Below are positions 1-64,000 of a DNA stretch of 64,000 bases, one piece after another. The notes under the pieces were generated by a model. It saw only the letters and a list, made by a program, of their open reading frames with translations, had not been told where the DNA came from and ran no database searches. The position numbers were made by a program, and so were the translations under genes. Position 1 is the stretch's first letter. Each line of letters starts with the position of its first letter. The stretch comes from Eubacteriales bacterium (lineage in GTDB: Bacteria > Bacillota > Clostridia > Oscillospirales > CAG-272), in NCBI GenBank assembly GCA_045643285.1, contig JAZUKN010000039.1, forward strand, positions 13,770 to 77,769. The letters are read 5' to 3'.

Positions 1-2
1 AT

Positions 3-314
3 GACAAAGCCGTAATGTTCGGTCAGAATCTTTTTGAAGCAGAGCACGGCTTCGTTTGCGAACAGACGCACATGGCACGCGGCTCGTTCATCTCGGATGA
101 AGTCCTGTTAAAAAAGCCGTACAACAACATCAAAACGAACTATGACGCATACGAATACGGCACAATGGCGCGGCTCGATCCGGAATCGTTCGAGGAACAG
201 TCCGCAATCGCCGCAGACAGAATAGATGACTGCATGGTACTGCTCGCCGAAAACAGGATACTGCTCGACAGTGACGAAAGCACCGACAGCGACGGAGAAG
301 AAAATGATAACTGA
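3..314 (+). CDS. hypothetical protein, 3' fragment (gene starts upstream of window)
   Basis: The frame is open from the window edge to TGA 312-314, ending in the acidic tail DSDESTDSDGEENDN. Its stop overlaps the ATG (304) of the next gene. No family recognised. Confidence 0.3.
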   Translation, partial: DKAVMFGQNLFEAEHGFVCEQTHMARGSFISDEVLLKKPYNNIKTNYDAYEYGTMARLDPESFEEQSAIAADRIDDCMVLLAENRILLDSDESTDSDGEENDN

Positions 315-846
315 GATAAAAACAGGACGTCCCGAAAGCACCGACGGACGGCTCGACAAGGAAATACGCTGTTACGATCTGCTCGATTCGCTCGGGATCG
401 AATATCTCCGCGCGGATCACACGGCAGCCGAAACAATGGAAGCGTGCGCGGAGATCGACGGCGCGCTCGGGTGCGAAATGTGCAAGAATCTGTTCCTCTC
501 GAACAGGCAGAAGACGGAGTTTTATCTGCTTCTTGTAAAAGGCGAAAAACCGTTCAAGACAAAGGACGTGTCGCACGAGCTTGGAGTGGCGCGGCTGTCG
601 TTCGCGGACGGAGAAGATATGGAAAAATACCTCGACATAACGCCCGGCTCGGTCAGCGTGCTCGGACTGATGAACGATAAAGACGGTCGCGTGCGTCTGC
701 TTGTCGACAAAGACCTCATGGCTGACGAATACATAGGATGCCATCCGTGCATCAACACGTCGTCGCTGAAGATAAAGACGGCGGATTTATTCGGCAAATT
801 CCTGCCGGCAGTAAAGCACGGTTACACGGAAGTTACGGTAAACTAA
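304..846 (+). CDS. YbaK/ProX-type aminoacyl-tRNA trans-editing domain protein
   Basis: 180 aa from ATG 304, with GGAG about 7 nt upstream; the ORF-track start at 226 looks over-extended. KNLFL..FYLLLV, LSFA, ITPGSVSVLGLMND and IGCHPCINTSSL resemble the prolyl-tRNA-synthetase-associated deacylase family. Confidence 0.7.
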   Translation: MITEIKTGRPESTDGRLDKEIRCYDLLDSLGIEYLRADHTAAETMEACAEIDGALGCEMCKNLFLSNRQKTEFYLLLVKGEKPFKTKDVSHELGVARLSFADGEDMEKYLDITPGSVSVLGLMNDKDGRVRLLVDKDLMADEYIGCHPCINTSSLKIKTADLFGKFLPAVKHGYTEVTVN

Positions 847-869
847 AAAGAGCCAAAAGGCTCTTTTTT
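847..869 (+). terminator. rho-independent terminator
   Basis: The hairpin aaagagcc-aaaa-ggctcttt is followed by a T-run, directly after the stop at 846. Confidence 0.75.
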
Positions 870-910
870 GTTTATTGAATAATGAATGATTAGGCAGAGC
901 AAACAAAAGC

Positions 911-1281
911 CTTGCAGTCGCTTTGTAACAAAGGGGATTCCAACCGAGATGCGAAGCATCTCGACGACTTCGTTTACGAAGTCGGGAGGCGTGAATTGAC
1001 GAAGTCCTTCCACCTAAGCGGGATGATTCACAAGAGCGTCGCGTCGGTTTCGACGAAGTCGAATACCGGCTTGTCCGCCGTCCGCCCGTTCGTAAACGAA
1101 CAGGACAAAAAGATAATTTTGAAAACGTCGCAGACGTTTTCTACCTTTTGCCTATATAAAGTGCGTGCAGATCCGGCGGCGGGAGTGAACCCCTGCCCTA
1201 CGGACAAGAGGTGGATATATCGTGCGCAGCCGTGGATTTTGTGCAAGTTAAAGAAAAGTGAAGTTTGCGCTGCGCGCAAGT
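911..1281 (+). repeat. modular hairpin-array intergenic element, unit R1 (direct)
   Basis: Ordered modules are F 921-936, D 944-963, E 967-983, an H/G-like stretch, A 1121-1141, a J unit at about 1170-1246, and a TGAAGT + GC-palindrome tail at 1256-1281. It is about 85% alignable by eye to the reverse complement of 51608-51904. Confidence 0.85.
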
Positions 1282-3276
1282 TTAGTCACGCGGCGGCTTG
1301 CCGCGAAGAAATTCGCTGACTTCCTTGTCCTCCATCATGAATTCCTCAGCCGATACGCCGTCGATCGGTGTGATGTATCTCTTCGCCTGCGTCGTGAACA
1401 GCTCATAATACCTGCCGCGGTTCTTCATAAGCTCGGAGTGCGTGCCCGTTTCGATGACTTCGCCGTTCTCGATCACTATGATCTTGTTCGCAACCGTTGC
1501 GCTCGACAGACGGTGAGAAACGAATATCGTAGTTTTATCTTTGCGGAGTCGGTCGAACTGGTTGTATATATCCTGCTCGGCGATAGCGTCAAGGCTGGCT
1601 GTCGGCTCGTCGAGGATGATCACGTCCGAATCCGAATAGAACGCTCTCGCTATCGACAGCTTCTGCCACTGCCCTATTGACAGCTCCGTTCCCGTTTCCT
1701 CAAAATAGCGCATAAGAGGCGTATTGTAGCCGCCCGGCAGTTTTTCGATGAACACGCTCGCCGTCGACTGCTGTGCAGCCTCTTCGACTTTCGCGTCGTC
1801 CGCTTCCTTGCCAATCTGACCGAACATTATGTTTTCCTTGACCGAAACGGCGTACTTCCCGAAGTCCTGGAAGATTATGCCGAACATCGAATAGAGGTCT
1901 TCCGTGTCGTATTCCTTGATGTTGTAGCCGTCGAGAAGAATTTCTCCCTCGGTCGGATCGTACAGACGGGTAAGCAGTTTTATGAGCGTTGTCTTCCCTG
2001 CGCCGTTCACACCGACAAGCACACAGGTGTCTCCGGCGTCTATCGTCAGATTGACGTTGTTCAGCACCTTTCTGTCGTGCCCCGGGTAGACGAACGACAC
2101 GTTACGGAACTCAATTTTATGCCCGACGTGATGCGTAATGCGACGAGGCTCCGGAATACTCGGCTTTATCGTCTGTTCCTCGTTCATGAATCTGATGAGG
2201 TTGTCGATGAACAGCGTGCCTTCGTAGATAGTCGCCGTCGTCGAAATGAGCGAGCTTACTCCCGAACTTATCGCCTGAAGTGCGCCGATATACAGCGAAT
2301 AGTCGCCGACCTGGTACCGCCCGTCCGCTACTCCCTTTGCAATATATACGAACATCACGCAGTTTGCGGCAGTCGCAAGGACGCGAAGCCCGACGTTCCA
2401 CAGTCCCTCTCCGACGAACAGCTTCTTTAGCCCTTTGAAATACTGATCAAACGTCCGCTTGTATCTTCCGACAAAGGTATCCGACAGACCGAAAATCTTG
2501 ATCTCCTTTATCATGTCCTTGTCGGTCAGAACGTCGGAATAGTACGACATCTGCCGTCTCTCTTTCGAGTGGAAGCGGACGTAGAAATAGTTTTTCTTAC
2601 GGTAAGTAAACGTAATGACGGCAGTCGGCAGGCTGAGGATGACGAGGATCAACGGAATGAACTTCGACACCGCCGCAAGCACGATAACGAAAGAGATCAT
2701 ACTGATAACAGTGCTTATCATGTTGAAGTTGTTGTTGAGGATGTGGATAGGTCTCATGCCGGCTTCACGCTTTGCGTTCTCGAATCTCTCGTAGAAATCG
2801 GGATCGTCAAAGGACGCGAGGTCGACCTCCCGCGCCTTACGCATTATCTTGAGGTTTATATGATTCACGACAAGCTCGCCTGCTATGTTGTTGACAATAT
2901 TCGAGAGCAGTGACACAAGTGCCGTCAGCAGATTGAACGCGAACATCAGAACGAGCAATGTCACAACGGAGCGGAACTGATTCTCGCCGCCTGTCGTCAC
3001 GGATATGTACGAATCTGCAAGTGCATTCATCACGTCCTTGCCGATAATCGAGCCGATAACGGGCGTAACGCCGTTCCATATCGCCATAAAGATAAGAAAT
3101 ATGAGGATCCACGGACTTGTTTCCCATACGAGTCCGAAAATATAGAAAAGTCGGTAGAAAAATTTCGTCACCACGCGATAGATATACCCGGGAACTTCAC
3201 GGATATTCTTCGGCTTCGGCTCCTTCATTTTCTCGATCATTCTTTCTCTCTGCAACATTTTGCTGCCCGGTCCCAT
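1282..3276 (-). CDS. ABC exporter, fused permease/ATP-binding protein (multidrug/lipid exporter type)
   Basis: 664 aa with an N-terminal multi-TM domain. The NBD carries Walker A GVNGAGKTT, signature LSIGQWQ, Walker B VIILDEPT and H-loop SHRL. The start is ambiguous among Met 1, 7, 13 and 17. Confidence 0.85.
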   Translation of the reverse strand: MGPGSKMLQRERMIEKMKEPKPKNIREVPGYIYRVVTKFFYRLFYIFGLVWETSPWILIFLIFMAIWNGVTPVIGSIIGKDVMNALADSYISVTTGGENQFRSVVTLLVLMFAFNLLTALVSLLSNIVNNIAGELVVNHINLKIMRKAREVDLASFDDPDFYERFENAKREAGMRPIHILNNNFNMISTVISMISFVIVLAAVSKFIPLILVILSLPTAVITFTYRKKNYFYVRFHSKERRQMSYYSDVLTDKDMIKEIKIFGLSDTFVGRYKRTFDQYFKGLKKLFVGEGLWNVGLRVLATAANCVMFVYIAKGVADGRYQVGDYSLYIGALQAISSGVSSLISTTATIYEGTLFIDNLIRFMNEEQTIKPSIPEPRRITHHVGHKIEFRNVSFVYPGHDRKVLNNVNLTIDAGDTCVLVGVNGAGKTTLIKLLTRLYDPTEGEILLDGYNIKEYDTEDLYSMFGIIFQDFGKYAVSVKENIMFGQIGKEADDAKVEEAAQQSTASVFIEKLPGGYNTPLMRYFEETGTELSIGQWQKLSIARAFYSDSDVIILDEPTASLDAIAEQDIYNQFDRLRKDKTTIFVSHRLSSATVANKIIVIENGEVIETGTHSELMKNRGRYYELFTTQAKRYITPIDGVSAEEFMMEDKEVSEFLRGKPPRD

Positions 3277-3420
3277 TTATCAGTCCTGCTTTCTCTTTTT
3301 CTTTATAATAATATACCAATTATACAATAATCTTCACGTTTTTTCAACCGAATGCCGTTTTTTTCACATAAAAATCAAAAATCCCGACCTTTTCCGATCG
3401 GGATAATGAAGAAAAAACCG

Positions 3421-4101
3421 TTATTCGACAGCGAAGAACTGCGCGGCGACCTCCTCTGCCGAGTCTGTGTAAGACGTGATTGCGACTGTCGCAAAGCGCG
3501 GACCGTTCTTTATGATAACGCTGATAGATTCAAGTGAGAGTCCCATGTAGTCACCGTTCATGTGGAATGCCATTTGAGTCTTTCCTGCAAACTCAAACGA
3601 TTCTCTCACGATAACGAGGTTTTCGACTCCGAGTCCGTCGTATGCTTCCTTGAGCTGTTCATCGGCAATATCCATATAGTCTTCAACGGACATCGTGAGT
3701 CCCTTGAATCCGTCGTTTTCGATGTTTATTTCAATAACACCGTAGTCGGTATTGTTCATGGCGTACATTTCGGTCGCGTACGGCGCCTGTTCAAGAGCCT
3801 TTTCGTAGTCGTCGCCGAAAATATCTCCGAGAGATGAAATAACTTGTTCGTTGAGCTGGCGGATTTCGTCTTCAGTTGCGAATACCCAGTTTTCGTCGAG
3901 TGTTACGCCGATGCCGAGATATTCGCTCTTGTAGGTGTTGCCGTCGACTGTGCCGGGCGAGAATTTTTTGGTCGCGGTTTCGCCGTCCGACGATTCTTTG
4001 ATCTCTTCGCCGATTTTTTCTGCCACTTCGGCAATTTTTCCGCAGGAGACGAGAGAAACGAGCAAAACGAGTGCGAGTAAGAGTGCCGTGATCTTTTTCA
4101 T
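3421..4101 (-). CDS. lipoprotein, function unknown
   Basis: 226 aa with signal peptide MKKITALLLALVLLVSLVSCGK, which contains a lipobox Cys. No family recognised. Confidence 0.65.
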   Translation of the reverse strand: MKKITALLLALVLLVSLVSCGKIAEVAEKIGEEIKESSDGETATKKFSPGTVDGNTYKSEYLGIGVTLDENWVFATEDEIRQLNEQVISSLGDIFGDDYEKALEQAPYATEMYAMNNTDYGVIEINIENDGFKGLTMSVEDYMDIADEQLKEAYDGLGVENLVIVRESFEFAGKTQMAFHMNGDYMGLSLESISVIIKNGPRFATVAITSYTDSAEEVAAQFFAVE

Positions 4102-4188
4102 GTTGTCCTCCGAATGAAATGATTTATTAAATCTGCGACATATTATATCATATTCATTTGGTTAAGTCAAGTTAACCAAATGAAAAAC

Positions 4189-5001
4189 TCATACATCAAG
4201 CGCACTTTCACGCCTGTTAAGTATGATGAATCCGCGCCTGTTCACAAAGTCCGCGCGATTTGCCGTGATCTCCCGCCCGTCAATATCGGTGAATATACCG
4301 CCGGCTTCGGTAACGATGCACTGCATGGCGGCTGTGTCCCATTCTTTCGTCTTCGCGCCGAAGCGGTAGTGTACGTCCGCGCGCCCCTCGGCGATAAGAC
4401 AGCCCTTGAAACAGCTCCCGACGGTTAGGATTTCTACAATTTTCGCTCGATTTTTGTTTATCAGCGCGTCGCTCTCCGCCGTTTTGTAGGAGCGGCTGAC
4501 TGCAAGCACTACCCCGTCCGATCTGTCGGAGACGTGTATTCTTTCTCCCTCTCCGAAAGAAAAACCGCGTCTGTATTCACCGAACGTGAGCTTATACGCA
4601 CCAAGTCCCTCTGCGGCGTAGTATAGAAGCTCCTTTTCGGGTATGGCGATGACTCCTGCCGTAACGCGGTGGCCGCGCGAAAAACCGATAGACACGGCAA
4701 ACTCTCCCGTGCGGTTAACAAACTCCACCGTTCCGTCGAGCGGATCGACAATGAACACGCCGTTTTCGTTCGTCAGTCTCTCTGTGTTGTCTTCGCTTTC
4801 CTCCGAAAGAACGGATGATGCCGGATACGCCTCTCTGAGAAGCGGAAGTATTATTTTCTCCGATGCAAGGTCAGCCGAAGTCACCGGCGATTCGTCCGAT
4901 TTATAATCGACTTTGTATTCTCCGCGGTAGATCTCCGAAATTTTCAGCGATGCGCGGTACGCGGCTTCGCACATCGACGGAATAAGCTCTCTTTCAGTCA
5001 T
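4189..5001 (-). CDS. inositol monophosphatase / 3'(2'),5'-bisphosphate nucleotidase (CysQ-like) family protein
   Basis: 270 aa carrying the family motifs SEESED, VDPLDGT and WDTAA. Confidence 0.75.
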   Translation of the reverse strand: MTERELIPSMCEAAYRASLKISEIYRGEYKVDYKSDESPVTSADLASEKIILPLLREAYPASSVLSEESEDNTERLTNENGVFIVDPLDGTVEFVNRTGEFAVSIGFSRGHRVTAGVIAIPEKELLYYAAEGLGAYKLTFGEYRRGFSFGEGERIHVSDRSDGVVLAVSRSYKTAESDALINKNRAKIVEILTVGSCFKGCLIAEGRADVHYRFGAKTKEWDTAAMQCIVTEAGGIFTDIDGREITANRADFVNRRGFIILNRRESALDV

Positions 5002-5088
5002 ATTTTTCTCCGATCGTGTAATATACTGTAATTATAACCCCGTTAGGCGGAAAAATCAATCGCAGTCCATCTATTTAAGGAGAAAGGT

Positions 5089-5385
5089 ATGAAAAAGAAC
5101 GTTTATTCATCCGGCGTGAGTCGTAAATCCGACAAAAACGAAGAAAAATCAGAATTCAGGCGCGGCTCGCTGTACGGCGGACTGTTCGCGCTCGGCGTTG
5201 TCGCAATATGCGCGTCGCTCGTGATTCCGCTCGGCACAAAAAAAGATACGCTTGAATCGGACACCCGTGACGCCGTCGCCGTGATGAGCACGGAAAACGA
5301 GATCCCTGCAAGCACGGAAGAAGAAAACTCGATATTTGAGCTGATCGGCAATGCGCTCGCCGACATAATAAACGGGCTGAAATGA
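5089..5385 (+). CDS. small membrane protein, unknown function
   Basis: 98 aa with one TM segment (LYGGLFALGVVAICASLVIPL). AGGAGA lies upstream, and its stop overlaps the next ATG as ATGA. Confidence 0.55.
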   Translation: MKKNVYSSGVSRKSDKNEEKSEFRRGSLYGGLFALGVVAICASLVIPLGTKKDTLESDTRDAVAVMSTENEIPASTEEENSIFELIGNALADIINGLK

Positions 5386-5876
5386 TTCTTTTTCCGCTCG
5401 TTCTCGCAGTTCTGCTCCACGAAATCGGGCATATCACGGCGGCGCGGCTCTGCGGTGTTCCGCTCGTTTCGCTGGGGTGGAAAGGGGTGGGGCTGTCGAT
5501 GCAGTTCGACTTCTCGCACGTCGGATATTTGAAAGAAGCACTCATCCATTCGGGCGGCGCGGTGTTCGGCGTGGCAAGTGCAGTTGTTGCGGTACTGCTC
5601 GGCGAAAGATACTACACTTTTGCGGGAATATCGCTCATCCTTGCGGCGGTAAACCTGTATCCGCTTCCCGTGACCGACGGCGGCGCGATAATCAGAACTG
5701 TCCTGTCGGCGTTCTTTCTTCCCGACACCGCCGAAAAAGTAACGAAAGCCGTGTTCACGCTGTCCCTGCTCGCGCTTTGGTCGGCGGTGTTGTGGTGCGA
5801 GCTCCGCGTCGTGCCGAACCTCGGACTTTTGCTGTTCGTGTGCATATTGACTGTATATTCCCTCTGCACCGGATAG
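5382..5876 (+). CDS. minimal site-2 protease (peptidase M50) family protein
   Basis: 164 aa with HEIGH at residues 13-17 and NLYPLPVTDGG (the S2P NxxPxxxxDG motif) in TM segments. It has no PDZ or CBS domain. Confidence 0.7.
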   Translation: MILFPLVLAVLLHEIGHITAARLCGVPLVSLGWKGVGLSMQFDFSHVGYLKEALIHSGGAVFGVASAVVAVLLGERYYTFAGISLILAAVNLYPLPVTDGGAIIRTVLSAFFLPDTAEKVTKAVFTLSLLALWSAVLWCELRVVPNLGLLLFVCILTVYSLCTG

Positions 5877-5945
5877 CTTTTTCGTCTTGCTTTTTCTCCG
5901 CCACTATAGTATAATTTAGAAAAAAGGTGACTGGAGGAAAAAGCG

Positions 5946-6674
5946 GTGTCTGCGTTGATACTCAAGCTGATAGCGGCTGTTTCTATGGCAGTCGACCACA
6001 CTGGACTGATGCTCTTTCCGCGCGCCGAGATACTGCGATATATCGGGCGGCTCGCTTTTCCGATCTATGCGTTCTTCATCTCGGAGGGTTACCGCCACAC
6101 GCACGACAGAGTGAAATATTTCTTACGGGTATTTTTACTCGGCGTGCTGTGCCAGATCGTCTATACCGTCGCCGAAGACGAGCTTTATATCGGGATTTTG
6201 CTGACGTTCTCGTTCTCGATAGCGATAATGGCGTGTTTTTCGCTCTTTAAGCGTACAGTCGCCAAAAGTGACGAAGTCGTACTCGACAAAGCAGGGCGCA
6301 CTGTCGGACAAGTCCTCGCGGCGCTTCTGTGCGTCGTCTCAGTCGGCGCGGCGTACTTCGTTTCGGCAAACATCACGGTCGACTACGGATTTTCGGGGAT
6401 AATGCTTCCGGTGATCTGCTCGGTCACCGACAATAAACCGGTACGGCTCGCGCTGTTCTCCGTCGGACTTGCGGCAGTAGCACTCGAATATGCGTTTCTT
6501 TCGGGGACATTCGTTGCCGCGGACTTCATAAAGCAGGCGTGCGCTCTCGCCGCAGTACCGCTTCTCTTGCTGTACAACGGAAGTCGCGGCAAATACCGAC
6601 TGAAATATTTCTTCTACATCTTCTATCCGGCGCACCTTGCGCTTTTATATCTTATTTCGGTAGTAATTCATTAA
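5946..6674 (+). CDS. TraX family membrane protein
   Basis: 242 aa with a GTG start. LKLIAAVSMAVDHTG..., RLAFPIYAFFISEGYRHT and the multi-TM profile are typical of the TraX family. Confidence 0.7.
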   Translation: MSALILKLIAAVSMAVDHTGLMLFPRAEILRYIGRLAFPIYAFFISEGYRHTHDRVKYFLRVFLLGVLCQIVYTVAEDELYIGILLTFSFSIAIMACFSLFKRTVAKSDEVVLDKAGRTVGQVLAALLCVVSVGAAYFVSANITVDYGFSGIMLPVICSVTDNKPVRLALFSVGLAAVALEYAFLSGTFVAADFIKQACALAAVPLLLLYNGSRGKYRLKYFFYIFYPAHLALLYLISVVIH

Positions 6675-6690
6675 AAAACAGGAGTACGAA

Positions 6691-7338
6691 ATGGCAAAAT
6701 ATCTGTTGTTCGATCTTGACGGAACGCTGACCGATCCGGTGCTCGGCATCACAAACAGCATAATGTATATGCTCAGAAAAGAGGGGCGCGAGGTGCCGCC
6801 GCGTGAAAAGCTGTACTTTTTCATCGGTCCGCCGCTCATTCCGTCGTTTAAGGAAGTGTTCGGAATGACCGACGAAGAGGCGAAAGTCGCGCTGGAGGAG
6901 TACCGCGAATACTTCTCGACAAAGGGCATCTTCGAGAACGAACCGTACCCGGGGATCGCGGACGCGCTTGACAGGCTGAAAAAAGCCGGCTACGTCATCG
7001 GCACTGCAACGTCGAAGCCGGAGGAGTTTGCGGAGAAGATACTCGTACATTTTGATCTGAGGAAGTATTTCGACTGCGTGACAGGTGCGTCCATGGACGA
7101 GAAACGTGTGTCGAAATCGGACGTTATATCCGATGCGCTGGAGAGAATGGGCGCGGACAGAAATGAAACGATCATGATAGGCGACAGAAAGCACGACGTT
7201 GAGGGCGGACAGGCGCAGAACATACCGACGCTCGGCGTTCTGTGGGGCTACGGCTCACGGGACGAGCTTGAAGCCGCCGGCGCGAAGTGGATCGCGGAGA
7301 CGATCGGCGAAATGGCGGAGATAATAGAGAAAAACTGA
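6691..7338 (+). CDS. HAD-IA family hydrolase (phosphoglycolate phosphatase-like)
   Basis: 215 aa with motif I FDLDGTLTD, motif II GTATSK and motif III/IV GDRKHD. Confidence 0.8.
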   Translation: MAKYLLFDLDGTLTDPVLGITNSIMYMLRKEGREVPPREKLYFFIGPPLIPSFKEVFGMTDEEAKVALEEYREYFSTKGIFENEPYPGIADALDRLKKAGYVIGTATSKPEEFAEKILVHFDLRKYFDCVTGASMDEKRVSKSDVISDALERMGADRNETIMIGDRKHDVEGGQAQNIPTLGVLWGYGSRDELEAAGAKWIAETIGEMAEIIEKN

Positions 7339-7361
7339 AGCGTAAGGGTTCGCACCCTTTT

Positions 7362-7640
7362 GGGGAATCTCGCCACCTCGCACGATATATCATTCTTTAT
7401 CTGTAGGGGAGGGGTTTCCCCTCCTGCTGCTGTTTTGCACAAATCTCACATAGAAGCAATGTAGAAAACACTTCGTGTTTTCAAATAATTTTTTCCACTA
7501 CGCGTGGGGCTACACAACCGAGTTCACTCCGTGAACTCGACGAGATGCTCCGCATCTCGGTGAGTCACTTTCGCGGACTCTTTGTGCGCCCCACGCGCAG
7601 TGGAAAAAACGAACCCAAACGTTAAGTTTGGACAAATCAA
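7362..7640 (-). repeat. modular hairpin-array element, unit R2 (inverted)
   Basis: Contains an inverted J unit at 7362-7445, A 7464-7482, B 7495-7509 and 7589-7603, C 7519-7539, D 7541-7559 and an I-like module at 7615-7631. Confidence 0.85.
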
Positions 7641-7664
7641 ACTACCCCCGGGAGGAAAAACAAT

Positions 7665-8288
7665 ATGACTGAAAAAGAAAAACTCACCCACGGCATGATG
7701 TACGACCCTTTCACCGAGGATATGCCCGATTTGCGCCACAAAGCACACGAACTGTGCCGCGAATATAACTCCCTCGACGAGAACGACCCTCGACGCGCGG
7801 AGATAATCAACGAGCTTATCCCCGAAAATAACGGCGTGTACCTGCAAGGTCCGATACAGTTCGACTACGGCTGTATGACTTCGTTCGGCAAAGGCTCATA
7901 CGCCAACTTCAACCTTGTTGTTGTCGACGGCGCACCCGTGAAAATAGGCGAAAACGTCTTTATCGGACCGAACGTGACGCTCGCGTGCGCCATTCATCCG
8001 CTGATGTACGAGGAGCGCAATCCTTTCGTGCGGGAAGACGGGCAGACGAGCAATCTCGAATACAGCAAGCCGATCACGATAGGCTCAAATTGCTGGCTCG
8101 CGGCAGGCGTGACGGTCTGCGGAGGTGCAACGATCGGAGAAGGCTCGGTCATCGGTGCAGGCAGTGTCGTCACACGCGATATTCCGCCGCACTCATTCGC
8201 GGCAGGAGTTCCTGCAAGAGTCATCCGCACGATCACCGAAGCGGATTCGGTGAAGCTCAAACCGGAGCTGTGGGAGGAAGAAAAATGA
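7665..8288 (+). CDS. maa: maltose/galactoside O-acetyltransferase family (hexapeptide-repeat) protein
   Basis: 207 aa. An N-terminal Mac-type segment ([10 protein letters not shown]...H.L...YN) is followed by left-handed beta-helix hexapeptide repeats ([33 protein letters not shown]). Confidence 0.8.
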
Positions 8289-9145
8289 AAAAAATCGAAC
8301 CCGGAGTATTAAAACTGAATATTGCGGACCGTCCGCAGGACTTTTACAGCAAAATTGCCGGAAGCCGAGCCGCTGTGATCTTTCTGGCGCTGGTCGGAAT
8401 TTTTGCAGGCGTTTTCGTCTTCATTCTGCCGTGCTTACATATTACATACGATAAAACCGAGGCCCGTACTGTAAACTATGTGAACTTTGAAGCAGAACAA
8501 AGCCGCTCTTTTGAGGGAAAAATGCGTTTCTCCGACGGCACTGACGGCAATGTTTATGTCCGTGACGGAGCAGAGGAATTTGCAGGCGTGATAAACGCAC
8601 TTGAGGCAGGAGAGCCTCTTGAGATCCGAGTAAATCCCAGAAACGGATATATCCTCGAGATCAAAACGGGTGACGGAGAACTATTGGGATTTGATAAAGC
8701 GGAAAGCGAAGTATACGACCGCGTGGGCGAGAGAAGATTCATCGGGATAATGTTTATTACGTTGTCCGTTTTTCTGCTCGCAGTGGGGCTGATCTATAAT
8801 TCTTCTTTGAATAAAGAACGCGAGAGGCAGAAAAAGAAGAATGAAAAAATGATCAACGGCACAGATACACCTGTGATCCGCACCCCGAAGACGGAGAGCA
8901 AAACAAAGATCCTGCTGTCTTCAAAGGTCAAGGATTACGAAATAGTGTACCGCCGGACGAAAACAGTGAACGAGCTTGTTGTGAACGGGTACGTTTACGA
9001 CAGCATGAAAGCACTCGTCGAAGTGACACATGAGCTGAGCGCAGTCGTCGACGGGCATGAGATCGCAGTCGGACTCGATTATGAATCGTACAGCTACATC
9101 AAATTCGACGGAGCGGTCGTGGCGAAGAAGAGGCGGCTTGTCTGA
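8285..9145 (+). CDS. membrane protein, unknown function
   Basis: 286 aa from ATG 8285, which overlaps the maa stop as ATGA. It has two predicted TM segments and a Lys-rich linker. The ORF-track start at 7985 is an out-of-frame overlap with maa. Confidence 0.55.
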
Positions 9146-9160
9146 GGGAACCCAATAATA

Positions 9161-9196
9161 CAACAACCCCGACAGAATAATCTGTCGGGGTTGTTG
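9161..9196. terminator. bidirectional rho-independent terminator
   Basis: A perfect 16-bp stem, caacaaccccgacaga/tctgtcggggttgttg, lies between convergent genes. Confidence 0.8.
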
Positions 9197-9215
9197 TTGT
9201 CTTGTTCTGTCTGTA

Positions 9216-10508
9216 TCAGTACTCTATGTCGCCGAGATCCTCAAAGTAGCCGAAATCGCTGTAATCCTTAAAGTCAACGTAGTCTTCGTAATCACCGTAT
9301 TCTTCCTCAAGTCCGTACGAACCGGTGAACATATCGGTGAAATTACTGTACAAATCGTTTGCAGTATAGCCGAGCGAACGGTAGAGAACGGTCACGACGT
9401 CTGCTCTCGGGCAGTTTGCCATGGGATCAAGCTCTTCTGTCGGGAGATCGTCGAGAAGTCCGCTGAATTCAGCCCAGTTGACGGCATCGGTGTACCACTG
9501 TTTTTCTTCTGTTTCAACGAATACGAAAGGTTTGCCGTATGCACGCCAGATGAACGTGAGAATATGTCCGTTCGTGCAGGTGGAATCCGGCGAGAACGTA
9601 GTATCGCTCGTGCCGGCGGTAATACCGTTTTCGACAGCCCACAGCACAGCTTTGTAATAGTAGTCACTTTCCTTGACGTCAGTGAACGGATTGAACATAA
9701 TGTTCGGTTCCGGTTCGCCGAAAGCACGCCAAAGGAACGTTACGACCTGACCGCGCGTGCAGGTGGAGTCGGGAGAGAATCTTGTTTCACTCGTGCCTGT
9801 GGTGATGCCGTTGTCAAGCGCCCACATAACTGCGTCGTGGTAGTAGTCTTCGTATTCGACGTCCTCGAACGGGTTGACTGACATATACTCAGTGGTCATG
9901 CCGGCTTTTGTGAATTCCTCAAGGGAGTAAATGGCATATAAGTTACCGGAATCCTTAAAGAGATCCCACGTCAGAGCCTTGCCGTCCTCCGAAACAGATG
10001 ATGCATTGGTTTCAAGCGGAGCGAACGGGAACTCAATCGTGATCATATCATATCCGCCTACGGATTCGAACATTTCACGGCCTGCTTCCATTTCTTCCTC
10101 AGATCTTTCCGGAGCAGGGAGATGCATAATGACTTTGTCTTTTTCAACATAGAATATGGGAGTTTCAGCGATAGACGCCAACGCATCAGCGCCCGACAAA
10201 CCTTCCACTTTTTCGTCGATGTCCTCTGTCAGGTGAAGAATGTAGCCTTCAAACCCGTCTTCGCTGTATTCTTCAAAGGTGAAGCCGAGCTCTTCGTATG
10301 CTTTTATGCTTTCTTCATCGAAAAGGGTGTATGTCTCGCCCGTCGTGGGATCGGTAGCCGATTCCTTGTGCATGGCGAGGAGCAGTGTTGAGTCAAGAGT
10401 TCCGTCTGCGTTGAATTTCATCGTGCCGTGGTATCTGGCACAGCCGGAAAGCAGGAACATCATTGCGATCATAACGACCGCGAGAACAAGGGACAGTGCT
10501 TTTTTCAT
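9216..10508 (-). CDS. SLH-domain lipoprotein
   Basis: 430 aa with lipobox LLSGC. It has three SLH-like repeats (F.DV...DYY..AV.WA..NGIT.GTS...FSPDSTCTRGQ..TFLWRA) and an acidic Tyr-rich tail. Confidence 0.7.
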   Translation of the reverse strand: MKKALSLVLAVVMIAMMFLLSGCARYHGTMKFNADGTLDSTLLLAMHKESATDPTTGETYTLFDEESIKAYEELGFTFEEYSEDGFEGYILHLTEDIDEKVEGLSGADALASIAETPIFYVEKDKVIMHLPAPERSEEEMEAGREMFESVGGYDMITIEFPFAPLETNASSVSEDGKALTWDLFKDSGNLYAIYSLEEFTKAGMTTEYMSVNPFEDVEYEDYYHDAVMWALDNGITTGTSETRFSPDSTCTRGQVVTFLWRAFGEPEPNIMFNPFTDVKESDYYYKAVLWAVENGITAGTSDTTFSPDSTCTNGHILTFIWRAYGKPFVFVETEEKQWYTDAVNWAEFSGLLDDLPTEELDPMANCPRADVVTVLYRSLGYTANDLYSNFTDMFTGSYGLEEEYGDYEDYVDFKDYSDFGYFEDLGDIEY

Positions 10509-10811
10509 GGTTTTTCCTCCTGAAAAAAAGAATTATAGATAATCCGCCGGCAGAAGCGGACGCATAAAAGCGTGAACTCCGACCGTCGACAAACAAACCT
10601 TGCATAACAGGTGTATAAATACACATTTTGCCTGATCAAGACTCAAGAACAATATCCAGGCAATATTGTGTATGACAATACCGTTAAGAGGCGAGTTGAC
10701 ACCTGTCATAAACATTATTCAGTTTGTTTTGTATATTTAGTTTACAACAGTTTGCCAAAAATTGCAATAGGTTTTATGAAAAAAGTGAAAAAATTTTTGG
10801 GTGGCAGAAAA

Positions 10812-10960
10812 GAATGAAGTTGTGCCTAAAGGCACAGTGAAGTTTCGGCTTCGCCGAAATGGTGTGATGTGTTCCGCACACGCCCGCAGGCTCTTAACTC
10901 GCTAAAGACGAACTTCACACACGAAGTGCGCTTCACGTTTCACGAAGTGGAACACATCAC
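10812..10960. repeat. hairpin micro-repeat block related to the tail (zone 4) of the hairpin-array elements
   Basis: Units are aatgaagt+tgtgcctaaaggcaca and gtgaagt+ttcggcttcgccgaa. A 12-bp long-range stem pairs gtgatgtgttcc (10864-10875) with ggaacacatcac (10949-10960). Confidence 0.6.
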
Positions 10961-10996
10961 AAAAAAAGAACCGTAACAGAGTTACAGTTCTTTTTT
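10960..10996 (-). terminator. terminator of the tRNA operon
   Basis: The hairpin agaaccgtaac-aga-gttacagttct is flanked by A/T runs, immediately 3' of tRNA-Glu on the minus strand. Confidence 0.7.
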
Positions 10997-11001
10997 GCTT
11001 C

Positions 11002-11073
11002 TGACCCGAGGGAGAATCGAACTCCCGTTACTGCCGTGAAAGGGCGGTGTCTTAGCCTCTTGACCATCGGGCC
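11002..11073 (-). tRNA. tRNA-Glu (anticodon UUC)
   Basis: The reverse complement ggcccgatggtcaagaggctaagacaccgccCTTTCACggcagtaacgggagttcgattctccctcgggtca folds as a cloverleaf. No CCA is encoded. Confidence 0.9.
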
Positions 11074-11100
11074 GAAAATGACCTGTCCGTTCGGGTAAAG

Positions 11101-11172
11101 TGACCCGAGGGGGAATCGAACCCCCGTTACTGCCGTGAAAGGGCGGTGTCTTAACCGCTTGACCATCGGGCC
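11101..11172 (-). tRNA. tRNA-Glu (anticodon UUC), second copy
   Basis: Same cloverleaf and anticodon loop as the first copy. The T-stem reads ggggg/ccccc instead of gggag/ctccc, and the D-loop differs. Confidence 0.9.
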
Positions 11173-11196
11173 GAACACTCACGGACAAGTCATTTA

Positions 11197-11273
11197 TGGT
11201 AGCGGAAGTTGGACTTGAACCCACGACCTACCGGGTATGAACCGGTTGCTCTAGCCAACTGAGCTATTCCGCC
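11197..11273 (-). tRNA. tRNA-Met, elongator type (anticodon CAU)
   Basis: The reverse complement ggcggaatagctcagttggctagagcaaccggTTCATACccggtaggtcgtgggttcaagtccaacttccgctacca has an elongator-Met-like anticodon arm. CCA is encoded. Confidence 0.85.
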
Positions 11274-11320
11274 ATTTGTTCCAGTTGCGAAAGGAGCATC
11301 TCCACTTCTGCAACAGCGAT

Positions 11321-11350
11321 ATTATATCATATGCCACGCACCTTTGTCAA
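11321..11350 (-). promoter_or_regulatory. sigma-70-type promoter of the tRNA-Met/Glu/Glu operon
   Basis: On the minus strand, TTGACA, an 18-nt spacer and TGaTATAAT sit about 45 nt upstream of tRNA-Met. Confidence 0.6.
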
Positions 11351-11493
11351 CACCTTTTTCATATTTTTTCCGAAATATCGGAGAATTATTTCGCTGCGGT
11401 CATGTTTTATTCTATTGACAAAACCACCTCGATTCGGTATAATTGGATTATACGGTAAAAACAAAAACAAATTACATAAACCGGAGGTTTATT

Positions 11494-12555
11494 ATGGCAC
11501 TCAGAGTTGGTATTATCGGTAACGGCGGTATCGCAAACTGCCACATCCACGGCTACAAGGAACTCGGCGACAGAGTAAATGTGGTTGCCTGCTGTGATAT
11601 AGTCGAAGAAAAGGCGGCGGATTTTGCAAAGAGATACGACATCCCCCACTACTACACAAGCGCAGAAGAAATGTGCAAAAAGGAAAACCTTGACCTCGTT
11701 TCCGTATGCGTATGGAACAGCGCACACAAGGAATGCACGATCACCGCGCTCAACGCCGGTTGCAACGTCCTCTGCGAAAAGCCGATGGCTCTTAACGCAA
11801 AGGAAGCCGAAGAAATGAAGGCAGCAGCAGTCAAGAACGGCAAGCTCCTTATGGTAGGTTTCGTTCGCCGTTACGGTTCCGACGCCGAAAAGGCACTTCA
11901 GCTCATCAATCAGGGTTACCTCGGTGAAACATACTTCGCAAAGGCATCCTATCTCCGTCGCTGCGGATTCCCGGGCGGCTGGTTCGGTGACAAGTCCCGT
12001 TCCGGCGGCGGCCCGCTGATCGACCTCGGTGTACACGTGATAGACCTCACGAGATACCTCATGGGATGCCCGAAGCCCGTTACGGTATTCGGCGCAACAT
12101 TCGACAAGATCGGTGCGAGAAGCAACGTCAAATCTGACTGCTACCAGTCCGAGACACAGGTCGAAGAACCTATCTTCACTGTTGAAGACCTTGCAACGGC
12201 TATGATCCGCTTCGACAACGGCGCAGTTCTCTATGTGGAAGCAAGCTTCAACCTCAACTGCGGCAAGGGCTCGGGTGACATCGAGCTGTTCGGCGACAAG
12301 GCAGGACTTACGCTCACACCGTTCGAGCTTCACACCGAATGTGACAACTCCATCGCAGACATCACGTTCGCGGATGCTCCGTACTTTGATTTCCAGAGAG
12401 ACTTCGACCGCGAGATCAAGCATTTCTGCGACTGCGCTGAGGGCAAGGCAGAAAAGTGCAAGGCAACGGCTGACGACGGCGTCGTTCTCATGAAGATACT
12501 CGACGCAGTTTACGAATCCGCAAAGACCGGCAAGTCCGTTGACATTCAGTGGTAA
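11494..12555 (+). CDS. Gfo/Idh/MocA family oxidoreductase
   Basis: 353 aa from ATG 11494, with GGAGG 7 nt upstream. It has an N-terminal Rossmann motif (LRVGIIGNGGIANCH) and EKP (CEKPMA). Confidence 0.8.
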   Translation: MALRVGIIGNGGIANCHIHGYKELGDRVNVVACCDIVEEKAADFAKRYDIPHYYTSAEEMCKKENLDLVSVCVWNSAHKECTITALNAGCNVLCEKPMALNAKEAEEMKAAAVKNGKLLMVGFVRRYGSDAEKALQLINQGYLGETYFAKASYLRRCGFPGGWFGDKSRSGGGPLIDLGVHVIDLTRYLMGCPKPVTVFGATFDKIGARSNVKSDCYQSETQVEEPIFTVEDLATAMIRFDNGAVLYVEASFNLNCGKGSGDIELFGDKAGLTLTPFELHTECDNSIADITFADAPYFDFQRDFDREIKHFCDCAEGKAEKCKATADDGVVLMKILDAVYESAKTGKSVDIQW

Positions 12556-12565
12556 AAAACAGAAA

Positions 12566-12606
12566 AATCAGTCCGTGTGGGTGACCATGCGGACTGATTT
12601 TTTCTT
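12566..12606 (+). terminator. rho-independent terminator
   Basis: The stem aaatcagtccg/cggactgattt is followed by a T-run. Confidence 0.75.
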
Positions 12607-13020
12607 TTGGAAAAGAAAAGGGAAACACGAAGTGGTTTCATATTCTTCTTTTGTCATGTTCGCTTGTACGATTATTCGCTTACAAACGGGAATTTATTCC
12701 AAACCGTACGTTGGGCGGTGTTTTTGTCCTGCTTGTTTACAAGCGGTTCGTTTACGAACGGGCGGACAGGCGGACATTTGTCCAAACCTAACGTTTGGCA
12801 TCGGATTTGTCCTGCTTGTTTACAAGCGGGCGGACGGCTGCACTACCGATTTCACTCCGTGAACTCGGTTTGTGCGCCCCACGCGCAGTGGCAATATAAC
12901 AAATTGAAAACACGAAGTGTTTTCTTCCTTTTGCCGATGTTAGGTTAGTACAAATTCGGCGGCGGGAGTAACCCCCCCGCCCTACGCTATAAAGAGGTGT
13001 GGTGCCATGCAAAGATGAGT
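12606..13020 (+). repeat. modular hairpin-array element, unit R3 (direct)
   Basis: Contains gcttgtttacaagc twice, ggttcgtttacgaacg, I 12782-12798, a C-like module at about 12851-12868, B 12877-12891, A 12906-12924 and a J unit at about 12955-13020. Confidence 0.85.
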
Positions 13021-13025
13021 AGTGC

Positions 13026-13517
13026 TCACGCCTTTTTCCCCTCAAACCCTGATATGAACCCCGTCACGTCCGACGAGCAGAGATCTCCTCCGATCACTTT
13101 TCCCTTATACGTTATCACGTTCGCCATGACCGTGCCTTTATACCCGTCGTAATTCGTCACTCGGAACGTGTAGCGAGTCACGTCGCGTCCTCTGTATTTC
13201 GTGAGATCAAGCCCCTGACTCCGCTGTAACTCGTTGTAAGCGTTCATCACCTTGTCAAACTCGGCAGGTATGTTTATCGTCACTTCCTCAAGCGGATTCT
13301 CTTCGACCTCCCAGCCGAACTGCGCGAGAAAATCCACCGCGTCAGCCGCAGTCTTCACCTTGTCGTAGGTGTATTTCTCCGCCTGCGCCGCCACAGCTTT
13401 TGTCGAAACCGGACGGTACTCCGGCACCGCAAGCACGATCGCGCAAAGTATCGCCACCGACACCGCGATCACCCCGAAAAACTTTAGCGTATTCGCCCGT
13501 ACTGTACAAACAAACAT
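13026..13517 (-). CDS. DUF4830-like membrane-anchored protein
   Basis: 163 aa with an N-terminal TM anchor. The AVDFLAQFGWEV...NAYNELQ...GLDL..YRG..V..YT stretch recalls DUF4830 proteins of Clostridia. Confidence 0.55.
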   Translation of the reverse strand: MFVCTVRANTLKFFGVIAVSVAILCAIVLAVPEYRPVSTKAVAAQAEKYTYDKVKTAADAVDFLAQFGWEVEENPLEEVTINIPAEFDKVMNAYNELQRSQGLDLTKYRGRDVTRYTFRVTNYDGYKGTVMANVITYKGKVIGGDLCSSDVTGFISGFEGKKA

Positions 13518-13619
13518 ATTATACTCTCCCCGAAAGATAGATTACAGAACAGATATATGCGTCTCCGCCTCCGCTTATTCGCCGCTTTCGTTTTCCGCTC
13601 ACTTTTTTCCGTTTTTCCC

Positions 13620-13648
13620 TTTACAAATCATATAAAATATAGTAGAAT
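13620..13648 (+). promoter_or_regulatory. candidate sigma-70 promoter upstream of pyrH
   Basis: TTTACA, a 17-nt spacer and TAGAAT. Confidence 0.5.
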
Positions 13649-13683
13649 ATATTGAATTAACAAATAACGGGGGCGATAATGCC

Positions 13684-14427
13684 ATGAACAGTAAAGCAAG
13701 ATTCAAAAGAGTGCTCCTCAAGCTCTCCGGAGAAGCTATTTCAAACAAAGAAACAGGTGAAATATTTGACGCCGGTATGATAGCCGAGATCGCGTCTATC
13801 GTAAAGCGTCTGACCGACGACGGAGTAGAAGTCGCTATAGTAATAGGAGCCGGCAACATCTGGCGCGGTGCTTACGGAAAAGGACTGAACCGCGCAAGAG
13901 CCGATCAAATGGGTATGCTCGGTACGATGATAAACTCGATGAGACTTGAAGACGCGCTTGAATCGGCAGGCTGCACGGTGTCTCTCATGTCGTCGATCCC
14001 GATGCAGGGATTTGCAGAACCGTACGACTTCCGCAAGGCGCGCCGCTATCTCTCGAAAGGCAAGGTCGTCATCCTCGGCGGCGGACTCGGCACACCGTTC
14101 ATCACAACAGATACGGCGGCAGTTGTCCGCGGCGGTGAGATCGGTGCAGACGTAATTCTTATGGCGAAGAACATCGACGGAATATACACCGCCGATCCGA
14201 GAAAATGCTCTGACTCAAAGAGATACAAAGTCGTATCCTACGACGAGTGCCTCGCAAAAAATCTCCGCGCGACCGACGCATCCGCTTCCGCTATTGCAAA
14301 GGATCAGGGAGTGGATATGTACGTCTTCGCGCTTGAAAATCCCGAAAACATCGTCCGCGCCGTCATGGGAGACGAGATAGGCACGCTCGTCACCTCCGAC
14401 GGAAACGTAAAATCCGAACTTTATTGA
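13684..14427 (+). CDS. pyrH: UMP kinase
   Basis: 247 aa with RVLLKLSGEA and VIGAGNIWRG, in the conserved position upstream of frr. Confidence 0.95.
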   Translation: MNSKARFKRVLLKLSGEAISNKETGEIFDAGMIAEIASIVKRLTDDGVEVAIVIGAGNIWRGAYGKGLNRARADQMGMLGTMINSMRLEDALESAGCTVSLMSSIPMQGFAEPYDFRKARRYLSKGKVVILGGGLGTPFITTDTAAVVRGGEIGADVILMAKNIDGIYTADPRKCSDSKRYKVVSYDECLAKNLRATDASASAIAKDQGVDMYVFALENPENIVRAVMGDEIGTLVTSDGNVKSELY

Positions 14428-14456
14428 TTTTGAATAAATAAAAAGGAGAAGCGAAA

Positions 14457-15011
14457 ATGAAACTCGACACCAAAGAATTTGAAGCAAAAATGCAGAAGAC
14501 CATCGAAGTCTACAAGGACAATCTTTCCGTCATCCGCGCTGGAAGAGCAAGCACTGCAGTGTTCTCAAAAGTCACAGTCGACTACTACGGAGTACCGACA
14601 TCCATTATGCAGATGGCTGAAGTAAAGGTCGCCGACCCGAAGACAGTCGTTATCATGCCATGGGACGCTTCCACACTGAAGCAAATCGAAAAAGCTATCC
14701 TCGCATCCGATGTCGGCATAACACCGATGAACGACGGCAAGCTCCTCCGTCTCGCATTCCCTCAGCTCACAGAGGAAAGACGTAAAGAGATCACGAAAAA
14801 CATCGCAAAGATGAGTGAAGAGACAAAAGTCGCTATCCGCAACATCCGCCGCGACGCAAATGACAAGTCCAAAGCCATGAAGAAGAACAGCGAAATGACC
14901 GAGGACGAACAGAAAGCGTCCGACAAGGCTATGCAGGATCTCACCGACAAGTTCATCAAGGAAGTCGACACGATCACTGAAGCAAAGAACAAGGAAATCA
15001 TGGCAATATAA
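14457..15011 (+). CDS. frr: ribosome recycling factor
   Basis: 184 aa with LSVIRAGRAS, TPMNDG and LTEERRKE, and a strong RBS AAGGAG. Confidence 0.95.
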   Translation: MKLDTKEFEAKMQKTIEVYKDNLSVIRAGRASTAVFSKVTVDYYGVPTSIMQMAEVKVADPKTVVIMPWDASTLKQIEKAILASDVGITPMNDGKLLRLAFPQLTEERRKEITKNIAKMSEETKVAIRNIRRDANDKSKAMKKNSEMTEDEQKASDKAMQDLTDKFIKEVDTITEAKNKEIMAI

Positions 15012-15121
15012 GTATCAAACAACTTAATGTTGTTTGAAGTTAAGTGTTCCGCTGCGCTCGGTTTTTCAGCCGGGCGCATATTTGCATATTATCATTAAAG
15101 ATATTCACGCGAGGTACTTAT

Positions 15122-15835
15122 ATGGATTTAATCGACACTCTTCCCATTCCGACTCTCGTTGAAAAAAGCGGACTCAGGCACATCGCGTTCATCATGGACG
15201 GAAACGGACGCTGGGCAAAAGCAAAAGGTCAGCCGAGAGAATTCGGTCATAAAGTCGGAGCGGAATCGTTCCGCACTGTAGTGAAATACTGCCGAAAGAT
15301 CGGCATACAGTGCGGAACGGTCTACGCGTTCTCGACCGAGAACATCAAACGCCCCGCGCGCGAGGTCGAGGCAATTTTTAATCTGCTTTTCAAATACATA
15401 GAAGAAGCCGACGAAGAAAAGGACATCGAATTCCGCTTCATCGGCGACCCTGCCGCCCTCGGCAAAAAGATAGGCGAGCGCACAAAATGGCTCGAAGACC
15501 GCACTCGCGGCAGAAAAATAAGGCTCAATATCGCGTTCAACTACGGCGGACGGGCGGAGATCGTCCACGCGGTACAAGAGCTGATCAAAGACGGCAAGAC
15601 AGACGTGACCGAAGACGATATTTCGGCTCGCCTCTACACCGCAGGATGCCCCGATCCCGATCTGATCGTCCGTACCGGTAACGAACAGCGGATCTCGAAC
15701 TTTCTCCTGTGGCAGTGCGCGTACGCCGAGTTTTACTATTCCCCGAAGATGTGGCCCGATTTCACCCCCGAAGACGTCGACGACGCGGTAAGAGACTTCG
15801 CACGCCGGACAAGAAGATTCGGAAGCGCAGAGTAA
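15122..15835 (+). CDS. uppS: isoprenyl transferase (undecaprenyl-diphosphate synthase)
   Basis: 237 aa from ATG 15122 with HIAFIMDGNGRWA, YAFSTEN and RTGNEQRISNFLLWQ. Confidence 0.95.
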   Translation: MDLIDTLPIPTLVEKSGLRHIAFIMDGNGRWAKAKGQPREFGHKVGAESFRTVVKYCRKIGIQCGTVYAFSTENIKRPAREVEAIFNLLFKYIEEADEEKDIEFRFIGDPAALGKKIGERTKWLEDRTRGRKIRLNIAFNYGGRAEIVHAVQELIKDGKTDVTEDDISARLYTAGCPDPDLIVRTGNEQRISNFLLWQCAYAEFYYSPKMWPDFTPEDVDDAVRDFARRTRRFGSAE

Positions 15836-15840
15836 GAAGT

Positions 15841-16200
15841 AGACAAAGTGAACGAAAGTCTTGCAGTTGTTTTGTAACAAAGGGGTCCTTAGGGGGAATT
15901 GACGAAGTCCTTCCCCCTAAGCGCGGTGATTGACAAGAGCGTCGCGGTACGCTCTTGTCCGCCCCACGCGCAGTGGAAAAGAATAAATTGAAAACGTCCC
16001 CGACGTTTTCTTCCTTACAACAATCCTTCCGTCACGGCAAGCCGTGCCACCTCCCTTTACACAAGGGAGGCAGATTTCAGACCCTCGTTTGGTTTGAAGC
16101 CATGAGGTTTGCGCGGATTCCGCGGGAGGGGGAACCCCCCGCTCTACGGTGGAAAATGACATTTCGTGCGTAGCCGTGAGGTTCGTGCAAAACCGCGGAA
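15841..16200 (+). repeat. modular hairpin-array element, unit R4 (direct)
   Basis: Contains F 15871-15885, H 15888-15921, G 15932-15959, B 15962-15976, A 15990-16010, K 16021-16110 (the inverse homologue of 55165-55265) and a J unit at about 16112-16190. Confidence 0.85.
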
Positions 16201-16245
16201 TAATTGAAAATAAAGTAAATTTTGAAATAATAATCAGAGGTCGTT

Positions 16246-17073
16246 ATGTTAAAAAGAACCATTACAGCCGTCGTTCTTGCGGCTGTCTTCATCCCCGTCG
16301 TGATATTCTCGGGTACTGTCGCTTTCCCTATCGTCATGGCAGTCCTGTCCGTAGTCGCGGCGTATGAAATGCTCGCGTGCGTCGGACTCGGGAAAAACGC
16401 GGCTGTGTCCGTACCGTCGTACATTTTCGCGGCAGCCGCACCGTTTGTACCGTACTTCTGCGGCACAGCGGCGAAAGACATCCTCTTCGCGTCTGCGGTA
16501 GTATTCCTCGTCGTGATCTTTGCCGTGACGGTCTTCTCGCGCGGCAAGCTCGACTACACCCTCTCCGCATCCGCGTTCACGGGAATTTTCTATATCGCTC
16601 TCGCGTTCGCGTCGATTGTTCTTCTAAGAGGCGAAGGACAGTTCCTCTGGCTGCTCGTCTTTATCGGACCGTGGCTCAGCGATATTTTCGCGTACCTCGT
16701 CGGGCGGCTTCTCGGAAAACACAAGCTCATCCCCGAAGTCTCGCCTAAAAAGACAGTCGAAGGCTCAGTCGGCGGAATCGTCTTTGCGTCCGCCGGATTC
16801 GTGCTGTACGCATTCCTCGTGAAAACGTTCTTTGATACCTCGCTCACGCCGAACTATATAGTATTAGCCGTCTCAGGCGCAGTCGTCTCGGTCATTTCTC
16901 AGATCGGCGACCTGTCCGCGTCCGTCATCAAGCGCCGCTTCGGTGTAAAGGACTACGGCTGGCTCTTCCCGGGACACGGCGGAGTAATGGATCGCTTCGA
17001 CAGCGTTCTGCTGACGGCTCCGATAATCTACATCATCTCTCAGATACCGCCGCTCGGCGGACTGCTGATTTAA
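16246..17073 (+). CDS. cdsA: phosphatidate cytidylyltransferase
   Basis: 275 aa and multi-TM, with the C-terminal signature SQIGDLSASVIKRRFGVKDYG...PGHGGVMDRFDS. Confidence 0.93.
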   Translation: MLKRTITAVVLAAVFIPVVIFSGTVAFPIVMAVLSVVAAYEMLACVGLGKNAAVSVPSYIFAAAAPFVPYFCGTAAKDILFASAVVFLVVIFAVTVFSRGKLDYTLSASAFTGIFYIALAFASIVLLRGEGQFLWLLVFIGPWLSDIFAYLVGRLLGKHKLIPEVSPKKTVEGSVGGIVFASAGFVLYAFLVKTFFDTSLTPNYIVLAVSGAVVSVISQIGDLSASVIKRRFGVKDYGWLFPGHGGVMDRFDSVLLTAPIIYIISQIPPLGGLLI

Positions 17074-17082
17074 GGAATCACT

Positions 17083-18258
17083 ATGGTAAACTTACATCCC
17101 GATAAAAACTTCAAAGCGCACTCCTGCATCGTTCTCGGCTCTACAGGCTCCGTCGGCACGCAGACGCTCGACGTCGTCCGCGAAACGGGACTTGACGTGC
17201 GTCTTCTCGCCGGAGGAAACAACGTCACACTGCTCGCGGAGCAGGTACGCGAATTTCACCCGTCCGTCGTCTCCGTCACAGGCGAGGACAGCGCAAAAAA
17301 GCTGAAAGAACTGCTCGGTGCTGACTGTCCCGAAGTCATCTGCCGAACGGACGAGCTTTGCTCCGCCATAGAATCGACAGACGCGGACGTGATCTTCCAT
17401 TCGGTCGGCGGACTTGCCGGAATCCCACACGCACTTGCGGCGGCACGTTCGGGAAAGCGCGTCGGAATGGCGAACAAAGAGGCAATAATCGCGCTAGGCG
17501 ACGTTATTTTCGACGAAATGAAAAAGTCCGGCGGTTCGCTCATCCCCGTCGACAGCGAACACAGCGCGATTTACCGCTGTCTTGAGGGACACTCGCCCGA
17601 AGACGTGAGAAAAATCGTTCTCACAGCGTCAGGCGGTCCGTTCTTTGGCAAAACGGCAGAGGAATTAAAGTCCGTCACACTCGCCGAAACGCTCAACCAC
17701 CCGACGTGGAAAATGGGTAAGAAAATCACGGTCGACTCCGCAACGCTGATGAACAAGGGCTTTGAAATAATCGAAGCCGTGCGTCTTTTCGGCGTGCCGG
17801 AGGACAGAGTCGACGTTGTCGTACACCGGCAGAGTATAATCCATTCGCTTGTGGAATATAATGATAACACTATGCTCGCACAGCTCGGTCGTCCCGATAT
17901 GCGCGACTGCATACGCTACGCCGCCACAGCGCCTCATTCGTACAAAGTGAGCGGCAAAGGGCTGTCGCTTGCCGAAATCGGCTCACTGACATTTGACAAA
18001 CCCGACAATATCGCGTTTCCCCTGCTCGACGCGGCACGTTCTGCGATAAGAACGGGAGGCACGATGCCGTCGTCCCTCATTGCGGCGGACGAAGAGGCGG
18101 TAAGCGCGTTCCTTTCGGGGAAAATACGGTTCTCGGAGATCGCCGATTACGTCATAAAAACCCTCGGGCGCGTGTCGGTGTCCCGTGAAGTCACGGAAAA
18201 ATCCGTCGCCGACGCAGTAGAAGACGCACGGAGAATCGCAAGAGAAATCATCGGCTGA
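17083..18258 (+). CDS. dxr: 1-deoxy-D-xylulose-5-phosphate reductoisomerase
   Basis: 391 aa with LGSTGSVGTQTL, NKEA, PVDSEHSA and NHPTWKMG. Confidence 0.95.
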   Translation: MVNLHPDKNFKAHSCIVLGSTGSVGTQTLDVVRETGLDVRLLAGGNNVTLLAEQVREFHPSVVSVTGEDSAKKLKELLGADCPEVICRTDELCSAIESTDADVIFHSVGGLAGIPHALAAARSGKRVGMANKEAIIALGDVIFDEMKKSGGSLIPVDSEHSAIYRCLEGHSPEDVRKIVLTASGGPFFGKTAEELKSVTLAETLNHPTWKMGKKITVDSATLMNKGFEIIEAVRLFGVPEDRVDVVVHRQSIIHSLVEYNDNTMLAQLGRPDMRDCIRYAATAPHSYKVSGKGLSLAEIGSLTFDKPDNIAFPLLDAARSAIRTGGTMPSSLIAADEEAVSAFLSGKIRFSEIADYVIKTLGRVSVSREVTEKSVADAVEDARRIAREIIG

Positions 18259-18275
18259 AATCATAAGGAGACACA

Positions 18276-19325
18276 ATGGGACTTACAATAGAAGCCGTCA
18301 TAATCGGAATACTGATCTTCGGCTTTCTCATTTTCATTCACGAATTCGGGCATTATCTGGCGGCGCGCAAATTCGGCGTTACGATAAAGGAATTTGCGAT
18401 AGGCATGGGTCCGAAGCTCGTCACGAAAAAGTCAAAAAAGACGGGGATCGCGTACTCGCTCCGCCTGTTCCCTATCGGCGGCTTTGTCGCCATGGAGGGA
18501 GAGGACGAAACCTCCGACGACGACAACGCATTCTACAAGAAACCCGTCTGGCAGAGGATAATCATAACCGCCGCAGGTGCGTTCATGAATCTGTTTGTCG
18601 GCGTGCTTGTGATGTTCATACTCGTCGCGGCGACAAAGGATCCGCTTCCGTCGGCAACGGTAGCTGAGTTCTCGTACAACGAAAACGGCGTGTGCTATGC
18701 CGAAAGCGCGGGACTGCGGCTCGACGACAAAATCACGGCGATCGACGGCACTCCGGTACACATCGGAAACGAAATGATCTACGAGATCATGCGTAAGGGG
18801 ATAGAGCCTATCGACATCACGGTACAGCGCGACGGCGAAAAAGTCGTCATTGAGAACGTGCTCTTCCCGACTGAGGAAGAAGAGGGAGTCGTGTTCGGCA
18901 CTATCGACTTCCGCGTTTACGCTGAGCGGCGCACCGTCCTCACAGTCCTGAAGCACGCATTCTTCCGCTCGACCTCAACGATAAAAATGATATGGGAGTC
19001 GCTCATCGACCTCATCACGGGACGGTACGGCATCGACGCGGTGTCCGGTCCCGTAGGAGTCACGGAAGCACTCGGCGAGGCGGCTAAATCGGGAGTCGGC
19101 GACTTATGCTATCTCGCTGTCGTCATCTCGATGAATCTCGGCGTATTCAACCTGCTTCCGCTTCCGGCACTCGACGGCGGACGGCTTCTTTTCCAGTTCA
19201 TTGAGCTGATTTTCCGCAAACCCGTGAAAAAGGAAGTCGAGGGGTACATCCACTTTGCAGGCTTTGTACTGCTCATGATACTGAGCGCACTTATTATGAT
19301 AAAAGATATTGTAAAACTGTTCTGA
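18276..19325 (+). CDS. rseP: RIP metalloprotease RseP/RasP (M50 with PDZ)
   Basis: 349 aa with HEFGHYLAA, a central PDZ-like segment and FNLLPLPALDGG. Confidence 0.9.
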   Translation: MGLTIEAVIIGILIFGFLIFIHEFGHYLAARKFGVTIKEFAIGMGPKLVTKKSKKTGIAYSLRLFPIGGFVAMEGEDETSDDDNAFYKKPVWQRIIITAAGAFMNLFVGVLVMFILVAATKDPLPSATVAEFSYNENGVCYAESAGLRLDDKITAIDGTPVHIGNEMIYEIMRKGIEPIDITVQRDGEKVVIENVLFPTEEEEGVVFGTIDFRVYAERRTVLTVLKHAFFRSTSTIKMIWESLIDLITGRYGIDAVSGPVGVTEALGEAAKSGVGDLCYLAVVISMNLGVFNLLPLPALDGGRLLFQFIELIFRKPVKKEVEGYIHFAGFVLLMILSALIMIKDIVKLF

Positions 19326-19334
19326 GGTATAAAA

Positions 19335-20417
19335 ATGGCTGAAATCACAAGACGGCAGACGCGGCGTGTAAAGGTCGGCGGTCTGTATATCGGAGGAGGG
19401 GAACGGATAACGGTACAGTCGATGACGAACCGTCCTGCCCACGACTTTGACGGCACTGTCGCGCAGATTAAATCCCTTGAATCGACTGGCGCGGACATCG
19501 TGCGGCTTGCCGTACCCGATGAAGAATGTGCGGAGGCGTTTTCCGTCGCAAAAAAAGCCGGAGTACGCTGTCCACTCGTTGCCGACATACATTTCGACTA
19601 CAAGATCGCGCTTGCTTCCCTTAAAGCAGGCGCGGACAAGATCCGCATAAACCCCGGCAACATAGGAGAGCGGTGGAAAGTCAAAGAAGTCGCAGACGCC
19701 TGCCGACTGTCGGGCGTTCCGATAAGGATAGGCGTAAACGGCGGCTCGCTTGATAAGCAGTTGTTACATAAATACGGCGCACCGACTGCCGAAGCACTCG
19801 CAGAATCCGCGCTCGAAGAAGCAGGCGCACTCGAAGACTGCGGATTTTCGGATATAGTCATCTCGATAAAATCGTCGTCCGTTCACGAAATGGTGCGCGC
19901 GGCGCGGCTCGTCGCAAAAGATACCGACTACCCGCTCCACCTCGGCGTGACGGAAGCCGGTGACGACTATTCGGGACTTATCAAAAATTCAGCCGGTATC
20001 GGCGCACTCCTGCTCGACGGGATAGGCGACACGATCCGCGTTTCGCTGACCGCCGATCCGACGGAAGAGATCCGCGCCGGACGTGAGCTTCTTTCCCTGC
20101 TCGGACTGACCGACGGAGGAATCGAAATCGTCTCCTGCCCGACCTGCGGAAGAACGAAGATAGACCTCATCGGCATCGAAAAAGCGTACAAGGCGGCAGT
20201 GTCGTCGATCGACACGCACGGGAAACGGATCAAGGTCGCGGTAATGGGATGCGCAGTAAACGGTCCCGGAGAAGCCAGAGAAGCGGACTTCGGAATCGCA
20301 GGAGGCGACGGATTCGTCCTGTACTTCAAAAACGGCGAGCCGCAGTACAAGGTCGACGAAGACAAAGCCGTTGAATTTCTCGTCGGTGAGACGAAAAAAG
20401 CACTCGAAAACTTATAA
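19335..20417 (+). CDS. ispG: 4-hydroxy-3-methylbut-2-en-1-yl diphosphate synthase
   Basis: 360 aa with VQSMTN, RINPGN, IGVNGGSL, CPTCGR and GCAVNGPGE. Confidence 0.95.
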   Translation: MAEITRRQTRRVKVGGLYIGGGERITVQSMTNRPAHDFDGTVAQIKSLESTGADIVRLAVPDEECAEAFSVAKKAGVRCPLVADIHFDYKIALASLKAGADKIRINPGNIGERWKVKEVADACRLSGVPIRIGVNGGSLDKQLLHKYGAPTAEALAESALEEAGALEDCGFSDIVISIKSSSVHEMVRAARLVAKDTDYPLHLGVTEAGDDYSGLIKNSAGIGALLLDGIGDTIRVSLTADPTEEIRAGRELLSLLGLTDGGIEIVSCPTCGRTKIDLIGIEKAYKAAVSSIDTHGKRIKVAVMGCAVNGPGEAREADFGIAGGDGFVLYFKNGEPQYKVDEDKAVEFLVGETKKALENL

Positions 20418-20498
20418 GATTAAATATAACTAAAGCGCACCGGTCTGCCGGCTCTGCCAAATTGCGATCGGTGCGGGATCATTACGGGAGAAAACAAA

Positions 20499-23400
20499 AT
20501 GTCGGAAAACACACGCTCGCTCGGTGATATATTCAAAAAAGTCGCGCCCACTCTTTCGGGTTCAGCACGCGAGATCTTTGACACGGCGACAGAGATACAG
20601 CTTAAAATCAGCCGCGAAGCCAAAATCGCGGAGATAAGCTGCGCTCTGCCGCGTATTTTCACAAAGCGCGAGATTTACGCGCTCGAAAACATCATAAAAG
20701 AAATATACGAGCTGAACACAGTCCGCATCCTGCCGCGCTATCCGTCCGAGCTTTTTTCACTCGACTACATGGGCGACGTTTTCGCGGAAGCCGGACGGGT
20801 CGGCGTCGTTGCAAACGGCTTTTTCGACAAATACGAGCTTAAAGAGGACGGAGAAAAGATTATTGTATCAATTCCGTTCTCGTCGGGCGGCATAAATCTG
20901 CTCGATCTTTCAAGGACGGCGAGCGTCATTGAGGGCATCATACGAAGCGAGTTCTCCCTGTCGTACAAAGTCGAGATAAAAAGCGGAGAGAACGCCGAAG
21001 AAGAATATGCGGCATATCTCGCGCATCAGCTCGCGGAGCTTAATTCCGCATCGGAATACATCTCAGCCGAGCACGACCGTCTCGTAAATGAAGCGGCTGA
21101 GGCGGCAAAGCGCGAAAAAGAAGAAAAAGAAGCCGCAAAAGCCGCTGTCCTTCCTCGTGTGCCGTCGCTGTTTGACGGAAGCGAAGACGCGGTTTTCGTC
21201 GAAGACGGCGTATACAAATGCGGCAAGATCACATTCGACTGTACTTCCCCCGAAGTCGTTTTCGGCGAGCAGTTTGAAGTGGTGAATCCCATTCCGCTCC
21301 GCTCGATAAAAACCACAATGAAGAACGCAGTGATCCTCTGCGAAGTCTTTGACGTTCAGCAGAAAGAAACGCGACGCGGCGACAAGATTATGTTCACCGT
21401 AGCCGTGACGGACAAGGATGCGTCCCTTTACATAAAAATGACCGTACCGCTTGAAGCCGCGCCGGACACGGAAACGCTCTTTTCAAAGGGCAAGGCGTAC
21501 GCTGTCCGCGGGAACATCAAGCGCGACACGTTCGACAACGATCTGTATATGCAGTACAGCGACATCATGCAGATAAGTGAGCGCGGACGCAAGGACAAGG
21601 CAGAAGAAAAGCGCGTGGAGCTTCATCTGCACACCGTTATGTCGGCAATGGACGCGACGATCCGCGCCGACGATATAGTCAAGACCGCCTACAAGTGGGG
21701 GCACAAGGCGATAGCGATAACAGACCACGGCAATCTCCAGTCCTTCCCCGTCGCTATGGAGGCGCGCGAAAAGCTCGAAAAGGACGATCCCGACCACCCG
21801 ATAAAGGTCATCTACGGTGTTGAGGCGTATTACGTCGACGACACGGCGCGCGCGGCTTACAAAGGAGAGGACGTGACGTTCGACGACGAGTTCGCAGTCT
21901 TCGACATCGAGACGACGGGACTTTCCGCCGCAACGTGCAAGATAACCGAGATCGGCGCTGTCATCATGAGAAACGGCGAAGTGCTGTCGAAGTTCAACAC
22001 GTTCGTCGATCCCGAATGCCACATTCCCGAAAATATCACAGAGCTGACGGGCATCACCGACGAAATGGTCGCAGGCGCGCCGTCCGTCAAGGAAGCACTC
22101 GACGCTTTCTTCTCGTTCGTCGGGAAGCGTATGCTCGTCGCGCACAATGCGGCGTTCGACACGGGCTTCATCAGATACGCGGCGGAACAGAACGGTATGC
22201 CGTTTGAGAATCCGTACCTTGACACGCTCGCCATGTCGAGATATATGAATCCGACGCTCAAGAATCACAAGCTCGACACCCTCGCAAAGCACTACAACCT
22301 CGGCGACTTCAACCACCACCGTGCATCCGACGACGCCGAAATGCTCGCGCTCATCTTCGCCGAAATGATAGCGCGTCTCAAGGAAGAGGGCATCGACACT
22401 ATTTCCAGAATGAACTTCGCCATGGCTGAAAAAGCCGATCCGCTGAAGCTCAAGCCGTATCATCAGATAATCCTCGTAAAGAATCAGGTCGGACTGAAAA
22501 ACCTATACAAGCTCGTGTCCGATTCGTTTCTCAAATATTATCACCGCAATCCGCGCGTTCCGAGGACACGGCTTGAAGAGCTGAGAGAAGGGCTTATCCT
22601 CGGCTCGGCGTGTGAAGCCGGTGAGCTTTTCACCGCCATGCTTGAAGGCAAGAGCGAAAACGACCTCATCGAGATAGCAAAATTCTACGATTATCTCGAA
22701 ATACAGCCGATCTCAAACAATGATTTCATGATAGCCGACGGAAAAGCAGCCGACGAGGAAGCGCTCCGCAATTTCAACCGCCGTATAGTTGAGATCGGCA
22801 AAAAAGCAGGCAGACCGGTCTGCGCCACCTGCGACGCGCACTACAAGAACCCCGAAGACGAGATATACCGCCGCGTCATTCTCTCCGGCAGAGGTTTTGC
22901 CGACGCCGACAGGATAACGAAGCTCTATTTCCGCACGACGGAAGAAATGCTCGAAGAATTTTCGTACCTCGGCGAAGAAACCGCGCGCGAGGTCGTCATC
23001 ACAAACCCGAACAAAATAGCGGATATGATAGATTTCGTCCGACCTATCCCGAAAGGAAACTATCCTCCACACATCGACGGCGCGGAAGAAGAGCTGACGG
23101 ACAAATGCTGGTCGCTCGCCAAAGAAATGTACGGCGATCCGCTCCCCGAAGTCGTCTCCGCGCGGCTGAAGAGGGAGCTTGACGCAATCATCTCAAACGG
23201 CTACGCCATAATGTACATCATCGCGCGAAAGCTCGTTGAGAACAGCGAATCGAAAGGCTACCAGGTGGGATCGCGTGGCTCGGTCGGCTCGTCGTTCGCG
23301 GCAACAATGGGCGGTATCACAAGGGTAAATCCCCTGCCGCCGCACTACCGCTGTCCGAAATGCAAATGGTCGCAGTTCTTCACCGAGGGTGAATACGGCT

Positions 23401-24947
23401 CAGGATTTGATATGCCGCCGAAAAACTGTCCGGAATGCGGTACGCTCTGCCTCCAGGACGGTCACGACATCCCGTTTGAGACATTCCTCGGCTTCTACGG
23501 CGACAAAGTTCCCGACATTGACCTCAACTTCTCGGGCGACGTACAGGGCGACGCGCACAAGTTCACCGAAGTCCTGTTCGGTACCGGAAAAGCGTTCAAA
23601 GCCGGCACTATAGGCACGCTCGCCGACAAGACCGCTTACGGATACATCCTCCACTACCTCGACGAAAAAGGCATCTCGCTGAACAGAGCGGAGGTCGACC
23701 GTCTCGTATCCGGCTGTGTCGGCACAAAGCGCACGACGGGACAGCACCCGGGCGGCGTTATCGTCGTACCGCGCGAATACGAGATATACGACTTCTCTCC
23801 CGTCCAGCATCCGGCGGAAGACCCGAACAGCGACATCGTAACGACGCACTTCGAGTTCAAATACCTGCACGACACGATATTGAAGCTCGACATACTCGGT
23901 CACGATATTCCGACGAAATACAAAAGGCTTGAAGAATACTCCGGCACGTCGGTGCTTGACGTGCCGATGAGCGATCCTGCGATATACCGTGGCTTCACGA
24001 CTACCGAGCCTATCGGAGTCACTCCCGAACAGATCGACAGCCAGACGTCCACCCTCGGAATGCCGGAGCTCGGCACGCGCTTCATCCGCGGCGTTCTTAT
24101 GAAAGCACAGCCGAAGACATTCGCCGACCTGTTACAGATACAGGGGCTCACGCACGGTACGGGCTGTTGGCTCGGCAACGCGGAAGAGCTTATAGATCAG
24201 AAGATCTGCACGATTTCCGAAGTAATCGGGTGCCGTGACGACATTATGATGACGCTTATCCACAAGTATCACATGGAAAAAGCGCTGTCGTTCAAGATAA
24301 TGGAGTTCGTCCGCAAAAACAAAAAAGGTCTACCGATCCCCGACGAAATGCAGTCGGCGATGCGTGAGGCAGGAGTACCCGACTGGTACATCGACTCACT
24401 GCAGAAGATCAGATATATGTTCCCGAAAGCCCACGCCGCCGCCTACGCCATGGACGCTATCCGGCTGATGTGGTACAAGATATACTACCCCGTCGAGTTC
24501 TACGGTGCGTATTTCACAGCCGCACCCGACGGATTTGACGGAGAGCTTGTCATGGGCGGAAAGCAGTTCGTCCGCGACACGCTTACCGATATGACGAAGC
24601 GGCGCAACGAGTTGTCGGCAAAGGAAGCGGACGTACTCGACGCGTTGATGCTCGTGAACGAATACTACCAGCGCGGATACGACTTCCTGCCGGTGGACGT
24701 ACACAAGTCCCACGCGACGAAATTCGTTCCCGAAAACGGCAAGATACGGCTTCCGTTCATTTCGCTCCCGGGACTCGGCATTTCGGCGGCTGAAAGCATA
24801 ATGAACACAATGGCTGACGGCTCGGTCTTCTCGGTAGACGAACTACAGTCAAAGGCGAAAGTTTCAAAGAGCGTGCTTGAGTTGCTCGAAAAGAACGGTG
24901 CACTTAAAGGAATGTCGAAAACGAATCAGCTCTCGCTCTTCGGCTGA
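20499..24947 (+). CDS. polC: DNA polymerase III PolC (Gram-positive type alpha subunit with 3'-5' exonuclease)
   Basis: 1482 aa. It has a PHP domain (ELHLHT), an exonuclease insert (FDIETTG...HNAAFD...HRASDDA), a zinc module CPKC..CPEC and the polymerase core. Confidence 0.97.
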   Translation: MSENTRSLGDIFKKVAPTLSGSAREIFDTATEIQLKISREAKIAEISCALPRIFTKREIYALENIIKEIYELNTVRILPRYPSELFSLDYMGDVFAEAGRVGVVANGFFDKYELKEDGEKIIVSIPFSSGGINLLDLSRTASVIEGIIRSEFSLSYKVEIKSGENAEEEYAAYLAHQLAELNSASEYISAEHDRLVNEAAEAAKREKEEKEAAKAAVLPRVPSLFDGSEDAVFVEDGVYKCGKITFDCTSPEVVFGEQFEVVNPIPLRSIKTTMKNAVILCEVFDVQQKETRRGDKIMFTVAVTDKDASLYIKMTVPLEAAPDTETLFSKGKAYAVRGNIKRDTFDNDLYMQYSDIMQISERGRKDKAEEKRVELHLHTVMSAMDATIRADDIVKTAYKWGHKAIAITDHGNLQSFPVAMEAREKLEKDDPDHPIKVIYGVEAYYVDDTARAAYKGEDVTFDDEFAVFDIETTGLSAATCKITEIGAVIMRNGEVLSKFNTFVDPECHIPENITELTGITDEMVAGAPSVKEALDAFFSFVGKRMLVAHNAAFDTGFIRYAAEQNGMPFENPYLDTLAMSRYMNPTLKNHKLDTLAKHYNLGDFNHHRASDDAEMLALIFAEMIARLKEEGIDTISRMNFAMAEKADPLKLKPYHQIILVKNQVGLKNLYKLVSDSFLKYYHRNPRVPRTRLEELREGLILGSACEAGELFTAMLEGKSENDLIEIAKFYDYLEIQPISNNDFMIADGKAADEEALRNFNRRIVEIGKKAGRPVCATCDAHYKNPEDEIYRRVILSGRGFADADRITKLYFRTTEEMLEEFSYLGEETAREVVITNPNKIADMIDFVRPIPKGNYPPHIDGAEEELTDKCWSLAKEMYGDPLPEVVSARLKRELDAIISNGYAIMYIIARKLVENSESKGYQVGSRGSVGSSFAATMGGITRVNPLPPHYRCPKCKWSQFFTEGEYGSGFDMPPKNCPECGTLCLQDGHDIPFETFLGFYGDKVPDIDLNFSGDVQGDAHKFTEVLFGTGKAFKAGTIGTLADKTAYGYILHYLDEKGISLNRAEVDRLVSGCVGTKRTTGQHPGGVIVVPREYEIYDFSPVQHPAEDPNSDIVTTHFEFKYLHDTILKLDILGHDIPTKYKRLEEYSGTSVLDVPMSDPAIYRGFTTTEPIGVTPEQIDSQTSTLGMPELGTRFIRGVLMKAQPKTFADLLQIQGLTHGTGCWLGNAEELIDQKICTISEVIGCRDDIMMTLIHKYHMEKALSFKIMEFVRKNKKGLPIPDEMQSAMREAGVPDWYIDSLQKIRYMFPKAHAAAYAMDAIRLMWYKIYYPVEFYGAYFTAAPDGFDGELVMGGKQFVRDTLTDMTKRRNELSAKEADVLDALMLVNEYYQRGYDFLPVDVHKSHATKFVPENGKIRLPFISLPGLGISAAESIMNTMADGSVFSVDELQSKAKVSKSVLELLEKNGALKGMSKTNQLSLFG

Positions 24948-24978
24948 TAAACAAAGGAAAGGCAAAAGGAATAATAAA

Positions 24979-25713
24979 ATGCCCGGGATCGGTACTATAG
25001 TAAATGTGGCGGCAGTCGTTGTCGGGTCACTCATCGGAATGATAACGCACAACGCGCTCCCCGAAAAGCTGCAAAACACGCTGATGAAAGCGCTCGGCGT
25101 AGCGATAATGTTCGTCGGTATCTCGTCAACGCTCGGCGAAATGCTTGTGGTCGGCGACGGCGGACGGCTCAGTGTAAACGGCACGATGCTCATGATAATC
25201 TCGCTCGTCATCGGCACTGTGATCGGCGAGCTTATCGACATAGAAGCGGCTCTCGAGCGGCTCGGAGACAGGATAAAAACGCTCAAACCGTTCAGAAACG
25301 CGGGACGCTTCACCGAGGGATTCGTTTCGTCGACCTTGCTCATCTGCATAGGCGCTATGGCGATAGTCGGCTCGATCCGCGACGGGATCAACCACGACCC
25401 GACGATGCTGTACTCAAAATCCATACTCGACTTTGTATCAACAATGGTATTTGCGTCGACTATGGGAGTCGGCGTGCTGTTCTCCGCAGTTCCGCTCGGC
25501 ATATATCAAGGCTTGATCACGCTGGTTGCCGCGCTTGTGGGAACGCACTTCATGCCGGACACAATGGTATCGGATCTGTCGCTCGTCGGCTCGGTACTGA
25601 TATTTGCGATAGGAATAAATATGTTCTTCGGGAAGAAAGTCAAGGTCGGGAATATGCTCCCGTCGCTGATAGTACCGATAGTGTACGGGGTTGCGGTGGC
25701 TTTAGTAAAGTAA
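24979..25713 (+). CDS. DUF554 family membrane protein
   Basis: 244 aa from ATG 24979. GIGTIVNVAAVVVGSLIG... and the multi-TM profile are typical of YdfK/YqgA-like DUF554. Confidence 0.7.
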   Translation: MPGIGTIVNVAAVVVGSLIGMITHNALPEKLQNTLMKALGVAIMFVGISSTLGEMLVVGDGGRLSVNGTMLMIISLVIGTVIGELIDIEAALERLGDRIKTLKPFRNAGRFTEGFVSSTLLICIGAMAIVGSIRDGINHDPTMLYSKSILDFVSTMVFASTMGVGVLFSAVPLGIYQGLITLVAALVGTHFMPDTMVSDLSLVGSVLIFAIGINMFFGKKVKVGNMLPSLIVPIVYGVAVALVK

Positions 25714-25715
25714 AA

Positions 25716-25930
25716 CAAAAAAGGAAGAAAACGTCGAGGCGTTTTCTTCCTTTTTTATGATATGCGTATGAATACGCGGACGGCGCGTTTTATCCAAACC
25801 TAACGTTTGGCGGCGGGGATGTCCTACGCGGACGGCGGACAAGAGCGTACCGCGACGCTCTTGTCAATCACCGCGCTTAGGGGGAAGGTCGCTTCGCTCT
25901 ATTCCCCCTAAGAACCCCTTTGTTGCAGAG
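25716..25930 (-). repeat. hairpin-array element, R5 left arm (inverted)
   Basis: Contains A 25723-25750 (which doubles as the DUF554 gene terminator), I 25794-25810, G 25838-25865, H 25876-25912 and inverted F 25915-25928. Confidence 0.85.
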
Positions 25931-26042
25931 TAAATGCAAAACAAAAGTACAACCTATCATTTACTATCGATTAAGTTTTACTTTATAATGAGCGGCAGCG
26001 CGCTATTACCTCACAGGTTAAATCCTCGAACACGTCGCACTC
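25931..26042 (+). repeat. conserved core between head-to-head arms (copy 1 of 2)
   Basis: atcatttaNtaNcgattaagttNtNctttataatgagcggcagcgcgct...taaatcctc...gtcgca is shared with 51905-52016. It contains TTACTA, a 17-nt spacer and TATAAT. Confidence 0.75.
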
Positions 26043-26535
26043 GCTTTGTAACAAGAGGAGTCCAACCGAGATGCGGAGCATCTCGACGACTTCGTTTACG
26101 AAGTCGGGAGGCGTGAATAGAGCTTGCTCCTTCCCCCTTTGGCGAGTAGATTGACAAGAAGGTGACGGTCTGCCTCACCGAGATGCGGAGCATCTCGTCG
26201 AGTTCACGGAGTGAACTCGGCTTGTGCGCCCCACGCGCAGTGGAAAAGAATTATTTGAAAACGTCCACGACGTTTTCTTCCTTTTGCCTATTTGAAGTGT
26301 GTGCTAATCCGCGGCGGGAGTAACGTGTATACATACGCCCTGCCCTACAGTATAGAGGGGAAGTATCGTGCAAAGCCGTGAGATTTGTGCGGTTTTATTC
26401 GGTAGGAGGGGGAACCCCTCTCCTACGGCATATAGAGGTGTGGTTTCGTGCGAAGCCGAAAAAACAGTGATACGCTCCGCGTAACGATGATCGCGCATCG
26501 CGCAAACGAAAAATTCCGCGGAATTTTTTATTTTC
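26043..26535 (+). repeat. hairpin-array element, R5 right arm (direct)
   Basis: Contains F 26044-26058, D 26066-26085, E 26088-26105, D 26178-26197, C 26199-26219, B 26229-26243, A 26257-26277, two J units (26306-26390 and 26391-26456) and tail micro-repeats at 26466-26530. Confidence 0.85.
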
Positions 26536-26582
26536 CCTCCGCATATAGTTGAGTGATAAAAAATCACTCTACCATGCGGAGG
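26536..26582 (+). promoter_or_regulatory. leader hairpin pairing with the spoIVA Shine-Dalgarno
   Basis: cctccgcat (26536-26544) pairs with atgcggagg (26574-26582), which contains the GGAGG 7 nt before GTG 26590. An inner hairpin gagtgat-aaaaa-atcactc lies at 26551-26569. Confidence 0.4.
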
Positions 26583-26589
26583 TATTTTT

Positions 26590-28104
26590 GTGACTGACAC
26601 ATCAATTTACCGTGATATAAGCGGAAGAACAAACGGCGACATCTACATCGGAGTCGTCGGGCCCGTTCGCACAGGCAAAAGCACATTCATAAGGCGCTTT
26701 ATGGAAAACGCAGTCATCCCGAACATCGCCGAGCCGTCCGTGAAAGACCGCGCGACCGATGCACTTCCCCAGTCGTCCGGCGGCAGAAACGTTATGACTA
26801 CCGAGCCGAAATTCGTCCCCGAAACGGCAGTCGACGTCTCTTTCGGCGACGGAACAGAAGCAAAAATCAAGCTCATCGACTGCGTCGGCTATATGATTCC
26901 CTCGGCCGGAGGAGGCGGCGACGGCGGAGAAATGCGAAAAGTCCGCACTCCGTGGCACGACGAACCCGTACCGTTCGACGAAGCGGCTGAGTACGGCACA
27001 AAAAAAGTCATCACCGAGCATTCGACAGTCGGCATTCTCGTTACGACCGACGGCACGATCGGCGACATCCCGAGAGAAGACTACATCGCCGCCGAAGAGA
27101 GAGCCGCACGCGAACTCACCGAGCTCGGCAAGCCGTTCGTCATCGTCCTCAATTCCGCATACCCTTCATCTGACGACGCCGTTTCTCTCGCAATTTCTCT
27201 CGAAAACAAGTATTCCGCGCCCGTCGCATTGCTCTCATGCACAGAACTGAACGGCGAGGACGTGTGGCACATTTTCGATATGCTTCTCGAAGAATTTCCT
27301 GCAAAAGAAGTCGACGTGGTCCTTCCGCCGTGGACGGCAGTGCTTCCGTCGTCGCATCCACTGAAAACCGCCATACGCGACGCGGTAGTCCGTTCTTCCG
27401 ATGAGGTGAAACGACTGCGCGATGTACGCGAATCGTTCGCTCCGTCGCTCGGCGAAAAGCTGTCGTCCTCCGTCGTCGATTTCGGTGATTACATCGGCAA
27501 AACTTCCGTCTCCGTGCGCTCGTCGGATGCAGGTTCCGGCAAAACCGTCATCGACGTACGGCTTCCCGACGGGCTGTATTTTGACGTTATTTCCGAGATG
27601 AGCGGAATATCAATGAAGAACGAAACGGAGCTTCTTGAGGCCCTTATGCGGCTCTCAGAGGCTAAAAATGAGCTTGACAGGTATGAAGACGCGATCCGCG
27701 AGGTGAACGAAACGGGCTACGGAATAGTGATGCCCGACGAACGTTCGCTCTCACTCGAAGAGCCGGAAATAATCCGTCAGCAGGGCGGCTACGGCGTTAA
27801 ACTGCGCGCGTCCGCGTCGTCGATACACATGATAAAAACAAACATCGACACCGAGATAAACCCGATAGTCGGCACGGAAGCACAGTCCGAGGAAACAGTC
27901 AACTATCTGCTCAAGGAATTTGAAGACGATCCGGCGAGCATATGGGAATCGAACATCTTCGGACGGTCTTTATACGAGCTTGTGAACGACGGTCTGCGCT
28001 CAAAACTCGAACAGCTCCCGACAGACGCACGTGCAAAGTTCGGCGAAACGCTTTCAAGAGTGATAAACGAAGGTAGTCAGGGACTTATCTGCATTATTCT
28101 TTGA
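26590..28104 (+). CDS. spoIVA: stage IV sporulation protein A (spore coat morphogenetic ATPase)
   Basis: 504 aa with a GTG start. IYRDI..RT.GDIYIGVVGPVRTGKSTFI.RFME is the characteristic SpoIVA N-terminus with Walker A. Confidence 0.93.
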   Translation: MTDTSIYRDISGRTNGDIYIGVVGPVRTGKSTFIRRFMENAVIPNIAEPSVKDRATDALPQSSGGRNVMTTEPKFVPETAVDVSFGDGTEAKIKLIDCVGYMIPSAGGGGDGGEMRKVRTPWHDEPVPFDEAAEYGTKKVITEHSTVGILVTTDGTIGDIPREDYIAAEERAARELTELGKPFVIVLNSAYPSSDDAVSLAISLENKYSAPVALLSCTELNGEDVWHIFDMLLEEFPAKEVDVVLPPWTAVLPSSHPLKTAIRDAVVRSSDEVKRLRDVRESFAPSLGEKLSSSVVDFGDYIGKTSVSVRSSDAGSGKTVIDVRLPDGLYFDVISEMSGISMKNETELLEALMRLSEAKNELDRYEDAIREVNETGYGIVMPDERSLSLEEPEIIRQQGGYGVKLRASASSIHMIKTNIDTEINPIVGTEAQSEETVNYLLKEFEDDPASIWESNIFGRSLYELVNDGLRSKLEQLPTDARAKFGETLSRVINEGSQGLICIIL

Positions 28105-28144
28105 TCCTCAGTGACAAAACCGCCGAAATACCGCACTTTTGCTA

Positions 28145-28173
28145 TTGAAAAACCGTCCGAAATATGGTAGAAT
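28145..28173 (+). promoter_or_regulatory. candidate sigma-70 promoter
   Basis: TTGAAA, a 17-nt spacer and TGgTAGAAT (extended -10), 30 nt upstream of ATG 28204. Confidence 0.55.
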
Positions 28174-28203
28174 AAAATATAATCTTCATTTTAAGGACAC
28201 ACT

Positions 28204-28665
28204 ATGAGCGTTTTTCTGAAATATCTCAGCGTGCTCGGGATGTCGATGCTTCCGGTAGTCGAGCTGCGCGGCTCCGTTCCGTGGGGTGTGGCACAAGGAC
28301 TGCCGCTTATCCCGGTTCTTGCCGTCAGCATAATCGGCAACATGATCCCCGTGCCGTTTATTATACTGTTCATCCGCCGCATATTCAACTGGATGAAGAA
28401 AAAAAGCAACTGGATGGCGTCGCTCGTCGAAAAGCTCGAAAAACGGGCAGAAAACAAACACGACCTGATCGTGAAATATCAAATGCTCGGGCTATTCGTC
28501 CTCGTTGCGATTCCTCTCCCGGGTACAGGAGCGTGGACAGGTGCGCTCGTCGCCGCACTGTTTGATCTGCGGCTGAAAAACGCCGTGCCGGTCATTTTCG
28601 CCGGAGTGACAGCGGCAGGCATCGTAATGTCTATAATCTCCTACGGCGTCGCCGCGCTTATATAA
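28204..28665 (+). CDS. small multidrug export protein (COG2426/Sm_multidrug_ex family)
   Basis: 153 aa with 4 TM segments and an N-terminal LPVVELRGSVPWG motif typical of the family. Confidence 0.7.
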   Translation: MSVFLKYLSVLGMSMLPVVELRGSVPWGVAQGLPLIPVLAVSIIGNMIPVPFIILFIRRIFNWMKKKSNWMASLVEKLEKRAENKHDLIVKYQMLGLFVLVAIPLPGTGAWTGALVAALFDLRLKNAVPVIFAGVTAAGIVMSIISYGVAALI

Positions 28666-28671
28666 CAAAAA

Positions 28672-28704
28672 ACCGACAGATTTTCGGTCTGTCGGTCTTT
28701 TTTC
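28672..28704 (+). terminator. rho-independent terminator
   Basis: The stem accgacaga/tctgtcggt is followed by a T-run. Confidence 0.8.
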
Positions 28705-28705
28705 T

Positions 28706-28795
28706 CTTTTGTCGGGGTTTCACCCCAAGCCCCGCCAAAGAAACTTTTTCGAGAAAAAGTTTCCTTGGAACCTTCAAAAAGCTTTATTGATCCAG
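28706..28795. repeat. type-2 long-palindrome element (copy 1 of 2)
   Basis: ccaaagaaacttttt-cgag-aaaaagtttccttgg (28735-28768) is a 15-bp stem with 1 mismatch. It is preceded by ggggt-ttc-acccc and followed by aaccttcaaaaagct. It is homologous to 57551-57620. Confidence 0.8.
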
Positions 28796-28800
28796 GTCAA

Positions 28801-29250
28801 TTATTTATACACAACTTCAAATTCTTCGAGGACGCAGTCGCCGTGTTCGTCAAACTCTTTCCCTGCCGCCGCATAATCGGGTGCGAAAAACTCACGGTGT
28901 ACCTCGCGCCATTTTTCGAGGCTTCTGTCGTCTTCTCCCTCTTTGTATGCGTGTTCCGAGCCGACTTCGTCAAACGGCACGACCGAAACTTTTGTGTCCC
29001 GTATCACGCACGCCGCCGAGTCGTCGTCAAACAGCACGACGCTGTAGCATCCGTCCGGAGGTACAGGCTCGCCGTCGTTTTCGTATGCGATCAGCGCGCT
29101 TGCCGTCGCCGTTTTTATTCCGTCGAGCACAAGCCGCGCAAGTCTGTCGCCGATTTCTCCGCCGCCACAGAATTTCCATTCGTCGTGCCGCGTATCCGGT
29201 GAAAGACCGTTTTCACGGCAGAACGCGAGCCACATCTCGCCGCCGGTCAT
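28801..29250 (-). CDS. ASCH domain protein
   Basis: 149 aa from ATG 29250, which overlaps the upstream gene's stop as ATGA. W.F.....L...L...V..G.KTAT and the EGE/E.W motifs resemble the ASCH (YqfB-like) family. Confidence 0.6.
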   Translation of the reverse strand: MTGGEMWLAFCRENGLSPDTRHDEWKFCGGGEIGDRLARLVLDGIKTATASALIAYENDGEPVPPDGCYSVVLFDDDSAACVIRDTKVSVVPFDEVGSEHAYKEGEDDRSLEKWREVHREFFAPDYAAAGKEFDEHGDCVLEEFEVVYK

Positions 29251-31070
29251 TTCGTCCTCCTGCACATCGGCATTTCCGTTACGCGCAGTTTCGCGCATCC
29301 GTACGGGACGAGCATTTTTTCTTCCGTCTCCCCTATCGCTTTGCGCGAAAACGGGATCGGCGCGGCTATGTTGTCGTATCCCGTTGCATATCCCCATTCG
29401 ATCGGCGCAAGACGGGCTTTCAGCGTGACGCGCGGATTCTTCGACGAGAACGGATATTTGTCTCCGTCGTGATACTCCACTGCCAGCTCGCGCGACGCAA
29501 ATCCGTACTCCCACGGTGTATCAGACGTAAGCTCGTAGTCGCAGTACGGGAATTTGCGCTCCACGCCGTCCCGTTCGTACTCTTCCATTTTATATTTCGC
29601 CTCCAGCGGGAAAGCGAACACAAGCGGTCCCCATTCGGCGCACTTCATCTCATACGGGCGCGCGGTGATCCTCGGTTCCGCACCGTATTCGAGACTGTAT
29701 GTTTTTTCTCCTCCGTCTGACGCAAGAGTGATGTATTCTGTTTTCCGTATCTCCCGACCGTCGAGCGTCACTTTCTTCACCCACGACGGCACGCGGACTT
29801 TCACTTTTCCGTCTCCGCTCACCATGATCTTCGCCGAGTGTCTGAACGGGTACTCCGTTTCGATTTTCACGCCGAGCGTCTTCCCTCCGACTTCACATTC
29901 AACCGAGAGAGGCATAAGCACGGGAATAACGAGACTTTTCCCGTCGGTCAGCACGCCGTTCATCGCAAGTTTGGGAAATCCCTGTCCTCCGTTTGCCGTA
30001 CAGCAGCCGTAATTCGGCTCAAGTCCGAAGAGATGAGCTTCGCTTGAGTTCGTTGTCCAATACGGTCTGCACTCGGGCAGGATCCGCGTACATTCGATCT
30101 GATTGACCTGCTGAACGTACTGATGCGCCCACATATCGTCGGTGAACGTCGCCGGAAGCGCATTGAACGCAATCTTCTCAAGCTGATCGAGCCATTTTGT
30201 CTTCCCTGTCACGCGGTAGAGCCATTCGAGTGAGTACATCTGCTCGACGACTGCGCAAAGCTCAGTTCCCTGCACGTTCGATATGCCTGCGAGGCATTCG
30301 TCGCCCGTGTAGATGCCGACGGCTGTTCCGTTGTAGCGTGCAAGGAACGCATCCTGTTCAGCCGCCGAAACGTCCGACTCGCCGAACAGTGCTTTTTCGA
30401 CAGCTTCGGTCTTAAGCATCATCCCGATGTTCACGATGTGCCTGTCAAGCGAATGATAATACATCGGGTGTACCCATTTGTCCCTGAACGAATCGTAATC
30501 CGCGCCCTGTTTTTTCAGCTCCCGCGCAAGGTCGATTAGCCACTGCTCACTGTGTCTTTTATAAAGAAAATCTATCGGTATCAGTGCTTCAAACCAGCGG
30601 AATTCTCCCCAACGATTCAGTTTGACCGAACCGTCGGTGATAAGCTCATAAAGGTTTCGGAAAGCGCGGTACAGTGAGTTCTCCGCTTTTTCGCTGTCCG
30701 TGAAATCGCAGTACAGCGCGAGAACTTTGCCGATGAGGAACAGTGCCCACACGTCGTAATCCGCTCTTTCGTCGACGGTGCAGGGGCATATCCAGCCGTC
30801 CGACTGCTGTCTGTCGATTATCGCGTTCACGTATTTCTCGGCGCGGTCAATCATATCGCGGTCGTCGAGCAGGTACGCAAGCGGAATGAATCCGTCGAGC
30901 CAGTACGGTACTCTTTCCCAGCCCTCGCACTCTCCGCCTATCCATCGGCTGTCGCGCACGTCACGCCACACTTTGTCGAGATTCCCCATGAGTCCGTCCG
31001 CCTGCACTCTGAGCTGATCTCTGAGCCAGCCTTCGGGATGAATGTTCGTTGGTTTAATCAAATCAAACAT
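29247..31070 (-). CDS. GH127-family (DUF1680, beta-L-arabinofuranosidase-like) glycoside hydrolase
   Basis: 607 aa. It has a six-hairpin-like N-terminal part and GTELCA plus NYGCCTANG motifs, resembling the Glu/Cys-Cys zinc and nucleophile site of GH127/GH146 enzymes. Family assignment is from memory only. Confidence 0.55.
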   Translation of the reverse strand: MFDLIKPTNIHPEGWLRDQLRVQADGLMGNLDKVWRDVRDSRWIGGECEGWERVPYWLDGFIPLAYLLDDRDMIDRAEKYVNAIIDRQQSDGWICPCTVDERADYDVWALFLIGKVLALYCDFTDSEKAENSLYRAFRNLYELITDGSVKLNRWGEFRWFEALIPIDFLYKRHSEQWLIDLARELKKQGADYDSFRDKWVHPMYYHSLDRHIVNIGMMLKTEAVEKALFGESDVSAAEQDAFLARYNGTAVGIYTGDECLAGISNVQGTELCAVVEQMYSLEWLYRVTGKTKWLDQLEKIAFNALPATFTDDMWAHQYVQQVNQIECTRILPECRPYWTTNSSEAHLFGLEPNYGCCTANGGQGFPKLAMNGVLTDGKSLVIPVLMPLSVECEVGGKTLGVKIETEYPFRHSAKIMVSGDGKVKVRVPSWVKKVTLDGREIRKTEYITLASDGGEKTYSLEYGAEPRITARPYEMKCAEWGPLVFAFPLEAKYKMEEYERDGVERKFPYCDYELTSDTPWEYGFASRELAVEYHDGDKYPFSSKNPRVTLKARLAPIEWGYATGYDNIAAPIPFSRKAIGETEEKMLVPYGCAKLRVTEMPMCRRTK

Positions 31071-31082
31071 AATTTACCTCTT

Positions 31083-33662
31083 TCAGAATGAAAAATGATG
31101 TTCTCCCGAGCCGCAAAGCTCCGTTTTTGTGCCGAGCGTGACTTTTGCTTCAGTCCCGAACGGTACTCTGATCGTCAAATCGACCTTGCCGGCTTTGTCG
31201 CGCGTGTAGTCGACTGTTATATCGCCGTGGACAGTTCCGACCTTGCACGACAGCCGTCCGATAAGATCGGTGAAGAACGGCTTCACGTCGAACGTCTTAT
31301 ATCCGATTCCCGTTCTTTCGATACCCGCGAGGAAGCGGTAGAACCACCCCTCGACGTGTCCCATCATGCAGTGAAGCTGTGAGTCCTTCATGTCCCACGT
31401 TTCAACGAGCGACGTTGCGCCCTGCTCGACGAAATAGAGGTACGACGGCATCGTCTTATTTAACAGCACTTTCATGAGAGTGTCGATTTTCCCTTCATCC
31501 GTCAGCACCCAGATGAGCGGTTTCAGTGCAATTTCGCCCGTCGTGATGTGGTAGTTGGACTTTTCGACTGCTTCAACGAGCCGGCGCAGTGCGTCTTCGC
31601 GCTTGTCTTCGTCGACCATGTCATAATAGAGCGGCGTTGCGTTTGACGCCTGAGAACCCGAACCGAACGTGCGGTTTTCTTCGTCCCAATACTTTTCGTT
31701 AAACGATTTTCTTATGTTTTCGGCAAGTGTGCGGTATTTTTCAGCGTCGTCCGCTTTGCCGATGATCTCGGCGACCTCTGCGACGGCACCTGCGAGCTGA
31801 TAATAGGTACAAGATACGATAAGTCCGACGGGTGTGGATTCATCAAACTGCGCCCAGTCGCCAAGCCCGTGATTCAAGAGGTAGTTTTCGCTCTTCGACG
31901 CGAGGTAGTCCATATATCTGACCATTGTCGGGTACGACTGGCGAACGGTGTCGGTGTCGCCGTATGTTTTATAAAGATTGAGCGGAACATTGACAGACGC
32001 GCCTCCCCATGTGGGGTCATCGCGGAAGCCGTTCCAGAACACGCCGAGCTCCGGACAAATATCCGGCACAAGTCCGCTCGGGAGCTGTGCGGTAACGGTG
32101 TCGTGCGCGCCCTTTTTGAGCCATGTGGACAGATCGAAATTAGCAGAAAGCGAGTCGAACATAAGATTGTTGACCTCCTGCCAGCCGAGCTTTTCGCGGT
32201 GCGGACAGTCGGTGCAGGTTGAATACATATTTGCTTCGATCGAGCGGTCTGTGATGAGGTGAAGCACGTTGAATACGTTGTTGTCCGTCTCAAATGAGCC
32301 TGTTTTGTCATTGTTCGCGCGGATCAGCAGTCCTTTGAAGTTGTCCTTCGTCGGTTCGGGAATACTGCCCTCTTTTAGTCTGACTTCCATGTATCTGAAG
32401 CCGTGGTAGCAGAAGCGCGGCTGCCATTCTTCGACGCCCTCGCCCTTAAAGATATATGTATCGAATATGGGAGTGCCGGTCGTGCGCTGATCTATTCTGC
32501 CCTCGGCGTTCAAAAGCTCCGAATACCAAAATTCGACTGTCGTTCCGCGCGGTGCCGCCATTTTCATATGCGCAACTCCGGCGAAGTTGCGTCCGAAATC
32601 GACGAGCCACACGCCGTCGTCGAATTTCTTTATATCAGCAGGCTCGAGCATTTCGGTCACCGTGAGCGGCGGATACGGTTTCGAGAACATCCTCTCCGCC
32701 ATGGGTTTTACAATTCGCACGGGTTTCCACGCCGAGCGATCGTATTCAGCCGTCGAATAACCGGTCAGCTCGCGTCGTGCGTCGTAGTCCTCACCGCCCG
32801 TCCAGCTTGAGAAAACGACAGGTCCTTCGTCGTTGTAAACCCAGCTTTCGTCCGTCGTGAATACGTCTTTCGTGCCGTCAGTGTACTTTACGGAGAGGTG
32901 CATTTTGAACATCAATTCCCCGTAGTTCGGCGTGATCTTTCGGTACTTCACCTGACCGTCGTCCATATAGTACGCTTTGCCGAGCATCGCGCCGACGGCG
33001 TTGTCGCATTTGTTCAGGAGTGACGTAACATCGAAAGTGTTGTACATCACTTCTTTGGCGTAGTCGGTCTCGCCGGGCTCGTACAGTCCCTCACCGACAC
33101 GGCTGCCGTTCAGATAAAGCTCGTATATCCCAAGTCCGCAGGCGTAAATCTTTGCGGATTTTACGTTTTTCCCGTCAGTCAGCGAAAATTTTTTCGAGAA
33201 CGCCGGAAGCGACGTCTCAACGAACGTCGGCTTTTCGGAATAGTCCTCGCAGGTGCCTGTATAGAACCACGTTTTATCTTTAGGCTCGGACGCAGCTATC
33301 CACTTCCCCGTGAATTCTGCTTGAGCCAAAAATGCCGTGCCGAACGAAGACACAGCAGAATAATCGCTCCAATTACCTTGCTCATCGCGGATCTTTACTT
33401 TCCAGTAGTATTTTTCATCCGATCCGAGCGGTCTTCCGGCGTATTCAACAAACGTTACTTTATCGGACTCTACCTCGCCCGAATCCCACATATCGCCGCT
33501 TTCGCATTTTTCGTCAGACGACACGACAACTCTGTACGCCGTCTGTTTTTTATTCTGTCCGTCCGACTCCGTTGTCCACGAGAAAAACGGTTTTTCCGTA
33601 TCAACGCCGATCGGCTCGGCGAGTGAATTTACTTTAAGTGAAACAAAAATCATTCTGTCCAT
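31083..33662 (-). CDS. alpha-L-rhamnosidase (GH78)
   Basis: About 859 aa. The N-terminus (PIGVDTEKPFFSWTTES....QTAYRVVVSSDE...MWDSGEV.S....V.Y.G..L.S...YYWKV) is the canonical bacterial rhamnosidase N-domain. The start is set at ATG 33662, downstream of the TTG at 33674. Confidence 0.85.
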   Translation of the reverse strand: MDRMIFVSLKVNSLAEPIGVDTEKPFFSWTTESDGQNKKQTAYRVVVSSDEKCESGDMWDSGEVESDKVTFVEYAGRPLGSDEKYYWKVKIRDEQGNWSDYSAVSSFGTAFLAQAEFTGKWIAASEPKDKTWFYTGTCEDYSEKPTFVETSLPAFSKKFSLTDGKNVKSAKIYACGLGIYELYLNGSRVGEGLYEPGETDYAKEVMYNTFDVTSLLNKCDNAVGAMLGKAYYMDDGQVKYRKITPNYGELMFKMHLSVKYTDGTKDVFTTDESWVYNDEGPVVFSSWTGGEDYDARRELTGYSTAEYDRSAWKPVRIVKPMAERMFSKPYPPLTVTEMLEPADIKKFDDGVWLVDFGRNFAGVAHMKMAAPRGTTVEFWYSELLNAEGRIDQRTTGTPIFDTYIFKGEGVEEWQPRFCYHGFRYMEVRLKEGSIPEPTKDNFKGLLIRANNDKTGSFETDNNVFNVLHLITDRSIEANMYSTCTDCPHREKLGWQEVNNLMFDSLSANFDLSTWLKKGAHDTVTAQLPSGLVPDICPELGVFWNGFRDDPTWGGASVNVPLNLYKTYGDTDTVRQSYPTMVRYMDYLASKSENYLLNHGLGDWAQFDESTPVGLIVSCTYYQLAGAVAEVAEIIGKADDAEKYRTLAENIRKSFNEKYWDEENRTFGSGSQASNATPLYYDMVDEDKREDALRRLVEAVEKSNYHITTGEIALKPLIWVLTDEGKIDTLMKVLLNKTMPSYLYFVEQGATSLVETWDMKDSQLHCMMGHVEGWFYRFLAGIERTGIGYKTFDVKPFFTDLIGRLSCKVGTVHGDITVDYTRDKAGKVDLTIRVPFGTEAKVTLGTKTELCGSGEHHFSF

Positions 33663-33725
33663 ATCGCACCTCAACTTCTGTGATTACAGAAAAATAATAC
33701 CACAAAGGCGTGAAAAAGTAAAGAC

Positions 33726-33761
33726 AAAAAAGAAAAACGGCATAGGTTTTACCCATGCCGT
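33726..33761 (-). terminator. terminator of HU gene
   Basis: The stem acggcatgg/ccatgccgt is followed by a T-run on the minus strand. Confidence 0.75.
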
Positions 33762-33783
33762 TGTCTTTTGAGTTAAGTGAAGA

Positions 33784-34062
33784 TTACTTGTTGCAAGCGT
33801 CCTTGAGAGCCTTGCCGGCCTTGAAAGCGGGAGCCTTGCAAGCTGCGATCTTAACGGACTTGCCTGTCTGGGGGTTAACACCCTTTCTTGCAGCGCGAGC
33901 GCGTACTTCAAATGTACCGAAGCCGATGAGCTGAACCTTGTCGCCCTTTACCATAGCGTCTGTGATAGCTTCGAATGTTGCCTTTACTGCAGCTTCTGCG
34001 TCCTTCTGGGAAAGACCTTCAACCTTTGCTGCTACTGCCTTTACGAGTTCTGTCTTGTTCAT
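33784..34062 (-). CDS. hup: DNA-binding protein HU
   Basis: 92 aa from ATG 34062, with GGAGG upstream. [11 protein letters not shown]......FGTFEVR.RAAR.G.NPQTG match the HU family. Confidence 0.95.
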
Positions 34063-34207
34063 TGTATTTTCCTCCGAAAATATATATTTATTGTAGTTTT
34101 TGTCCGGATCATTCCCGGGCAACCTATTGTATTATACAATAGTATCTCCGAAATTACAATAGTTTTTCATAAAATAATACATTTTTTCGGGTATTTTGAG
34201 CGGTTGT

Positions 34208-34741
34208 TTACTGTTTTTCCGCGTTATTTCCGTAGCTATCACGCGGTTTTGCCATTGTTTTGTTTGAAAACTCCTTTGTTCCCGTCAACTCTTTCAGTAC
34301 CGTGATAAACGGCGGAAGCGAAAATTCTTCGTCCTCCGCCCCGAGTTCCACCTCAAGCACTGCGAGTCCGTCGAGAGCATCGCCGCCGATCTCGTGGGGA
34401 TAAACGTCGATCTCGACAGTGTGGCCTTCATACGGGAATGCGTACCTCGTCTTCGTCAGCTCGGTCGCGCCTTTTGTGTCACGCAGGACGCGGTACTCCT
34501 CCTCGCCTATCTCATATTCGTGCTCCGTGCGGCTGACTGCCGTGATCCTTTTCTTCTCGGTCACGACGAACGACACTTTTCCGTTCTCTTCGATCCGTCT
34601 GACGCGCTTTTCTTCACCGGTCACGTTGTTTATCATCAGATAAGTCTGCGTGATATGCCTTACCTTGCATCCCGGAAGCGACGCGAGCATTTCTGTCTCC
34701 GGCAGTTTTATAAGAAATTTTCGCTCTGTCTCGATGTGCAT
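34208..34741 (-). CDS. CYTH domain protein (triphosphate tunnel metalloenzyme)
   Basis: 177 aa with the N-terminal ETERKFL (ExExK) signature. Confidence 0.8.
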   Translation of the reverse strand: MHIETERKFLIKLPETEMLASLPGCKVRHITQTYLMINNVTGEEKRVRRIEENGKVSFVVTEKKRITAVSRTEHEYEIGEEEYRVLRDTKGATELTKTRYAFPYEGHTVEIDVYPHEIGGDALDGLAVLEVELGAEDEEFSLPPFITVLKELTGTKEFSNKTMAKPRDSYGNNAEKQ

Positions 34742-34905
34742 TTTGTCTCCTTTTCAGCATTCCCGTTTAGTTTCCACTCTGTACTGTATTATTTTACAAC
34801 AGATACGCAAAAAAGTCAACTCCGACGCAAATCGTGTACCGTGTAGCAAAGCCGCCTCAGACGGAATAAGATATAGTAGTTCAAAAGAAAGGAGGTCAAA
34901 ACACA

Positions 34906-35064
34906 ATGTGCGGTTGCGGAAATAACAACTCGATCACCTGGATCATCGTTATCATAATCGTTCTGTACGTTCTCGGCGTGTTCGGCGGAAACCACGGCGG
35001 CTGCGGTTGCGGCTGTGACAACGTATTCCCGAGCGATAACGGCTGCGGATGCGGTTGCAGATAA
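34906..35064 (+). CDS. small Cys/Gly-rich membrane peptide (52 aa), not in the ORF track
   Basis: It reads MCGCGNNNSITWIIVIIIVLYVLGVFGGNHGGCGCGCDNVFPSDNGCGCGCR. A strong RBS AAAGGAGG lies 10 nt before the ATG and a terminator hairpin follows. The antisense 87-aa ORF (34816-35079) has no comparable signals. Confidence 0.6.
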   Translation: MCGCGNNNSITWIIVIIIVLYVLGVFGGNHGGCGCGCDNVFPSDNGCGCGCR

Positions 35065-35078
35065 CTCAAAATAAAACA

Positions 35079-35127
35079 AAATACCTGTCCGGATGAGAAT
35101 ATACTTCTCTTTCGGCAGGTATTTTTC
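35079..35127. terminator. terminator hairpin between convergent genes
   Basis: aaatacctg(t)ccg pairs with cggcaggtattt across a 21-nt loop, and a T-run follows. Confidence 0.55.
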
Positions 35128-35145
35128 TGTCCCTCAGAAAATTTT

Positions 35146-36462
35146 TTACTTTTCTATATCAAAAGATACAAGGTTATAGTAAGCGATAGTGGTGTTGCGG
35201 CATCCGTGTACCACAATTGCCGCGCCACTCTCAAACAGATCCTCGTCGATCAGCCAGCCGAGCGTGAACGTGACCGTCTCACCCGCGTCGACAAGTATGT
35301 CAAATAGGTCTTCCGCTCCGCTTTCACTCATGCAGCTTATATAAACCGGTGTGTTTAAGTAACCGTAATATCCGATACGAGGAGCATATTCATTATCTAC
35401 GCGATAATAAGTCTTTGAGCCAATGTACTGGAGAGACGTGTCAAACGCATATATTTTATCCTTTTCTTTTCCGGTGTTCGTGTATGTAAAATCGGCAGTT
35501 ACAAGCATTTTCTTCGATTTGCTTCTCTCTCCGTAGTGCGATATTTTGTCTTCTCCGTTTCCGTACACTACTTCCGCACGGTCGTACTCAATGAAATTGC
35601 CTTGTCCGTCGGTGAATTCATTGATGACGTCCATTTTACAGTCTTCCGGATCGAGAGCTTTCACATCATAGGCAACGCTGACAGAATCAACACTCAGCGT
35701 ATATCTGTCGCGTATGTTTCTGAATACTTCGCCGGCGGTCAGGTAATCGGTAGGGTAACTTTCAGTCTTTCCATTCCACATCAACGTAACGCTGGGATAG
35801 ATCGGCACGACTGCGTAAACGTCCGACGTTTCCGTGAGCGTCATTCCCTCGACTATCTTCGTGAGCTCTTCGTCCATTATTCCTTTGCCGAAACATCCGT
35901 AGATGACAAGATCTTCTTCAAGCATAACGTACAGACAGTTTTCGGAATGTGTCTCAGACCTTCTCACGACATACCCCTGATGTCCGCCCGCCGTAAATTC
36001 CTCTGCATCAACTGTGTCGGTTATGATATCATCCAGCTCATTCTGCCTGAGATCGCATACGTAAAATTCCATCCACCGTCCGTTCTCTACCGAGCCAAAG
36101 GAATGCGCCTCGGTTTCGTTCTTCGTCATGTCGTCCGGCATCCAATCGAAATAGAGCTTTACCGCTGTTTCATCCTCTGTCATATCCCACTTATGCTTGT
36201 CGAGGTCCTCTCCGTCGACTTTTTCCGCGATAATCGTCGTCTTGCCGCCCTCTTTTGTCATGTTCATCCGTGCTACCGCAACAGCCGCACTGACCGAGAG
36301 CGCAAGCACCACGGCAAGTGCCGCCGCGAGTACTCCCGCACGGACACGCGGTCTGTGAACGCCGTACGTCTCTTTTACTTCGCATCCATCAAGAGAGGAG
36401 AGCAGCCGCTCTTTTCTGTCGTTGTATCCGTCCGAAAAAATGTGTTTTCCGCTGTTATTCAT
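35146..36462 (-). CDS. putative anti-sigma factor / membrane-anchored extracytoplasmic protein
   Basis: 438 aa with a short cytoplasmic N-terminus, one TM segment (VLAAALAVVLALSVSAAVAVA) and a large external domain. Its start overlaps the stop of the upstream sigma-factor gene by 8 nt. Confidence 0.5.
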   Translation of the reverse strand: MNNSGKHIFSDGYNDRKERLLSSLDGCEVKETYGVHRPRVRAGVLAAALAVVLALSVSAAVAVARMNMTKEGGKTTIIAEKVDGEDLDKHKWDMTEDETAVKLYFDWMPDDMTKNETEAHSFGSVENGRWMEFYVCDLRQNELDDIITDTVDAEEFTAGGHQGYVVRRSETHSENCLYVMLEEDLVIYGCFGKGIMDEELTKIVEGMTLTETSDVYAVVPIYPSVTLMWNGKTESYPTDYLTAGEVFRNIRDRYTLSVDSVSVAYDVKALDPEDCKMDVINEFTDGQGNFIEYDRAEVVYGNGEDKISHYGERSKSKKMLVTADFTYTNTGKEKDKIYAFDTSLQYIGSKTYYRVDNEYAPRIGYYGYLNTPVYISCMSESGAEDLFDILVDAGETVTFTLGWLIDEDLFESGAAIVVHGCRNTTIAYYNLVSFDIEK

Positions 36463-36967
36463 GTTTTATCCCCCTGTTCTTTTCGTTTTCAAGTAAGTCC
36501 GCGAGCATTTTTTTCGCACGTTCAATCCTTTTCTTCACGCAAGACGGGCTGATTTTAAGCACTGCCGCAGTTTCGTCCGTCGACAGACCGACGACAAACC
36601 GCAGTTTCACCGCCTGTGCGTACTTTTCGGGCAAGAACGCTATTATTCCGTCGACGTTATCTCCGTCAGTGAAGAACTCGCTCTCAGCCGTCACCGCTTT
36701 TTCGTCAAGCTCTTCGCACCGTTCTGTCTCGCGTTTTCTTTTCCGGTACATATCTATTGCCGTCGATTTGACCGCTCGTTTTGCGTACGCCTCCGCAGAA
36801 GAAGATAAAGGTTCTTTAATCCGACCACTGTTATGTATCAGCCTCACAAAAGCATCATGAACTGCATCTTCCGCCGCAAACTCATCTCTTAGAACAGCGT
36901 ACGCGATCCGATACATTTCCTGCTCGTATAACTCATACATTTCTTCGATCTTTTCGCGTTCGTTCAT
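36455..36967 (-). CDS. RNA polymerase sigma-70 family factor (ECF-like)
   Basis: 170 aa from ATG 36967, with GGAGGTG upstream. It has region 2 (Y.IAY.VL.D...AEDAVHDAFVRL) and a region 4 HTH (LSTDETAAVLKISPSCVKKRIERA). Confidence 0.8.
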   Translation of the reverse strand: MNEREKIEEMYELYEQEMYRIAYAVLRDEFAAEDAVHDAFVRLIHNSGRIKEPLSSSAEAYAKRAVKSTAIDMYRKRKRETERCEELDEKAVTAESEFFTDGDNVDGIIAFLPEKYAQAVKLRFVVGLSTDETAAVLKISPSCVKKRIERAKKMLADLLENEKNRGIKHE

Positions 36968-37073
36968 ACCGCAGCACCTCCTTCCGTTATTTTTGAACCG
37001 GTTCACTGTATATAACGATCCCGAATGGGTAAAAGTGACAAAAAGCCCACGGATTTTCTCCGCAGGCTTTTGT

Positions 37074-38471
37074 TTATTCGAGGATAAGCGGTCTTTCCGC
37101 TTCGTTTGCTTCAAATTCGAGCAGGCCGTCTTTGACTACGACAGTTGTCGCGTCGTCCGACAGTCCGTCTGTCGTCATCTCGCGGACCGTGAATTTCGTG
37201 CCTTCTTCGATACCGTATGCCGTCTTTACGTCGAACGAGAATTTACCTGTCTCCGTCGAGAAGAAATAGTATTTCCCCCGTGTCGTGCTGACGAGCGGCA
37301 GGAACATAGCACAGCCGTAACTGACAGTCGCGCCGTTTTTTGTGATCTTGTATTCGGTGTCGGTGACAACTCCGTCCGAGAAATACGCTCTCGTGAGTCC
37401 CGACACTATCTCTACGCGCTCCCTGTCAAGCGAGTTCAGGTATTTCTGTCGTAAATCGCGGAAGTACGTATTGCCAAGACATTCTTTCTGCCAGCCGTCT
37501 TTGTTCATGCCGAGCATCACTTCAAGATGGAAGCTGGCTCCGAACAGCGAGCCGTACGATGCGGCATCCCAGCCTCTGAACATTCTGCTCGGAAGAATGC
37601 CGACGAGAAGCGATGCCGGTCTGTCGATATAGTCCTGCAAACTCTGCGAGAAATGAAGTGCAAGCGGCTGAAGTCCGATGCAGTGATCAGTGCAGGGAAT
37701 GTACGTTCCGCCGCTTTCAAAATACACAAGCTCCGACGTTACGTCTATTCCGTGTGCGCGGAAGTAGCGGAAGATCTTGCATCTTGCCGCCGCCATTTCC
37801 TCGAACGTGTGTCCGTGCCCGGGATCGGGATCCTGGCGAACGAGGAATGCGTCAATGTGAATAGTGCCTGCTCTCTCGATCGGGAATAGCTCACACAACT
37901 CGTCGATACGCTTTGCGGTGTAGCCGGTGTTCCATTCGTCGACGAGGTTCACGCAGTACCCCTGCATTCCGCCCCACACACCGCTTTTTTTGAGCGATCC
38001 GTCTTTTTCTGTGGCGATCAGACCGTGCTCGACGTATTCGTCCCACAGCGGACTGTCCGGGTATGCCTCGCTCATATTAATATGGAAGCTGACGGTAGTA
38101 TTGTACTTGAAAGCCTCGTCCATCAGCCAAAGCAGGCTTTCGCGTGCATTCTTGTCGCAGTCGCGCTTTGCGGCGGCATTGACCTCGTGGAACGCGGGAT
38201 ATTTGCTGTCGTGACCGTTATACTGCCAGCCGACGAGATAGACGATCTTCTTCTCTCCGAGCGTGATTCTGTCGACTTTTTTGATGATCTCGAGTGCTTC
38301 CTCGAAAGTGTGGTGGATCGTTGTTTCCGTCCCGTCAGCACTCCGCGTTGCGATCAGAATTTTGTATGTGAATGTATATCTGTAGTCGTGGATATACGGC
38401 AGTTCGGGTGCTCGGGTGGCACGCCAATCGTACTCCTCGCCGCTTATCTTCGTGTAATCGAATTTGCTCAT
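37074..38471 (-). CDS. GH101/GH129-like glycoside hydrolase (endo-alpha-N-acetylgalactosaminidase family-like)
   Basis: 465 aa and cytoplasmic, with no signal peptide. IVYLVGWQYNGHDSKYP and the following TIM-barrel-like pattern recall the GH101 catalytic domain. The assignment is from memory and tentative. Confidence 0.4.
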   Translation of the reverse strand: MSKFDYTKISGEEYDWRATRAPELPYIHDYRYTFTYKILIATRSADGTETTIHHTFEEALEIIKKVDRITLGEKKIVYLVGWQYNGHDSKYPAFHEVNAAAKRDCDKNARESLLWLMDEAFKYNTTVSFHINMSEAYPDSPLWDEYVEHGLIATEKDGSLKKSGVWGGMQGYCVNLVDEWNTGYTAKRIDELCELFPIERAGTIHIDAFLVRQDPDPGHGHTFEEMAAARCKIFRYFRAHGIDVTSELVYFESGGTYIPCTDHCIGLQPLALHFSQSLQDYIDRPASLLVGILPSRMFRGWDAASYGSLFGASFHLEVMLGMNKDGWQKECLGNTYFRDLRQKYLNSLDRERVEIVSGLTRAYFSDGVVTDTEYKITKNGATVSYGCAMFLPLVSTTRGKYYFFSTETGKFSFDVKTAYGIEEGTKFTVREMTTDGLSDDATTVVVKDGLLEFEANEAERPLILE

Positions 38472-38612
38472 AGAAACCTCCGATATGTTATATTCAATGT
38501 AATTATCTCATCCAACCGTATTATTGTCAAGGCAAAACTCCGCCGAAAATGATTGGATCATACTCTTTGCCGTTTTTTTACTGATAAGTGATCCTCGGAC
38601 GCAAAATCCGGA

Positions 38613-39050
38613 CTATTCTATCCATTCAAATTCCACATAATCCGCGTCAAGCTCCAGCACGATACTGCAAAAAGACCACAGTCTTACGATGACCGAACGG
38701 TATCCGACATTGTGATAGAGATATTCGAGCCTTTCTTTCGGGAGATCGACCAATGTTTTATATAGCTTTTTTTGAGGTGTTTCCACGAAGACTGCTGACC
38801 TGTGGAACAGTATTCCCGGTCTTTTTCGGAAATACAAACCGACATCGTCCAGCCCGTCAGGCAGATGAAATCTGATTATCAATGATCTGGCGTTCGGTCT
38901 GATCTCCTTTGCCGAGTCGTGATATGATATATCGTCCTCGAAGACAAAATACAGGTTCTCTTCATCGGAACGTATCTCTTTGATGACAAAGTCATGCGGA
39001 ACGGGAATCGTCGGCAACACCGGTTTGTCGAGATAAAATATTTCTTTCAA
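38613..39050 (-). CDS. hypothetical protein
   Basis: 145 aa if translation starts at TTG 39050, which has GGAGGT 7 nt upstream. The ORF-track start at 39068 is also TTG but lacks an RBS. No family recognised. Confidence 0.45.
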   Translation of the reverse strand: MKEIFYLDKPVLPTIPVPHDFVIKEIRSDEENLYFVFEDDISYHDSAKEIRPNARSLIIRFHLPDGLDDVGLYFRKRPGILFHRSAVFVETPQKKLYKTLVDLPKERLEYLYHNVGYRSVIVRLWSFCSIVLELDADYVEFEWIE

Positions 39051-39147
39051 CGTTTTACCTCCGTTCAATAATCAAAATAAAACAAAAACGGGATCTGCCA
39101 AAAAACTCACGTATTAGCATGAGATATCGGCAAATCCCGTCGATGTA

Positions 39148-39417
39148 TTACCTTGTTACAAGCCAGAAATAGAGCATAACAAGCCCGAACGACGCGCACA
39201 TGACTGCGAGTCCGATGAGGAACGCAGGAAGCATGGCACGGTATGCGCCTTTTATCATCGCGCGTCTTTCTGCGCGCGAGATGTTCAGCCCGTTTATTTC
39301 TTTTCTCCGCTGTTTTTCTTCGGGAGAGATATATCCGGGCATTCCCTCGAGGTTCATATTGGCAACAGTAACGTCGCTGTATTCGTCAAGGCTGTCTGTT
39401 TTCTTTCTTTTTTTCAT
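39148..39417 (-). CDS. small C-terminally anchored membrane protein, last gene of the Opp-type operon
   Basis: 89 aa. Its ATG overlaps the upstream ATPase gene's stop as TAATG, and it has a C-terminal TM segment (LPAFLIGLAVMCASFGLVMLYFWLV). Confidence 0.5.
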   Translation of the reverse strand: MKKRKKTDSLDEYSDVTVANMNLEGMPGYISPEEKQRRKEINGLNISRAERRAMIKGAYRAMLPAFLIGLAVMCASFGLVMLYFWLVTR

Positions 39418-40547
39418 TATTTCTTAGGTTCTGAATAAAGATGGCAAGCTACGAAATGCTCCGGCTCATATTCAACGAGCTTAGGCTCATCTGTCTTGCA
39501 CTTTTCCATGCACTTCGAGCAACGTGTGTGGAATTTGCATCCTGCCGGCGGATTTGCCGGAGACGGGATGTCGCCCTCGAGGATGATTCTGTTCATCTTT
39601 ACGTCCGGGTCCGGTACGGGAACGGCAGACAGGAGCGCCTGCGTGTACGGGTGGAGCGGTTCGTTGAACAGAGCCTTCTGCGGAGCTTTTTCCATCATGT
39701 GGCCGAGGTACATAACGGCGACTTCCGTCGAGATATGCTCAACAACGGAGAGGTCGTGCGAAATGAAGATATACGTCAGACCGTGCTGTTCCTGCAAGTC
39801 CTTCAGAAGATTGATGATCTGCGCCTGGATAGACACGTCAAGTGCTGATACAGGCTCGTCGCAAACAACGATCTTCGGGTTGAGAGCAAGCGCGCGTGCG
39901 ATACAGATTCTCTGACGCTGACCGCCGGAAAATTCGTGCGGATATCTGTCGAAGTAGTGAGGCTGGAGTCCGCACTCCTTCATTATTTTCAGAATATATT
40001 CCTTATATTCACTTTTCGGAACGATATTGTGTTCTCTTACAGCTTCGCCGATAATTTCGCCGATAGTCATACGGGGACTGAGAGACGAATACGGGTCCTG
40101 GAAGATGATCTGTATATCGGGACGGAGCTTTGTGAGCGCAGATTTCGGGATACGCGCGATGTCAACGCCTGTTTTTGAAAGCACTTCAAGGAGCTTTTCA
40201 CGCGGTGCGGACTTCATATTTGCGTCTTCTTCGGGGACGAGCTTCCTGAGCTGTGCAGTAGACAGCTTATCAAGCGACAGTCCGCGGTAAACAACCTCAC
40301 CGGACGTGATGTCGTAAAGACGGAGCATCGTTCTGCCCATTGTGGTCTTGCCGCAGCCCGACTCGCCTACGACGCCGAGAGTCGTACCCTTTTTCAGCTT
40401 GAAGCTGATGTCGTTTACAGCCTTGACGCTGACGAGGACTCTGCCGAGAAGGTCGGTCTTTATCGGGAAGTGCTTTGTCAGATGCTTGACTATGACTATA
40501 TCGTCGTCTTCCGGAACGAACGGGAGGTTTTCATCGTATTTTGACAT
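39417..40547 (-). CDS. Opp/Dpp-type ABC transporter ATP-binding protein (OppF-like)
   Basis: 376 aa with Walker A GESGCGKTT, LSGGQRQR and Walker B VCDEP. The C-terminal oligopeptide-transporter extension carries Cys residues (CKFHTRCSKCMEKC...ACHLY). Confidence 0.85.
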   Translation of the reverse strand: MSKYDENLPFVPEDDDIVIVKHLTKHFPIKTDLLGRVLVSVKAVNDISFKLKKGTTLGVVGESGCGKTTMGRTMLRLYDITSGEVVYRGLSLDKLSTAQLRKLVPEEDANMKSAPREKLLEVLSKTGVDIARIPKSALTKLRPDIQIIFQDPYSSLSPRMTIGEIIGEAVREHNIVPKSEYKEYILKIMKECGLQPHYFDRYPHEFSGGQRQRICIARALALNPKIVVCDEPVSALDVSIQAQIINLLKDLQEQHGLTYIFISHDLSVVEHISTEVAVMYLGHMMEKAPQKALFNEPLHPYTQALLSAVPVPDPDVKMNRIILEGDIPSPANPPAGCKFHTRCSKCMEKCKTDEPKLVEYEPEHFVACHLYSEPKK

Positions 40548-41734
40548 TACTTGTCACCTCCGTTTTCTTCCTTGTCTTCGCTATAGTTTTCGTAAAGGTG
40601 GCACGCGACCTTATGCGTACCGGAAATAGTCTTTGTTTCGGGATAAGCTCCGTCACACGCCGCACATCTCTTGTCGCATCTGTCGCGGAAGTAGCAGTAG
40701 TTAGGCATATTGACGGGGTTCGGTACTGTACCCGGTATAGAATACAGTCTGTCGACCGAGCGGTTTACGACCGGCTTCGACTTCTGCAGACCAATCGTGT
40801 ACGGGTGCATCGGTTTTTTGAATATCTCAGCCGCCGTACCCTGTTCGATTATTCTTCCGGCGTACATTACGACGACGTAGTCAGCCATTTCGGCAATAAC
40901 GCCAAGGTCATGCGTAATGAGCATGATACTTCCGTTGATCTTCGTCTTGATGTCACGGAGAAGGTCGAGGATCTGCGCCTGGATCGTAACGTCAAGGGCA
41001 GTGGTCGGCTCGTCCGCGATGATAAGACGCGGATTGCATTCGAGTGCCATGGCTATCATGACACGCTGTCTCATACCGCCTGAAAGCTCGTGCGGGAACT
41101 GGTTGTAGATTCTTTCCGCATCGGAGATACCGACGAGGTTGAGCATCTTTATGGAGCGTTCCTTTGCTTCCTCAGCGGTCGATCCCGGCTCGTGAAGAAA
41201 TACTACTTCGTCGAGCTGCTGACCGATCTTGAAGACAGGGTTAAGGCTCGTCATCGGCTCCTGGAAGATCATACCGATCTCCTTGCCGCGGAGCTTGTTC
41301 ATAGCCGAGGTCGGCATATTTGCGATATTGTACGTCTTGCCGTCGGATGCTTTGAAGCGGATCTCACCGCCGCAGATCTGACCGGTAGGTCCCTGTACAA
41401 GCTGCATGAGAGAAAGGCTCGTTACGGATTTGCCGCAGCCCGATTCGCCGACGACGCCGACGATCTTCTGCTGCGGAATACTGAACGTAACGCCGTCAAC
41501 AGCTTTTACTGTTCCGACGTCTGTGTAGAAATAAGTGTGCAGATCGTCAAATTCGACGATATTGTTGTCGTCCTTCATCGTCGTTACATACTCGGATTCC
41601 GGAACGTTCTTTCTTGCTTTTTTTGCTTCAAAAGCCTTGGTTATTTTCTTATTCTGCTTTGCAATCGCTTTCGATTCCTTAGCAGTCATATAATCGGTGC
41701 GGTGACCGGTTTTTTTTATTTCTTTTTTCGGCAT
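40547..41734 (-). CDS. Opp/Dpp-type ABC transporter ATP-binding protein (OppD-like)
   Basis: 395 aa with a Lys-rich N-terminal extension of about 55 aa. It has GESGCGKS, LSGGMRQR, IADEPTTALD and a C-terminal CYFRDRCDKRCAAC...ACHLY. Confidence 0.85.
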   Translation of the reverse strand: MPKKEIKKTGHRTDYMTAKESKAIAKQNKKITKAFEAKKARKNVPESEYVTTMKDDNNIVEFDDLHTYFYTDVGTVKAVDGVTFSIPQQKIVGVVGESGCGKSVTSLSLMQLVQGPTGQICGGEIRFKASDGKTYNIANMPTSAMNKLRGKEIGMIFQEPMTSLNPVFKIGQQLDEVVFLHEPGSTAEEAKERSIKMLNLVGISDAERIYNQFPHELSGGMRQRVMIAMALECNPRLIIADEPTTALDVTIQAQILDLLRDIKTKINGSIMLITHDLGVIAEMADYVVVMYAGRIIEQGTAAEIFKKPMHPYTIGLQKSKPVVNRSVDRLYSIPGTVPNPVNMPNYCYFRDRCDKRCAACDGAYPETKTISGTHKVACHLYENYSEDKEENGGDK

Positions 41735-41749
41735 GGTTTTTCCTCCCCT

Positions 41750-42817
41750 TTATCTTCTTGCCTTCGGGTCGAAAGCGTCGCGGAGGCTGTCACCGATGAA
41801 GTTGAAGCCGAGAACCGCCATTACGATGAGTATACCGGCAGGTACCCAGAGGTTCGGGTAATGCTGGAGTATCTCACGTCCGGAAGCGCCGGAAGTGGCG
41901 TTGATCATCGTGCCCCATGCGGCATACGGGAACGGTACGCCGACGCCGAGGTAGGACAGCGTAGCTTCGTAAAGGATAGTTCCGCCGAGAGAAAGCGTTG
42001 CGGAAACGATAAGCTGAGGCATAACGTTCGGGATAAGGTGCTTGAATATCTTATGTCTGACGGAAAGACCGGTAGCCTCTGCCGCGATCATGAATTCCTG
42101 TTCACGGAGAGAGAGGATCTGACCTCTGACAAGCCTTGCTATACCCGACCACGAGAAGATGGTCAGAATCAAAATCAAACAGTAAATTCTGTACTGTGCC
42201 GGAACACCCCAGCTATTAACGAGGGACGCGGCAAGAAGCAGGATCGGAAGACCCGGCAGACAGTTGAAAATATCAACGATACGCATGATGACCTGGTCTA
42301 CCCAGCCGCCGAAATATCCGGCGATCGAGCCGATGACCGTTCCGAGAAGCGTTTCGATAAGCACGGACGCAAGGCTCAGGATAAGAGATACCTGTCCGCC
42401 GTACATAAGACGTGTGAGAACGTCGTAGCCGAACTGGTCGGTTCCGAGCGGATTTCTCCATGTCATCGGTGTCTTTGATGTTACTTCGTAAGGATCGGAG
42501 ACTTCTATGAAGTGGTATGTAATGTTGTTTCCGTTTTCGTCCTTGTCTGTCGTTACCATATCGTGAGCGATCTTCGAGGTCGTCCACTTTGTAGCGCCGG
42601 CGTTCTCCGTCTCACCGTAAGGAGTGAGCAGAGGACCGATAAACGAGAACGCAAACAGGAAAACGAGCATAACGATACCGACGATCGACAGCTTGGATTT
42701 GAAGAATCTCTTCATTACAAGCATACCCGGGCTCAGTATTTTTACTCTGTCTTCGAGAGTTTCTTCTTTTTCGTTATTATCCGCACCTTCAGCGAGGATT
42801 TTTTTGTTTTCGTCCAT
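41750..42817 (-). CDS. Opp/Dpp-type ABC transporter permease (OppC-like)
   Basis: About 355 aa from ATG 42817, with AGGAGG 9 nt upstream. It has the BPD-transporter EAA-type loop (AAEATGLS..HKIFKHLIPN). Confidence 0.85.
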   Translation of the reverse strand: MDENKKILAEGADNNEKEETLEDRVKILSPGMLVMKRFFKSKLSIVGIVMLVFLFAFSFIGPLLTPYGETENAGATKWTTSKIAHDMVTTDKDENGNNITYHFIEVSDPYEVTSKTPMTWRNPLGTDQFGYDVLTRLMYGGQVSLILSLASVLIETLLGTVIGSIAGYFGGWVDQVIMRIVDIFNCLPGLPILLLAASLVNSWGVPAQYRIYCLILILTIFSWSGIARLVRGQILSLREQEFMIAAEATGLSVRHKIFKHLIPNVMPQLIVSATLSLGGTILYEATLSYLGVGVPFPYAAWGTMINATSGASGREILQHYPNLWVPAGILIVMAVLGFNFIGDSLRDAFDPKARR

Positions 42818-42833
42818 TATATAAATCCTCCTG

Positions 42834-44129
42834 TTATTCGTCAATCTTTACGCGCGGGTCAACCACTGCGTACATAAGGTCGGAAAGAAGTGTACCGATA
42901 ACGGTCAGAGCGGAAAGGAACATATTATAAGCCATAATGAACGGGATGTCTCCCTGAGATACGGCTTTGTATGCGGCTTTACCGACACCGTCGATAGAGA
43001 ACACCTGCTCGGTGATCATAGCACCGCCGAAGAGGGACGGAAGGATACCCGCGAGCATTGTAACGATCGGGATAAGTGAGTTGCGGAAAGCGTGCTTGTA
43101 AATAATGTCGTGTTCGGAAAGTCCCTTTGCACGTGCTGTACGAATATAGTCGGCGTTGAGCACCTCAAGCATATTCGTTCTTGTGTAACGCATCAGACCG
43201 CCTATCGACAGAATGACGAGCGTTGTGATCGGCAGAACGAGGTGATAAATGTTGTCGATGATAGTCGGAAGTCCGGAGTTCGGGTCGGAAAGACCTGCAT
43301 ACGGGAACCAGCCTAGGTCGATCGAGAACAGTTTCAACATCAAAGCACCGAGGAAGAACGTCGGCAGAGAAATACCCATCATAACGATGAACGTTACGGT
43401 ATAGTCAAGGATACCGTACTGCTTCGTTGCGGAGAGAATACCGAGCGGGATCGCTATCGCAAATTCGAGAACGGTTGCGATCAGCGAAATAACGAACGAA
43501 ATACCGCACTTTGTGAAGATAATATAGAAAACACTGCTTGTGGAAAGCGGAATAGACTGAGTACGCGCGCCGTCCGGGATTTCCGATTCATCGGTGTACG
43601 GAACGTACTTCGTTTCGCCGTTTTCCTCAAGTATGTAGTAATTTTCGACTTTACCGCTGTCTACGGAGAATATGAATGAGTTACCCCAGTCGCCCTTGAT
43701 AACGTTGGACGCCCACATGAAATATCCGACAATGGGGTTAATGTCGGCACCAAACTGTTTATAGTTATGTTCGCCGCATCTGTCACAGCAGAGATCTGCT
43801 TTCAGAACAGCACCGGCAGGATCGTTCTTAACGACCTCCGGGTTTTCAAAATAGTCAAGCGGAGCGTCTGCAACGGTGAAACCGTACGGAGTGCCGTTTG
43901 AACGGCAAGTCAGGCACATAAATGCCGGCTCTGCAAGACCGTATGTCATTTCAAAACGTTCAACAGTGCGCTCAACGTCGCCTGTTTTATCCTGTGCGAG
44001 CTGTGCGGAATAACGCAGACGGGCAAAGTTCTCCGTCGGCTGGATACGCACGAGCACATATATGATAAGCGATACTCCGAACAAAATGAGTACCGAAAGT
44101 GCAAGTCTTTTAATAATATACTTTAACAT
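42834..44129 (-). CDS. Opp/Dpp-type ABC transporter permease (OppB-like) with enlarged first external loop
   Basis: 431 aa. The C-terminal half matches OppB (ADYIRTARAKGLSE...HAFRNSLIP). The TM1-TM2 loop is about 165 aa and contains C72-x2-C75 ... C114-C115-x2-C118. Confidence 0.8.
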   Translation of the reverse strand: MLKYIIKRLALSVLILFGVSLIIYVLVRIQPTENFARLRYSAQLAQDKTGDVERTVERFEMTYGLAEPAFMCLTCRSNGTPYGFTVADAPLDYFENPEVVKNDPAGAVLKADLCCDRCGEHNYKQFGADINPIVGYFMWASNVIKGDWGNSFIFSVDSGKVENYYILEENGETKYVPYTDESEIPDGARTQSIPLSTSSVFYIIFTKCGISFVISLIATVLEFAIAIPLGILSATKQYGILDYTVTFIVMMGISLPTFFLGALMLKLFSIDLGWFPYAGLSDPNSGLPTIIDNIYHLVLPITTLVILSIGGLMRYTRTNMLEVLNADYIRTARAKGLSEHDIIYKHAFRNSLIPIVTMLAGILPSLFGGAMITEQVFSIDGVGKAAYKAVSQGDIPFIMAYNMFLSALTVIGTLLSDLMYAVVDPRVKIDE

Positions 44130-44150
44130 TTTTAATATACAGAACCTGCC

Positions 44151-44179
44151 CTGCCCGGTTTTTGGTTATTGCCGGGCAG
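44151..44179 (-). promoter_or_regulatory. intercistronic stem-loop between binding-protein and permease genes
   Basis: The stem ctgcccgg/ccgggcag lies in the 126-nt gap. This position is typical of mRNA-stabilising or attenuating hairpins after oppA-type genes. Confidence 0.45.
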
Positions 44180-44255
44180 AACAGGAACCTCCTTGGTCAT
44201 TCAGCAGAGATCATTTCATCTGCCGTTTCAATTTGCAATGACTGTATTATGGGAC

Positions 44256-46679
44256 TTATTTTGCTTCTGCTTCGCCGTTAACGAAGGAGAGCTTCCAGAT
44301 TTCAGCGATCGGGCCCCAGTAAGGAGTTACTGTGGAGGAGAGAGTTGTAGCGTCGATTACAGTGTTGTTGTAAGCGAACATATTCTTTCTCTGGTATGTC
44401 GGGATTTCGATAGAGAGCTGTGCGAGAACTTCGAGAGCCTTGTTGTAGATCGGCTTTCTTTCTTCTGCGCTCATGTACTTCAGACCTTCTTCGATGAGTT
44501 CAGCGAGGTAGTGAACAGCTTCTGTCTGGTTCATTGTTTCAACAGAACCGTCGAGCTTTGTTACGTCGATCGTGCCGAGATCATCCTTGTTACCGTTAGC
44601 TTCGAGCCACTTGATACCGTTGGAGATAACGGATTCAGCTGCGCTCATGTAGTGGTAAACCTGGTACATATCCGGGTCGGGAGTAGAGGACCATGCAAGT
44701 GCGTAAGACGGTGTGCCGCCTGCCTTGATGTTAGCGATGAGGTTCTGGTCTACTTCGATGTTAGCTGTTACGCCGATCGTAGCGAGGAGAGCCTGTGCGC
44801 TGAGGTATACGCCGCCTGCCGGGTGGTCATCGGAGTTGGAGGGCAGATAGAAGGTAACAGCAGGAACGTCTGTGAACTTGCCTGTTTCTTCGTCGAATGT
44901 GTAGCCTGCCTTCTTGAAGTTTTCGATAGCTGTTGCGAGAGTATCATCGAACGGGTAGATAGCTGTTGCGCCTTCCGGATAAGCCCAGTTGACCTGAGAC
45001 TGAGAACGGTAGATAACGTCAGCGAGTCCGTTCGGGTAGTAGTCCATAACCTTTGCGAGGTCAAGAACGGATGTGTAAGCGATACGAGTGTAAACATTTT
45101 CAAGACCGCAGCCGCCTGCCGGGTTGAGGCAGATGTAACCGTAGCCGAGGTTGTCTACGAGGATGGATGTGATGGAGTCGATTGTAGCGATTTCTGCAAC
45201 TGCGGAAGCGGATGCGGAAACTGTAGCGTAGTCAACGTCGCCGGCCTTGAGGGCATCGAATTCCTTACCGGATTCAACAACCTTCATGTAAACGTTCTTG
45301 ATCTTTGCATTGAATACGTTGTCGCCGCCCATTGTTTCGTGGTAGTCGTTACGAACGAGTGTAACGCCGTCACCGTCGAAGGAGACGAACTTGTAGGAAC
45401 CTGCGCCCATAGGAGCAGTGTTGAGAGTTGCGAGGTGATCCATGAATGCCTTGTTGCCGTTGATACCGAGTTCAACACCGTAGTTAACAAGAGCACCTTC
45501 TGTGTAATTGAAGCCTGCTGTGTAGTAAGCCTTCGGAGCAACTGTTACGCTGAGGTCGAGGATGGCCTTCGGGTTCTGCTCTGTGAGGATCATCGTGAAT
45601 GTTTCGTGAGATTCACCGTTAACATCCGTTGTGCCCTTCAGAAGACCTGCGATAGAGGGGATAGAACCAACTTCTGCATAAGCGAGCGTGAAGTTTTCAG
45701 CTGCCTTTGCGATGAGGTCCATACCTGCAGATTCTGTGCCGGAGAGGTTTACATAGTCTCCGCCGTAAGCTTCAACCATAGCTGCGAAATATTCCTTAGC
45801 TGTTGCGCCTTCTGTCCAAGCGTCGCCGAAGCCCCACTCGGTCATACCGAGCTTAACCTGGAGAGCGGGATCAGCCTTAACTTCATCGGGAGTAGAGCCG
45901 ATATCTTCAGCGTAGCCGATGTAGTTTGTGCAAACGTAATCAACGATTTCCTGAGCGAATGCTTCGCCGGCTGCGTTGAGGCAATCCCAGTAGGAATTGT
46001 ACTGATCTTCTGTGAAGTCTGCTGTTTCAACATATCCGTCGGGACCTGCAGCAAGAATCTTATCTGCGATGTCGGAGTATGTAGAAGCGCCTGCAACCTG
46101 TGTTCTGTAGTCGTTGAGACCGAGAATCGGGAGAGTGTAGATGGTGCTGGATCCGCAGTAAGCGGGATCGAGGTATACATAGTAGTTGAAGAGAACGTCG
46201 TCAGCTGTGATAGCGGAACCGTCGCTGAACTTGCATCCGTTCTTGAGAACAACTTCGTATACAACGTAGTCGCCTTCTTCGAATGTTTCCTTCTCTGCGA
46301 ATGTTGTGAGGTCATTCGTGTAGAAGATGCGGTAGCTCTGACCGACAGTGTCGTATTCTTCACCTGCTACGATAGCGCCGGTCGGGTCCATTGTGAGGAG
46401 TCCGACGTTTACGAGGCCGACTACGTCGCCGTCGTATGCGTTATTGTAAAGGAAGGGGTTGAATTCGCCGTCAAAGGTGTTTTCCTGAAGAATGAGCGTC
46501 TTTGTGTCATTAACAGTTTCCTTTGCGGTTTCATCGGGCTGCTGGTTGTCCGGGGTGTTGTCTTCTTCCTGCTGTTTGTCGTCTTCGTTAGGTGTCTTCG
46601 TGCATGCGAACATGGAGAAGCACATTACGAGAGCGAGAACGAGTGCGAGAAGAGAAACTAAGAGTTTGCTGAGTTTCAT
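44256..46679 (-). CDS. ABC transporter substrate-binding lipoprotein, family 5 (OppA/DppA-like), unusually large
   Basis: 807 aa with a perfect RBS AAGGAGG. It has a signal peptide with Cys (CFSMFAC) and an acidic/polar linker, followed by an SBP_bac_5-like body. Confidence 0.8.
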   Translation of the reverse strand: MKLSKLLVSLLALVLALVMCFSMFACTKTPNEDDKQQEEDNTPDNQQPDETAKETVNDTKTLILQENTFDGEFNPFLYNNAYDGDVVGLVNVGLLTMDPTGAIVAGEEYDTVGQSYRIFYTNDLTTFAEKETFEEGDYVVYEVVLKNGCKFSDGSAITADDVLFNYYVYLDPAYCGSSTIYTLPILGLNDYRTQVAGASTYSDIADKILAAGPDGYVETADFTEDQYNSYWDCLNAAGEAFAQEIVDYVCTNYIGYAEDIGSTPDEVKADPALQVKLGMTEWGFGDAWTEGATAKEYFAAMVEAYGGDYVNLSGTESAGMDLIAKAAENFTLAYAEVGSIPSIAGLLKGTTDVNGESHETFTMILTEQNPKAILDLSVTVAPKAYYTAGFNYTEGALVNYGVELGINGNKAFMDHLATLNTAPMGAGSYKFVSFDGDGVTLVRNDYHETMGGDNVFNAKIKNVYMKVVESGKEFDALKAGDVDYATVSASASAVAEIATIDSITSILVDNLGYGYICLNPAGGCGLENVYTRIAYTSVLDLAKVMDYYPNGLADVIYRSQSQVNWAYPEGATAIYPFDDTLATAIENFKKAGYTFDEETGKFTDVPAVTFYLPSNSDDHPAGGVYLSAQALLATIGVTANIEVDQNLIANIKAGGTPSYALAWSSTPDPDMYQVYHYMSAAESVISNGIKWLEANGNKDDLGTIDVTKLDGSVETMNQTEAVHYLAELIEEGLKYMSAEERKPIYNKALEVLAQLSIEIPTYQRKNMFAYNNTVIDATTLSSTVTPYWGPIAEIWKLSFVNGEAEAK

Positions 46680-46751
46680 GGTTTTTCCTCCTTAAAAATT
46701 TTGGTCGGATAAATTTTTTATATATAAAGGTTTTCGCCTTATATATCAGAT

Positions 46752-48860
46752 TTAGTTCTTGTATTCGATGAGCTTTACGGTCTCATCGGTGATTTCGGCG
46801 ACGAATTCAGCTTCGGTGTTCTCGACGGAGAGCTTGCCTCTTGCCGCTTCTGTTGCAAGAGCACCGCAGTTGATGACGTAGTTGAATGTGTCGCTCTTGA
46901 AGGTATCTTCGCTCTTTTCGGTGAGCGTGAAGTTTATCTTACAATCCTTGACTTCGGTCACGCCGTCCGCGAGAACCTTGCCGAACAGCGGAGAAACGGC
47001 GAAGCGGATGTCCTTCTTTGCGCTTCCCTTGACTCCGCCCTTGATGCCGGAGGCAACAGCCTTACCGTCTATCTCGAGACCGATGATCTTCGCGCCGCTT
47101 GCCTGCGGAATGAGCGTTACGCTTGTGATAATGGACGAATCCATTGTCTGCTGCTTCGACGGAGAGAGCTTGAGCGTGAAGTTCGTGAGCTTCTTGTCGA
47201 ATGCGATGATCTCGCCGGAGAAGACGTCGTCCGCTTTCAGTCCGAGAGGAGAAGCGGTCAGTTCTTTTCCGCCGAAGTCGATGTCGTTTGCGATGAGATA
47301 CTTCCCTGCCGGATCCTTTGCAACGGATGCAAGACCGGACGCGGACGTAATTCTCGTGTATGTTCCGTCAATGTAGTAAGCGTAGAGATGAAGCTCTGTT
47401 TCGCCTGCCGGGAACAGGTCTGTCTCGAAGTTCCACGGGTCGTATTCGCCCTGAGTCTTCGACCAGCATACGAAAGTCTGACCTGCATTCTTCGGGATCA
47501 TTTCTTTTCTTCCGATGATTTCACCCGGTCTGATCGGAACTGCGGTGTAGTTGTCTGCAAGGAGACGTGTCCACTGCGAGTCGATCTGATTTGCGGCGTT
47601 ATCATAATGGAAGTAAACCGTATTTTTCTTTACCCAGTGGGCGTTGAGCGTGAGAACGTATTTTTCGCCGTCCCATTCGCATTTGTCTTCGGTGACTGTA
47701 TCGTTTGCAAAGTCCCAATAGTCCATAGTCGCATCGAAGCGATCGAAGTAGGACGGGTTCGTCTTGTCCCCGTCAGGTGTGAAGACGATTCTGTCGCTGA
47801 CGGAGTAACGCTGTGCCTTCGCGTGAGCTTCGTTCTCTGCGTCGTAGTCAACGTAGTAAGGAGTCTCGAAGACGTACTTGCCGTTTTCGTTTTCAACGAA
47901 TACCGTATAAAGCGAAACATAGCCGGATTCGATAGCGTATCTGTCGAGTCCCACGTCGCTCTCTTCCGCCTTTGCGAATACGTAAGCGTATCTGTCAAGC
48001 TCTGCGGTTACATCGGCGTATGCTTCGGGGATCTCGCCGACCTTCTGCCAGCCTGCGAGAGAGGATACTTCTGTGAGGGAGTATGTTTTCTTCTCGTATG
48101 CACGGCGGTAAGCCTCGCGGAGGTTTTCGTCGTCGATCTCGTTTATTGTTTCGTCTCCGTTGCAGATGTAGAATCCGGATTCAACGGAAAGAACGATAAC
48201 GTTTTCGTCGGGTTCAGCCGTTTCTTCGGTTTCTTCTGTTTCTGCGTCTGCCTGTTCTCCGTCTTCTGCGGTTTCATCTGACGGAAGCTCGGCGTCATCG
48301 GTTTCAGCGGGTTCTTCTTCGTTCTTCAGCTTGGAGCTGATGAACACATAAGTATCGGGAGCGGCTTCCGTTTCCGAGCCCTCTTCTTTTTCGGCTTCCT
48401 CAACAAAAACGTAAACGTATTCGCCGTCGTCTGCCTTTTCGTACTTGCGGACGTATTCGCCGTTCGGGTTGATCTCGAAGATACCGTTTCCGTCGTCTGC
48501 GGAGAGGTAGACAAACTCGCCGTTTTCGGATTCCTTATATGTTGCGGCGTCGGAAGCGTACCAGCCGAGGAGGTCGAAGCCTTCTCTCATGGCAAGTCCG
48601 AGCGACGGAACAGTGTACTGGTTGTCGGTATATTCAACGGGAATATACGGGATCTTGGAGCCGGGCTCGCAGTACATCTTGCGGACGGTAGCGGTTTTAT
48701 TTCCGAGGTAGCCCTCGTTGCCTTCGTAAACAACGAGATACATACCGGATGTATCGACTTCGATGCTCGACGCACAGCCGGAAAGCACCGGAACAAGCGC
48801 GCAAAGGATCATTACAAGAACAAGAGAAAGAAAGAACAGCTTACGGTTAGAAGATTTCAT
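46752..48860 (-). CDS. large lipoprotein with Listeria-Bacteroides (InlB B-type) repeat-like segments
   Basis: 702 aa with lipobox VLSGC. Y.VVYEGN.G......REGFDLLGWYA and GQTFVCWSK...YDPWNF resemble Flg_new/InlB B-repeats, and there is an acidic low-complexity region. It is the first gene of the operon. Confidence 0.55.
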   Translation of the reverse strand: MKSSNRKLFFLSLVLVMILCALVPVLSGCASSIEVDTSGMYLVVYEGNEGYLGNKTATVRKMYCEPGSKIPYIPVEYTDNQYTVPSLGLAMREGFDLLGWYASDAATYKESENGEFVYLSADDGNGIFEINPNGEYVRKYEKADDGEYVYVFVEEAEKEEGSETEAAPDTYVFISSKLKNEEEPAETDDAELPSDETAEDGEQADAETEETEETAEPDENVIVLSVESGFYICNGDETINEIDDENLREAYRRAYEKKTYSLTEVSSLAGWQKVGEIPEAYADVTAELDRYAYVFAKAEESDVGLDRYAIESGYVSLYTVFVENENGKYVFETPYYVDYDAENEAHAKAQRYSVSDRIVFTPDGDKTNPSYFDRFDATMDYWDFANDTVTEDKCEWDGEKYVLTLNAHWVKKNTVYFHYDNAANQIDSQWTRLLADNYTAVPIRPGEIIGRKEMIPKNAGQTFVCWSKTQGEYDPWNFETDLFPAGETELHLYAYYIDGTYTRITSASGLASVAKDPAGKYLIANDIDFGGKELTASPLGLKADDVFSGEIIAFDKKLTNFTLKLSPSKQQTMDSSIITSVTLIPQASGAKIIGLEIDGKAVASGIKGGVKGSAKKDIRFAVSPLFGKVLADGVTEVKDCKINFTLTEKSEDTFKSDTFNYVINCGALATEAARGKLSVENTEAEFVAEITDETVKLIEYKN

Positions 48861-49216
48861 TATAAAAACACCTCAAAGGATACTTAATGCCGGATTGAAT
48901 ATAAATTCAGAAGCGTTCACGCAAAACACGTATTGTATCATAGCATACTAATAATTTTCTCAATTTTATCACAAAGGCGCGGAAAAGTCAATACAAATAT
49001 TGCCCAAATGAATAAAAAATTGGAAATAATTCGACGATTTGAAACTTATGCCGAAAAAAGAGTCATTTTTTTATATAAATTTCACATAGGCAGGCAGATT
49101 TTGCAACAAAAGCGGGAGGGAATTGTTAAAAAGTGAATACGGGCGAAATAATATATTTGGCGAACCGCAGAAATGTGCCGCCGCCGTGGAGTTGAGCCCA
49201 ACTCCATTCTTTCCCC

Positions 49217-49245
49217 TTGACATTTCCGCGTTTTTCGCGTATTAT
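49217..49245 (+). promoter_or_regulatory. candidate sigma-70 promoter
   Basis: TTGACA, a 17-nt spacer and TATTAT, about 55 nt upstream of ATG 49300. Confidence 0.55.
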
Positions 49246-49299
49246 ATATAAAATGAAACATTTCCACATTTTCCGTCAGAAAAGGACTTTTTTCACTCA

Positions 49300-49761
49300 A
49301 TGAAAACTAAGTTATACGATTTTTCCGTCTCCACCGCCGTCACCGTGTGCGCGGCTTATGCTTTTCTCATAACGCTGTCCGCGTTCGGCTGTACCGGCGA
49401 CGGAAATAAAATAATCCCCGCGATAATCTGCGCGCTGTTCGTCATTTCTTTCGTCATGCTGTTCGTGTATTTCGTCATTCTCGCGCCGGAAATCAGCGCA
49501 AAGGCTATAAAGCACGGCTCAAAGACCATAAAGAAAAAGAACCTCTGCTACAAGGCAGTGTACGATCCGCGACTCAAAGAAAAAACCGTCGTCTTCTGGG
49601 ACAAGAAGACCGAGATAAAATACCTCTCGAACGCCGACTACAAAAAGAAAACCATCCGCGTACAGGCGACTGACGCAAACCTAAAAAAGATCGGCGAATG
49701 GCTCGGCTGTGAGATACCGTCTCCCGAAAAGCCGAAAAGGAAAAAGCTCTCAAGAAAGTGA
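49300..49761 (+). CDS. membrane protein, unknown function
   Basis: 153 aa with two TM segments and a Lys-rich C-terminal half. The RBS is weak. Confidence 0.45.
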   Translation: MKTKLYDFSVSTAVTVCAAYAFLITLSAFGCTGDGNKIIPAIICALFVISFVMLFVYFVILAPEISAKAIKHGSKTIKKKNLCYKAVYDPRLKEKTVVFWDKKTEIKYLSNADYKKKTIRVQATDANLKKIGEWLGCEIPSPEKPKRKKLSRK

Positions 49762-49772
49762 GTCAATAATAA

Positions 49773-50096
49773 ATGAAGAAAAACAAACGCGAAGAAGAAG
49801 CGGAAATACTGAGAAAAATGCTTTCCGATTCCGACGAGGAACCGAAAAAGGCAGAGACAGTCAAAGCGAAAGAAGAAAAATCATCGTCTTCGTCCGAGCG
49901 TGACGACGGCGACGTTATTCGCTGCCCGAAGTGCGGCTATGTTCTCGCATCCCGTTCAACCTGTCCGAGATGCGGATACAACGGCTACGTCCCGATGACA
50001 AAATCCGAAACCAAACGGATCAGAATGATCCTTTTCCCGATAATTCTGATCATTGCAATAATCTATATCTTATGGCAAAAGGGCGTGTTCGGCTGA
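49773..50096 (+). CDS. zinc-ribbon protein with C-terminal TM anchor
   Basis: 107 aa with CPKCGY...CPRCGY and a TM segment (MILFPIILIIAIIYILW). Confidence 0.5.
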   Translation: MKKNKREEEAEILRKMLSDSDEEPKKAETVKAKEEKSSSSSERDDGDVIRCPKCGYVLASRSTCPRCGYNGYVPMTKSETKRIRMILFPIILIIAIIYILWQKGVFG

Positions 50097-50125
50097 TTAC
50101 CGTGCGCCGAAAGAAGGCTTTTTCA

Positions 50126-51607
50126 ATGAAGAAAATCAAGCATATCCTGTCGTTTATTCTTGCCGTGCTGCTCGTTTTCCCGTGTGCATCCGTTTGCATT
50201 GGAGAAAGCGGCACAGAAGAACACATCTGCTATGTCAACGGTTTCACCGACGGTCTGTTTCATCCCGGCGAGACTCTCTCCCGTGCGGAAGTCGCGGTGA
50301 TATTCTACAACCTTGATCCGACTATCCGCGGCGGAAGCAAATCGTTCACCGACGTGAAAGCCGATGCATGGTACGCCGATGCGGTGTCCGCGCTGGCATC
50401 AAAAGGGATAATGAACGGCTACACAGACGGCTCTTATAAGCCCACAAGGGCGGTGACGCGCGCGGAATTTGTCGTGATCCTTGCCGCGCTGTCGGGCAAA
50501 AAGCCGAAACCGGCCAAAACTGCATTTCTCGATGTTCCGCAGGCACACTGGGCAAGCGGCGCGATATCTCTCGCGGAAACGAGCGGCTGGGTAAAAGGCT
50601 CGGGCGGTCTTTTCCGTCCCGAAGACACTATTACAAGAGCCGAGGCGGTGACGGCGATCAACCGTTTTCTCGGACGCACGCCGGACAAAGACACGATAGA
50701 CAGCGACCCTATCATACGGTATTTCCCAGACGTGACTCCCGACAAATGGTTTTATTACGACGTTATGGAGGCTGCTGTCTCGCACACCGCTTTCTGCGAC
50801 GAAAAATGCGAACAGTGGGTGGACGTCACACGATATGAGACACAGCTTCCGGACGGATTTATCCTCGTTTCCGGTTCTCTCAGGCTGATCGAAGACGGTT
50901 GGTTCGTCCGCGAAGATCGTGAAGGAGAATACAGCGGCAAGAAATACCACTCTTACGAAAACGGCGTTTTATGGATGCGCGACGGTGCAGTCGATCTCTC
51001 GGACGGCGAAACGGTCATCATACATAACGGAAGAGTGGCGACCGAGGACGGGCTGTATCCGTCAGTCAGCGGACTCTACTGCATCGAAGGCGGAAAGATA
51101 GTGAAAAATGCGTACCGCGGTCAGATGTTCTTCTGCTCTGACGGTCACTACACCTCCGGCAACGACGACATCGACGCATACATTGACAATATCATAAAAA
51201 ACACGATAACTGACGGTATGACAAAAGAGCAGATGCTCCGCGCCTGCTACAGCTACATATATTACAACGTGAATTACCGCGCGAACAACAACCACGTCGG
51301 ACGCGGTGCGGACGGAGAGACGTGGACCGAGCAGTATATGCTCCGTCTCATCAATTCGGGCAAAGGCAACTGCTACTGCTACGCGGCTGAGATGTACTAT
51401 CTCGCTCTGCGCGTCGGATATGATACGGCGAAGGCTGTATCCGGCGGCGTAACGCCCGACAACCTTGATCACGGCTGGATGACGGTGACGGTGGACGGAG
51501 AAGAATTGCTTCTCGACCCCGAGCTTGACTCAGCAGACGGGGAGTACGAAGGCTCCGCGTACATGGTGACGTACGCCGACGCGCCGTTCAAGTATTATGT
51601 GAAGTAA
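50126..51607 (+). CDS. secreted SLH-domain protein with C-terminal transglutaminase-like cysteine-protease domain
   Basis: 493 aa from ATG 50126, with a signal peptide. It has SLH-like repeats (FTDVKADAWYADAVSALASKGIMNGY..GSYKP...VTRAEF). The C-terminal GKGNCYCYA...LDHGW...LLDPE fits the Cys-His-Asp transglutaminase core. Confidence 0.65.
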   Translation: MKKIKHILSFILAVLLVFPCASVCIGESGTEEHICYVNGFTDGLFHPGETLSRAEVAVIFYNLDPTIRGGSKSFTDVKADAWYADAVSALASKGIMNGYTDGSYKPTRAVTRAEFVVILAALSGKKPKPAKTAFLDVPQAHWASGAISLAETSGWVKGSGGLFRPEDTITRAEAVTAINRFLGRTPDKDTIDSDPIIRYFPDVTPDKWFYYDVMEAAVSHTAFCDEKCEQWVDVTRYETQLPDGFILVSGSLRLIEDGWFVREDREGEYSGKKYHSYENGVLWMRDGAVDLSDGETVIIHNGRVATEDGLYPSVSGLYCIEGGKIVKNAYRGQMFFCSDGHYTSGNDDIDAYIDNIIKNTITDGMTKEQMLRACYSYIYYNVNYRANNNHVGRGADGETWTEQYMLRLINSGKGNCYCYAAEMYYLALRVGYDTAKAVSGGVTPDNLDHGWMTVTVDGEELLLDPELDSADGEYEGSAYMVTYADAPFKYYVK

Positions 51608-51904
51608 ACGTCTTTGTAAGACGTAAAAAAGGGAGAAAACTTCGAGAGTTTTCAATTTCATCTTTTTGTCCTGCGTATGTATACGCGGCGGACGGTTTGA
51701 TTTGTCCAAACCTAACGTTTGGCGGCGTTTTGTCCTACGCGGACGGCGGACAAGCCGGTATTCGACTTCGTCGAAACCGACGCGACGCTCTTGTCAATCA
51801 CCGCGCTTAGGGGGAAGTTCGCTTCGCTCTATTCACGCCTACCGACTTCGTAAACGAAGTCGTAGAGATGCGAAGCATCTCGGTTGAACCCCTTTGTTAC
51901 AAAG
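51608..51904 (-). repeat. hairpin-array element, R6 left arm (inverted)
   Basis: Contains A 51635-51653, I 51706-51722, G/H-like modules, E 51844-51861, D 51865-51881 and F 51889-51904. Its reverse complement aligns with 921-1141. Confidence 0.85.
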
Positions 51905-52016
51905 TAATTGCAAGAATTATGCGTATCTTATCATTTAATAACGATTAAGTTATTCTTTATAATGAGCGGCAGCGCGCTTTTATTAACGACCTAAATCCTC
52001 TTCACCGTCGCATTCT
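51905..52016 (+). repeat. conserved core between head-to-head arms (copy 2 of 2)
   Basis: Shares the atcatttaataacgattaagttattctttataatgagcggcagcgcgc... block with 25931-26042. It contains TTAATA, a 17-nt spacer and TATAAT. Confidence 0.75.
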
Positions 52017-52232
52017 CTTTGTAACAAAGGGGAGTCCAGAGGGGGGGAATAGAGCTTGCTCCTTCCCTGAGTTTACGAAGTAAACTCGTTGGTCGTGTGG
52101 ATTCATAAGGAGTCCGCGAAAGTGACTCACCGAGATGCGGAGCATCTCGTCGAGTTCACGGAGTGAACTCGGCTTATGCGGCCGTCCGCCAGGACAAATA
52201 GATAATTTGAAAACACGAAGTGTTTTCTTCCT
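52017..52232 (+). repeat. hairpin-array element, R6 right arm (direct)
   Basis: Contains F 52017-52032, the C-variant gagtttac-gaa-gtaaactc, gagtccgcgaaagtgactc, D 52130-52149, C 52151-52171 and A 52209-52227. Confidence 0.85.
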
Positions 52233-52294
52233 CATCACTCAAAAAAGAAAAAATATATTATTTTTCAAAAATAAACCCCACCGGAGGTGCATCT

Positions 52295-53740
52295 ATGAAC
52301 TACTATATCGGCATCGACCTCGGCACATCGTCCCTCAAAGGCATTCTCGCCGATGAAAACGGCAATATCCACCGCGAAAGCTCCGCGTCGTACTCTGTTC
52401 TCTATCCCCACGACGGCTGGACAGAGCAGAATCCTTCCGACTGGATCACAGCTGCAAAAAAAGTCCTCACTATCCTATCAAGCGGCGTGTCCCGTGACGT
52501 TCGCGGTCTCTCTGTCGGCGGTCAGATGCACGGCCTTGTCACGCTCGACGAAAATGACAGCGTCATCCGTCCGTGTATTCTTTGGAACGACGGCAGAACG
52601 GAAGCCGAAACCACTTACCTCAACAACGTGATCGGCAGAGAACGCCTCTCGTCCCTCACCGGAAACATCGCGTTCGCCGGATTCACCGCACCCAAGCTCC
52701 TTTGGATGAAGAAAAACGAGCCGGACAACTTCGCAAGAATCAAAAAAATCATGCTCCCGAAAGACTACCTCGCGTATGTTCTTACCGGCGTTTTCTCGAC
52801 TGATTATTCCGACGCATCCGGTATGCTCCTTCTTGACGTTGAGCACAAACAGTGGTCGCGCGAGATGTGCGAGATCTGCGGAATCAGCGAAGATATGCTT
52901 CCGCGACTTTATGAGAGCTACGAGGTGACCGGAAAAGTCAAGCGTGAATTCGGGCTCCCGAACTGCATCGTTACCGCAGGAGCAGGCGACAATGCCGCGG
53001 CCGCTGTCGGTACGGGTACCGTCAAAAACGGCGCTTGCAACATCTCTCTCGGCACATCCGGCACGATTTTCATTTCCGGCGACAGTTTTTCCGTCGATCC
53101 GAAAAACGCGCTCCACTCGTTTGCCCACGCGAACGGAAAATTCCACCTCATGGGTTGCATCCTCTCCGCCGCATCGTGCAGAAAATGGTGGCTTGAAGAC
53201 CTGCTCGGTACTTCCGACTACGCCTCCGACGAAGACGGCGCTTCTGCGATACCGTCCGACAACGGCGTTATCTTCCTCCCGTATCTGTCAGGTGAAAGAA
53301 GTCCGCACAACGACGTGAATGCGCGCGGTGCGTTCATCGGTCTTTCGGCAACGACGACTAAAGCGGAAATGAGCCGCGCAGTCATGGAGGGCGTTGCTTT
53401 CGCACTCCGCGACTGCCTCGAAGTGGCAAAATCGAACGGCATCAGTCCCGATTACACTACCCTCTGCGGCGGCGGAGCAAAATCCCGTCTCTGGCGGCAG
53501 ATCATCGCGGACGTTATGAACATCACCGTCCGTATCCTCCGCACCGAGCAGGGACCGTCACTCGGCGGCGCGATGCTCGCAATGGTCGGAGCAGGACAGT
53601 ACGCATCCGTTGAAGAAGCGGCTGAAAAGATCGTTTCCGTTTCGGAGGAGATCAAGCCGATCCCCGAAAACGTCGCGGCATACGAGAAAAAATACAGATA
53701 TTTCGCTCGTCTCTACCCTGCGCTGAGAGACGCAAGATAA
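52295..53740 (+). CDS. xylB: xylulokinase (FGGY carbohydrate kinase)
   Basis: 481 aa from ATG 52295, with GGAGGT upstream. It has YYIGIDLGTSSLKG, GGQMHG and GAGDNAAAAVG. Confidence 0.85.
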   Translation: MNYYIGIDLGTSSLKGILADENGNIHRESSASYSVLYPHDGWTEQNPSDWITAAKKVLTILSSGVSRDVRGLSVGGQMHGLVTLDENDSVIRPCILWNDGRTEAETTYLNNVIGRERLSSLTGNIAFAGFTAPKLLWMKKNEPDNFARIKKIMLPKDYLAYVLTGVFSTDYSDASGMLLLDVEHKQWSREMCEICGISEDMLPRLYESYEVTGKVKREFGLPNCIVTAGAGDNAAAAVGTGTVKNGACNISLGTSGTIFISGDSFSVDPKNALHSFAHANGKFHLMGCILSAASCRKWWLEDLLGTSDYASDEDGASAIPSDNGVIFLPYLSGERSPHNDVNARGAFIGLSATTTKAEMSRAVMEGVAFALRDCLEVAKSNGISPDYTTLCGGGAKSRLWRQIIADVMNITVRILRTEQGPSLGGAMLAMVGAGQYASVEEAAEKIVSVSEEIKPIPENVAAYEKKYRYFARLYPALRDAR

Positions 53741-53749
53741 GATAAACAA

Positions 53750-53780
53750 AAATAACCGGACCTGAATGGTTCGGTTATTT
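53750..53780. terminator. bidirectional terminator
   Basis: The stem aaataaccgga/tccggttattt-like (aaataaccgga...ttcggttattt) lies between convergent xylB and the serine dehydratase gene. Confidence 0.7.
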
Positions 53781-53785
53781 TCGTC

Positions 53786-54994
53786 TTACTGATTCTTCAC
53801 TTTATTCGCGTATAGTACCGCAAGTCCGCCGTGGGAAGTCTCGCGGTATTTTTCGTTCATGTCTTTTCCGGTGCGGTACATCGTGTCCACTACATCGTCG
53901 AACGAGATCTTTCTCGTCTCCGTGAGGAACAGCGAAAGGTTCATCGACGAGATCGCTCTCATCGCGGCGACGGCGTTTCGCTCGATGCACGGTATCTGCA
54001 CAAGTCCGCAAACCGGGTCGCAGGTCAGTCCGAGATTGTGTTCCATTGCGGTTTCGGCGGCGTACTCGGTCTGCTCTATCGAAAGTCTGTACAGTGTGCA
54101 AAGCGCGGCGGCCGCCATAGAGCACGCACTGCCGATCTCCGCCTGGCATCCGGCTTCCGCTCCCGAAATGCTGGCGTTAGTGCGGATGATATTGCCGAAC
54201 AGTCCGGCAACCGCGAGTGCGTCGATGATCTCGCCGTCGGAAAAGCCTCTGTCGTGGCGCATATAGTACAGCACCGACGGGATAACTCCGGAGCTTCCGC
54301 AGGTCGGCGCGGTAACGACGATGTTCTCGGATGCGTTTTCTTCGCTGACGGCAAAAGCGTACGACGAAATGATCCTGTTCATCGCAATATCGGACGACTC
54401 GTTATAGCACCGCTTTTCGTTCAGGATCTTCGCTTTTCTCTCGACTCCGAGACCGCCGGGAAGCACGCCTTCGCCTTTCAGTCCTCTCTCAACTGATTCC
54501 TCCATTGAATACCAGATCCCCTCAAGGTACTGCCAAAGCTCGCGTCCCTCCCTTTCCCGGATGAAATCGACGAGCGAGATCGAACGCGCTTTACATTCTG
54601 CGGCGATCTCGGCGAAATTCTTTTCGGGATAGATGTCGTCTTCTTCGTCGGAGTGCTCGCCCCAGACGCGGATCGAGCCGCCGCCTATCGAAAGTATACG
54701 GCACTTACCGACAAGCACACCGTTCTTATACGCGCAAAAATCCATAGTATTCGGATGCGGCAGGTCTGTTTCGGTTTTGTTGAAAAAGACCTCTGTCCCC
54801 GGGAGCCCCGAAACTATCGCTTTCCCCGTACTGTGTCCCTCGCCGGTAAACGCGAGCGAGCCGTACAGCGTGACGGTGTAGCGATCTGCATCGGGATAGC
54901 GGTTGCCGAACAGCTTTGCGGCGTTATACGGACCGACTGTATGGGATGACGAAGGACCGTTACCGACTTTATAGACGCTTTTGATACTTTTCAC
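53786..54994 (-). CDS. sdaA: L-serine ammonia-lyase (iron-sulfur-dependent, single chain)
   Basis: 402 aa from GTG 54994, with AAGGAG 9 nt upstream. This keeps the repeat tail outside the CDS. It has VGNGPSSSHTVGP and PTCGSSGV motifs. Confidence 0.85.
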   Translation of the reverse strand: MKSIKSVYKVGNGPSSSHTVGPYNAAKLFGNRYPDADRYTVTLYGSLAFTGEGHSTGKAIVSGLPGTEVFFNKTETDLPHPNTMDFCAYKNGVLVGKCRILSIGGGSIRVWGEHSDEEDDIYPEKNFAEIAAECKARSISLVDFIREREGRELWQYLEGIWYSMEESVERGLKGEGVLPGGLGVERKAKILNEKRCYNESSDIAMNRIISSYAFAVSEENASENIVVTAPTCGSSGVIPSVLYYMRHDRGFSDGEIIDALAVAGLFGNIIRTNASISGAEAGCQAEIGSACSMAAAALCTLYRLSIEQTEYAAETAMEHNLGLTCDPVCGLVQIPCIERNAVAAMRAISSMNLSLFLTETRKISFDDVVDTMYRTGKDMNEKYRETSHGGLAVLYANKVKNQ

Positions 54995-54999
54995 GGCGT

Positions 55000-55490
55000 T
55001 GTACTCCTTTTCTTTAACTTGCGCGTAGCGCAAACATCATTCGGCAAAGCCGACATCATTAAGCAAAGCGTAACATCATTTTTCTTTAACTTGCACAATT
55101 TCCACGGCCACGCACAAAACATCATTCTCCTATATACCGTATGGAACGGAACCCTCGACGTCCCGCGATTTTTCACAAACCTCACGGCTTCAAACCAAAC
55201 GAAGGTCTAAAATCTGCCTCCCTTGTGTAAAGGGAGGTGTCACGGCTTGCCGTGACGGAAGGATTGTTGTAAGGAAGAAAACGTCGTGGACGTTTTCGAA
55301 TTATTTCTCTTCCACTGCGCGTGGGGCGGACAAGCCGAGTTCACTTCGTGAACTCCATGATTCGACGCTCTTGTCAATCACCGAACCAAAGAGGGGCAAG
55401 GTGCAAGCACATTTCCCCTCTTTGGAAACTCCCCTTTGTTACAAAGTGAATGCAAAACTTTCGTTTACTTTGTCCACTTCTTACCTATTC
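55000..55490 (-). repeat. modular hairpin-array element, unit R7 (inverted, full length)
   Basis: Contains tail micro-repeats at 55018-55080, an inverted J unit at about 55095-55175 and K 55165-55265 (the inverse of 16021-16110). These are followed by A 55277-55297, B 55312-55325, C 55337-55355, a G-like module at 55361-55380 and F 55431-55446. Confidence 0.85.
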
Positions 55491-55494
55491 ACTA

Positions 55495-57480
55495 TTACTT
55501 CTTCCCTTTTTCTATCTCTCTAATCTTGTCTCTGAGGTATGCCGCCTCTTCAAAACGAAGCTCTGCGGCGGCTTTTTTCATCTCTGCCGTCAGGCGCTCG
55601 ATGTCGTTATCCTGCGGTACGGCAACAGTCGGCGCGTCCTTTTGTCTGCCTTTCTTCTTTTTCGCTCGGTCGTCGACAACGCCGATTGAAATAAGCTCGC
55701 CGACCTCTTTTTCGATAGTTTTCGGGGTGATGCCGTGCTCGAGATTGTATTTCATCTGTATCGCGCGGCGGCGGTCTGTCTCGTCCATTGCTTCTTTCAT
55801 GGATGCCGTGATGTGATCGGCGTAAAGGATGACCTTGCCGTTTGCGTTTCGTGCCGCGCGCCCTATCATCTGAACGAGCGAGCGTGTAGAACGGAACAGC
55901 CCCTCTTTGTCGGCGTCAAGTATCGCAACGAGCGTGACTTCGGGCAGGTCTATTCCCTCTCGGAGAAGATTTATCCCGACCAGCACGTCGTACAGTCCGA
56001 GTCTGAGGTTGCGGAGAAGCTCCGTGCGCTCCATTGTGTCGATGTTGTGGTGGATGTACTTCACGCGGATGCCCTGTTCGGAGAGGTATTCCGTGATATC
56101 CTCCGCCATTTTTTTCGTGAGCGTCGTCACGAGGACTCTCTCGCCGCGTGCCGTTCTGTCGCGTATCTCGCCTATGAGGTCGTCGACCTGCGTTTCAACG
56201 GGGCGGACTTCCACTTCGGGATCGACAAGTCCCGTCGGGCGTATGATCTGCTCAACGGTCTGCGACGACACCTCCGCTTCAAAATCCGCAGGAGTGGCAG
56301 AGACCATAACGACCTGATTCACCTTGTCCTTGAATTCCTCAAACAGAAGCGGTCTGTTGTCAAATGCCGACGGCAGACGGAAGCCGAAATCGACAAGATT
56401 CTGCTTTCTTGCTCTGTCGCCGCCGCTCATTCCGCGCACCTGCGGAACGGTGACGTGGCTCTCGTCGATGAACATTATATAGTCGTCGGGGAAGTAGTCG
56501 AGCAGGCAGTACGGCGTGGAACCGGGTTTCCGTCCTGCGAACACGCGCGAATAGTTCTCAACTCCAGAACAGAAGCCGACTTCGCGGAGCATTTCGAGGT
56601 CGTACCGCGTCCGTTCTTCTATTCTCTGCGCTTCGAGGAGCTTATCCTGCGAACGGAACCACTCCGCGCGCTCTGTCATTTCCTCTTCTATCTCACGGAA
56701 CGCACGCTCGCGCATCGCAGGATCGACAACGTAGTGCGTCGCCGGAAAGATCGGCACGTAATTGATGTACTGTATCGTCTTTCCCGTGACGGGATCGAAT
56801 TCGGAGAGGCGGTCTATCTCGTCGCCGAAAAATTCCGCACGGATCGCCTTGTCGGAGGACGACGCAGGAAAAATTTCGATAATATCGCCGTGGACGCGGA
56901 ATTTGTCGCGCGTGAAGTTTATGTCGTTGCGCTCGTAGCTTATGGCGACAAGTTTTTTCATAAGCTCGCGCATCGGTATTTCAAGCCCCGGACGGAGTCC
57001 GACGATCTGACCGGAATATTCCTCCGGCGGACCAAGCGAATAAATACACGACACAGACGACACAATAATAACGTCCCGTCTCTCGAACAGCGCGGACGTT
57101 GCCGAATGGCGGAGCTTGTCTATTTCGTCGTTGATCAGCGCGTCTTTTTCGATATACATATCTTTTCCGGGGACGTACGCCTCCGGCTGATAGTAGTCGT
57201 AGTAGCTGACGAAATACTCGACTGCGTTTTCGGGAAAGAACTGACGGAATTCGAGACATAGCTGGGCCGCGAGCGTCTTGTTGTGCGACAGAACGAGCGT
57301 CGGACGGTTGAGATTCGCTATTACGTTCGCCATTGTGAACGTTTTGCCCGATCCCGTAACGCCGAGAAGCGTCTGATATTTCATACCGCTCTCGATGCCT
57401 GCCGTCAGCTTCTCAATAGCCTCGGGCTGATCTCCCGTAGGACTGAACGGCGAGTGGAGCTTGAATTTGTCGTCTCTCAT
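55495..57480 (-). CDS. uvrB: excinuclease ABC subunit B
   Basis: 661 aa with [14 protein letters not shown], helicase motifs and a C-terminal UVR domain ([16 protein letters not shown]). Confidence 0.97.
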
Positions 57481-57519
57481 GGCTTTCCTCCCTTTTTGCT
57501 GTGTGCTTATATTATACTA

Positions 57520-57735
57520 TTTTATTTGGATTTTATCAAGCAGTTTTTGTTGGGACGCTGTCCCAAACCCTGCTCAGAAAACTTTTTCGAGAAAAAGTTT
57601 TCTGAGAACTTTCAAAAAGCTCAATATAACTGTGTCATTGCAGTTTTTGAGGATTCTTAAGGGACTTTTTCCAAAAAGTCCCTTAAGTGGAGTTTGAGGC
57701 AACGCCTCAACAAACCCGAATAATTCCTCCCTCTG
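57520..57735. repeat. type-2 long-palindrome element (copy 2 of 2, extended)
   Basis: ctcagaaaacttttt-cgag-aaaaagttttctgag (57573-57606) has a perfect 15-bp stem. cttaagggacttttt-cc-aaaaagtcccttaag (57656-57687) is also perfect. tggga-cgctg-tccca and ttgaggc-aac-gcctcaa are present as well. Confidence 0.8.
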
Positions 57736-57847
57736 CAACATATTATAGAGTGCAGATAAAATTCGGGATTGACAAAACGCGCCGTTCGGGGTAAAATAAA
57801 GACAGAAGAAAAATCATCACAGTAATAAGAGAAAAGGGACGAATACA

Positions 57848-58180
57848 ATGGATAACGAAAACAGAAACAACGAGATCGAAGAAAACGAAGAATTCGATTC
57901 CGAGATCTACACTCTCACAGACGAAGACGGCACGGAGCTGAATTTCGCGCTTCTCGGCACGCTTGAGCACGAGGGCAACATCTATAAGGCAATGGTTCCG
58001 TGCGACGAAAACGGAGAGGAAACGAGCGAAGAATACGTTATTCTGAAGCTCACAAAGGACGAGAACGGCGAAGACCTGCTCGAAACGATCGACGACGATG
58101 ACGAATTTGACCGCATCGCCGACATCTTCGACGACGAGTTCTCCGACATCCTCTACGACGAACCCGAAGAAAACAAATAA
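57848..58180 (+). CDS. DUF1292 domain protein
   Basis: 110 aa and acidic. I.L.DEDG.E..F..L......G..Y....P is characteristic of DUF1292. Confidence 0.7.
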   Translation: MDNENRNNEIEENEEFDSEIYTLTDEDGTELNFALLGTLEHEGNIYKAMVPCDENGEETSEEYVILKLTKDENGEDLLETIDDDDEFDRIADIFDDEFSDILYDEPEENK

Positions 58181-58474
58181 ACAGGCGAAGCACATTTTTC
58201 TTGCCGGATCTGCTTTCTTTCCACCGTGAGCATAAAAACCCACAAAGAGTAAAAAGGAGCTCGGTCTTCCGATGCAGGTTGCAGACCTCCCTCCTGTGCC
58301 GTGAGTCGCATTCCGCGCCGCCGCACAGACAGGACGCTGGGAGCACAAAACACCGGAGAGAGCACCATCCCTGGACAAACAGGGTTTCTGTATGCTTGCG
58401 GTGGAATGGAAGCAGACTGGCGGCGGAAAAGTGTGTTTTTGTTTCATTTCACGCCGAAAGGAATTGACAGAATT

Positions 58475-59365
58475 ATGCTTGACGTATGTATCCCGGGGAC
58501 AGGCGGAACAGTGCCGAAGCTCGAACGGTTTCTCGCCTGCTGTTATATGCGCTATAACGGCGCGGGGCTTCTTATCGACTGCGGCGAGGGAACACAGCTT
58601 GCGGTCAAGAAAGCAGGCTTCTCCCTCGGAAAAATCACAACAATACTGCTCACGCACTTCCATGCCGATCACTGCAGCGGACTTCCGGGGCTTCTTCTTT
58701 CCATGGGTAACGAGGGACACACGGACACGCTTCTCATCTGCGGACCGAAAGGCGTCGACGAGGTAGTGCGGTCTCTTATGCACATCTGTCAGGAGCTTCC
58801 GTTCCGCGTAGAGACTCGTGTGCTCGGCGACTTTGATTCGTTCGAGAGGGACGGATTTTCTGTGACATCGTTCGAGGTGCGCCACTCCTGCCCGTGCCTC
58901 GGCTACGACATACGCATAAACCGCGCCGGACGGTTCGATACCGAAAAAGCGAAAAGAAACGGCGTGCCGGTCGCACTGTGGTCGCGTCTGCAAAAGGGCG
59001 AAGAGATCGACGGATACACAAAAGACATGGTGCTCGGAGAAAGCCGCCGCGGTATCCATGTGACTTACTCAACGGACACGCGCCCGTCCGATATGATCTC
59101 GACAATGGCGACGGAGGCGGATCTCCTTATATGCGAGGGAATGTTCGAGAGCGAAAAGCTCGACCGCGCAAAGGAGTCGTCGCACATGACCGTCACGGAG
59201 GCGGCTCACCTTGCAGAGGAAAGCGGATGCCGCGAGCTGTGGCTGACGCACTTCTCCCCTGCTCTGCCCGATCCGTCGGTGTGCATAGGCGAAGCAAAAG
59301 CGATATTCCCGAACACCGAAGCAGGCGTCGACGGAATGACGAAAGTGATAAGATTTGACGAATAA
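58475..59365 (+). CDS. rnz: ribonuclease Z (metallo-beta-lactamase fold)
   Basis: 296 aa from ATG 58475 with GTGG..P...R, LIDCGEGTQ, THFHADHCSGLPGLL and a C-terminal LTHFS. Confidence 0.85.
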   Translation: MLDVCIPGTGGTVPKLERFLACCYMRYNGAGLLIDCGEGTQLAVKKAGFSLGKITTILLTHFHADHCSGLPGLLLSMGNEGHTDTLLICGPKGVDEVVRSLMHICQELPFRVETRVLGDFDSFERDGFSVTSFEVRHSCPCLGYDIRINRAGRFDTEKAKRNGVPVALWSRLQKGEEIDGYTKDMVLGESRRGIHVTYSTDTRPSDMISTMATEADLLICEGMFESEKLDRAKESSHMTVTEAAHLAEESGCRELWLTHFSPALPDPSVCIGEAKAIFPNTEAGVDGMTKVIRFDE

Positions 59366-59400
59366 CATAACAAAACCGGATGAGGTAGTTTCTCATCCGG
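59305..59400 (+). repeat. direct repeat 1 (3' end of rnz plus its terminator hairpin)
   Basis: attcccgaacaccgaagcaggcgtcgacggaatgacgaaagtgataagatttgacgaataaca...ccggatgaggtagtttctcatccgg is repeated at 60748-60841. Confidence 0.9.
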
Positions 59401-59406
59401 TGTTTT
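59376..59406 (+). terminator. rnz terminator
   Basis: The stem ccggatgag/ctcatccgg is followed by tgtttttt. Confidence 0.8.
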
Positions 59407-59430
59407 TTATATATTGATTCAGAAGTATAG

Positions 59431-59667
59431 TTAATCCCGAAAGTCAAACAGTTCTTTGGGCGTGACCTCAAGAACTTCACATAACTTAAAAATTACATCA
59501 AAAGATACACCGACATTTCCAAGCTCTATCGCGCTGATATGACTTCTGTCAATATCGACAAGCTCGGCAAGCTGAAGCTGTGTCAGTTTTTTGCGTTTTC
59601 TGTAATACACTACGTTTAACCCGAACTTTTCGTACAAGATTTTGTATTCAGATTTCACCAATATCAC
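59431..59667 (-). CDS. XRE-family helix-turn-helix transcriptional regulator
   Basis: 78 aa with KLTQLQLAELVDIDRSHISAIELG (HTH_3-like). Confidence 0.8.
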   Translation of the reverse strand: MILVKSEYKILYEKFGLNVVYYRKRKKLTQLQLAELVDIDRSHISAIELGNVGVSFDVIFKLCEVLEVTPKELFDFRD

Positions 59668-59730
59668 CTCAATTAATATTTTATATTGAGTGTTGTCTAA
59701 AATAAACCTTGTGAAACAAACGTAATGCTA

Positions 59731-59759
59731 TTGACACAAGTCAAAAAATGTTGTATAAT
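59731..59759 (+). promoter_or_regulatory. consensus sigma-70 promoter facing the Ltp-like gene
   Basis: TTGACA, exactly 17 nt of spacer and TATAAT, divergent from the XRE gene. Confidence 0.7.
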
Positions 59760-59936
59760 ATCATTAAAAGAATTCTTGTGTCGGTTGTGCCAAAAAGGCA
59801 GCATGAAAGAGGAAGCGAAAAAGATAAAGCGTGGCTGCAGCACAGTTTTCCGCTATGTGCATGAGTTTGAATCCGCTGTCGGAGCGGCGGGAGCTGTTAT
59901 TAATAGCAAATCATAATGAAGCAAAAGGAGACAGTT

Positions 59937-60635
59937 ATGGCAAAAAGTAAAATGACGCAATGCAAGGCGTGTGGAGCAGAGGTGGCTAAGTCTGCAAAAG
60001 TATGTCCTCACTGTGGAGCAAAGAATAAACAGCCTATTTTTAAGAAGTGGTGGTTTTGGGTAATCATTGTGTGTATTCTCGTTGGTGCGATTGTTGGTGG
60101 TAATGGTAACAAGACCTCCACAAATAATAGTGATCTCGTCACGGAGACGGAACCTTATAGAACTACAAAAACCACAGAAACTACAACAGAACCGACAGAA
60201 TCTATGACCACTGCTCAGAAAAATGCCCTGAAAGCTGCAAAGAACTATTTGAGTTTTTCTGCTTTTTCTCATGATGGACTTGTAAAACAGTTGGAATTTG
60301 AACAGTATTCCACTGAGGATGCAGTTTACGCAGCGGATAACTGTGGTGCTGATTGGAATGAGCAGGCTGTAAAGGCTGCAAAGAACTATTTGAGTTTCTC
60401 TGCTTTTTCTCATGATGGACTTATCGAGCAACTTGAATTTGAAAAATATACCATCGAACAGGCTACATATGGTGCAGATAATTGTGGCGCAGATTGGTTT
60501 GAACAAGCTGCCAAGAGTGCTAAAAACTATTTGAATTTTTCTTCTTTCTCAAAAGATGGATTGATCCAGCAGCTTGAATTTGAAAAATTCACCCATGAAC
60601 AAGCAGTATATGGAGCAGAACAGAACGGATATTGA
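59937..60635 (+). CDS. membrane-anchored protein with three Ltp-type (phage superinfection-exclusion lipoprotein-like) repeats
   Basis: 232 aa from ATG 59937, with AAGGAG 7 nt upstream. It has an N-terminal zinc ribbon (CKACG...CPHCG), a TM segment and a Thr-rich linker. Three ~48-aa repeats follow (A.K.AKNYL.FS.FS.DGL..QLEFE.....A.YGA...GADW.EQA). Confidence 0.65.
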   Translation: MAKSKMTQCKACGAEVAKSAKVCPHCGAKNKQPIFKKWWFWVIIVCILVGAIVGGNGNKTSTNNSDLVTETEPYRTTKTTETTTEPTESMTTAQKNALKAAKNYLSFSAFSHDGLVKQLEFEQYSTEDAVYAADNCGADWNEQAVKAAKNYLSFSAFSHDGLIEQLEFEKYTIEQATYGADNCGADWFEQAAKSAKNYLNFSSFSKDGLIQQLEFEKFTHEQAVYGAEQNGY

Positions 60636-60747
60636 TACTCTCACGGAGCGGGGCGCGTGTCTCGCTCTTCTTCTGCCTATTCGCAAAAGTACACCTTTAC
60701 AAACGGCGCAAAACAACGTTTATTTATGTCCGTTATTTGCCGAAAAC

Positions 60748-60841
60748 ATTCCCGAACACCGAAGCAGGCGTCGACGGAATGACGAAAGTGATAAGATTTG
60801 ACGAATAACAAAAAAGCCGGATGAGGTAGTTTCTCATCCGG
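60748..60841 (+). repeat. direct repeat 2 (orphan copy of the rnz 3' end plus terminator hairpin)
   Basis: The 63-nt segment is identical to 59305-59367 and the hairpin ccggatgaggtagtttctcatccgg is identical. Only the short linker differs. Confidence 0.9.
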
Positions 60842-61018
60842 TTTTTGCTATAAAAAGAATCAGCCGCAAAAAAGCCGCCCTCTCAGAGGGAGGGGGACCG
60901 CTTGCGGTGGAAGGAGTGTCCTGAACTTGTTGATCTGCTAAAAAATCTGTAACACACTCTCCCTCAGTCAACTTCGTTGACAGCTTCCTCCCGGAGGGAG
61001 CCATATTATCAGATCATC
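60842..61018. repeat. palindrome-rich spacer
   Basis: Contains ccctctcagaggg, accgcttgcggt, gtcaacttcgttgac and ctcccggagggag. It is bounded by near-identical terminator hairpins at 60811-60852 and 61019-61058. Confidence 0.55.
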
Positions 61019-61024
61019 AAAAGA

Positions 61025-61048
61025 CCGGATGAGGTAATTCTCATCCGG
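61025..61048. terminator. third copy of the terminator hairpin (serves the rubrerythrin gene on the minus strand)
   Basis: ccggatgaggtaattctcatccgg is flanked by A/T runs, and the following gtttttgctat matches 60841-60851. Confidence 0.7.
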
Positions 61049-61066
61049 TTTTTGCTATGTTTTATC

Positions 61067-61609
61067 TCAGAAGTATCTCTTGAGCAGTCCTGCAAACGCT
61101 TTACCGTGGCGGGCTTCGTCGCGTGCCATTTCGTGAACTGTGTCGTGGATCGCGTCGAGATTTGCGGCTTTTGCCATTCTCGCAAGCTCAGTCTTGCCGG
61201 CTGTCGCGCCGTTCTCTGCGGCTACGCGCATTTCAAGATTCTTCTTTGTGGAATCCGTAACGACTTCGCCGAGCATTTCAGCGAACTTAGATGCGTGTTC
61301 AGCCTCTTCGTATGCTGCCTTTTCCCAGTAAAGGGCGATTTCCGGGTATCCCTCGCGTGCGGCAACTCTTGCCATTGCGAGATACATACCCACTTCACAG
61401 CACTCGCCGTTGAAGTTTGCGCGAAGTCCTTCCTTGATCTCTTCGGGAACGTCCTTTGCAACGCCGACAACGTGCTCTGCTGCCCATGTCATATCGTCTT
61501 CCTTGATCTCGACAAACTTTTCTCCGGGTGCCTTGCAGGTCGGGCAGGACTCCGGTCTTGTTTCGCTTTCTACGATCTCACCGCAGATAAGGCATTTCCA
61601 TTTTTTCAT
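61067..61609 (-). CDS. rbr: reverse rubrerythrin (N-terminal rubredoxin-like, C-terminal ferritin-like)
   Basis: 180 aa with N-terminal CLICG...CPTC. Di-iron ExxH motifs lie in the C-terminal four-helix part ([20 protein letters not shown]). Confidence 0.85.
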
Positions 61610-61665
61610 TTTCGTTTCTCCTTTGTGTTGTTTATTTGTACCGCAAAACGCGGTTCTTGACAGTT

Positions 61666-62283
61666 TTATTCGACCTTTTCAAAATCGGACGCACCGTGCT
61701 TGCATATCGGGCAGACAAAATCTTCGGGAAGCTCGTCTCCCTCGTATTCGTAGCCGCAGACGGAGCATTTCCATACGGTCTTGCCGTTCTCTTTCACGAT
61801 TTTTTCGGGCTTCGGTTTTATGTTTGAATGGTAGTACGCATAGGTTGCCGACGGAGCGGACGAAAGCACCTTGCCGTCAGTCAGCGTTGCTATGACGAGA
61901 ATGTGACTGCCAAGGTCGATCTTCTCTTCAACGTGCGCGCAGAGATATGCGTTCGTGCCTGCCGTTACGGCGAGAGTGCCGTTCGATACACGTTCGCAAT
62001 CGTCAAAACCGTCGAACTTTTCGGCGTCTCTGCCGGACTGAAAACCGAACCGCTTGAAAAGCGAAAAATCCGCGTCTTCGCTTATCACCGAGAGGGTTAT
62101 CTCGTCGGTGTAGCCGAGCATTTCGGCTGTGAAGTTCGCTTTGTTGACTGCGACGGCGATCCTGTCGGGATTCGACGCGACCTGAATCCCCGTGTTGACT
62201 ATACATCCGTTGTCGCGCTTTCCGCAGTGGACGGACAGCACGAAAAGCCCGTATGTGAGCGAAAACATAGCTTTGTTATCCAT
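61666..62283 (-). CDS. flavin reductase-like domain fused to C-terminal rubredoxin (high-molecular-weight rubredoxin type)
   Basis: 205 aa from ATG 62283, with AAGGAG upstream. It has a flavin-reductase-like N-domain and a C-terminal [12 protein letters not shown]...FVCPICKH. Confidence 0.75.
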
Positions 62284-62680
62284 TTTTGTTCTCCTTTTTC
62301 TTACCGATGCAGTCGGGACATATTCCCGTGAACCGCATTTCGGCGCGTTCAAGCGAAAAACCGGTCAGCCTCTCGGCGTCACCTATGATCCCGTCGGGAA
62401 CGGACACGGGGAACACGTCGATGACCTTGCCGCAGACAGAGCAGACGGCGTGCGTGTGCGGTGCGACTGTGCCGTCGAAGCGTTCCTGCCCGTCGACTGT
62501 GCCCACAGAGCGGATCAGTCCGTCGCGCTTCATTTCGGAGAGATTGCGGTAAACTGTCGCAAGGCTGAGGTGGGGAAAAGCGGGCTTCAGTCGGGTGTAT
62601 ATCCACTCGGCGGTCGGGTGAGCGGTGGTGCTTCTGAGACATTCAAGGATCGCGTCTCGCTTCGCGCTGTGCCGTTTCAT
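62276..62680 (-). CDS. perR: Fur-family transcriptional regulator (PerR-like by context)
   Basis: 134 aa with a winged-helix N-terminus (R..IL..L.....HPTAEWIY..L......LSLATVYRNL), H.H and two CxxC pairs (CSVCG, CPDC). It overlaps the downstream gene by 8 nt. Confidence 0.75.
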   Translation of the reverse strand: MKRHSAKRDAILECLRSTTAHPTAEWIYTRLKPAFPHLSLATVYRNLSEMKRDGLIRSVGTVDGQERFDGTVAPHTHAVCSVCGKVIDVFPVSVPDGIIGDAERLTGFSLERAEMRFTGICPDCIGKKKENKNG

Positions 62681-62696
62681 GTTTTCTCCTTAATAA

Positions 62697-62711
62697 TAAT
62701 GATTATCATTA
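62697..62711. promoter_or_regulatory. Fur/PerR-type operator (perfect 7-1-7 palindrome)
   Basis: TAATGATtATCATTA lies between the -10 element and the RBS of the perR-like gene. With flanks it matches the classical 19-bp Fur box GATAATGATAATCATTATC at 16/19 positions. Confidence 0.65.
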
Positions 62712-62716
62712 CTGAT

Positions 62717-62744
62717 ATTATAACACAAATTGTCGAAAAGTCAA
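62717..62744 (-). promoter_or_regulatory. sigma-70 promoter of the perR-like operon
   Basis: On the minus strand: TTGACT, a 16-nt spacer and TATAAT. Confidence 0.6.
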
Positions 62745-62749
62745 GAATA

Positions 62750-62880
62750 ATTTGAAAACGTCCCCGACGTTTTCTTCCTTTTGCCTATATAAAAGAACAA
62801 AGCGTTCGACGAGAGACCAATGGTCTCTCCTACGGTTAAAAGGTGAAGTACCGTGCGTTGCCGTGAGATTCTCCGAAATC
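62750..62880 (+). repeat. hairpin-array element, truncated unit R8 (A + J only, direct)
   Basis: A lies at 62754-62774, followed by ttccttttgcctatataaa as in R1. The J unit has the variant stem gagagacc-aa-tggtctctc, then CCTACGG and GCCGTGAGATT. Confidence 0.8.
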
Positions 62881-62922
62881 TCCTCTTTCCCGAAAGAAAA
62901 CAAAAATCTTGATACTTTTCTC

Positions 62923-62951
62923 TTGACATCCCACGCAGTGTGTGGTATACT
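62923..62951 (+). promoter_or_regulatory. sigma-70 promoter of tRNA-Ile2
   Basis: TTGACA, a 17-nt spacer and TGgTATACT (extended -10), 11 nt upstream of the tRNA 5' end. Confidence 0.65.
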
Positions 62952-62962
62952 TTCATCTGTAC

Positions 62963-63036
62963 GGACCATTAGCTCAGTTGGTTAGAGCTCCCGGCTCATA
63001 ACCGGTCGGTCCTAGGTTCGAGTCCTAGATGGTCCA
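62963..63036 (+). tRNA. tRNA with CAU anticodon, tRNA-Ile2 (lysidine) type
   Basis: ggaccattagctcagttggttagagctcccggCTCATAAccggtcggtcctaggttcgagtcctagatggtcca closely resembles Bacillus tRNA-Ile(CAU) in its acceptor, D arm and anticodon loop. No CCA is encoded. Confidence 0.8.
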
Positions 63037-63097
63037 CGGAGAAAAAAGGCAAGTCGCAAGGCTTGCTTTTTTCAGTAGAAAAACAGGAGGTACGGAA

Positions 63098-63892
63098 ATG
63101 CTCGGAGCTATCTGCGGCGATATAATCGGATCATACTATGAAGTCCACTGTACAAAGGATTACGATTTCCCATTCAACAAGGACAGCACCTTTACGGATG
63201 ACAGCGTTCTCATCGCGGCTGTCTGCAAAGCAATACTGTATGACCCGTCCGACATCTCAAAATGGCATCTTCGCGCCCGTGCCGGAGAATACGCCGCGCA
63301 GTACCGTCGGTTTTATTCGTATTTCCCCGATGCAGGATTCGGCAATATGTTTGCCGAGTGGGCAAGAAATCCGTACGCAAAAAACGGACACAGCTATGCA
63401 AACGGTGCTTCGATGCGCGTAATTCCGATCGGGTATGCGTACAAAACGCTTGAAGAGACTCTCCTCCAGGCAAAAGCAAGTGCTCTTCCGACTCACGGCA
63501 ACCGTGAAGCGATCAGAGGCGCGCAGGCAGTTGCCACCGCTGTTTTTATGGCTCGAAACGGAGAAACGAAAGACGCAATAAAAAATTCCCTCGAAAAAAC
63601 TTTTCATTACAAGCTGTCAACGCCACTTTCCGCTATCAAAGAAACCCACGTTTTCAACTGCCGCACTTCATACAGCGTTCCGCCCGCGATAATTGCGTTT
63701 CTTGAATCGACGGACTATGAAAGCGCTGTCAGAAACGCCGTCTCTTTGGGCGGTGACGCCGACACACAGGCGTGCATCGCAGAAGCATACTATAAAGTAA
63801 TTCCGGAGCATATCATACATTTCTGCGACGGAAAAATCGACAGCTCAATAAGAAAAACCGTAAAAGAGTTTTCCGAAAAATATGTGAAATAA
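63098..63892 (+). CDS. ADP-ribosylglycohydrolase family protein
   Basis: 264 aa from ATG 63098, with AGGAGG upstream. GAICGDIIGS..E......F......FTDDSVL..AV and the C-terminal GGDADTQACIA are family hallmarks. Confidence 0.75.
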   Translation: MLGAICGDIIGSYYEVHCTKDYDFPFNKDSTFTDDSVLIAAVCKAILYDPSDISKWHLRARAGEYAAQYRRFYSYFPDAGFGNMFAEWARNPYAKNGHSYANGASMRVIPIGYAYKTLEETLLQAKASALPTHGNREAIRGAQAVATAVFMARNGETKDAIKNSLEKTFHYKLSTPLSAIKETHVFNCRTSYSVPPAIIAFLESTDYESAVRNAVSLGGDADTQACIAEAYYKVIPEHIIHFCDGKIDSSIRKTVKEFSEKYVK

Positions 63893-64000
63893 CGACACCG
63901 TATGGAATCATCACTTCTGCCGCTATGGCAGGGGTGATTTTTGTTTTTCGCCGTCATTTCCGCCTGCAACCGTTCATATACTCTACCGTAAAGTCTGCGC

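Follow-up and report, generated by a model that had tools for sequence, protein, structure and literature searches.

A composite family of intergenic hairpin repeats built on a covarying four-helix scaffold in a Clostridia lineage

The window, that is, the whole 64,000-nt stretch of DNA analysed here, contains seven full and three partial copies of one interspersed repeat family, which amount to about 3.5 kb and about one third of the intergenic DNA of the window, far above chance. The long part of the repeat forms one conserved scaffold, structured and strongly covarying, rather than a free string of words. In our estimate, with a probability of about one half, the family is a lineage-restricted composite interspersed repeat of the REP/BIME kind, which marks the ends of transcription units in an uncultured spore-forming Clostridia clade.

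A sequence-only reading had described a pervasive modular family of intergenic hairpin arrays made of short words, labelled A to J here, and this description was upheld by word searches and self-BLASTN. Each word was recovered by exact-word search where that reading had placed it or at most 1 nt away, some copies being mismatch variants. The word F is present at 921 and 52017 in direct and at 51889 and 55431 in inverted orientation, with variants of one to three mismatches at 15871, 26044 and 25915, while D is found at 944, 7541(-), 26066, 26178 and 52130 and, with one mismatch, at 51864 (six matches observed against 0.01 expected). Furthermore, E lies at 966, 26088 and 51844(-), C at 7519(-), 26199 and 52151 with a variant at 55337, G at 15933 and 25839, and H at 15888 and 25876. 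A third 5' half-site of H, CTTAGGGGGA, is present at 51806, with a diverged 3' counterpart. B has five exact copies and variants, and I has three exact copies and a variant near 7620. Alignment of whole units over long stretches, as had been claimed, was borne out by self-BLASTN, in which 55103-55484 aligns to 16178-15832 (77%, E = 4e-75), 51739-51914 to 1085-911 (88%) and 51625-52232 to 25717-26282 (E = 1e-56). Intergenic DNA (about 10.2 kb) contains 56 perfect hairpins whose stems reach 7 bp or more, and coding DNA (about 53.8 kb) contains 21. Copies of one genome are only 60-85% identical, which argues against a recent burst. The units lack coding potential, as had been stated, and their summed length agrees with the 3.5 kb given earlier. 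The earlier unit boundaries were roughly correct, but 12606-13020 and 7362-7640 are rearranged or partial copies, and the unit placed at 62750-62880 is present (62743-62880) only as an A hairpin with one J unit.

On the strand read from F to A, the scaffold covers about 155 nt per copy, in which four hairpins, always in the order H, G, B, A, follow the motif CAAAGGGG. The spacings are constant (10 nt between H and G, 4 nt between G and B, and an A-rich 13 nt between B and A), and the B loop has a fixed length of 5 nt (GCGYA). Extra sequence is confined to the end loops of H, G and B, where it takes the form of one to three perfect mini-hairpins; the words D, E, C and I are such mini-hairpins, mostly with C-GNA-G closed triloops. 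Both the scaffold and the loop-only insertions were read from a MAFFT alignment of 11 arms and an insert table. The modularity proposed earlier therefore stands, but the supposed conserved order of strung words is in fact that of a four-helix scaffold whose loops harbour the remaining words. Arms occur singly, usually downstream of a gene in the sense direction, or as back-to-back doubles around an AT-rich core (Table 1), and the motif ATGAGCGGCAGCGC has six copies across three genomes.

The F-to-A strand is asymmetric, with 30 GNA and 5 TNC triloops among 45, and with 30 G.T against 12 A.C mismatched pairs. The centre of D (GCGAAGC or GCGGAGC) is an extra-stable DNA mini-hairpin. Since GNA and GCGNAGC loops are extra-stable in DNA and much weaker in RNA (PMC13037366), a purely RNA-level role is at odds with them, and the structure may act as RNA or as DNA. 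The constancy of the linkers and the conservation of unpaired motifs point to a specific partner, protein or RNA, beyond the needs of a terminator. Hairpin A looks like a two-way intrinsic terminator because it is flanked by an A-tract and, on the opposite side, a T-tract, and the succession of a terminator-like A and J units described earlier was confirmed.

Table 1. Repeat units and their parts in the window.
Unit	Position	Strand	Type and placement	Parts	Basis
W1	895..1281	+	Single arm, between convergent genes	Scaffold 917-1148; D and E in H loop, E-like hairpin in G loop, another in B loop; A hairpin 1121-1141, then CTAC; one J unit, GTAG hairpin 1178-1201 (- strand)	R1 match 52.5 bits, E = 6.5e-12; insert table; GTAG scan
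W2	7362..7640	-	Partial or rearranged copy without F, H, G; antisense to upstream HAD gene, adjoins start of acetyltransferase gene	I, inverted B, small hairpin, D, C, B, A (7464-7482), then J unit, GTAG hairpin 7403-7424 (+ strand)	R1 matches 7457-7596(-) 28.7 bits, 7474-7637(+) 21.1 bits; self-inverted BLAST match 7489-7609
W3	12606..13020	+	Rearranged double without F, H, G, between convergent genes	A-type hairpin 12620-12639, inverted B and I modules, C-like hairpin, B (12877), A (12906-12924), J unit, GTAG hairpin 12961-12985 (- strand)	R1 match 12743-12931, 37.6 bits; GTAG scan
W4	15836..16200	+	Minimal full scaffold, 15866-16017; sense direction, directly 3' of uppS, whose stop codon it supplies	F 15871, H 15888-15921, G 15932-15959, B 15962-15976, A 15990-16010; two extra hairpins 16030-16075; one J unit, GTAG hairpin 16122-16147 (- strand)	R1 match 163.7 bits; RNA fold z-score -4.6
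W5 left arm	25715..25937	-	Arm of back-to-back double; terminator-like site directly after stop codon of DUF554 gene	F', H', G', B', inserted block with I, A' (25717-25756, 17-bp stem)	R1 match 25720-25934, 120.7 bits
W5 core	25938..26019	+	AT-rich; faces right arm	Promoter-like TTTACT-18-TATAAT, 25960-25989, directly followed by conserved motif GAGCGGCAGCGCGC	Promoter scan, 10/12 matches
W5 right arm	26020..26460	+	Terminator-like site at A	D and E before H; small hairpin, D and C in G loop; B 26229; A 26257-26277; two tandem J units, ~26290-26385 and 26386-26460; second J hairpin 26402-26426 with a 'double foot' of GTAG and CTAC at opposite ends	R1 match 26087-26284, 65.7 bits; fold z-score -4.15
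W6 left arm	51625..51915	-	Arm of second double; A' after stop codon of SLH gene	F', D' (loop flipped to GAA on + strand), E', H', G' with insert, B', I block, A' (51635-51653)	R1 match 51628-51862, 58.2 bits; BLAST 88% identity to W1
W6 core	51916..51994	+	Homologous to W5 core	Promoter-like TTAATA-17-TATAAT, 51935-51963, then GAGCGGCAGCGCGC	Promoter scan
W6 right arm	51995..52235	+	A just upstream of glpK; no J unit	F 52017; H with inserted hairpin 52069-52087; D and C in G loop; B variant; A 52209-52227	R1 match 52013-52234, 54.9 bits; insert table
W7	55072..55484	-	Single arm, sense direction, after uvrB, upstream of sdaA	Scaffold 55270-55450; C in G loop; A 55277-55297; extra hairpins 55217-55256; J unit ~55137-55167, tag decayed to GTAT	R1 match 86.1 bits; 77% identity to W4 over 383 nt
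W8	62743..62880	+	Fragment, upstream of tRNA-Met	A hairpin 62754-62774; one J unit, perfect GTAG-tagged hairpin 62811-62833 (- strand)	R1 partial match 62685-62781, 29.6 bits; BLAST matches to A regions of W4 and W5; GTAG scan

A covariance model built from the copies (R1) and a covariation test, both recommended by the sequence-only reading, were run. At E < 1e-5 for counted copies, R1 finds 29 copies in the window and in L013, L128, L015, L054, L078, L028, L051, L091 and L083, with a further match in L132 from the NCBI MAG GCA_017559205.1; the genomes with copies comprise that of the window, three related metagenomic genomes, this MAG and other metagenome contigs. The family therefore extends beyond the window, as had been proposed, to at least five other lineages, and the window copies are no assembly duplication. 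In the alignment fitted to R1 itself, from which the pair counts were taken, 95.6% of stem cells are paired, compared with 43-53% when the partners are slid, and double changes occur in 34 of 35 stem pairs. The covariation score of 0.457 stands well above the slid controls (at most 0.10) and was reached by none of 500 shuffles. No family match was obtained in Rfam 15 at gathering or E-value thresholds, in line with the earlier claim that no named RNA family matches, and no description of the family was found in Rfam or the searchable literature. The absence of a transposase from the window held for about 50 ORFs compared with Pfam, and neither a Y1/RAYT nor another transposase was found in the window or in about 130 kb of the relatives' contigs.

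The J units lie in tandem on the 3' side of A, and the opposite strand of each is a GTAG-tagged hairpin, with GTAG at the foot in 9 of the 10 J hairpins of the window. A strict GTAG scan found six such hairpins in the window, where 1.0 is expected, as well as eight in L013, four in L128 and none in L127, all finds being inside units. Judged by sequence, the J units fit the definition of a GTAG-tagged REP (PMC6006769; PMC3733652), and the link to REP/BIME is therefore closer than had been thought.

Orthologous gaps were compared among relatives, another check that had been suggested, and two orthologous sites were empty while other copies were non-syntenic. The relative L015 is syntenic with the window over 18 kb, and its uppS-cdsA gap is 14 nt against 410 nt in the window, the W4 site being empty, while its DUF554-spoIVA gap is 77 nt against 877 nt (W5 site). 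Relatives carry copies at other, non-orthologous sites, such as a double of about 850 nt upstream of uvrB in L128, where the window, L127 and L130 have none; in L127, a different gene and no unit follow uvrB (W7 site). Target-site duplications, terminal inverted repeats and exact ends were not definable at the W4 and W5 sites in comparison with L015. Among gaps of at least 150 nt, units occupy 2 of 3 convergent, 5 of about 8 tandem and at most 1 of 5 divergent gaps, and the same placement pattern has been reported for REPs (PMC3733652). The contig breaks of some relatives (L012, L014 and L129) fall inside units.

For a composite repeat of the REP/BIME kind, we infer a mobilising enzyme, transcription of the arms, and terminator and stabiliser roles. 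The DNA would spread and turn over non-autonomously; the most likely agent is an HUH/Y1 enzyme (RAYT or IS200-type) whose gene would lie elsewhere in the genome and which would act on the element as single-stranded hairpin DNA. At its landing site, the element would form a transcription-unit boundary where A may stop transcription from either side, and the hairpin array might provide a stable 3' end to the upstream mRNA or to a short transcript begun in the core, while selection on the single-stranded fold of the F-to-A strand would keep the stems paired via compensatory changes. That good sigma-A-type promoter-like sites occur in some cores only counts against this explanation. The failure to find a transposase or to define ends and target-site duplications, the divergence among copies, the head-to-tail J units, the hints of a specific partner and the DNA-type loops weigh in the same direction.

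A purely selfish non-autonomous transposon (MITE or PATE-like) without a host role, in which the stems are kept only for the transposition machinery and the copies descend from several master copies, seems rather unlikely. It would account for the presence or absence of copies at orthologous sites and the different sites in relatives, for the differing density in closely related lineages (no copy in 13.5 kb of L127, though its UvrB is 97% identical) and for the replacement of the uppS 3' end and stop codon by one copy, and similar grounds led Croucher et al. to this verdict on BOX, RUP and SPRITE (PMC3049150). However, decaying dead copies should show broken stems, whereas pairing persists here at 60-85% identity; moreover, placement is biased to the 3' side of genes, and no TIRs, TSDs or nearby transposase were found. 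Strong covariation would also suit a multicopy family of independent small-RNA genes, in which each arm is a structured RNA of about 170-300 nt acting in trans or binding a dedicated protein, the DNA repeats are gene copies, the promoter is the core TATAAT followed by GAGCGGCAGCGC, and the transcript ends at A. The conserved unpaired motifs, the fixed linkers and variable 'expansion' hairpins in end loops only, as in real structured RNAs, agree with such genes, as do the excess of G.U over A.C and the asymmetry of loops on the strand ending in the terminator, the 10/12 promoter matches of the two window cores, equally far in each from a motif that three genomes conserve, and the age of a family kept across lineages with 75-82% protein identity. 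We consider them unlikely nonetheless, as the single arms W1, W4 and W7 have neither a promoter-like site nor the GAGCGGCAGCGC extension, the L013 and L015 cores have a degenerate -10 box, and only one of two doubles in L128 has a good promoter-like site (promoter scan). Ten non-syntenic copies per 64 kb at 60-85% identity are also unlike known sRNA paralogue families, and partial and rearranged copies are common (W2, W3, W8).

The prevalence of GNA triloops on one strand and the extra-stable D centre could also indicate single-stranded-DNA signals, with the C-GNA-G mini-hairpins acting on one DNA strand, for instance to signal priming or initiation or as hairpin promoters like those of ssi or phage N4, or as chromosome-organising binding sites; the N4 virion RNA polymerase uses the GCGAAGC/GCGGAGC motif, which is also found near primase sites (PMC13037366). 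This is very improbable, because the doubles hold arms in both orientations within a few hundred bases and the window shows no orientation bias, and thus no consistent relation to the replication fork exists; nothing connects the window with phages of the N4 type or ssi sites of plasmids, and viral contigs contained no match to either of two scaffold patterns. Relics of mobile-element guide-RNA genes (IscB/TnpB omega RNA, IS110 bridge RNA), or another known structured RNA class minus its protein gene, are barely credible: an RNA of 150-300 nt that has several hairpins, a conserved motif on the 5' side, a 3' terminator and many copies is superficially similar, but Rfam 15, HEARO included, gave no match even at E <= 10, no IscB, TnpB or IS110 gene was found in the window or the relatives' contigs, and the cores contain no plausible ORF.

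REP/BIME, BOX and Correia elements had been named as the nearest concepts, and rightly so in our judgement. Like REP/BIME of E. coli, Pseudomonas and Stenotrophomonas, the family has a GTAG foot on a 7-9-bp stem with a 3-5-nt loop (in J and about half of the A hairpins), clusters with other conserved motifs into mosaic intergenic blocks, is located mainly 3' of coding regions, between genes that converge or run the same way, and has G.T pairs that hint at an RNA-level role; hairpins nested in other palindromes also have precedents among REPs/BIMEs (PMC3733652; PMC6006769). It differs in consisting mostly of the ~155-nt four-helix scaffold with conserved unpaired motifs, which REPs/BIMEs lack, in having head-to-tail tandem J units rather than the inverted dimers typical of REPINs and BIMEs, in that no RAYT was found, and in its host, a Clostridia lineage, Firmicutes being absent from the main text of the GTAG/CGTC survey. 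An informal look noticed no sequence similarity to E. coli REPs.

BOX of Streptococcus pneumoniae is likewise a modular intergenic Firmicute repeat in which the number of internal modules varies; extensive secondary structure is predicted for it, its distribution among close relatives is patchy, it now moves at a low rate, and it is co-transcribed with neighbouring genes (PMC3049150). By description, the present units are set apart, as their variable modules are hairpins in the loops of a fixed scaffold and not repeats of one internal box, and as they end in a terminator-like hairpin flanked by GTAG hairpins. The BOX layout of boxA, a variable number of boxB and boxC, and the module lengths, were reportedly given by Martin et al. 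1992. Correia elements (NEMIS/CREE) of Neisseria belong to the classical MITEs and have terminal inverted repeats and a TA duplication, neither of which is seen here. As abundant intergenic repeats, they are similar in bringing promoters, protein-binding sites and RNA hairpins to their neighbours (PMC3184786). SPRITE (Streptococcus pneumoniae rho-independent terminator-like element), of about 105 nt (PMC3184786), also is an interspersed repeat mimicking an intrinsic terminator (PMC3049150), but it is a single short element, whereas the terminator-like hairpin of the present family only closes a series of four helices and has REP-like arrays beside it. The bcr1 and other bcr repeats of the Bacillus cereus group are about 155 nt long, intergenic and at non-conserved positions between related strains, and bcr1 is transcribed, with compensatory base changes keeping its folded RNA structure (PMC3184786). 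It has 5-bp direct repeats at its ends, of which none were found here, and a two-stem cruciform-like fold, in contrast to the four serial hairpins with loop insertions and GTAG arrays. The family is an apparently new, elaborate relative of known bacterial intergenic repeats, and an old one.

The short palindromic words that the sequence-only reading had described in nearly every long intergenic gap were recovered by exact searches at their places (+/-1 base), a few copies being variants with 1-3 mismatches. Word D occurs six times in the window with at most one mismatch (0.01 expected), and the scaffold motif GATTSAYAAG occurs seven times (0.63 expected). Self-BLASTN likewise bore out the similarity between units, all of those listed earlier being mosaic-alike at 70-93%, as in 55103-55484 against 16178-15832 (E = 4e-75) and 51739-51914 against 1085-911 (88%). 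Perfect hairpins number 56 in ~10.2 kb of intergenic DNA and 21 in ~53.8 kb of coding DNA, which makes them ~14 times denser per base intergenically, and the units, of which the 64-kb window has 7 full copies and 3 partial ones, sum to ~3.5 kb, or roughly a third of its intergenic DNA. Since the copies are diverged and are also present in other genomes, the family claim holds and assembly duplication is not its source. According to the Pfam content of ~50 ORFs, which includes PolC, SpoIVA, SLH proteins, UvrB, a uppS-cdsA-dxr-rseP-ispG cluster, glycoside hydrolases and an Opp transporter, the window is chromosome of spore-forming Clostridia; the closest relatives with a name are MAGs designated Clostridia or Ruminococcaceae bacterium (UvrB 82-83% identical). 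With genes placed by these ORFs and Pfam matches, units occupy 7 of the ~11 gaps of 150 nt or more that lie between convergent or tandem genes, against at most one of five divergent gaps.

What had been read as words in a conserved order is, in the alignments, a single scaffold of ~155 nt in which motif F is followed by hairpins H, G, B and A. The anatomy, which is listed in the table together with the coordinates, is based on an alignment of 11 arms (an arm is one scaffold copy) and on the subsequent alignment of arms to the covariance model of the scaffold, R1. Across 29 copies, the linker and loop lengths are near-constant, and extra sequence of up to ~80 nt is found only in the end loop of each of the hairpins H, G and B, where it folds as one to three near-perfect hairpins; the words D, E, C and I are these inserted hairpins. 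Such a module-in-loop pattern suggests an insertion process. It is conceivable, though unlikely, that the four-helix scaffold goes beyond another REP family and forms a new class among structured nucleic-acid elements, conserved in the clade and with a putative dedicated partner; its end loops would be landing pads for a distinct population of mobile C-GNA-G mini-hairpins (D, E, C) through hairpin-into-hairpin insertion on single-stranded DNA or RNA.

Coordinates and anatomy of the repeat units, their scaffold and neighbouring features (L-numbers are loci or contigs from metagenomes)
Feature	Location	Description
Unit W1	window 895-1281	
Unit W2	window 7362-7640	
Unit W3	window 12606-13020	
Unit W4	window 15836-16200	
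Unit W5	window 25715-26460	
Unit W6	window 51625-52235	
Unit W7	window 55072-55484	
Unit W8	window 62743-62880	
Minimal scaffold copy	W4 15866-16017	
Minimal scaffold copy	L013 6460-6615	
Minimal scaffold copy	L128 7578-7735	
Minimal scaffold copy	L015 12282-12442	
F		CAAAGGGG motif at the scaffold 5' end; word F of the sequence-only reading
H		hairpin, core GGGGGAA...TTCCCCC
H-G linker		10 nt, GATT at its end
G		hairpin, SAYAAG...CTTRTS
G-B linker		CGCC
B		hairpin, 4-bp stem, GCGYA loop
B-A linker		13 nt, A-rich
A		hairpin, GAAAAC...GTTTTC, then TTCC/CTAC and T-rich sequence
18-mer around B (GCCGTCCGCGTAGGACAA)	L016, L034, L040, L047, L085, L093 (Ga0256405 contigs); L052; L038/L084	unrelated metagenomic lineages
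18-mer around B	L100, L103, L105, L112; L101, L104, L115-119	two groups of gut phage contigs
Exact D hairpin (CCGAGATGCGRAGCATCTCG)	L003 6976-6998; L006 1151-1170; L007 5489-5508	MAG Eubacteriales bacterium SGB_1749
Second repeat family	window 57562-57621, 57656-57687, 28724-28783; L127 1360-1502	long AT-rich perfect palindromes (e.g. ctcagaaaactttttcgagaaaaagttttctgag)
Third repeat	window 59305-59422, 60748-60863, 61015-61076; L130 3595-3676	window copies 91% identical over 118 nt; hairpin accggatgagg...cctcatccggt
Lipoprotein-like genes	window 59916-60635 (Ltp domains), 60977-61660	third repeat upstream of and between them
Palindrome	window 9160-9197	perfect, 17 bp, between convergent genes
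tRNA-Glu, tRNA-Glu, tRNA-Met	window 11002-11273, - strand	cluster
tRNA-Met	window 62963-63037	directly downstream of W8
Mobile-element block	L013 15635-20354	absent from the window; serine recombinase/resolvase genes, ParB, relaxase, RHH protein

Model R1, which was built from four minimal copies out of three genomes on a hand-drawn structure, matches 29 copies with E < 1e-5. In the 29-copy alignment, standard pairs fill 95.6% of 815 stem cells, compared with 43-53% when the partners are slid by 1-3 columns, and two-sided changes are present at 34 of the 35 pairs; the covariation score is 0.457 (slid controls at most 0.10), and the observed pairing and covariation values were reached in none of 500 shuffles, with the reservations that the copies are related by descent and that the alignment was itself fitted to R1. 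Compensatory variants can also be read by eye in H (cttaggggg/ccccctaag, tcaaggggg/cccccttga, ccaaagagggg/cccctctttgg), G (acaagagcgt/acgctcttgt, ataaggagtc/gactccttat, acaagatgtc/gacatcttgt) and B (ccac/gtgg, ccgc/gcgg, gtcc/ggac). Helices with compensatory changes in independent sequences, by which structured non-coding RNA is recognized, are found here, subject to the same caveats of a fitted alignment and common descent. As judged from these substitutions, the scaffold structure is under constraint.

The two strands are not equivalent. On the F-to-A strand, which is the one ending in A, there are 30 G.T pairs against 12 A.C mismatches, and the copies contain 45 hairpins with triloops, of which 30 have a GNA loop (C-G closes 29 of these) and 5 a TNC loop. 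Moreover, GCGNAGC forms the centre of D, as well as that of A in L013 and L128; both C-GNA-G and GCGNAGC have been reported to form 'extraordinarily stable' DNA mini-hairpins, the RNA versions being much weaker (PMC13037366). The fold may serve both as RNA and as single-stranded DNA, as in REPs, and because GNA mini-hairpins of the DNA type are in excess on one strand of a fold that otherwise looks like RNA, it can be tested whether selection acts on DNA or on RNA.

Arms are either single or back-to-back, the F ends of such doubles pointing toward an AT-rich core. The cores of W5 and W6 are homologous, and each carries a 10/12 match to a sigma-A-type promoter abutting the motif GAGCGGCAGCGCGC, which is kept in three genomes. 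That all doubles share a conserved outward promoter was considered and is only partly true: scores are good for the window cores and for one core of L128, while TTGTGA ... TGTAAAAT with a spacer of ~20 nt was read by hand in the L013 and L128 cores, unflagged by the promoter scan. A long REPIN-like hairpin spanning the arms of a double was ruled out, since self-BLASTN of the window returned no inverted match between the two arms of one double. Hairpin A has an A-tract on its 5' side and a T-tract on its 3' side, and in a consensus scan A hairpins fit the intrinsic terminator pattern of a G+C-containing stem-loop with a T-run. The scan flags A in the F-to-A direction in the window and in the opposite direction in L128 and L013, and because it is terminator-like one way here and the other way in the relatives, A probably terminates in both directions.

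The contigs of relatives were reached via SpoIVA and UvrB homologues in metagenomic genomes. In L015, whose synteny spans window 15.6-33.6 kb, the uppS-cdsA gap measures 14 nt against 410 nt in the window, where W4 fills it, and the DUF554-spoIVA gap measures 77 nt against 877 nt, filled by W5. Because W4 begins within the 3' end of uppS (...GCGCAGAGTAA/GAAGTAGAC) and supplies its stop codon, the gene's final codons, stop codon included, are unlike those of the orthologue (window 15820-15840 versus L015 190-230). A ~850-nt double upstream of uvrB is present in L128 and missing there from the window, L127 and L130. Copies at other sites were found in L013, L015, L128 and L132 (NCBI MAG GCA_017559205.1), with a density of 5-6 in 20 kb in L128, and no copy was found in 13.5 kb of L127 (UvrB 97% identical) or 17 kb of L130. 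Copies within a genome are 60-85% identical (mean 0.61, maximum 0.85), no closer than copies between genomes, which rules out a recent burst, and the family is therefore old and slow to turn over. In addition, the second repeat family of AT-rich palindromes, kept in L127, occupies gaps in which L128, L013 and L015 have scaffold doubles.

Beyond A, there are one or two J units in the window and up to three in L013, each composed of a variable hairpin, CTACGG and a conserved CGTGCG...TTGTGCAA tract. On the strand opposite to F-to-A, GTAG is present at the foot of 9 of the 10 window J units, the tenth having decayed to GTAT, and is directly followed by a 7-9-bp stem with a 3-5-nt loop; CTAC also directly follows about half of the A hairpins. 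By definition, GTAG REPs are short imperfect palindromes whose stem measures 6-13 bp and whose loop is short (PMC3733652; PMC6006769), and most of them carry a conserved GT[AG]G at 0-2 nt to the 5' side of the stem foot (PMC6006769; PMC3733652). The J hairpins conform in both respects, and the units share with such REPs a multicopy, intergenic and mostly gene-downstream placement in convergent and tandem gaps. A strict scan for GTAG hairpins gave 6 in the window (1.0 expected), 8 in L013, 4 in L128 and 0 in L127, all within units, GTAG not being the commonest tetranucleotide at hairpin feet window-wide. A loose scan was uninformative, with 74 hits against ~92 in shuffles and no enrichment. Upstream of spoIVA, window 26400-26460 and L012 1-63 have flanks that are 91.7% identical and J hairpins that are unrelated within an otherwise conserved frame, which suggests that hairpins are swapped there as cassettes.

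As judged from its reading frames, the family is non-coding. An ORF with ATGAGCGGCAGCGC as start codon (MSGSA...) is conserved over just 5-6 codons and has no ribosome-binding site, a J mini-ORF 'AAGAGGTG ... GTG CGN AGC CGT GAG' (MRSREICA) is absent from the J units of L013 and L128, and in L055 and L051, whose cores are longer, the core ORFs are spurious.

Some of the component hairpins also occur apart from the scaffold. The 18-mer around B is always embedded in a chain whose other members are short GC-rich hairpins looped by GCGYA or GNRA, and in L100 this chain lies in a gap of ~270 nt that follows a 747-aa gene; B-type hairpins are also present in hairpin chains of other phyla, the chains match no Rfam family, and mini-hairpin chains with B may be a widespread class. 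Matches to a B 16-mer in phage contigs were part of such other chains, outside the scaffold family, and two scaffold patterns gave 0 hits in viral contigs. Across a collection of representative genomes, word D has 3 real-looking hits, all in one Eubacteriales MAG, and 8 more, probably due to chance, in high-GC bacteria and archaea that are unrelated. In that MAG, the unrelated SGB_1749, each of the three exact D copies is nested in another hairpin (ctctcc...ggagag) beside 'cctctcagtcagctgcgctgacagctctcc'-type repeats, and these loci have no similarity to the window besides D.

We read the family as a REP/BIME-like composite repeat that would spread as non-autonomous DNA, with a probability of about 0.5 for the explanation as a whole. 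Spread would probably proceed via single-stranded-DNA hairpins handled by an HUH/Y1 enzyme encoded elsewhere; REPs are typified by a cognate RAYT (Y1 HUH) gene, usually flanked by the same REPs (REPtron), and neither a RAYT/Y1 nuclease nor a transposase or integrase was found by Pfam among the ~50 ORFs of the 64-kb window, nor a RAYT in the gene tables of the relatives' contigs. Once placed, a unit would act as a transcription-unit boundary, with A terminating both ways and the folded 3' end remaining stable, and the fold of the F-to-A strand would be maintained by selection. A purely selfish MITE or PATE-like element is an unlikely alternative. Of the features that typify MITEs such as bcr1, RUP and Correia elements, neither target-site duplications nor terminal inverted repeats are visible at the two empty-site comparisons or at the ends of W1, W4 and W7, where flanks are only ~75% identical and exact ends uncertain.

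Single arms lie mostly downstream of genes in the sense direction (W1, W4, W7, L013a), and this placement, together with the strand ending in A, would fit RNA read F-to-A. A multicopy sRNA gene family, which would also be read as RNA, is judged distinctly unlikely. In a search of the window and 10 related loci against Rfam 15, with HEARO/omega RNA, ribozymes and riboswitches included, only tRNAs reached the gathering threshold, and hits at E <= 10 in window 25600-26650 were at chance level; beside this search, descent from guide-RNA genes, whose relics the units would then be, is scarcely credible. The covariation signal would equally come from a single-stranded DNA fold. Units serving as single-stranded-DNA signals are very improbable.

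If the composite-repeat reading holds, REP/BIME-type biology, known almost entirely from Proteobacteria, reaches uncultured gut-type Clostridia, with a build far beyond that of known members (scaffold, bidirectional terminator, tagged arrays and loop-inserted mini-hairpins). The units also matter in practice, as they break metagenome assemblies, several relatives' contigs stopping inside them (L012, L014, L129), and give rise to spurious ORF calls. Moreover, many operons probably have their 3' ends set by the units, and marking these with model R1 would therefore improve MAG annotation.

Literature searches returned nothing relevant on a named family of such repeats in Clostridia or Firmicutes. 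Among described elements, the nearest are REP/BIME, BOX and SPRITE of pneumococci, bcr1 of Bacillus and the Correia elements of Neisseria (PMC3733652, PMC6006769, PMC3049150, PMC3184786), with which the family has its ecology in common and, in the J units, the sequence definition of REPs; the comparison with BOX covers the modular concept (PMC3049150). In the REP literature, too, REPs sit inside other palindromes, are found downstream of genes and contain G.T pairs. However, the basic BIME/REPIN unit consists of two inverted REPs that can fold into one long hairpin, whereas J units are head-to-tail tandems, and the family further departs from all of these kinds in its four-helix scaffold with fixed spacing and in hairpins that are inserted in loops only.

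What the first reader, a model, noticed from the sequence alone, without database searches (positions are those of the whole stretch)
59305..60841. 1.35-kb XRE + Ltp-like cassette inserted at the 3' end of rnz, flanked by a ~95-nt duplication
The last 61 nt of rnz, its stop codon and its terminator hairpin (59305-59400) are repeated at 60748-60841. The 63-nt segment and the 25-nt hairpin are identical; only the linker differs. Between the repeats lie three things.
- A divergent XRE-type repressor gene.
- A textbook TTGACA-17-TATAAT promoter.
- A gene for a membrane-anchored protein with three Ltp-type repeats.

Duplication of a gene's 3' end is the classical footprint of site-specific integration (attL/attR) that reconstitutes the target gene. 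No integrase or excisionase lies between the repeats. This is therefore either a decayed prophage or island moron retaining only an immunity/exclusion module, or a small element mobilised in trans.
Basis: partly seen in the sequence, partly recalled or inferred. Interest (0 to 1): 0.65.

Follow-up and report, generated by a model that had tools for sequence, protein, structure and literature searches.

The report
Integrase-less XRE/Ltp cassette in a terminator
A small foreign two-gene cassette (a regulator plus a probable phage-blocking surface protein) sits in the shared terminator of two converging host genes, flanked by a 124-base copy of that site; a sister strain has the site empty, and the cassette carries no recombinase.

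Summary
The exact repeat is 63 nt (59305-59367 = 60748-60810) plus an identical 25-nt hairpin.

A sister strain (L281; Rnz 99% identical, flanks ~97%) has the empty site: rnz, 53 nt, then rubrerythrin (rbr). Against it, the insert is 59429-60747 (1319 nt) and the duplicated target is 124 nt. A second, nested insertion of REP-like repeats (60852-61020) duplicates 39 nt around the same hairpin.

Compared with the empty allele, copy 1 has the native left side of the hairpin and a non-native right side. Copy 2 is the reverse. This places one reciprocal exchange in or at the hairpin, so the incoming DNA carried its own mimic of the target.

- The cassette is compositionally foreign, unique in the genome, and absent from 52 other species of the genus.
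- It is present in two further strains.
- It holds no recombinase.
- Its 75-aa XRE is not phage-typical. It belongs to a very conserved clostridial family that is always divergent from a variable envelope-protein gene and rarely lies near recombinases.
- Terminator or gene-end duplications flank similar modules elsewhere, including two more small inserts in this genome.

"Decayed prophage" is not supported. "Small element integrated in trans" is plausible, but the enzyme is unknown.

The parts
58475..59365 (+). rnz (RNase Z, 296 aa), the intact target gene
   Evidence: NCBIfam NF000801, 321.5 bits against a cut-off of 252. Its C-terminus matches relatives.
59305..59428 (.). Repeat copy 1 (attL-like), 124 nt. 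In order: rnz 3' end, native linker, hairpin, non-native spacer TGTTTTTTATATATTGAT, then TCAGAAGTAT (the first 10 nt of the rbr 3' end).
   Evidence: L281 positions 24-1790 align to window 57664-59428. Four-way alignment A3.
59376..59400 (.). Hairpin 1: 9-bp arms and a 7-nt loop. It is a bidirectional intrinsic terminator and the inferred exchange point.
59429..60747 (.). Inserted foreign DNA, 1319 nt, GC 0.40
   Evidence: Absent from the empty allele L281. Composition. Unique in the genome.
59431..59658 (-). XRE-family regulator, 75 aa (here called XRE75). Its size and type resemble R-M controller (C) proteins.
   Evidence: Pfam HTH_3. PADLOC 'Control_protein' E=6e-12. 2860 homologous clusters, the best 120 at 87-95% identity.
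59704..59743 (.). Conserved operator-like region, ACCTTGTG..N..CACAAGTCA (contains TGAC-N4-GTCA). It overlaps the -35 box of the Ltp promoter.
   Evidence: The motifs GACTTGTGTCAA and CACAAGGTTTAT are >=90% conserved in 76 loci. Binding is inferred.
59731..59759 (+). Sigma-70-type promoter TTGACA-17-TATAAT for the Ltp-like gene
   Evidence: 12 of 12 consensus positions
59793..59851 (+). 59-nt segment of the Ltp leader present only in this strain. It lies inside a possible 37-codon small ORF (59803-59916).
   Evidence: Missing from L282 and L283
59937..60635 (+). Membrane-anchored Ltp-like protein, 232 aa: N-terminal Zn-ribbon, one TM helix, T/E/P-rich linker and 3 Ltp repeats
   Evidence: Pfam PF07553 x3, E=3e-42. 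PHROG 4980 'superinfection exclusion' E=1e-65. PDB 4eqq.
60748..60851 (.). Repeat copy 2 (attR-like). In order: orphan rnz 3' end (63 nt), non-native linker CAAAAAAG, hairpin, native spacer start TTTTTGCTAT.
   Evidence: L281 positions 1667-1772 align to window 60748-60851. Alignment A3.
60817..60841 (.). Hairpin 2, identical to hairpin 1
60852..61020 (.). Second, nested insertion: a cluster of REP/MITE-like dispersed repeats. It is flanked by a 39-nt duplication centred on the hairpin (L281 positions 1734-1772).
   Evidence: Absent from L281. About 33 sub-element matches on 19 other contigs of the genome.
61025..61048 (.). Hairpin 3 (loop GTAATT), followed by the native spacer and the rbr stop codon
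61067..61609 (-). Rubrerythrin (rbr), the converging neighbour of rnz in the empty allele
   Evidence: Pfam. L281 gene order.

Best explanation
A 1.3-kb horizontally acquired two-gene cassette has integrated into the single bidirectional terminator shared by the converging genes rnz and rubrerythrin.

**Integration.** It was one reciprocal, Campbell-type exchange. The crossover maps in or at the 25-bp terminator hairpin (9-7-9 inverted repeat). The incoming DNA carried its own 124-nt mimic of the target: the rnz 3' end, a linker, the hairpin, a spacer and 10 nt of the rbr end. Its A/T tracts differ from the host's. The integrated form is therefore bracketed by 124-nt direct repeats, and rnz, rbr and both cassette genes each keep a terminator. 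The cassette encodes no recombinase, so the exchange was catalysed in trans. The enzyme could be a host or other-element site-specific recombinase acting on the hairpin, or RecA acting on the homology. It is not identified.

**Function (inferred).** The 75-aa XRE binds the conserved operator that overlaps the consensus promoter, and so controls itself and the divergent gene. That gene encodes a Zn-ribbon/TM-anchored protein displaying three Ltp repeats outside the cell. By analogy with Ltp of phage TP-J34, it would block DNA entry of some phages.
For: **Shown: it is an insertion.**
- Empty site in sister-strain contig L281: rnz, 53 nt, rbr; flanks 96.8-97.3% identical.
- The cassette is present at the same junction in L283, which has the sister-type rnz allele, and in L282.
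- XRE is absent from 52 other species of the genus.
- Cassette GC3 is 0.33-0.43 against 0.57-0.67 for host genes.
- The cassette is unique in the genome.

**Shown: phasing against the empty allele (A3).**
- Copy 1 is native linker + hairpin + non-native spacer.
- Copy 2 is non-native linker + hairpin + native spacer.
- The non-native spacer travels with the cassette in all three strains.
- Differences are 0 of 64 in the rnz block against about 12 of 27 in the linker and spacer (Fisher p=6e-8). The two copies were therefore not born identical.

**Shown: no recombinase in cis**.

**Shown: domain content.** Pfam, PHROG and PDB matches for Ltp. Operator conserved in 76 loci.

**Inferred.** The identity of the enzyme, XRE binding to the operator, and phage exclusion (Ltp function from PMC3952083).
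Against: - No attP or circular form was found, and no donor element carrying the target mimic. Exact-pattern scans of viral and JGI metagenome contigs gave nothing.
- It is unexplained why an element recombining at the hairpin should also carry 63 nt of rnz and 10 nt of rbr.
- Mapping the crossover assumes no later gene conversion, yet conversion seems to occur. This strain's copy 1 shares two variants with copy 2 that sister strains lack.
- The duplicated hairpins of similar cassettes share no sequence. That argues against one sequence-specific recombinase for all of them.
- L282 has a different sequence left of the hairpin loop. This is unexplained.
- The protein has no lipobox, so it is not a lipoprotein like Ltp. 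Exclusion activity is untested.
Confidence: 0.55

Rival explanations
1. Structure-targeted insertion with a long target-site duplication. A break with widely staggered nicks around an extruded terminator hairpin is filled in after foreign DNA is joined, which duplicates 30-124 nt. The filled allele later spreads within the species by homologous recombination. The same process would insert REP clusters and other small cassettes.
For: - The same hairpin was hit twice: a 124-nt and a 39-nt duplication.
- Two further small low-GC inserts in this genome are flanked by 45-50-nt and 122-nt duplications of a terminator or gene end. One of them is another XRE + divergent-gene pair.
- A REP composite on contig C19 is flanked by a duplicated 25-nt hairpin.
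- In other genomes, XRE75 modules are flanked by duplicated terminators (L157, L182) or duplicated gene 3' ends (L149, L193).
- Flanking repeats occur in 8 of 57 real anchors against 3 of 149 shifted control positions.
- The duplicated hairpins share no sequence.
Against: - Here the two copies differ sharply in the linker and spacer but not in 63+25+10 nt. The differences are reciprocal around the hairpin. A fill-in duplication predicts identical copies.
- No known bacterial mechanism gives staggers of 30-124 nt.
- In L193 the 'duplicate' encloses a gene that also sits next to the target gene in the relative L156, which lacks the duplicate. That case is therefore not a simple target duplication.
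- The shifted controls fall mostly in coding DNA, so the enrichment is overstated.
Confidence: 0.22
2. Remnant of a prophage, ICE or IME that integrated site-specifically at the rnz 3' end and lost everything except a repressor/exclusion module. This would be a CIME in the strict sense.
For: - Direct repeats that include a gene 3' end are the usual footprint of tyrosine-integrase elements. CIMEs are defined as decayed elements that keep attL and attR (PMC5704250).
- Ltp-like genes sit in lysogeny modules next to integrases in many prophage contigs: L031, L132 and L129.
- Viral contig L259 has a 75%-identical XRE and a similar Zn-ribbon/TM partner between two recombinase genes.
Against: - There is no pseudogene or fragment of an integrase or phage gene. 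The XRE stop codon lies 2 nt from the repeat.
- The same minimal cassette is found in three strains.
- The XRE family is essentially absent from phage collections and rarely lies near recombinases.
- No prophage contig abuts rnz.
- No second copy of the att sequence exists in the genome.
- Independent cassettes of the same minimal design occur in this genome and in others.
Confidence: 0.15
3. Assembly artefact or an old, fixed local duplication of no mobile origin.
For: The genome is a 106-contig MAG, and read-level checks were impossible.
Against: - Independent assemblies from other samples reproduce both junction types: filled (L283, L282) and empty (L281).
- The repeat (63 nt exact) is shorter than the assembler k-mer suggested by the contig names (k141).
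- The cassette is absent from all genus relatives examined.
Confidence: 0.02

Closest known systems
CIMEs (cis-mobilizable elements) of streptococci, such as those at the fda 3' end next to ICESt1/ICESt3
   Same: An integrase-less segment bracketed by attL/attR-like direct repeats that include the 3' end of a host gene. Any mobility must be provided in trans (definition in PMC5704250).
   Different: - CIMEs are decay products of ICEs or IMEs and usually sit in tandem with a related element. Here there are no remnants, no cognate element and no second att copy in the genome.
- The repeat is a full 124-nt mimic of a bidirectional terminator region.
- The cargo is a recurrent, minimal XRE + envelope-protein design.
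Ltp superinfection-exclusion lipoprotein of Streptococcus thermophilus phage TP-J34 (Pfam PF07553)
   Same: The same repeat domain, here in three copies, displayed outside the membrane behind a flexible spacer. PHROG annotates the family as superinfection exclusion (PMC3952083).
   Different: - It is anchored by an N-terminal Zn-ribbon and a TM helix rather than a lipobox.
- It has three repeats, not two.
- It is not in a prophage between int and a repressor. It is driven from a divergent promoter under a small XRE.
- Its activity is untested.
Controller (C) proteins of restriction-modification systems
   Same: A roughly 75-aa XRE-type HTH protein whose gene lies next to a palindromic operator that overlaps the promoters. 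The best PADLOC match is 'Control_protein'.
   Different: No R-M genes are present. The partner genes are envelope proteins. The operator sequence is a family of its own. The resemblance rests on size and profile only.
Minimal mobile elements of Neisseria, IS26 translocatable units and pdif modules (cassettes moved without their own recombinase)
   Same: Cassettes of one to three genes that are polymorphic between strains at a fixed site and encode no mobility gene (MMEs: PMC1797815).
   Different: - MMEs are exchanged by double crossover in conserved flanking genes and do not duplicate the target.
- IS26 units and pdif modules are bounded by IS copies or Xer sites, not by a copy of a host gene end plus terminator (from general knowledge, not tested here).

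Membership tests
Ltp family (PF07553, TP-J34 type) | Ltp repeat domain(s) | tested here: met
   Three stretches of PF07553, E=3.2e-42. PDB 4eqq E=5.7e-11. PHROG 4980 E=1e-65.
Ltp family (PF07553, TP-J34 type) | Lipoprotein signal peptide with a lipobox for the membrane anchor | tested here: not met
   The N-terminus is a CxxC..CxxC Zn-ribbon (PF13248/PF13240) followed by one hydrophobic helix. No lipobox is visible in the sequence.
Ltp family (PF07553, TP-J34 type) | Blocks phage DNA injection (superinfection exclusion) | not testable with these tools
   Function is known only for the TP-J34 and TP-778 proteins (PMC3952083).
CIME / decayed integrative element | Flanked by attL and attR that derive from integration into a host site | tested here: met
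   124-nt direct repeats. The empty site in L281 holds a single copy.
CIME / decayed integrative element | Derived from an ICE, IME or prophage (remnants of integration or transfer genes, or a related intact element with the same att) | tested here: not met
   No such ORFs lie between the repeats. There is no other att copy in the genome. Viral and metagenome scans found no related element. The XRE is absent from phage records.
CIME / decayed integrative element | Excision or mobilisation by an integrase supplied in trans | not testable with these tools
The genome encodes 9 Tyr and 5 Ser recombinases elsewhere.
Prophage remnant | Genes of phage type other than morons | tested here: not met
   Only the Ltp-like gene matches a specific phage family. 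The XRE has no match in 50,697 phages. The cassette DNA gives one 12% match.
Transposon / IS | Transposase, terminal inverted repeats and a short target duplication of fixed length | tested here: not met
   There is no transposase ORF. The repeat search reported no inverted repeats at the two insert ends. The duplication is 124 nt and mosaic.
RNase Z (rnz) | Match above the curated equivalog cut-off | tested here: met
   NF000801, 321.5 bits against 252.
'XRE75 + divergent envelope-protein' module (described here, not a curated family) | 75-aa XRE at >=85% identity, the conserved operator/promoter DNA, and a divergent gene for a secreted or membrane protein | tested here: met
   XRE identity 86-97%. 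Operator conserved. Partners are lipoproteins, Zn-ribbon/TM, SHOCT or LRR proteins.

The most novel reading that the evidence does not exclude
Small integrase-less cassettes built as 'XRE controller + divergent promoter + envelope protein', and also REP clusters, may be inserted into intrinsic terminators or gene 3' ends of Clostridia by an undescribed mechanism. It would be hairpin- (structure-) directed and would duplicate 30-124 nt of the target, so that every gene keeps a terminator. The rnz cassette would be one strain-polymorphic example caught with its empty site.
Probability: 0.22. Interest if true: 0.8.

Novelty: new variant of a known kind. Interest (0 to 1): 0.62.

Why it matters
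- It gives a clean pair of filled and empty alleles for a two-gene cassette that integrates without its own recombinase. The exchange point is mapped to a terminator hairpin.
- It links that cassette to a very widespread, unusually conserved XRE family that always controls a variable cell-envelope gene in gut and rumen Clostridia. Such modules may be a common and overlooked way for these bacteria to acquire surface and anti-phage functions.
- If the recurrent terminator duplications reflect one mechanism, it would be a new route of gene insertion that preserves transcription termination on all sides.

Tried and rejected
- **Exact-pattern scans.** Scans of the rnz-end repeat found nothing in viral contigs or JGI metagenome contigs.
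- **Cassette DNA against GenBank phages.** One 12% match only.
- **Rnz profile against viral contigs.** This looked for prophages abutting rnz. It found only mid-contig rnz genes in large contigs.
- **Genus relatives.** 19 rnz loci have no cassette and no duplication, but downstream synteny is not conserved. They are not true empty sites. The closest Rnz contigs (85-87% identical) are likewise different species.
- **L127 against L128.** These looked like two contexts for one Ltp cassette but are the same locus.
- **L244 against L245.** These differ only from a REP-like stretch onward, so they are uninformative.
- **Empty site for the L149 (yebC) case.** I searched relatives of G453. yebC is found, but the downstream synteny is lost. 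Which copy is native could not be decided.
- **Cassette tail, leader and XRE-downstream segments.** No conserved end motif appears in any other locus.
- **Rfam.** Nothing was significant in the leader or the repeats.
Full report
**1. Observation**

- A 63-nt exact direct repeat, 59305-59367 = 60748-60810, covers the end of rnz and its stop codon.
- It is followed, after a linker that differs, by an identical 25-nt hairpin at 59376-59400 and 60817-60841.
- A third copy of the hairpin, with a different loop, lies at 61025-61048, just before the stop of a converging rubrerythrin gene (rbr). No other copy exists in the 2.3-Mb genome.
- rnz is a bona fide RNase Z.

Between the repeats lie three features.
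- A 75-aa XRE/HTH_3 gene on the minus strand.
- A perfect TTGACA-17-TATAAT promoter.
- A gene for a Zn-ribbon + TM protein with three Ltp repeats.

The stretch is GC 0.40 against 0.53-0.57 for the flanking genes. GC3 is 0.33-0.43 against 0.57-0.67. No recombinase lies between the repeats. The nearest is a serine recombinase about 27 kb away at the end of the contig.

**2. The empty site**

The 90%-identity cluster of the Rnz protein held a member that is 99% identical to ours. Its contig is L281, from another sample.
- L281 reads DUF1292 gene, rnz, 53 nt, rbr, flavin-reductase/rubredoxin gene, Fur gene, ADP-ribosylglycohydrolase gene. This is the gene order of the window without the cassette.
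- Its flanks are 96.8-97.3% identical to the window.
- L281 positions 24-1790 match window 57664-59428. Positions 1667-1772 match 60748-60851. Positions 1734-4725 match 61021-64000.

Three conclusions follow.
- The insert is 59429-60747, 1319 nt.
- The duplicated target is 124 nt. It runs from 58 nt before the rnz stop codon to 10 nt inside the rbr 3' end (TCAGAAGTAT).
- The REP-like stretch 60852-61020 is a second, nested insertion. It is flanked by a 39-nt duplication centred on the same hairpin. Its sub-elements give about 33 matches on 19 other contigs of the genome.

Two more contigs from other samples carry the cassette at 97.5-99.6% identity.
- L283 has the same left junction in a strain with the sister-type rnz allele.
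- L282 contains the cassette and the orphan rnz end. Left of the hairpin loop it continues with an unrelated sequence, which I cannot explain.

The XRE is absent from 52 other species of the genus. It occurs at >=89% identity in only 3 of 400 other genomes of the order. None of 19 rnz loci in the genus has a duplication. The insertion is therefore real, specific to this species and polymorphic among its strains. An artefact or an old fixed duplication is excluded.

**3. How it was integrated**

The four-way alignment (A3) lets the arms be phased against the empty allele.
- Copy 1 keeps the native linker to the left of the hairpin. To the right it has a non-native spacer (8 of 18 positions differ), then the native TCAGAAGTAT.
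- Copy 2 has a non-native linker to the left of the hairpin and the native spacer to the right.
- The non-native spacer accompanies the cassette in all three strains.

This reciprocal pattern is what a single crossover in or at the hairpin gives. The partners would be the chromosome and an incoming molecule carrying its own 124-nt version of the site.

A fill-in target duplication predicts two identical copies. Instead, differences are 0 of 64 in the rnz block against about 12 of 27 in the linker and spacer (p=6e-8).

The hairpin has 9-bp inverted arms around 7 nt. That is the geometry of core sites of tyrosine recombinases (general knowledge, not tested). With RecA the 63-nt identical block would be the likelier crossover place. 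Both points lean towards site-specific recombination in trans, but weakly.
- Gene conversion between the copies seems to occur. This strain's copy 1 shares two variants with copy 2 that L281 and L283 lack.
- It remains unexplained why the element carries rnz-like and rbr-like arms.

After integration, each of the four genes still faces a hairpin with a U-tract.

**4. What the cassette is**

The Ltp-like gene has relatives in many prophage lysogeny modules, next to integrases. It also occurs in integrase-less divergent pairs with other XRE types.

The XRE changes the picture.
- It is 86-97% identical in protein to thousands of XREs across Oscillospiraceae, Ruminococcus, Acutalibacteraceae, Christensenellaceae and others, but only about 73-79% identical in DNA.
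- In 76 loci the intergenic DNA keeps GACTTGTGTCAA...CACAAGGTTTAT, which overlaps the partner's -35 box.
- The divergent partner is variable and is nearly always an envelope protein: lipoproteins, Zn-ribbon/TM proteins, SHOCT membrane proteins, an LRR lipoprotein and giant surface proteins.
- Only 5 of 80 loci have a recombinase within 5 kb.
- The family has no match in 50,697 phage genomes. It has one distant plasmid match. One of 2.9 M viral contigs matches at >=85%.
- Across genomes its GC3 follows host GC (r=0.75). Most copies are therefore long-term residents. The copy here is compositionally foreign.

The 'phage immunity repressor' reading is therefore not supported. The pair looks like a portable regulator-plus-surface-protein module, and the Ltp version probably serves phage exclusion (inferred).

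**5. A wider pattern**

Flanking direct repeats are enriched at XRE75 modules: 8 of 57 real anchors against 3 of 149 shifted controls. The controls are imperfect because they fall mostly in coding DNA.

Clear cases in other genomes:
- Duplicated terminator hairpins around the low-GC module in L157 and L182.
- Duplicated gene 3' ends in L149 (74 nt of yebC; the orphan copy keeps its own stop codon) and L193 (99 nt of a rhodanese gene).
- L193 is not a simple case. Its relative L156 has the module at the same place without the duplicate.

In this genome a scan for local, non-dispersed repeats found two more small low-GC inserts.
- Another XRE + divergent-gene pair lies between converging genes, flanked by a 45-50-nt duplicated terminator (contig C58).
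- A single membrane-protein gene is flanked by a 122-nt duplication of a carboxypeptidase gene end (contig C57). Its six mismatches are clustered and fall mostly at third-codon positions.

The duplicated hairpins share no sequence. This keeps open a structure-directed insertion mechanism that is not yet described. I rate it at about 0.2.

**6. Comparison with known systems**

- The nearest formal category is the CIME, an integrase-less element that keeps attL and attR (PMC5704250). The defining origin from a decayed ICE, IME or prophage was tested and not met.
- The protein carries the Ltp domain but fails the lipoprotein criterion.
- The XRE resembles R-M controller proteins in size and profile only.
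- Neisseria minimal mobile elements share the cassette logic but not the target duplication (PMC1797815).

I file the finding as a new variant of a known kind.

**7. Limits**

- No donor or attP form was found.
- The enzyme, the XRE-operator interaction and the phage-exclusion function are all inferred.

Noticed in passing
window 60852-61020 (also G000 C19:10793-10931): A cluster of REP/MITE-like GC-rich palindromic units, with about 33 sub-element matches on 19 other contigs of the genome. It is a strain-specific insertion flanked by a 39-nt duplication of the terminator hairpin. A related composite on contig C19 is flanked by a duplicated 25-nt hairpin.
   Followed up: partly
window 59431-59658 and loci L146-L225: The 75-aa XRE is 86-97% identical in protein across several clostridial families but only about 75% identical in DNA. 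The operator is conserved. The divergent partner gene is always different and encodes a secreted or membrane protein. No curated family name was found for it.
   Followed up: partly
G000 C58:121981-122836: A second small low-GC insert (756 nt) lies between converging genes. It is another XRE-type HTH gene divergent from an unknown gene, and it is flanked by a 45-50-nt duplication of a terminator hairpin.
   Followed up: partly
G000 C57:36105-37584: A 1.24-kb low-GC insert holds one 399-aa multi-TM protein gene. It is flanked by a 122-nt duplication of the 3' end of an M32-type carboxypeptidase gene. All six mismatches fall in the first 30 nt.
   Followed up: partly
L282 (Logan DRR858109), last 27 nt of the locus as stored (first 27 nt in window orientation): In this sample the left arm and part of the loop of hairpin 1 are replaced by ATTGTCCGTTTTTTACGGACTTGTGCA. 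That sequence contains another hairpin and the 8-mer GACTTGTG of the XRE operator. It could be a second integration site, a parent element or a rearrangement.
   Followed up: no
window 59793-59851: A 59-nt segment in the Ltp leader is present in this strain but absent from L282 and L283. It lies within a possible 37-codon ORF (59803-59916) that is followed by a hairpin at 59872-59891.
   Followed up: no
L259 (IMGVR_UViG_3300029521_000013) 3473-7001: This viral contig has a 75%-identical XRE and a Zn-ribbon/TM partner whose N-terminus closely resembles the anchor of the Ltp-like protein. The pair sits between a tyrosine integrase gene and a small serine recombinase gene.
   Followed up: no
G000 contigs C43 (1764 nt) and C78 (1748 nt): Both contigs have identical 141-nt ends, so they are circular or tandem assembly products of about 1.6 kb. 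C78 holds a 442-aa signal-peptide protein gene.
   Followed up: no
L133-L142 (metagenome contigs of one abundant species): The XRE75 + 207-aa lipoprotein pair borders a strain-variable stretch carrying AbiEii, HEPN, methyltransferase and other defence-type genes.
   Followed up: no
G000 C39:101794-102054 (outside the window): A large serine recombinase gene lies at the end of the contig, about 27 kb downstream of the cassette. It has no visible link to the rnz repeats.
   Followed up: no
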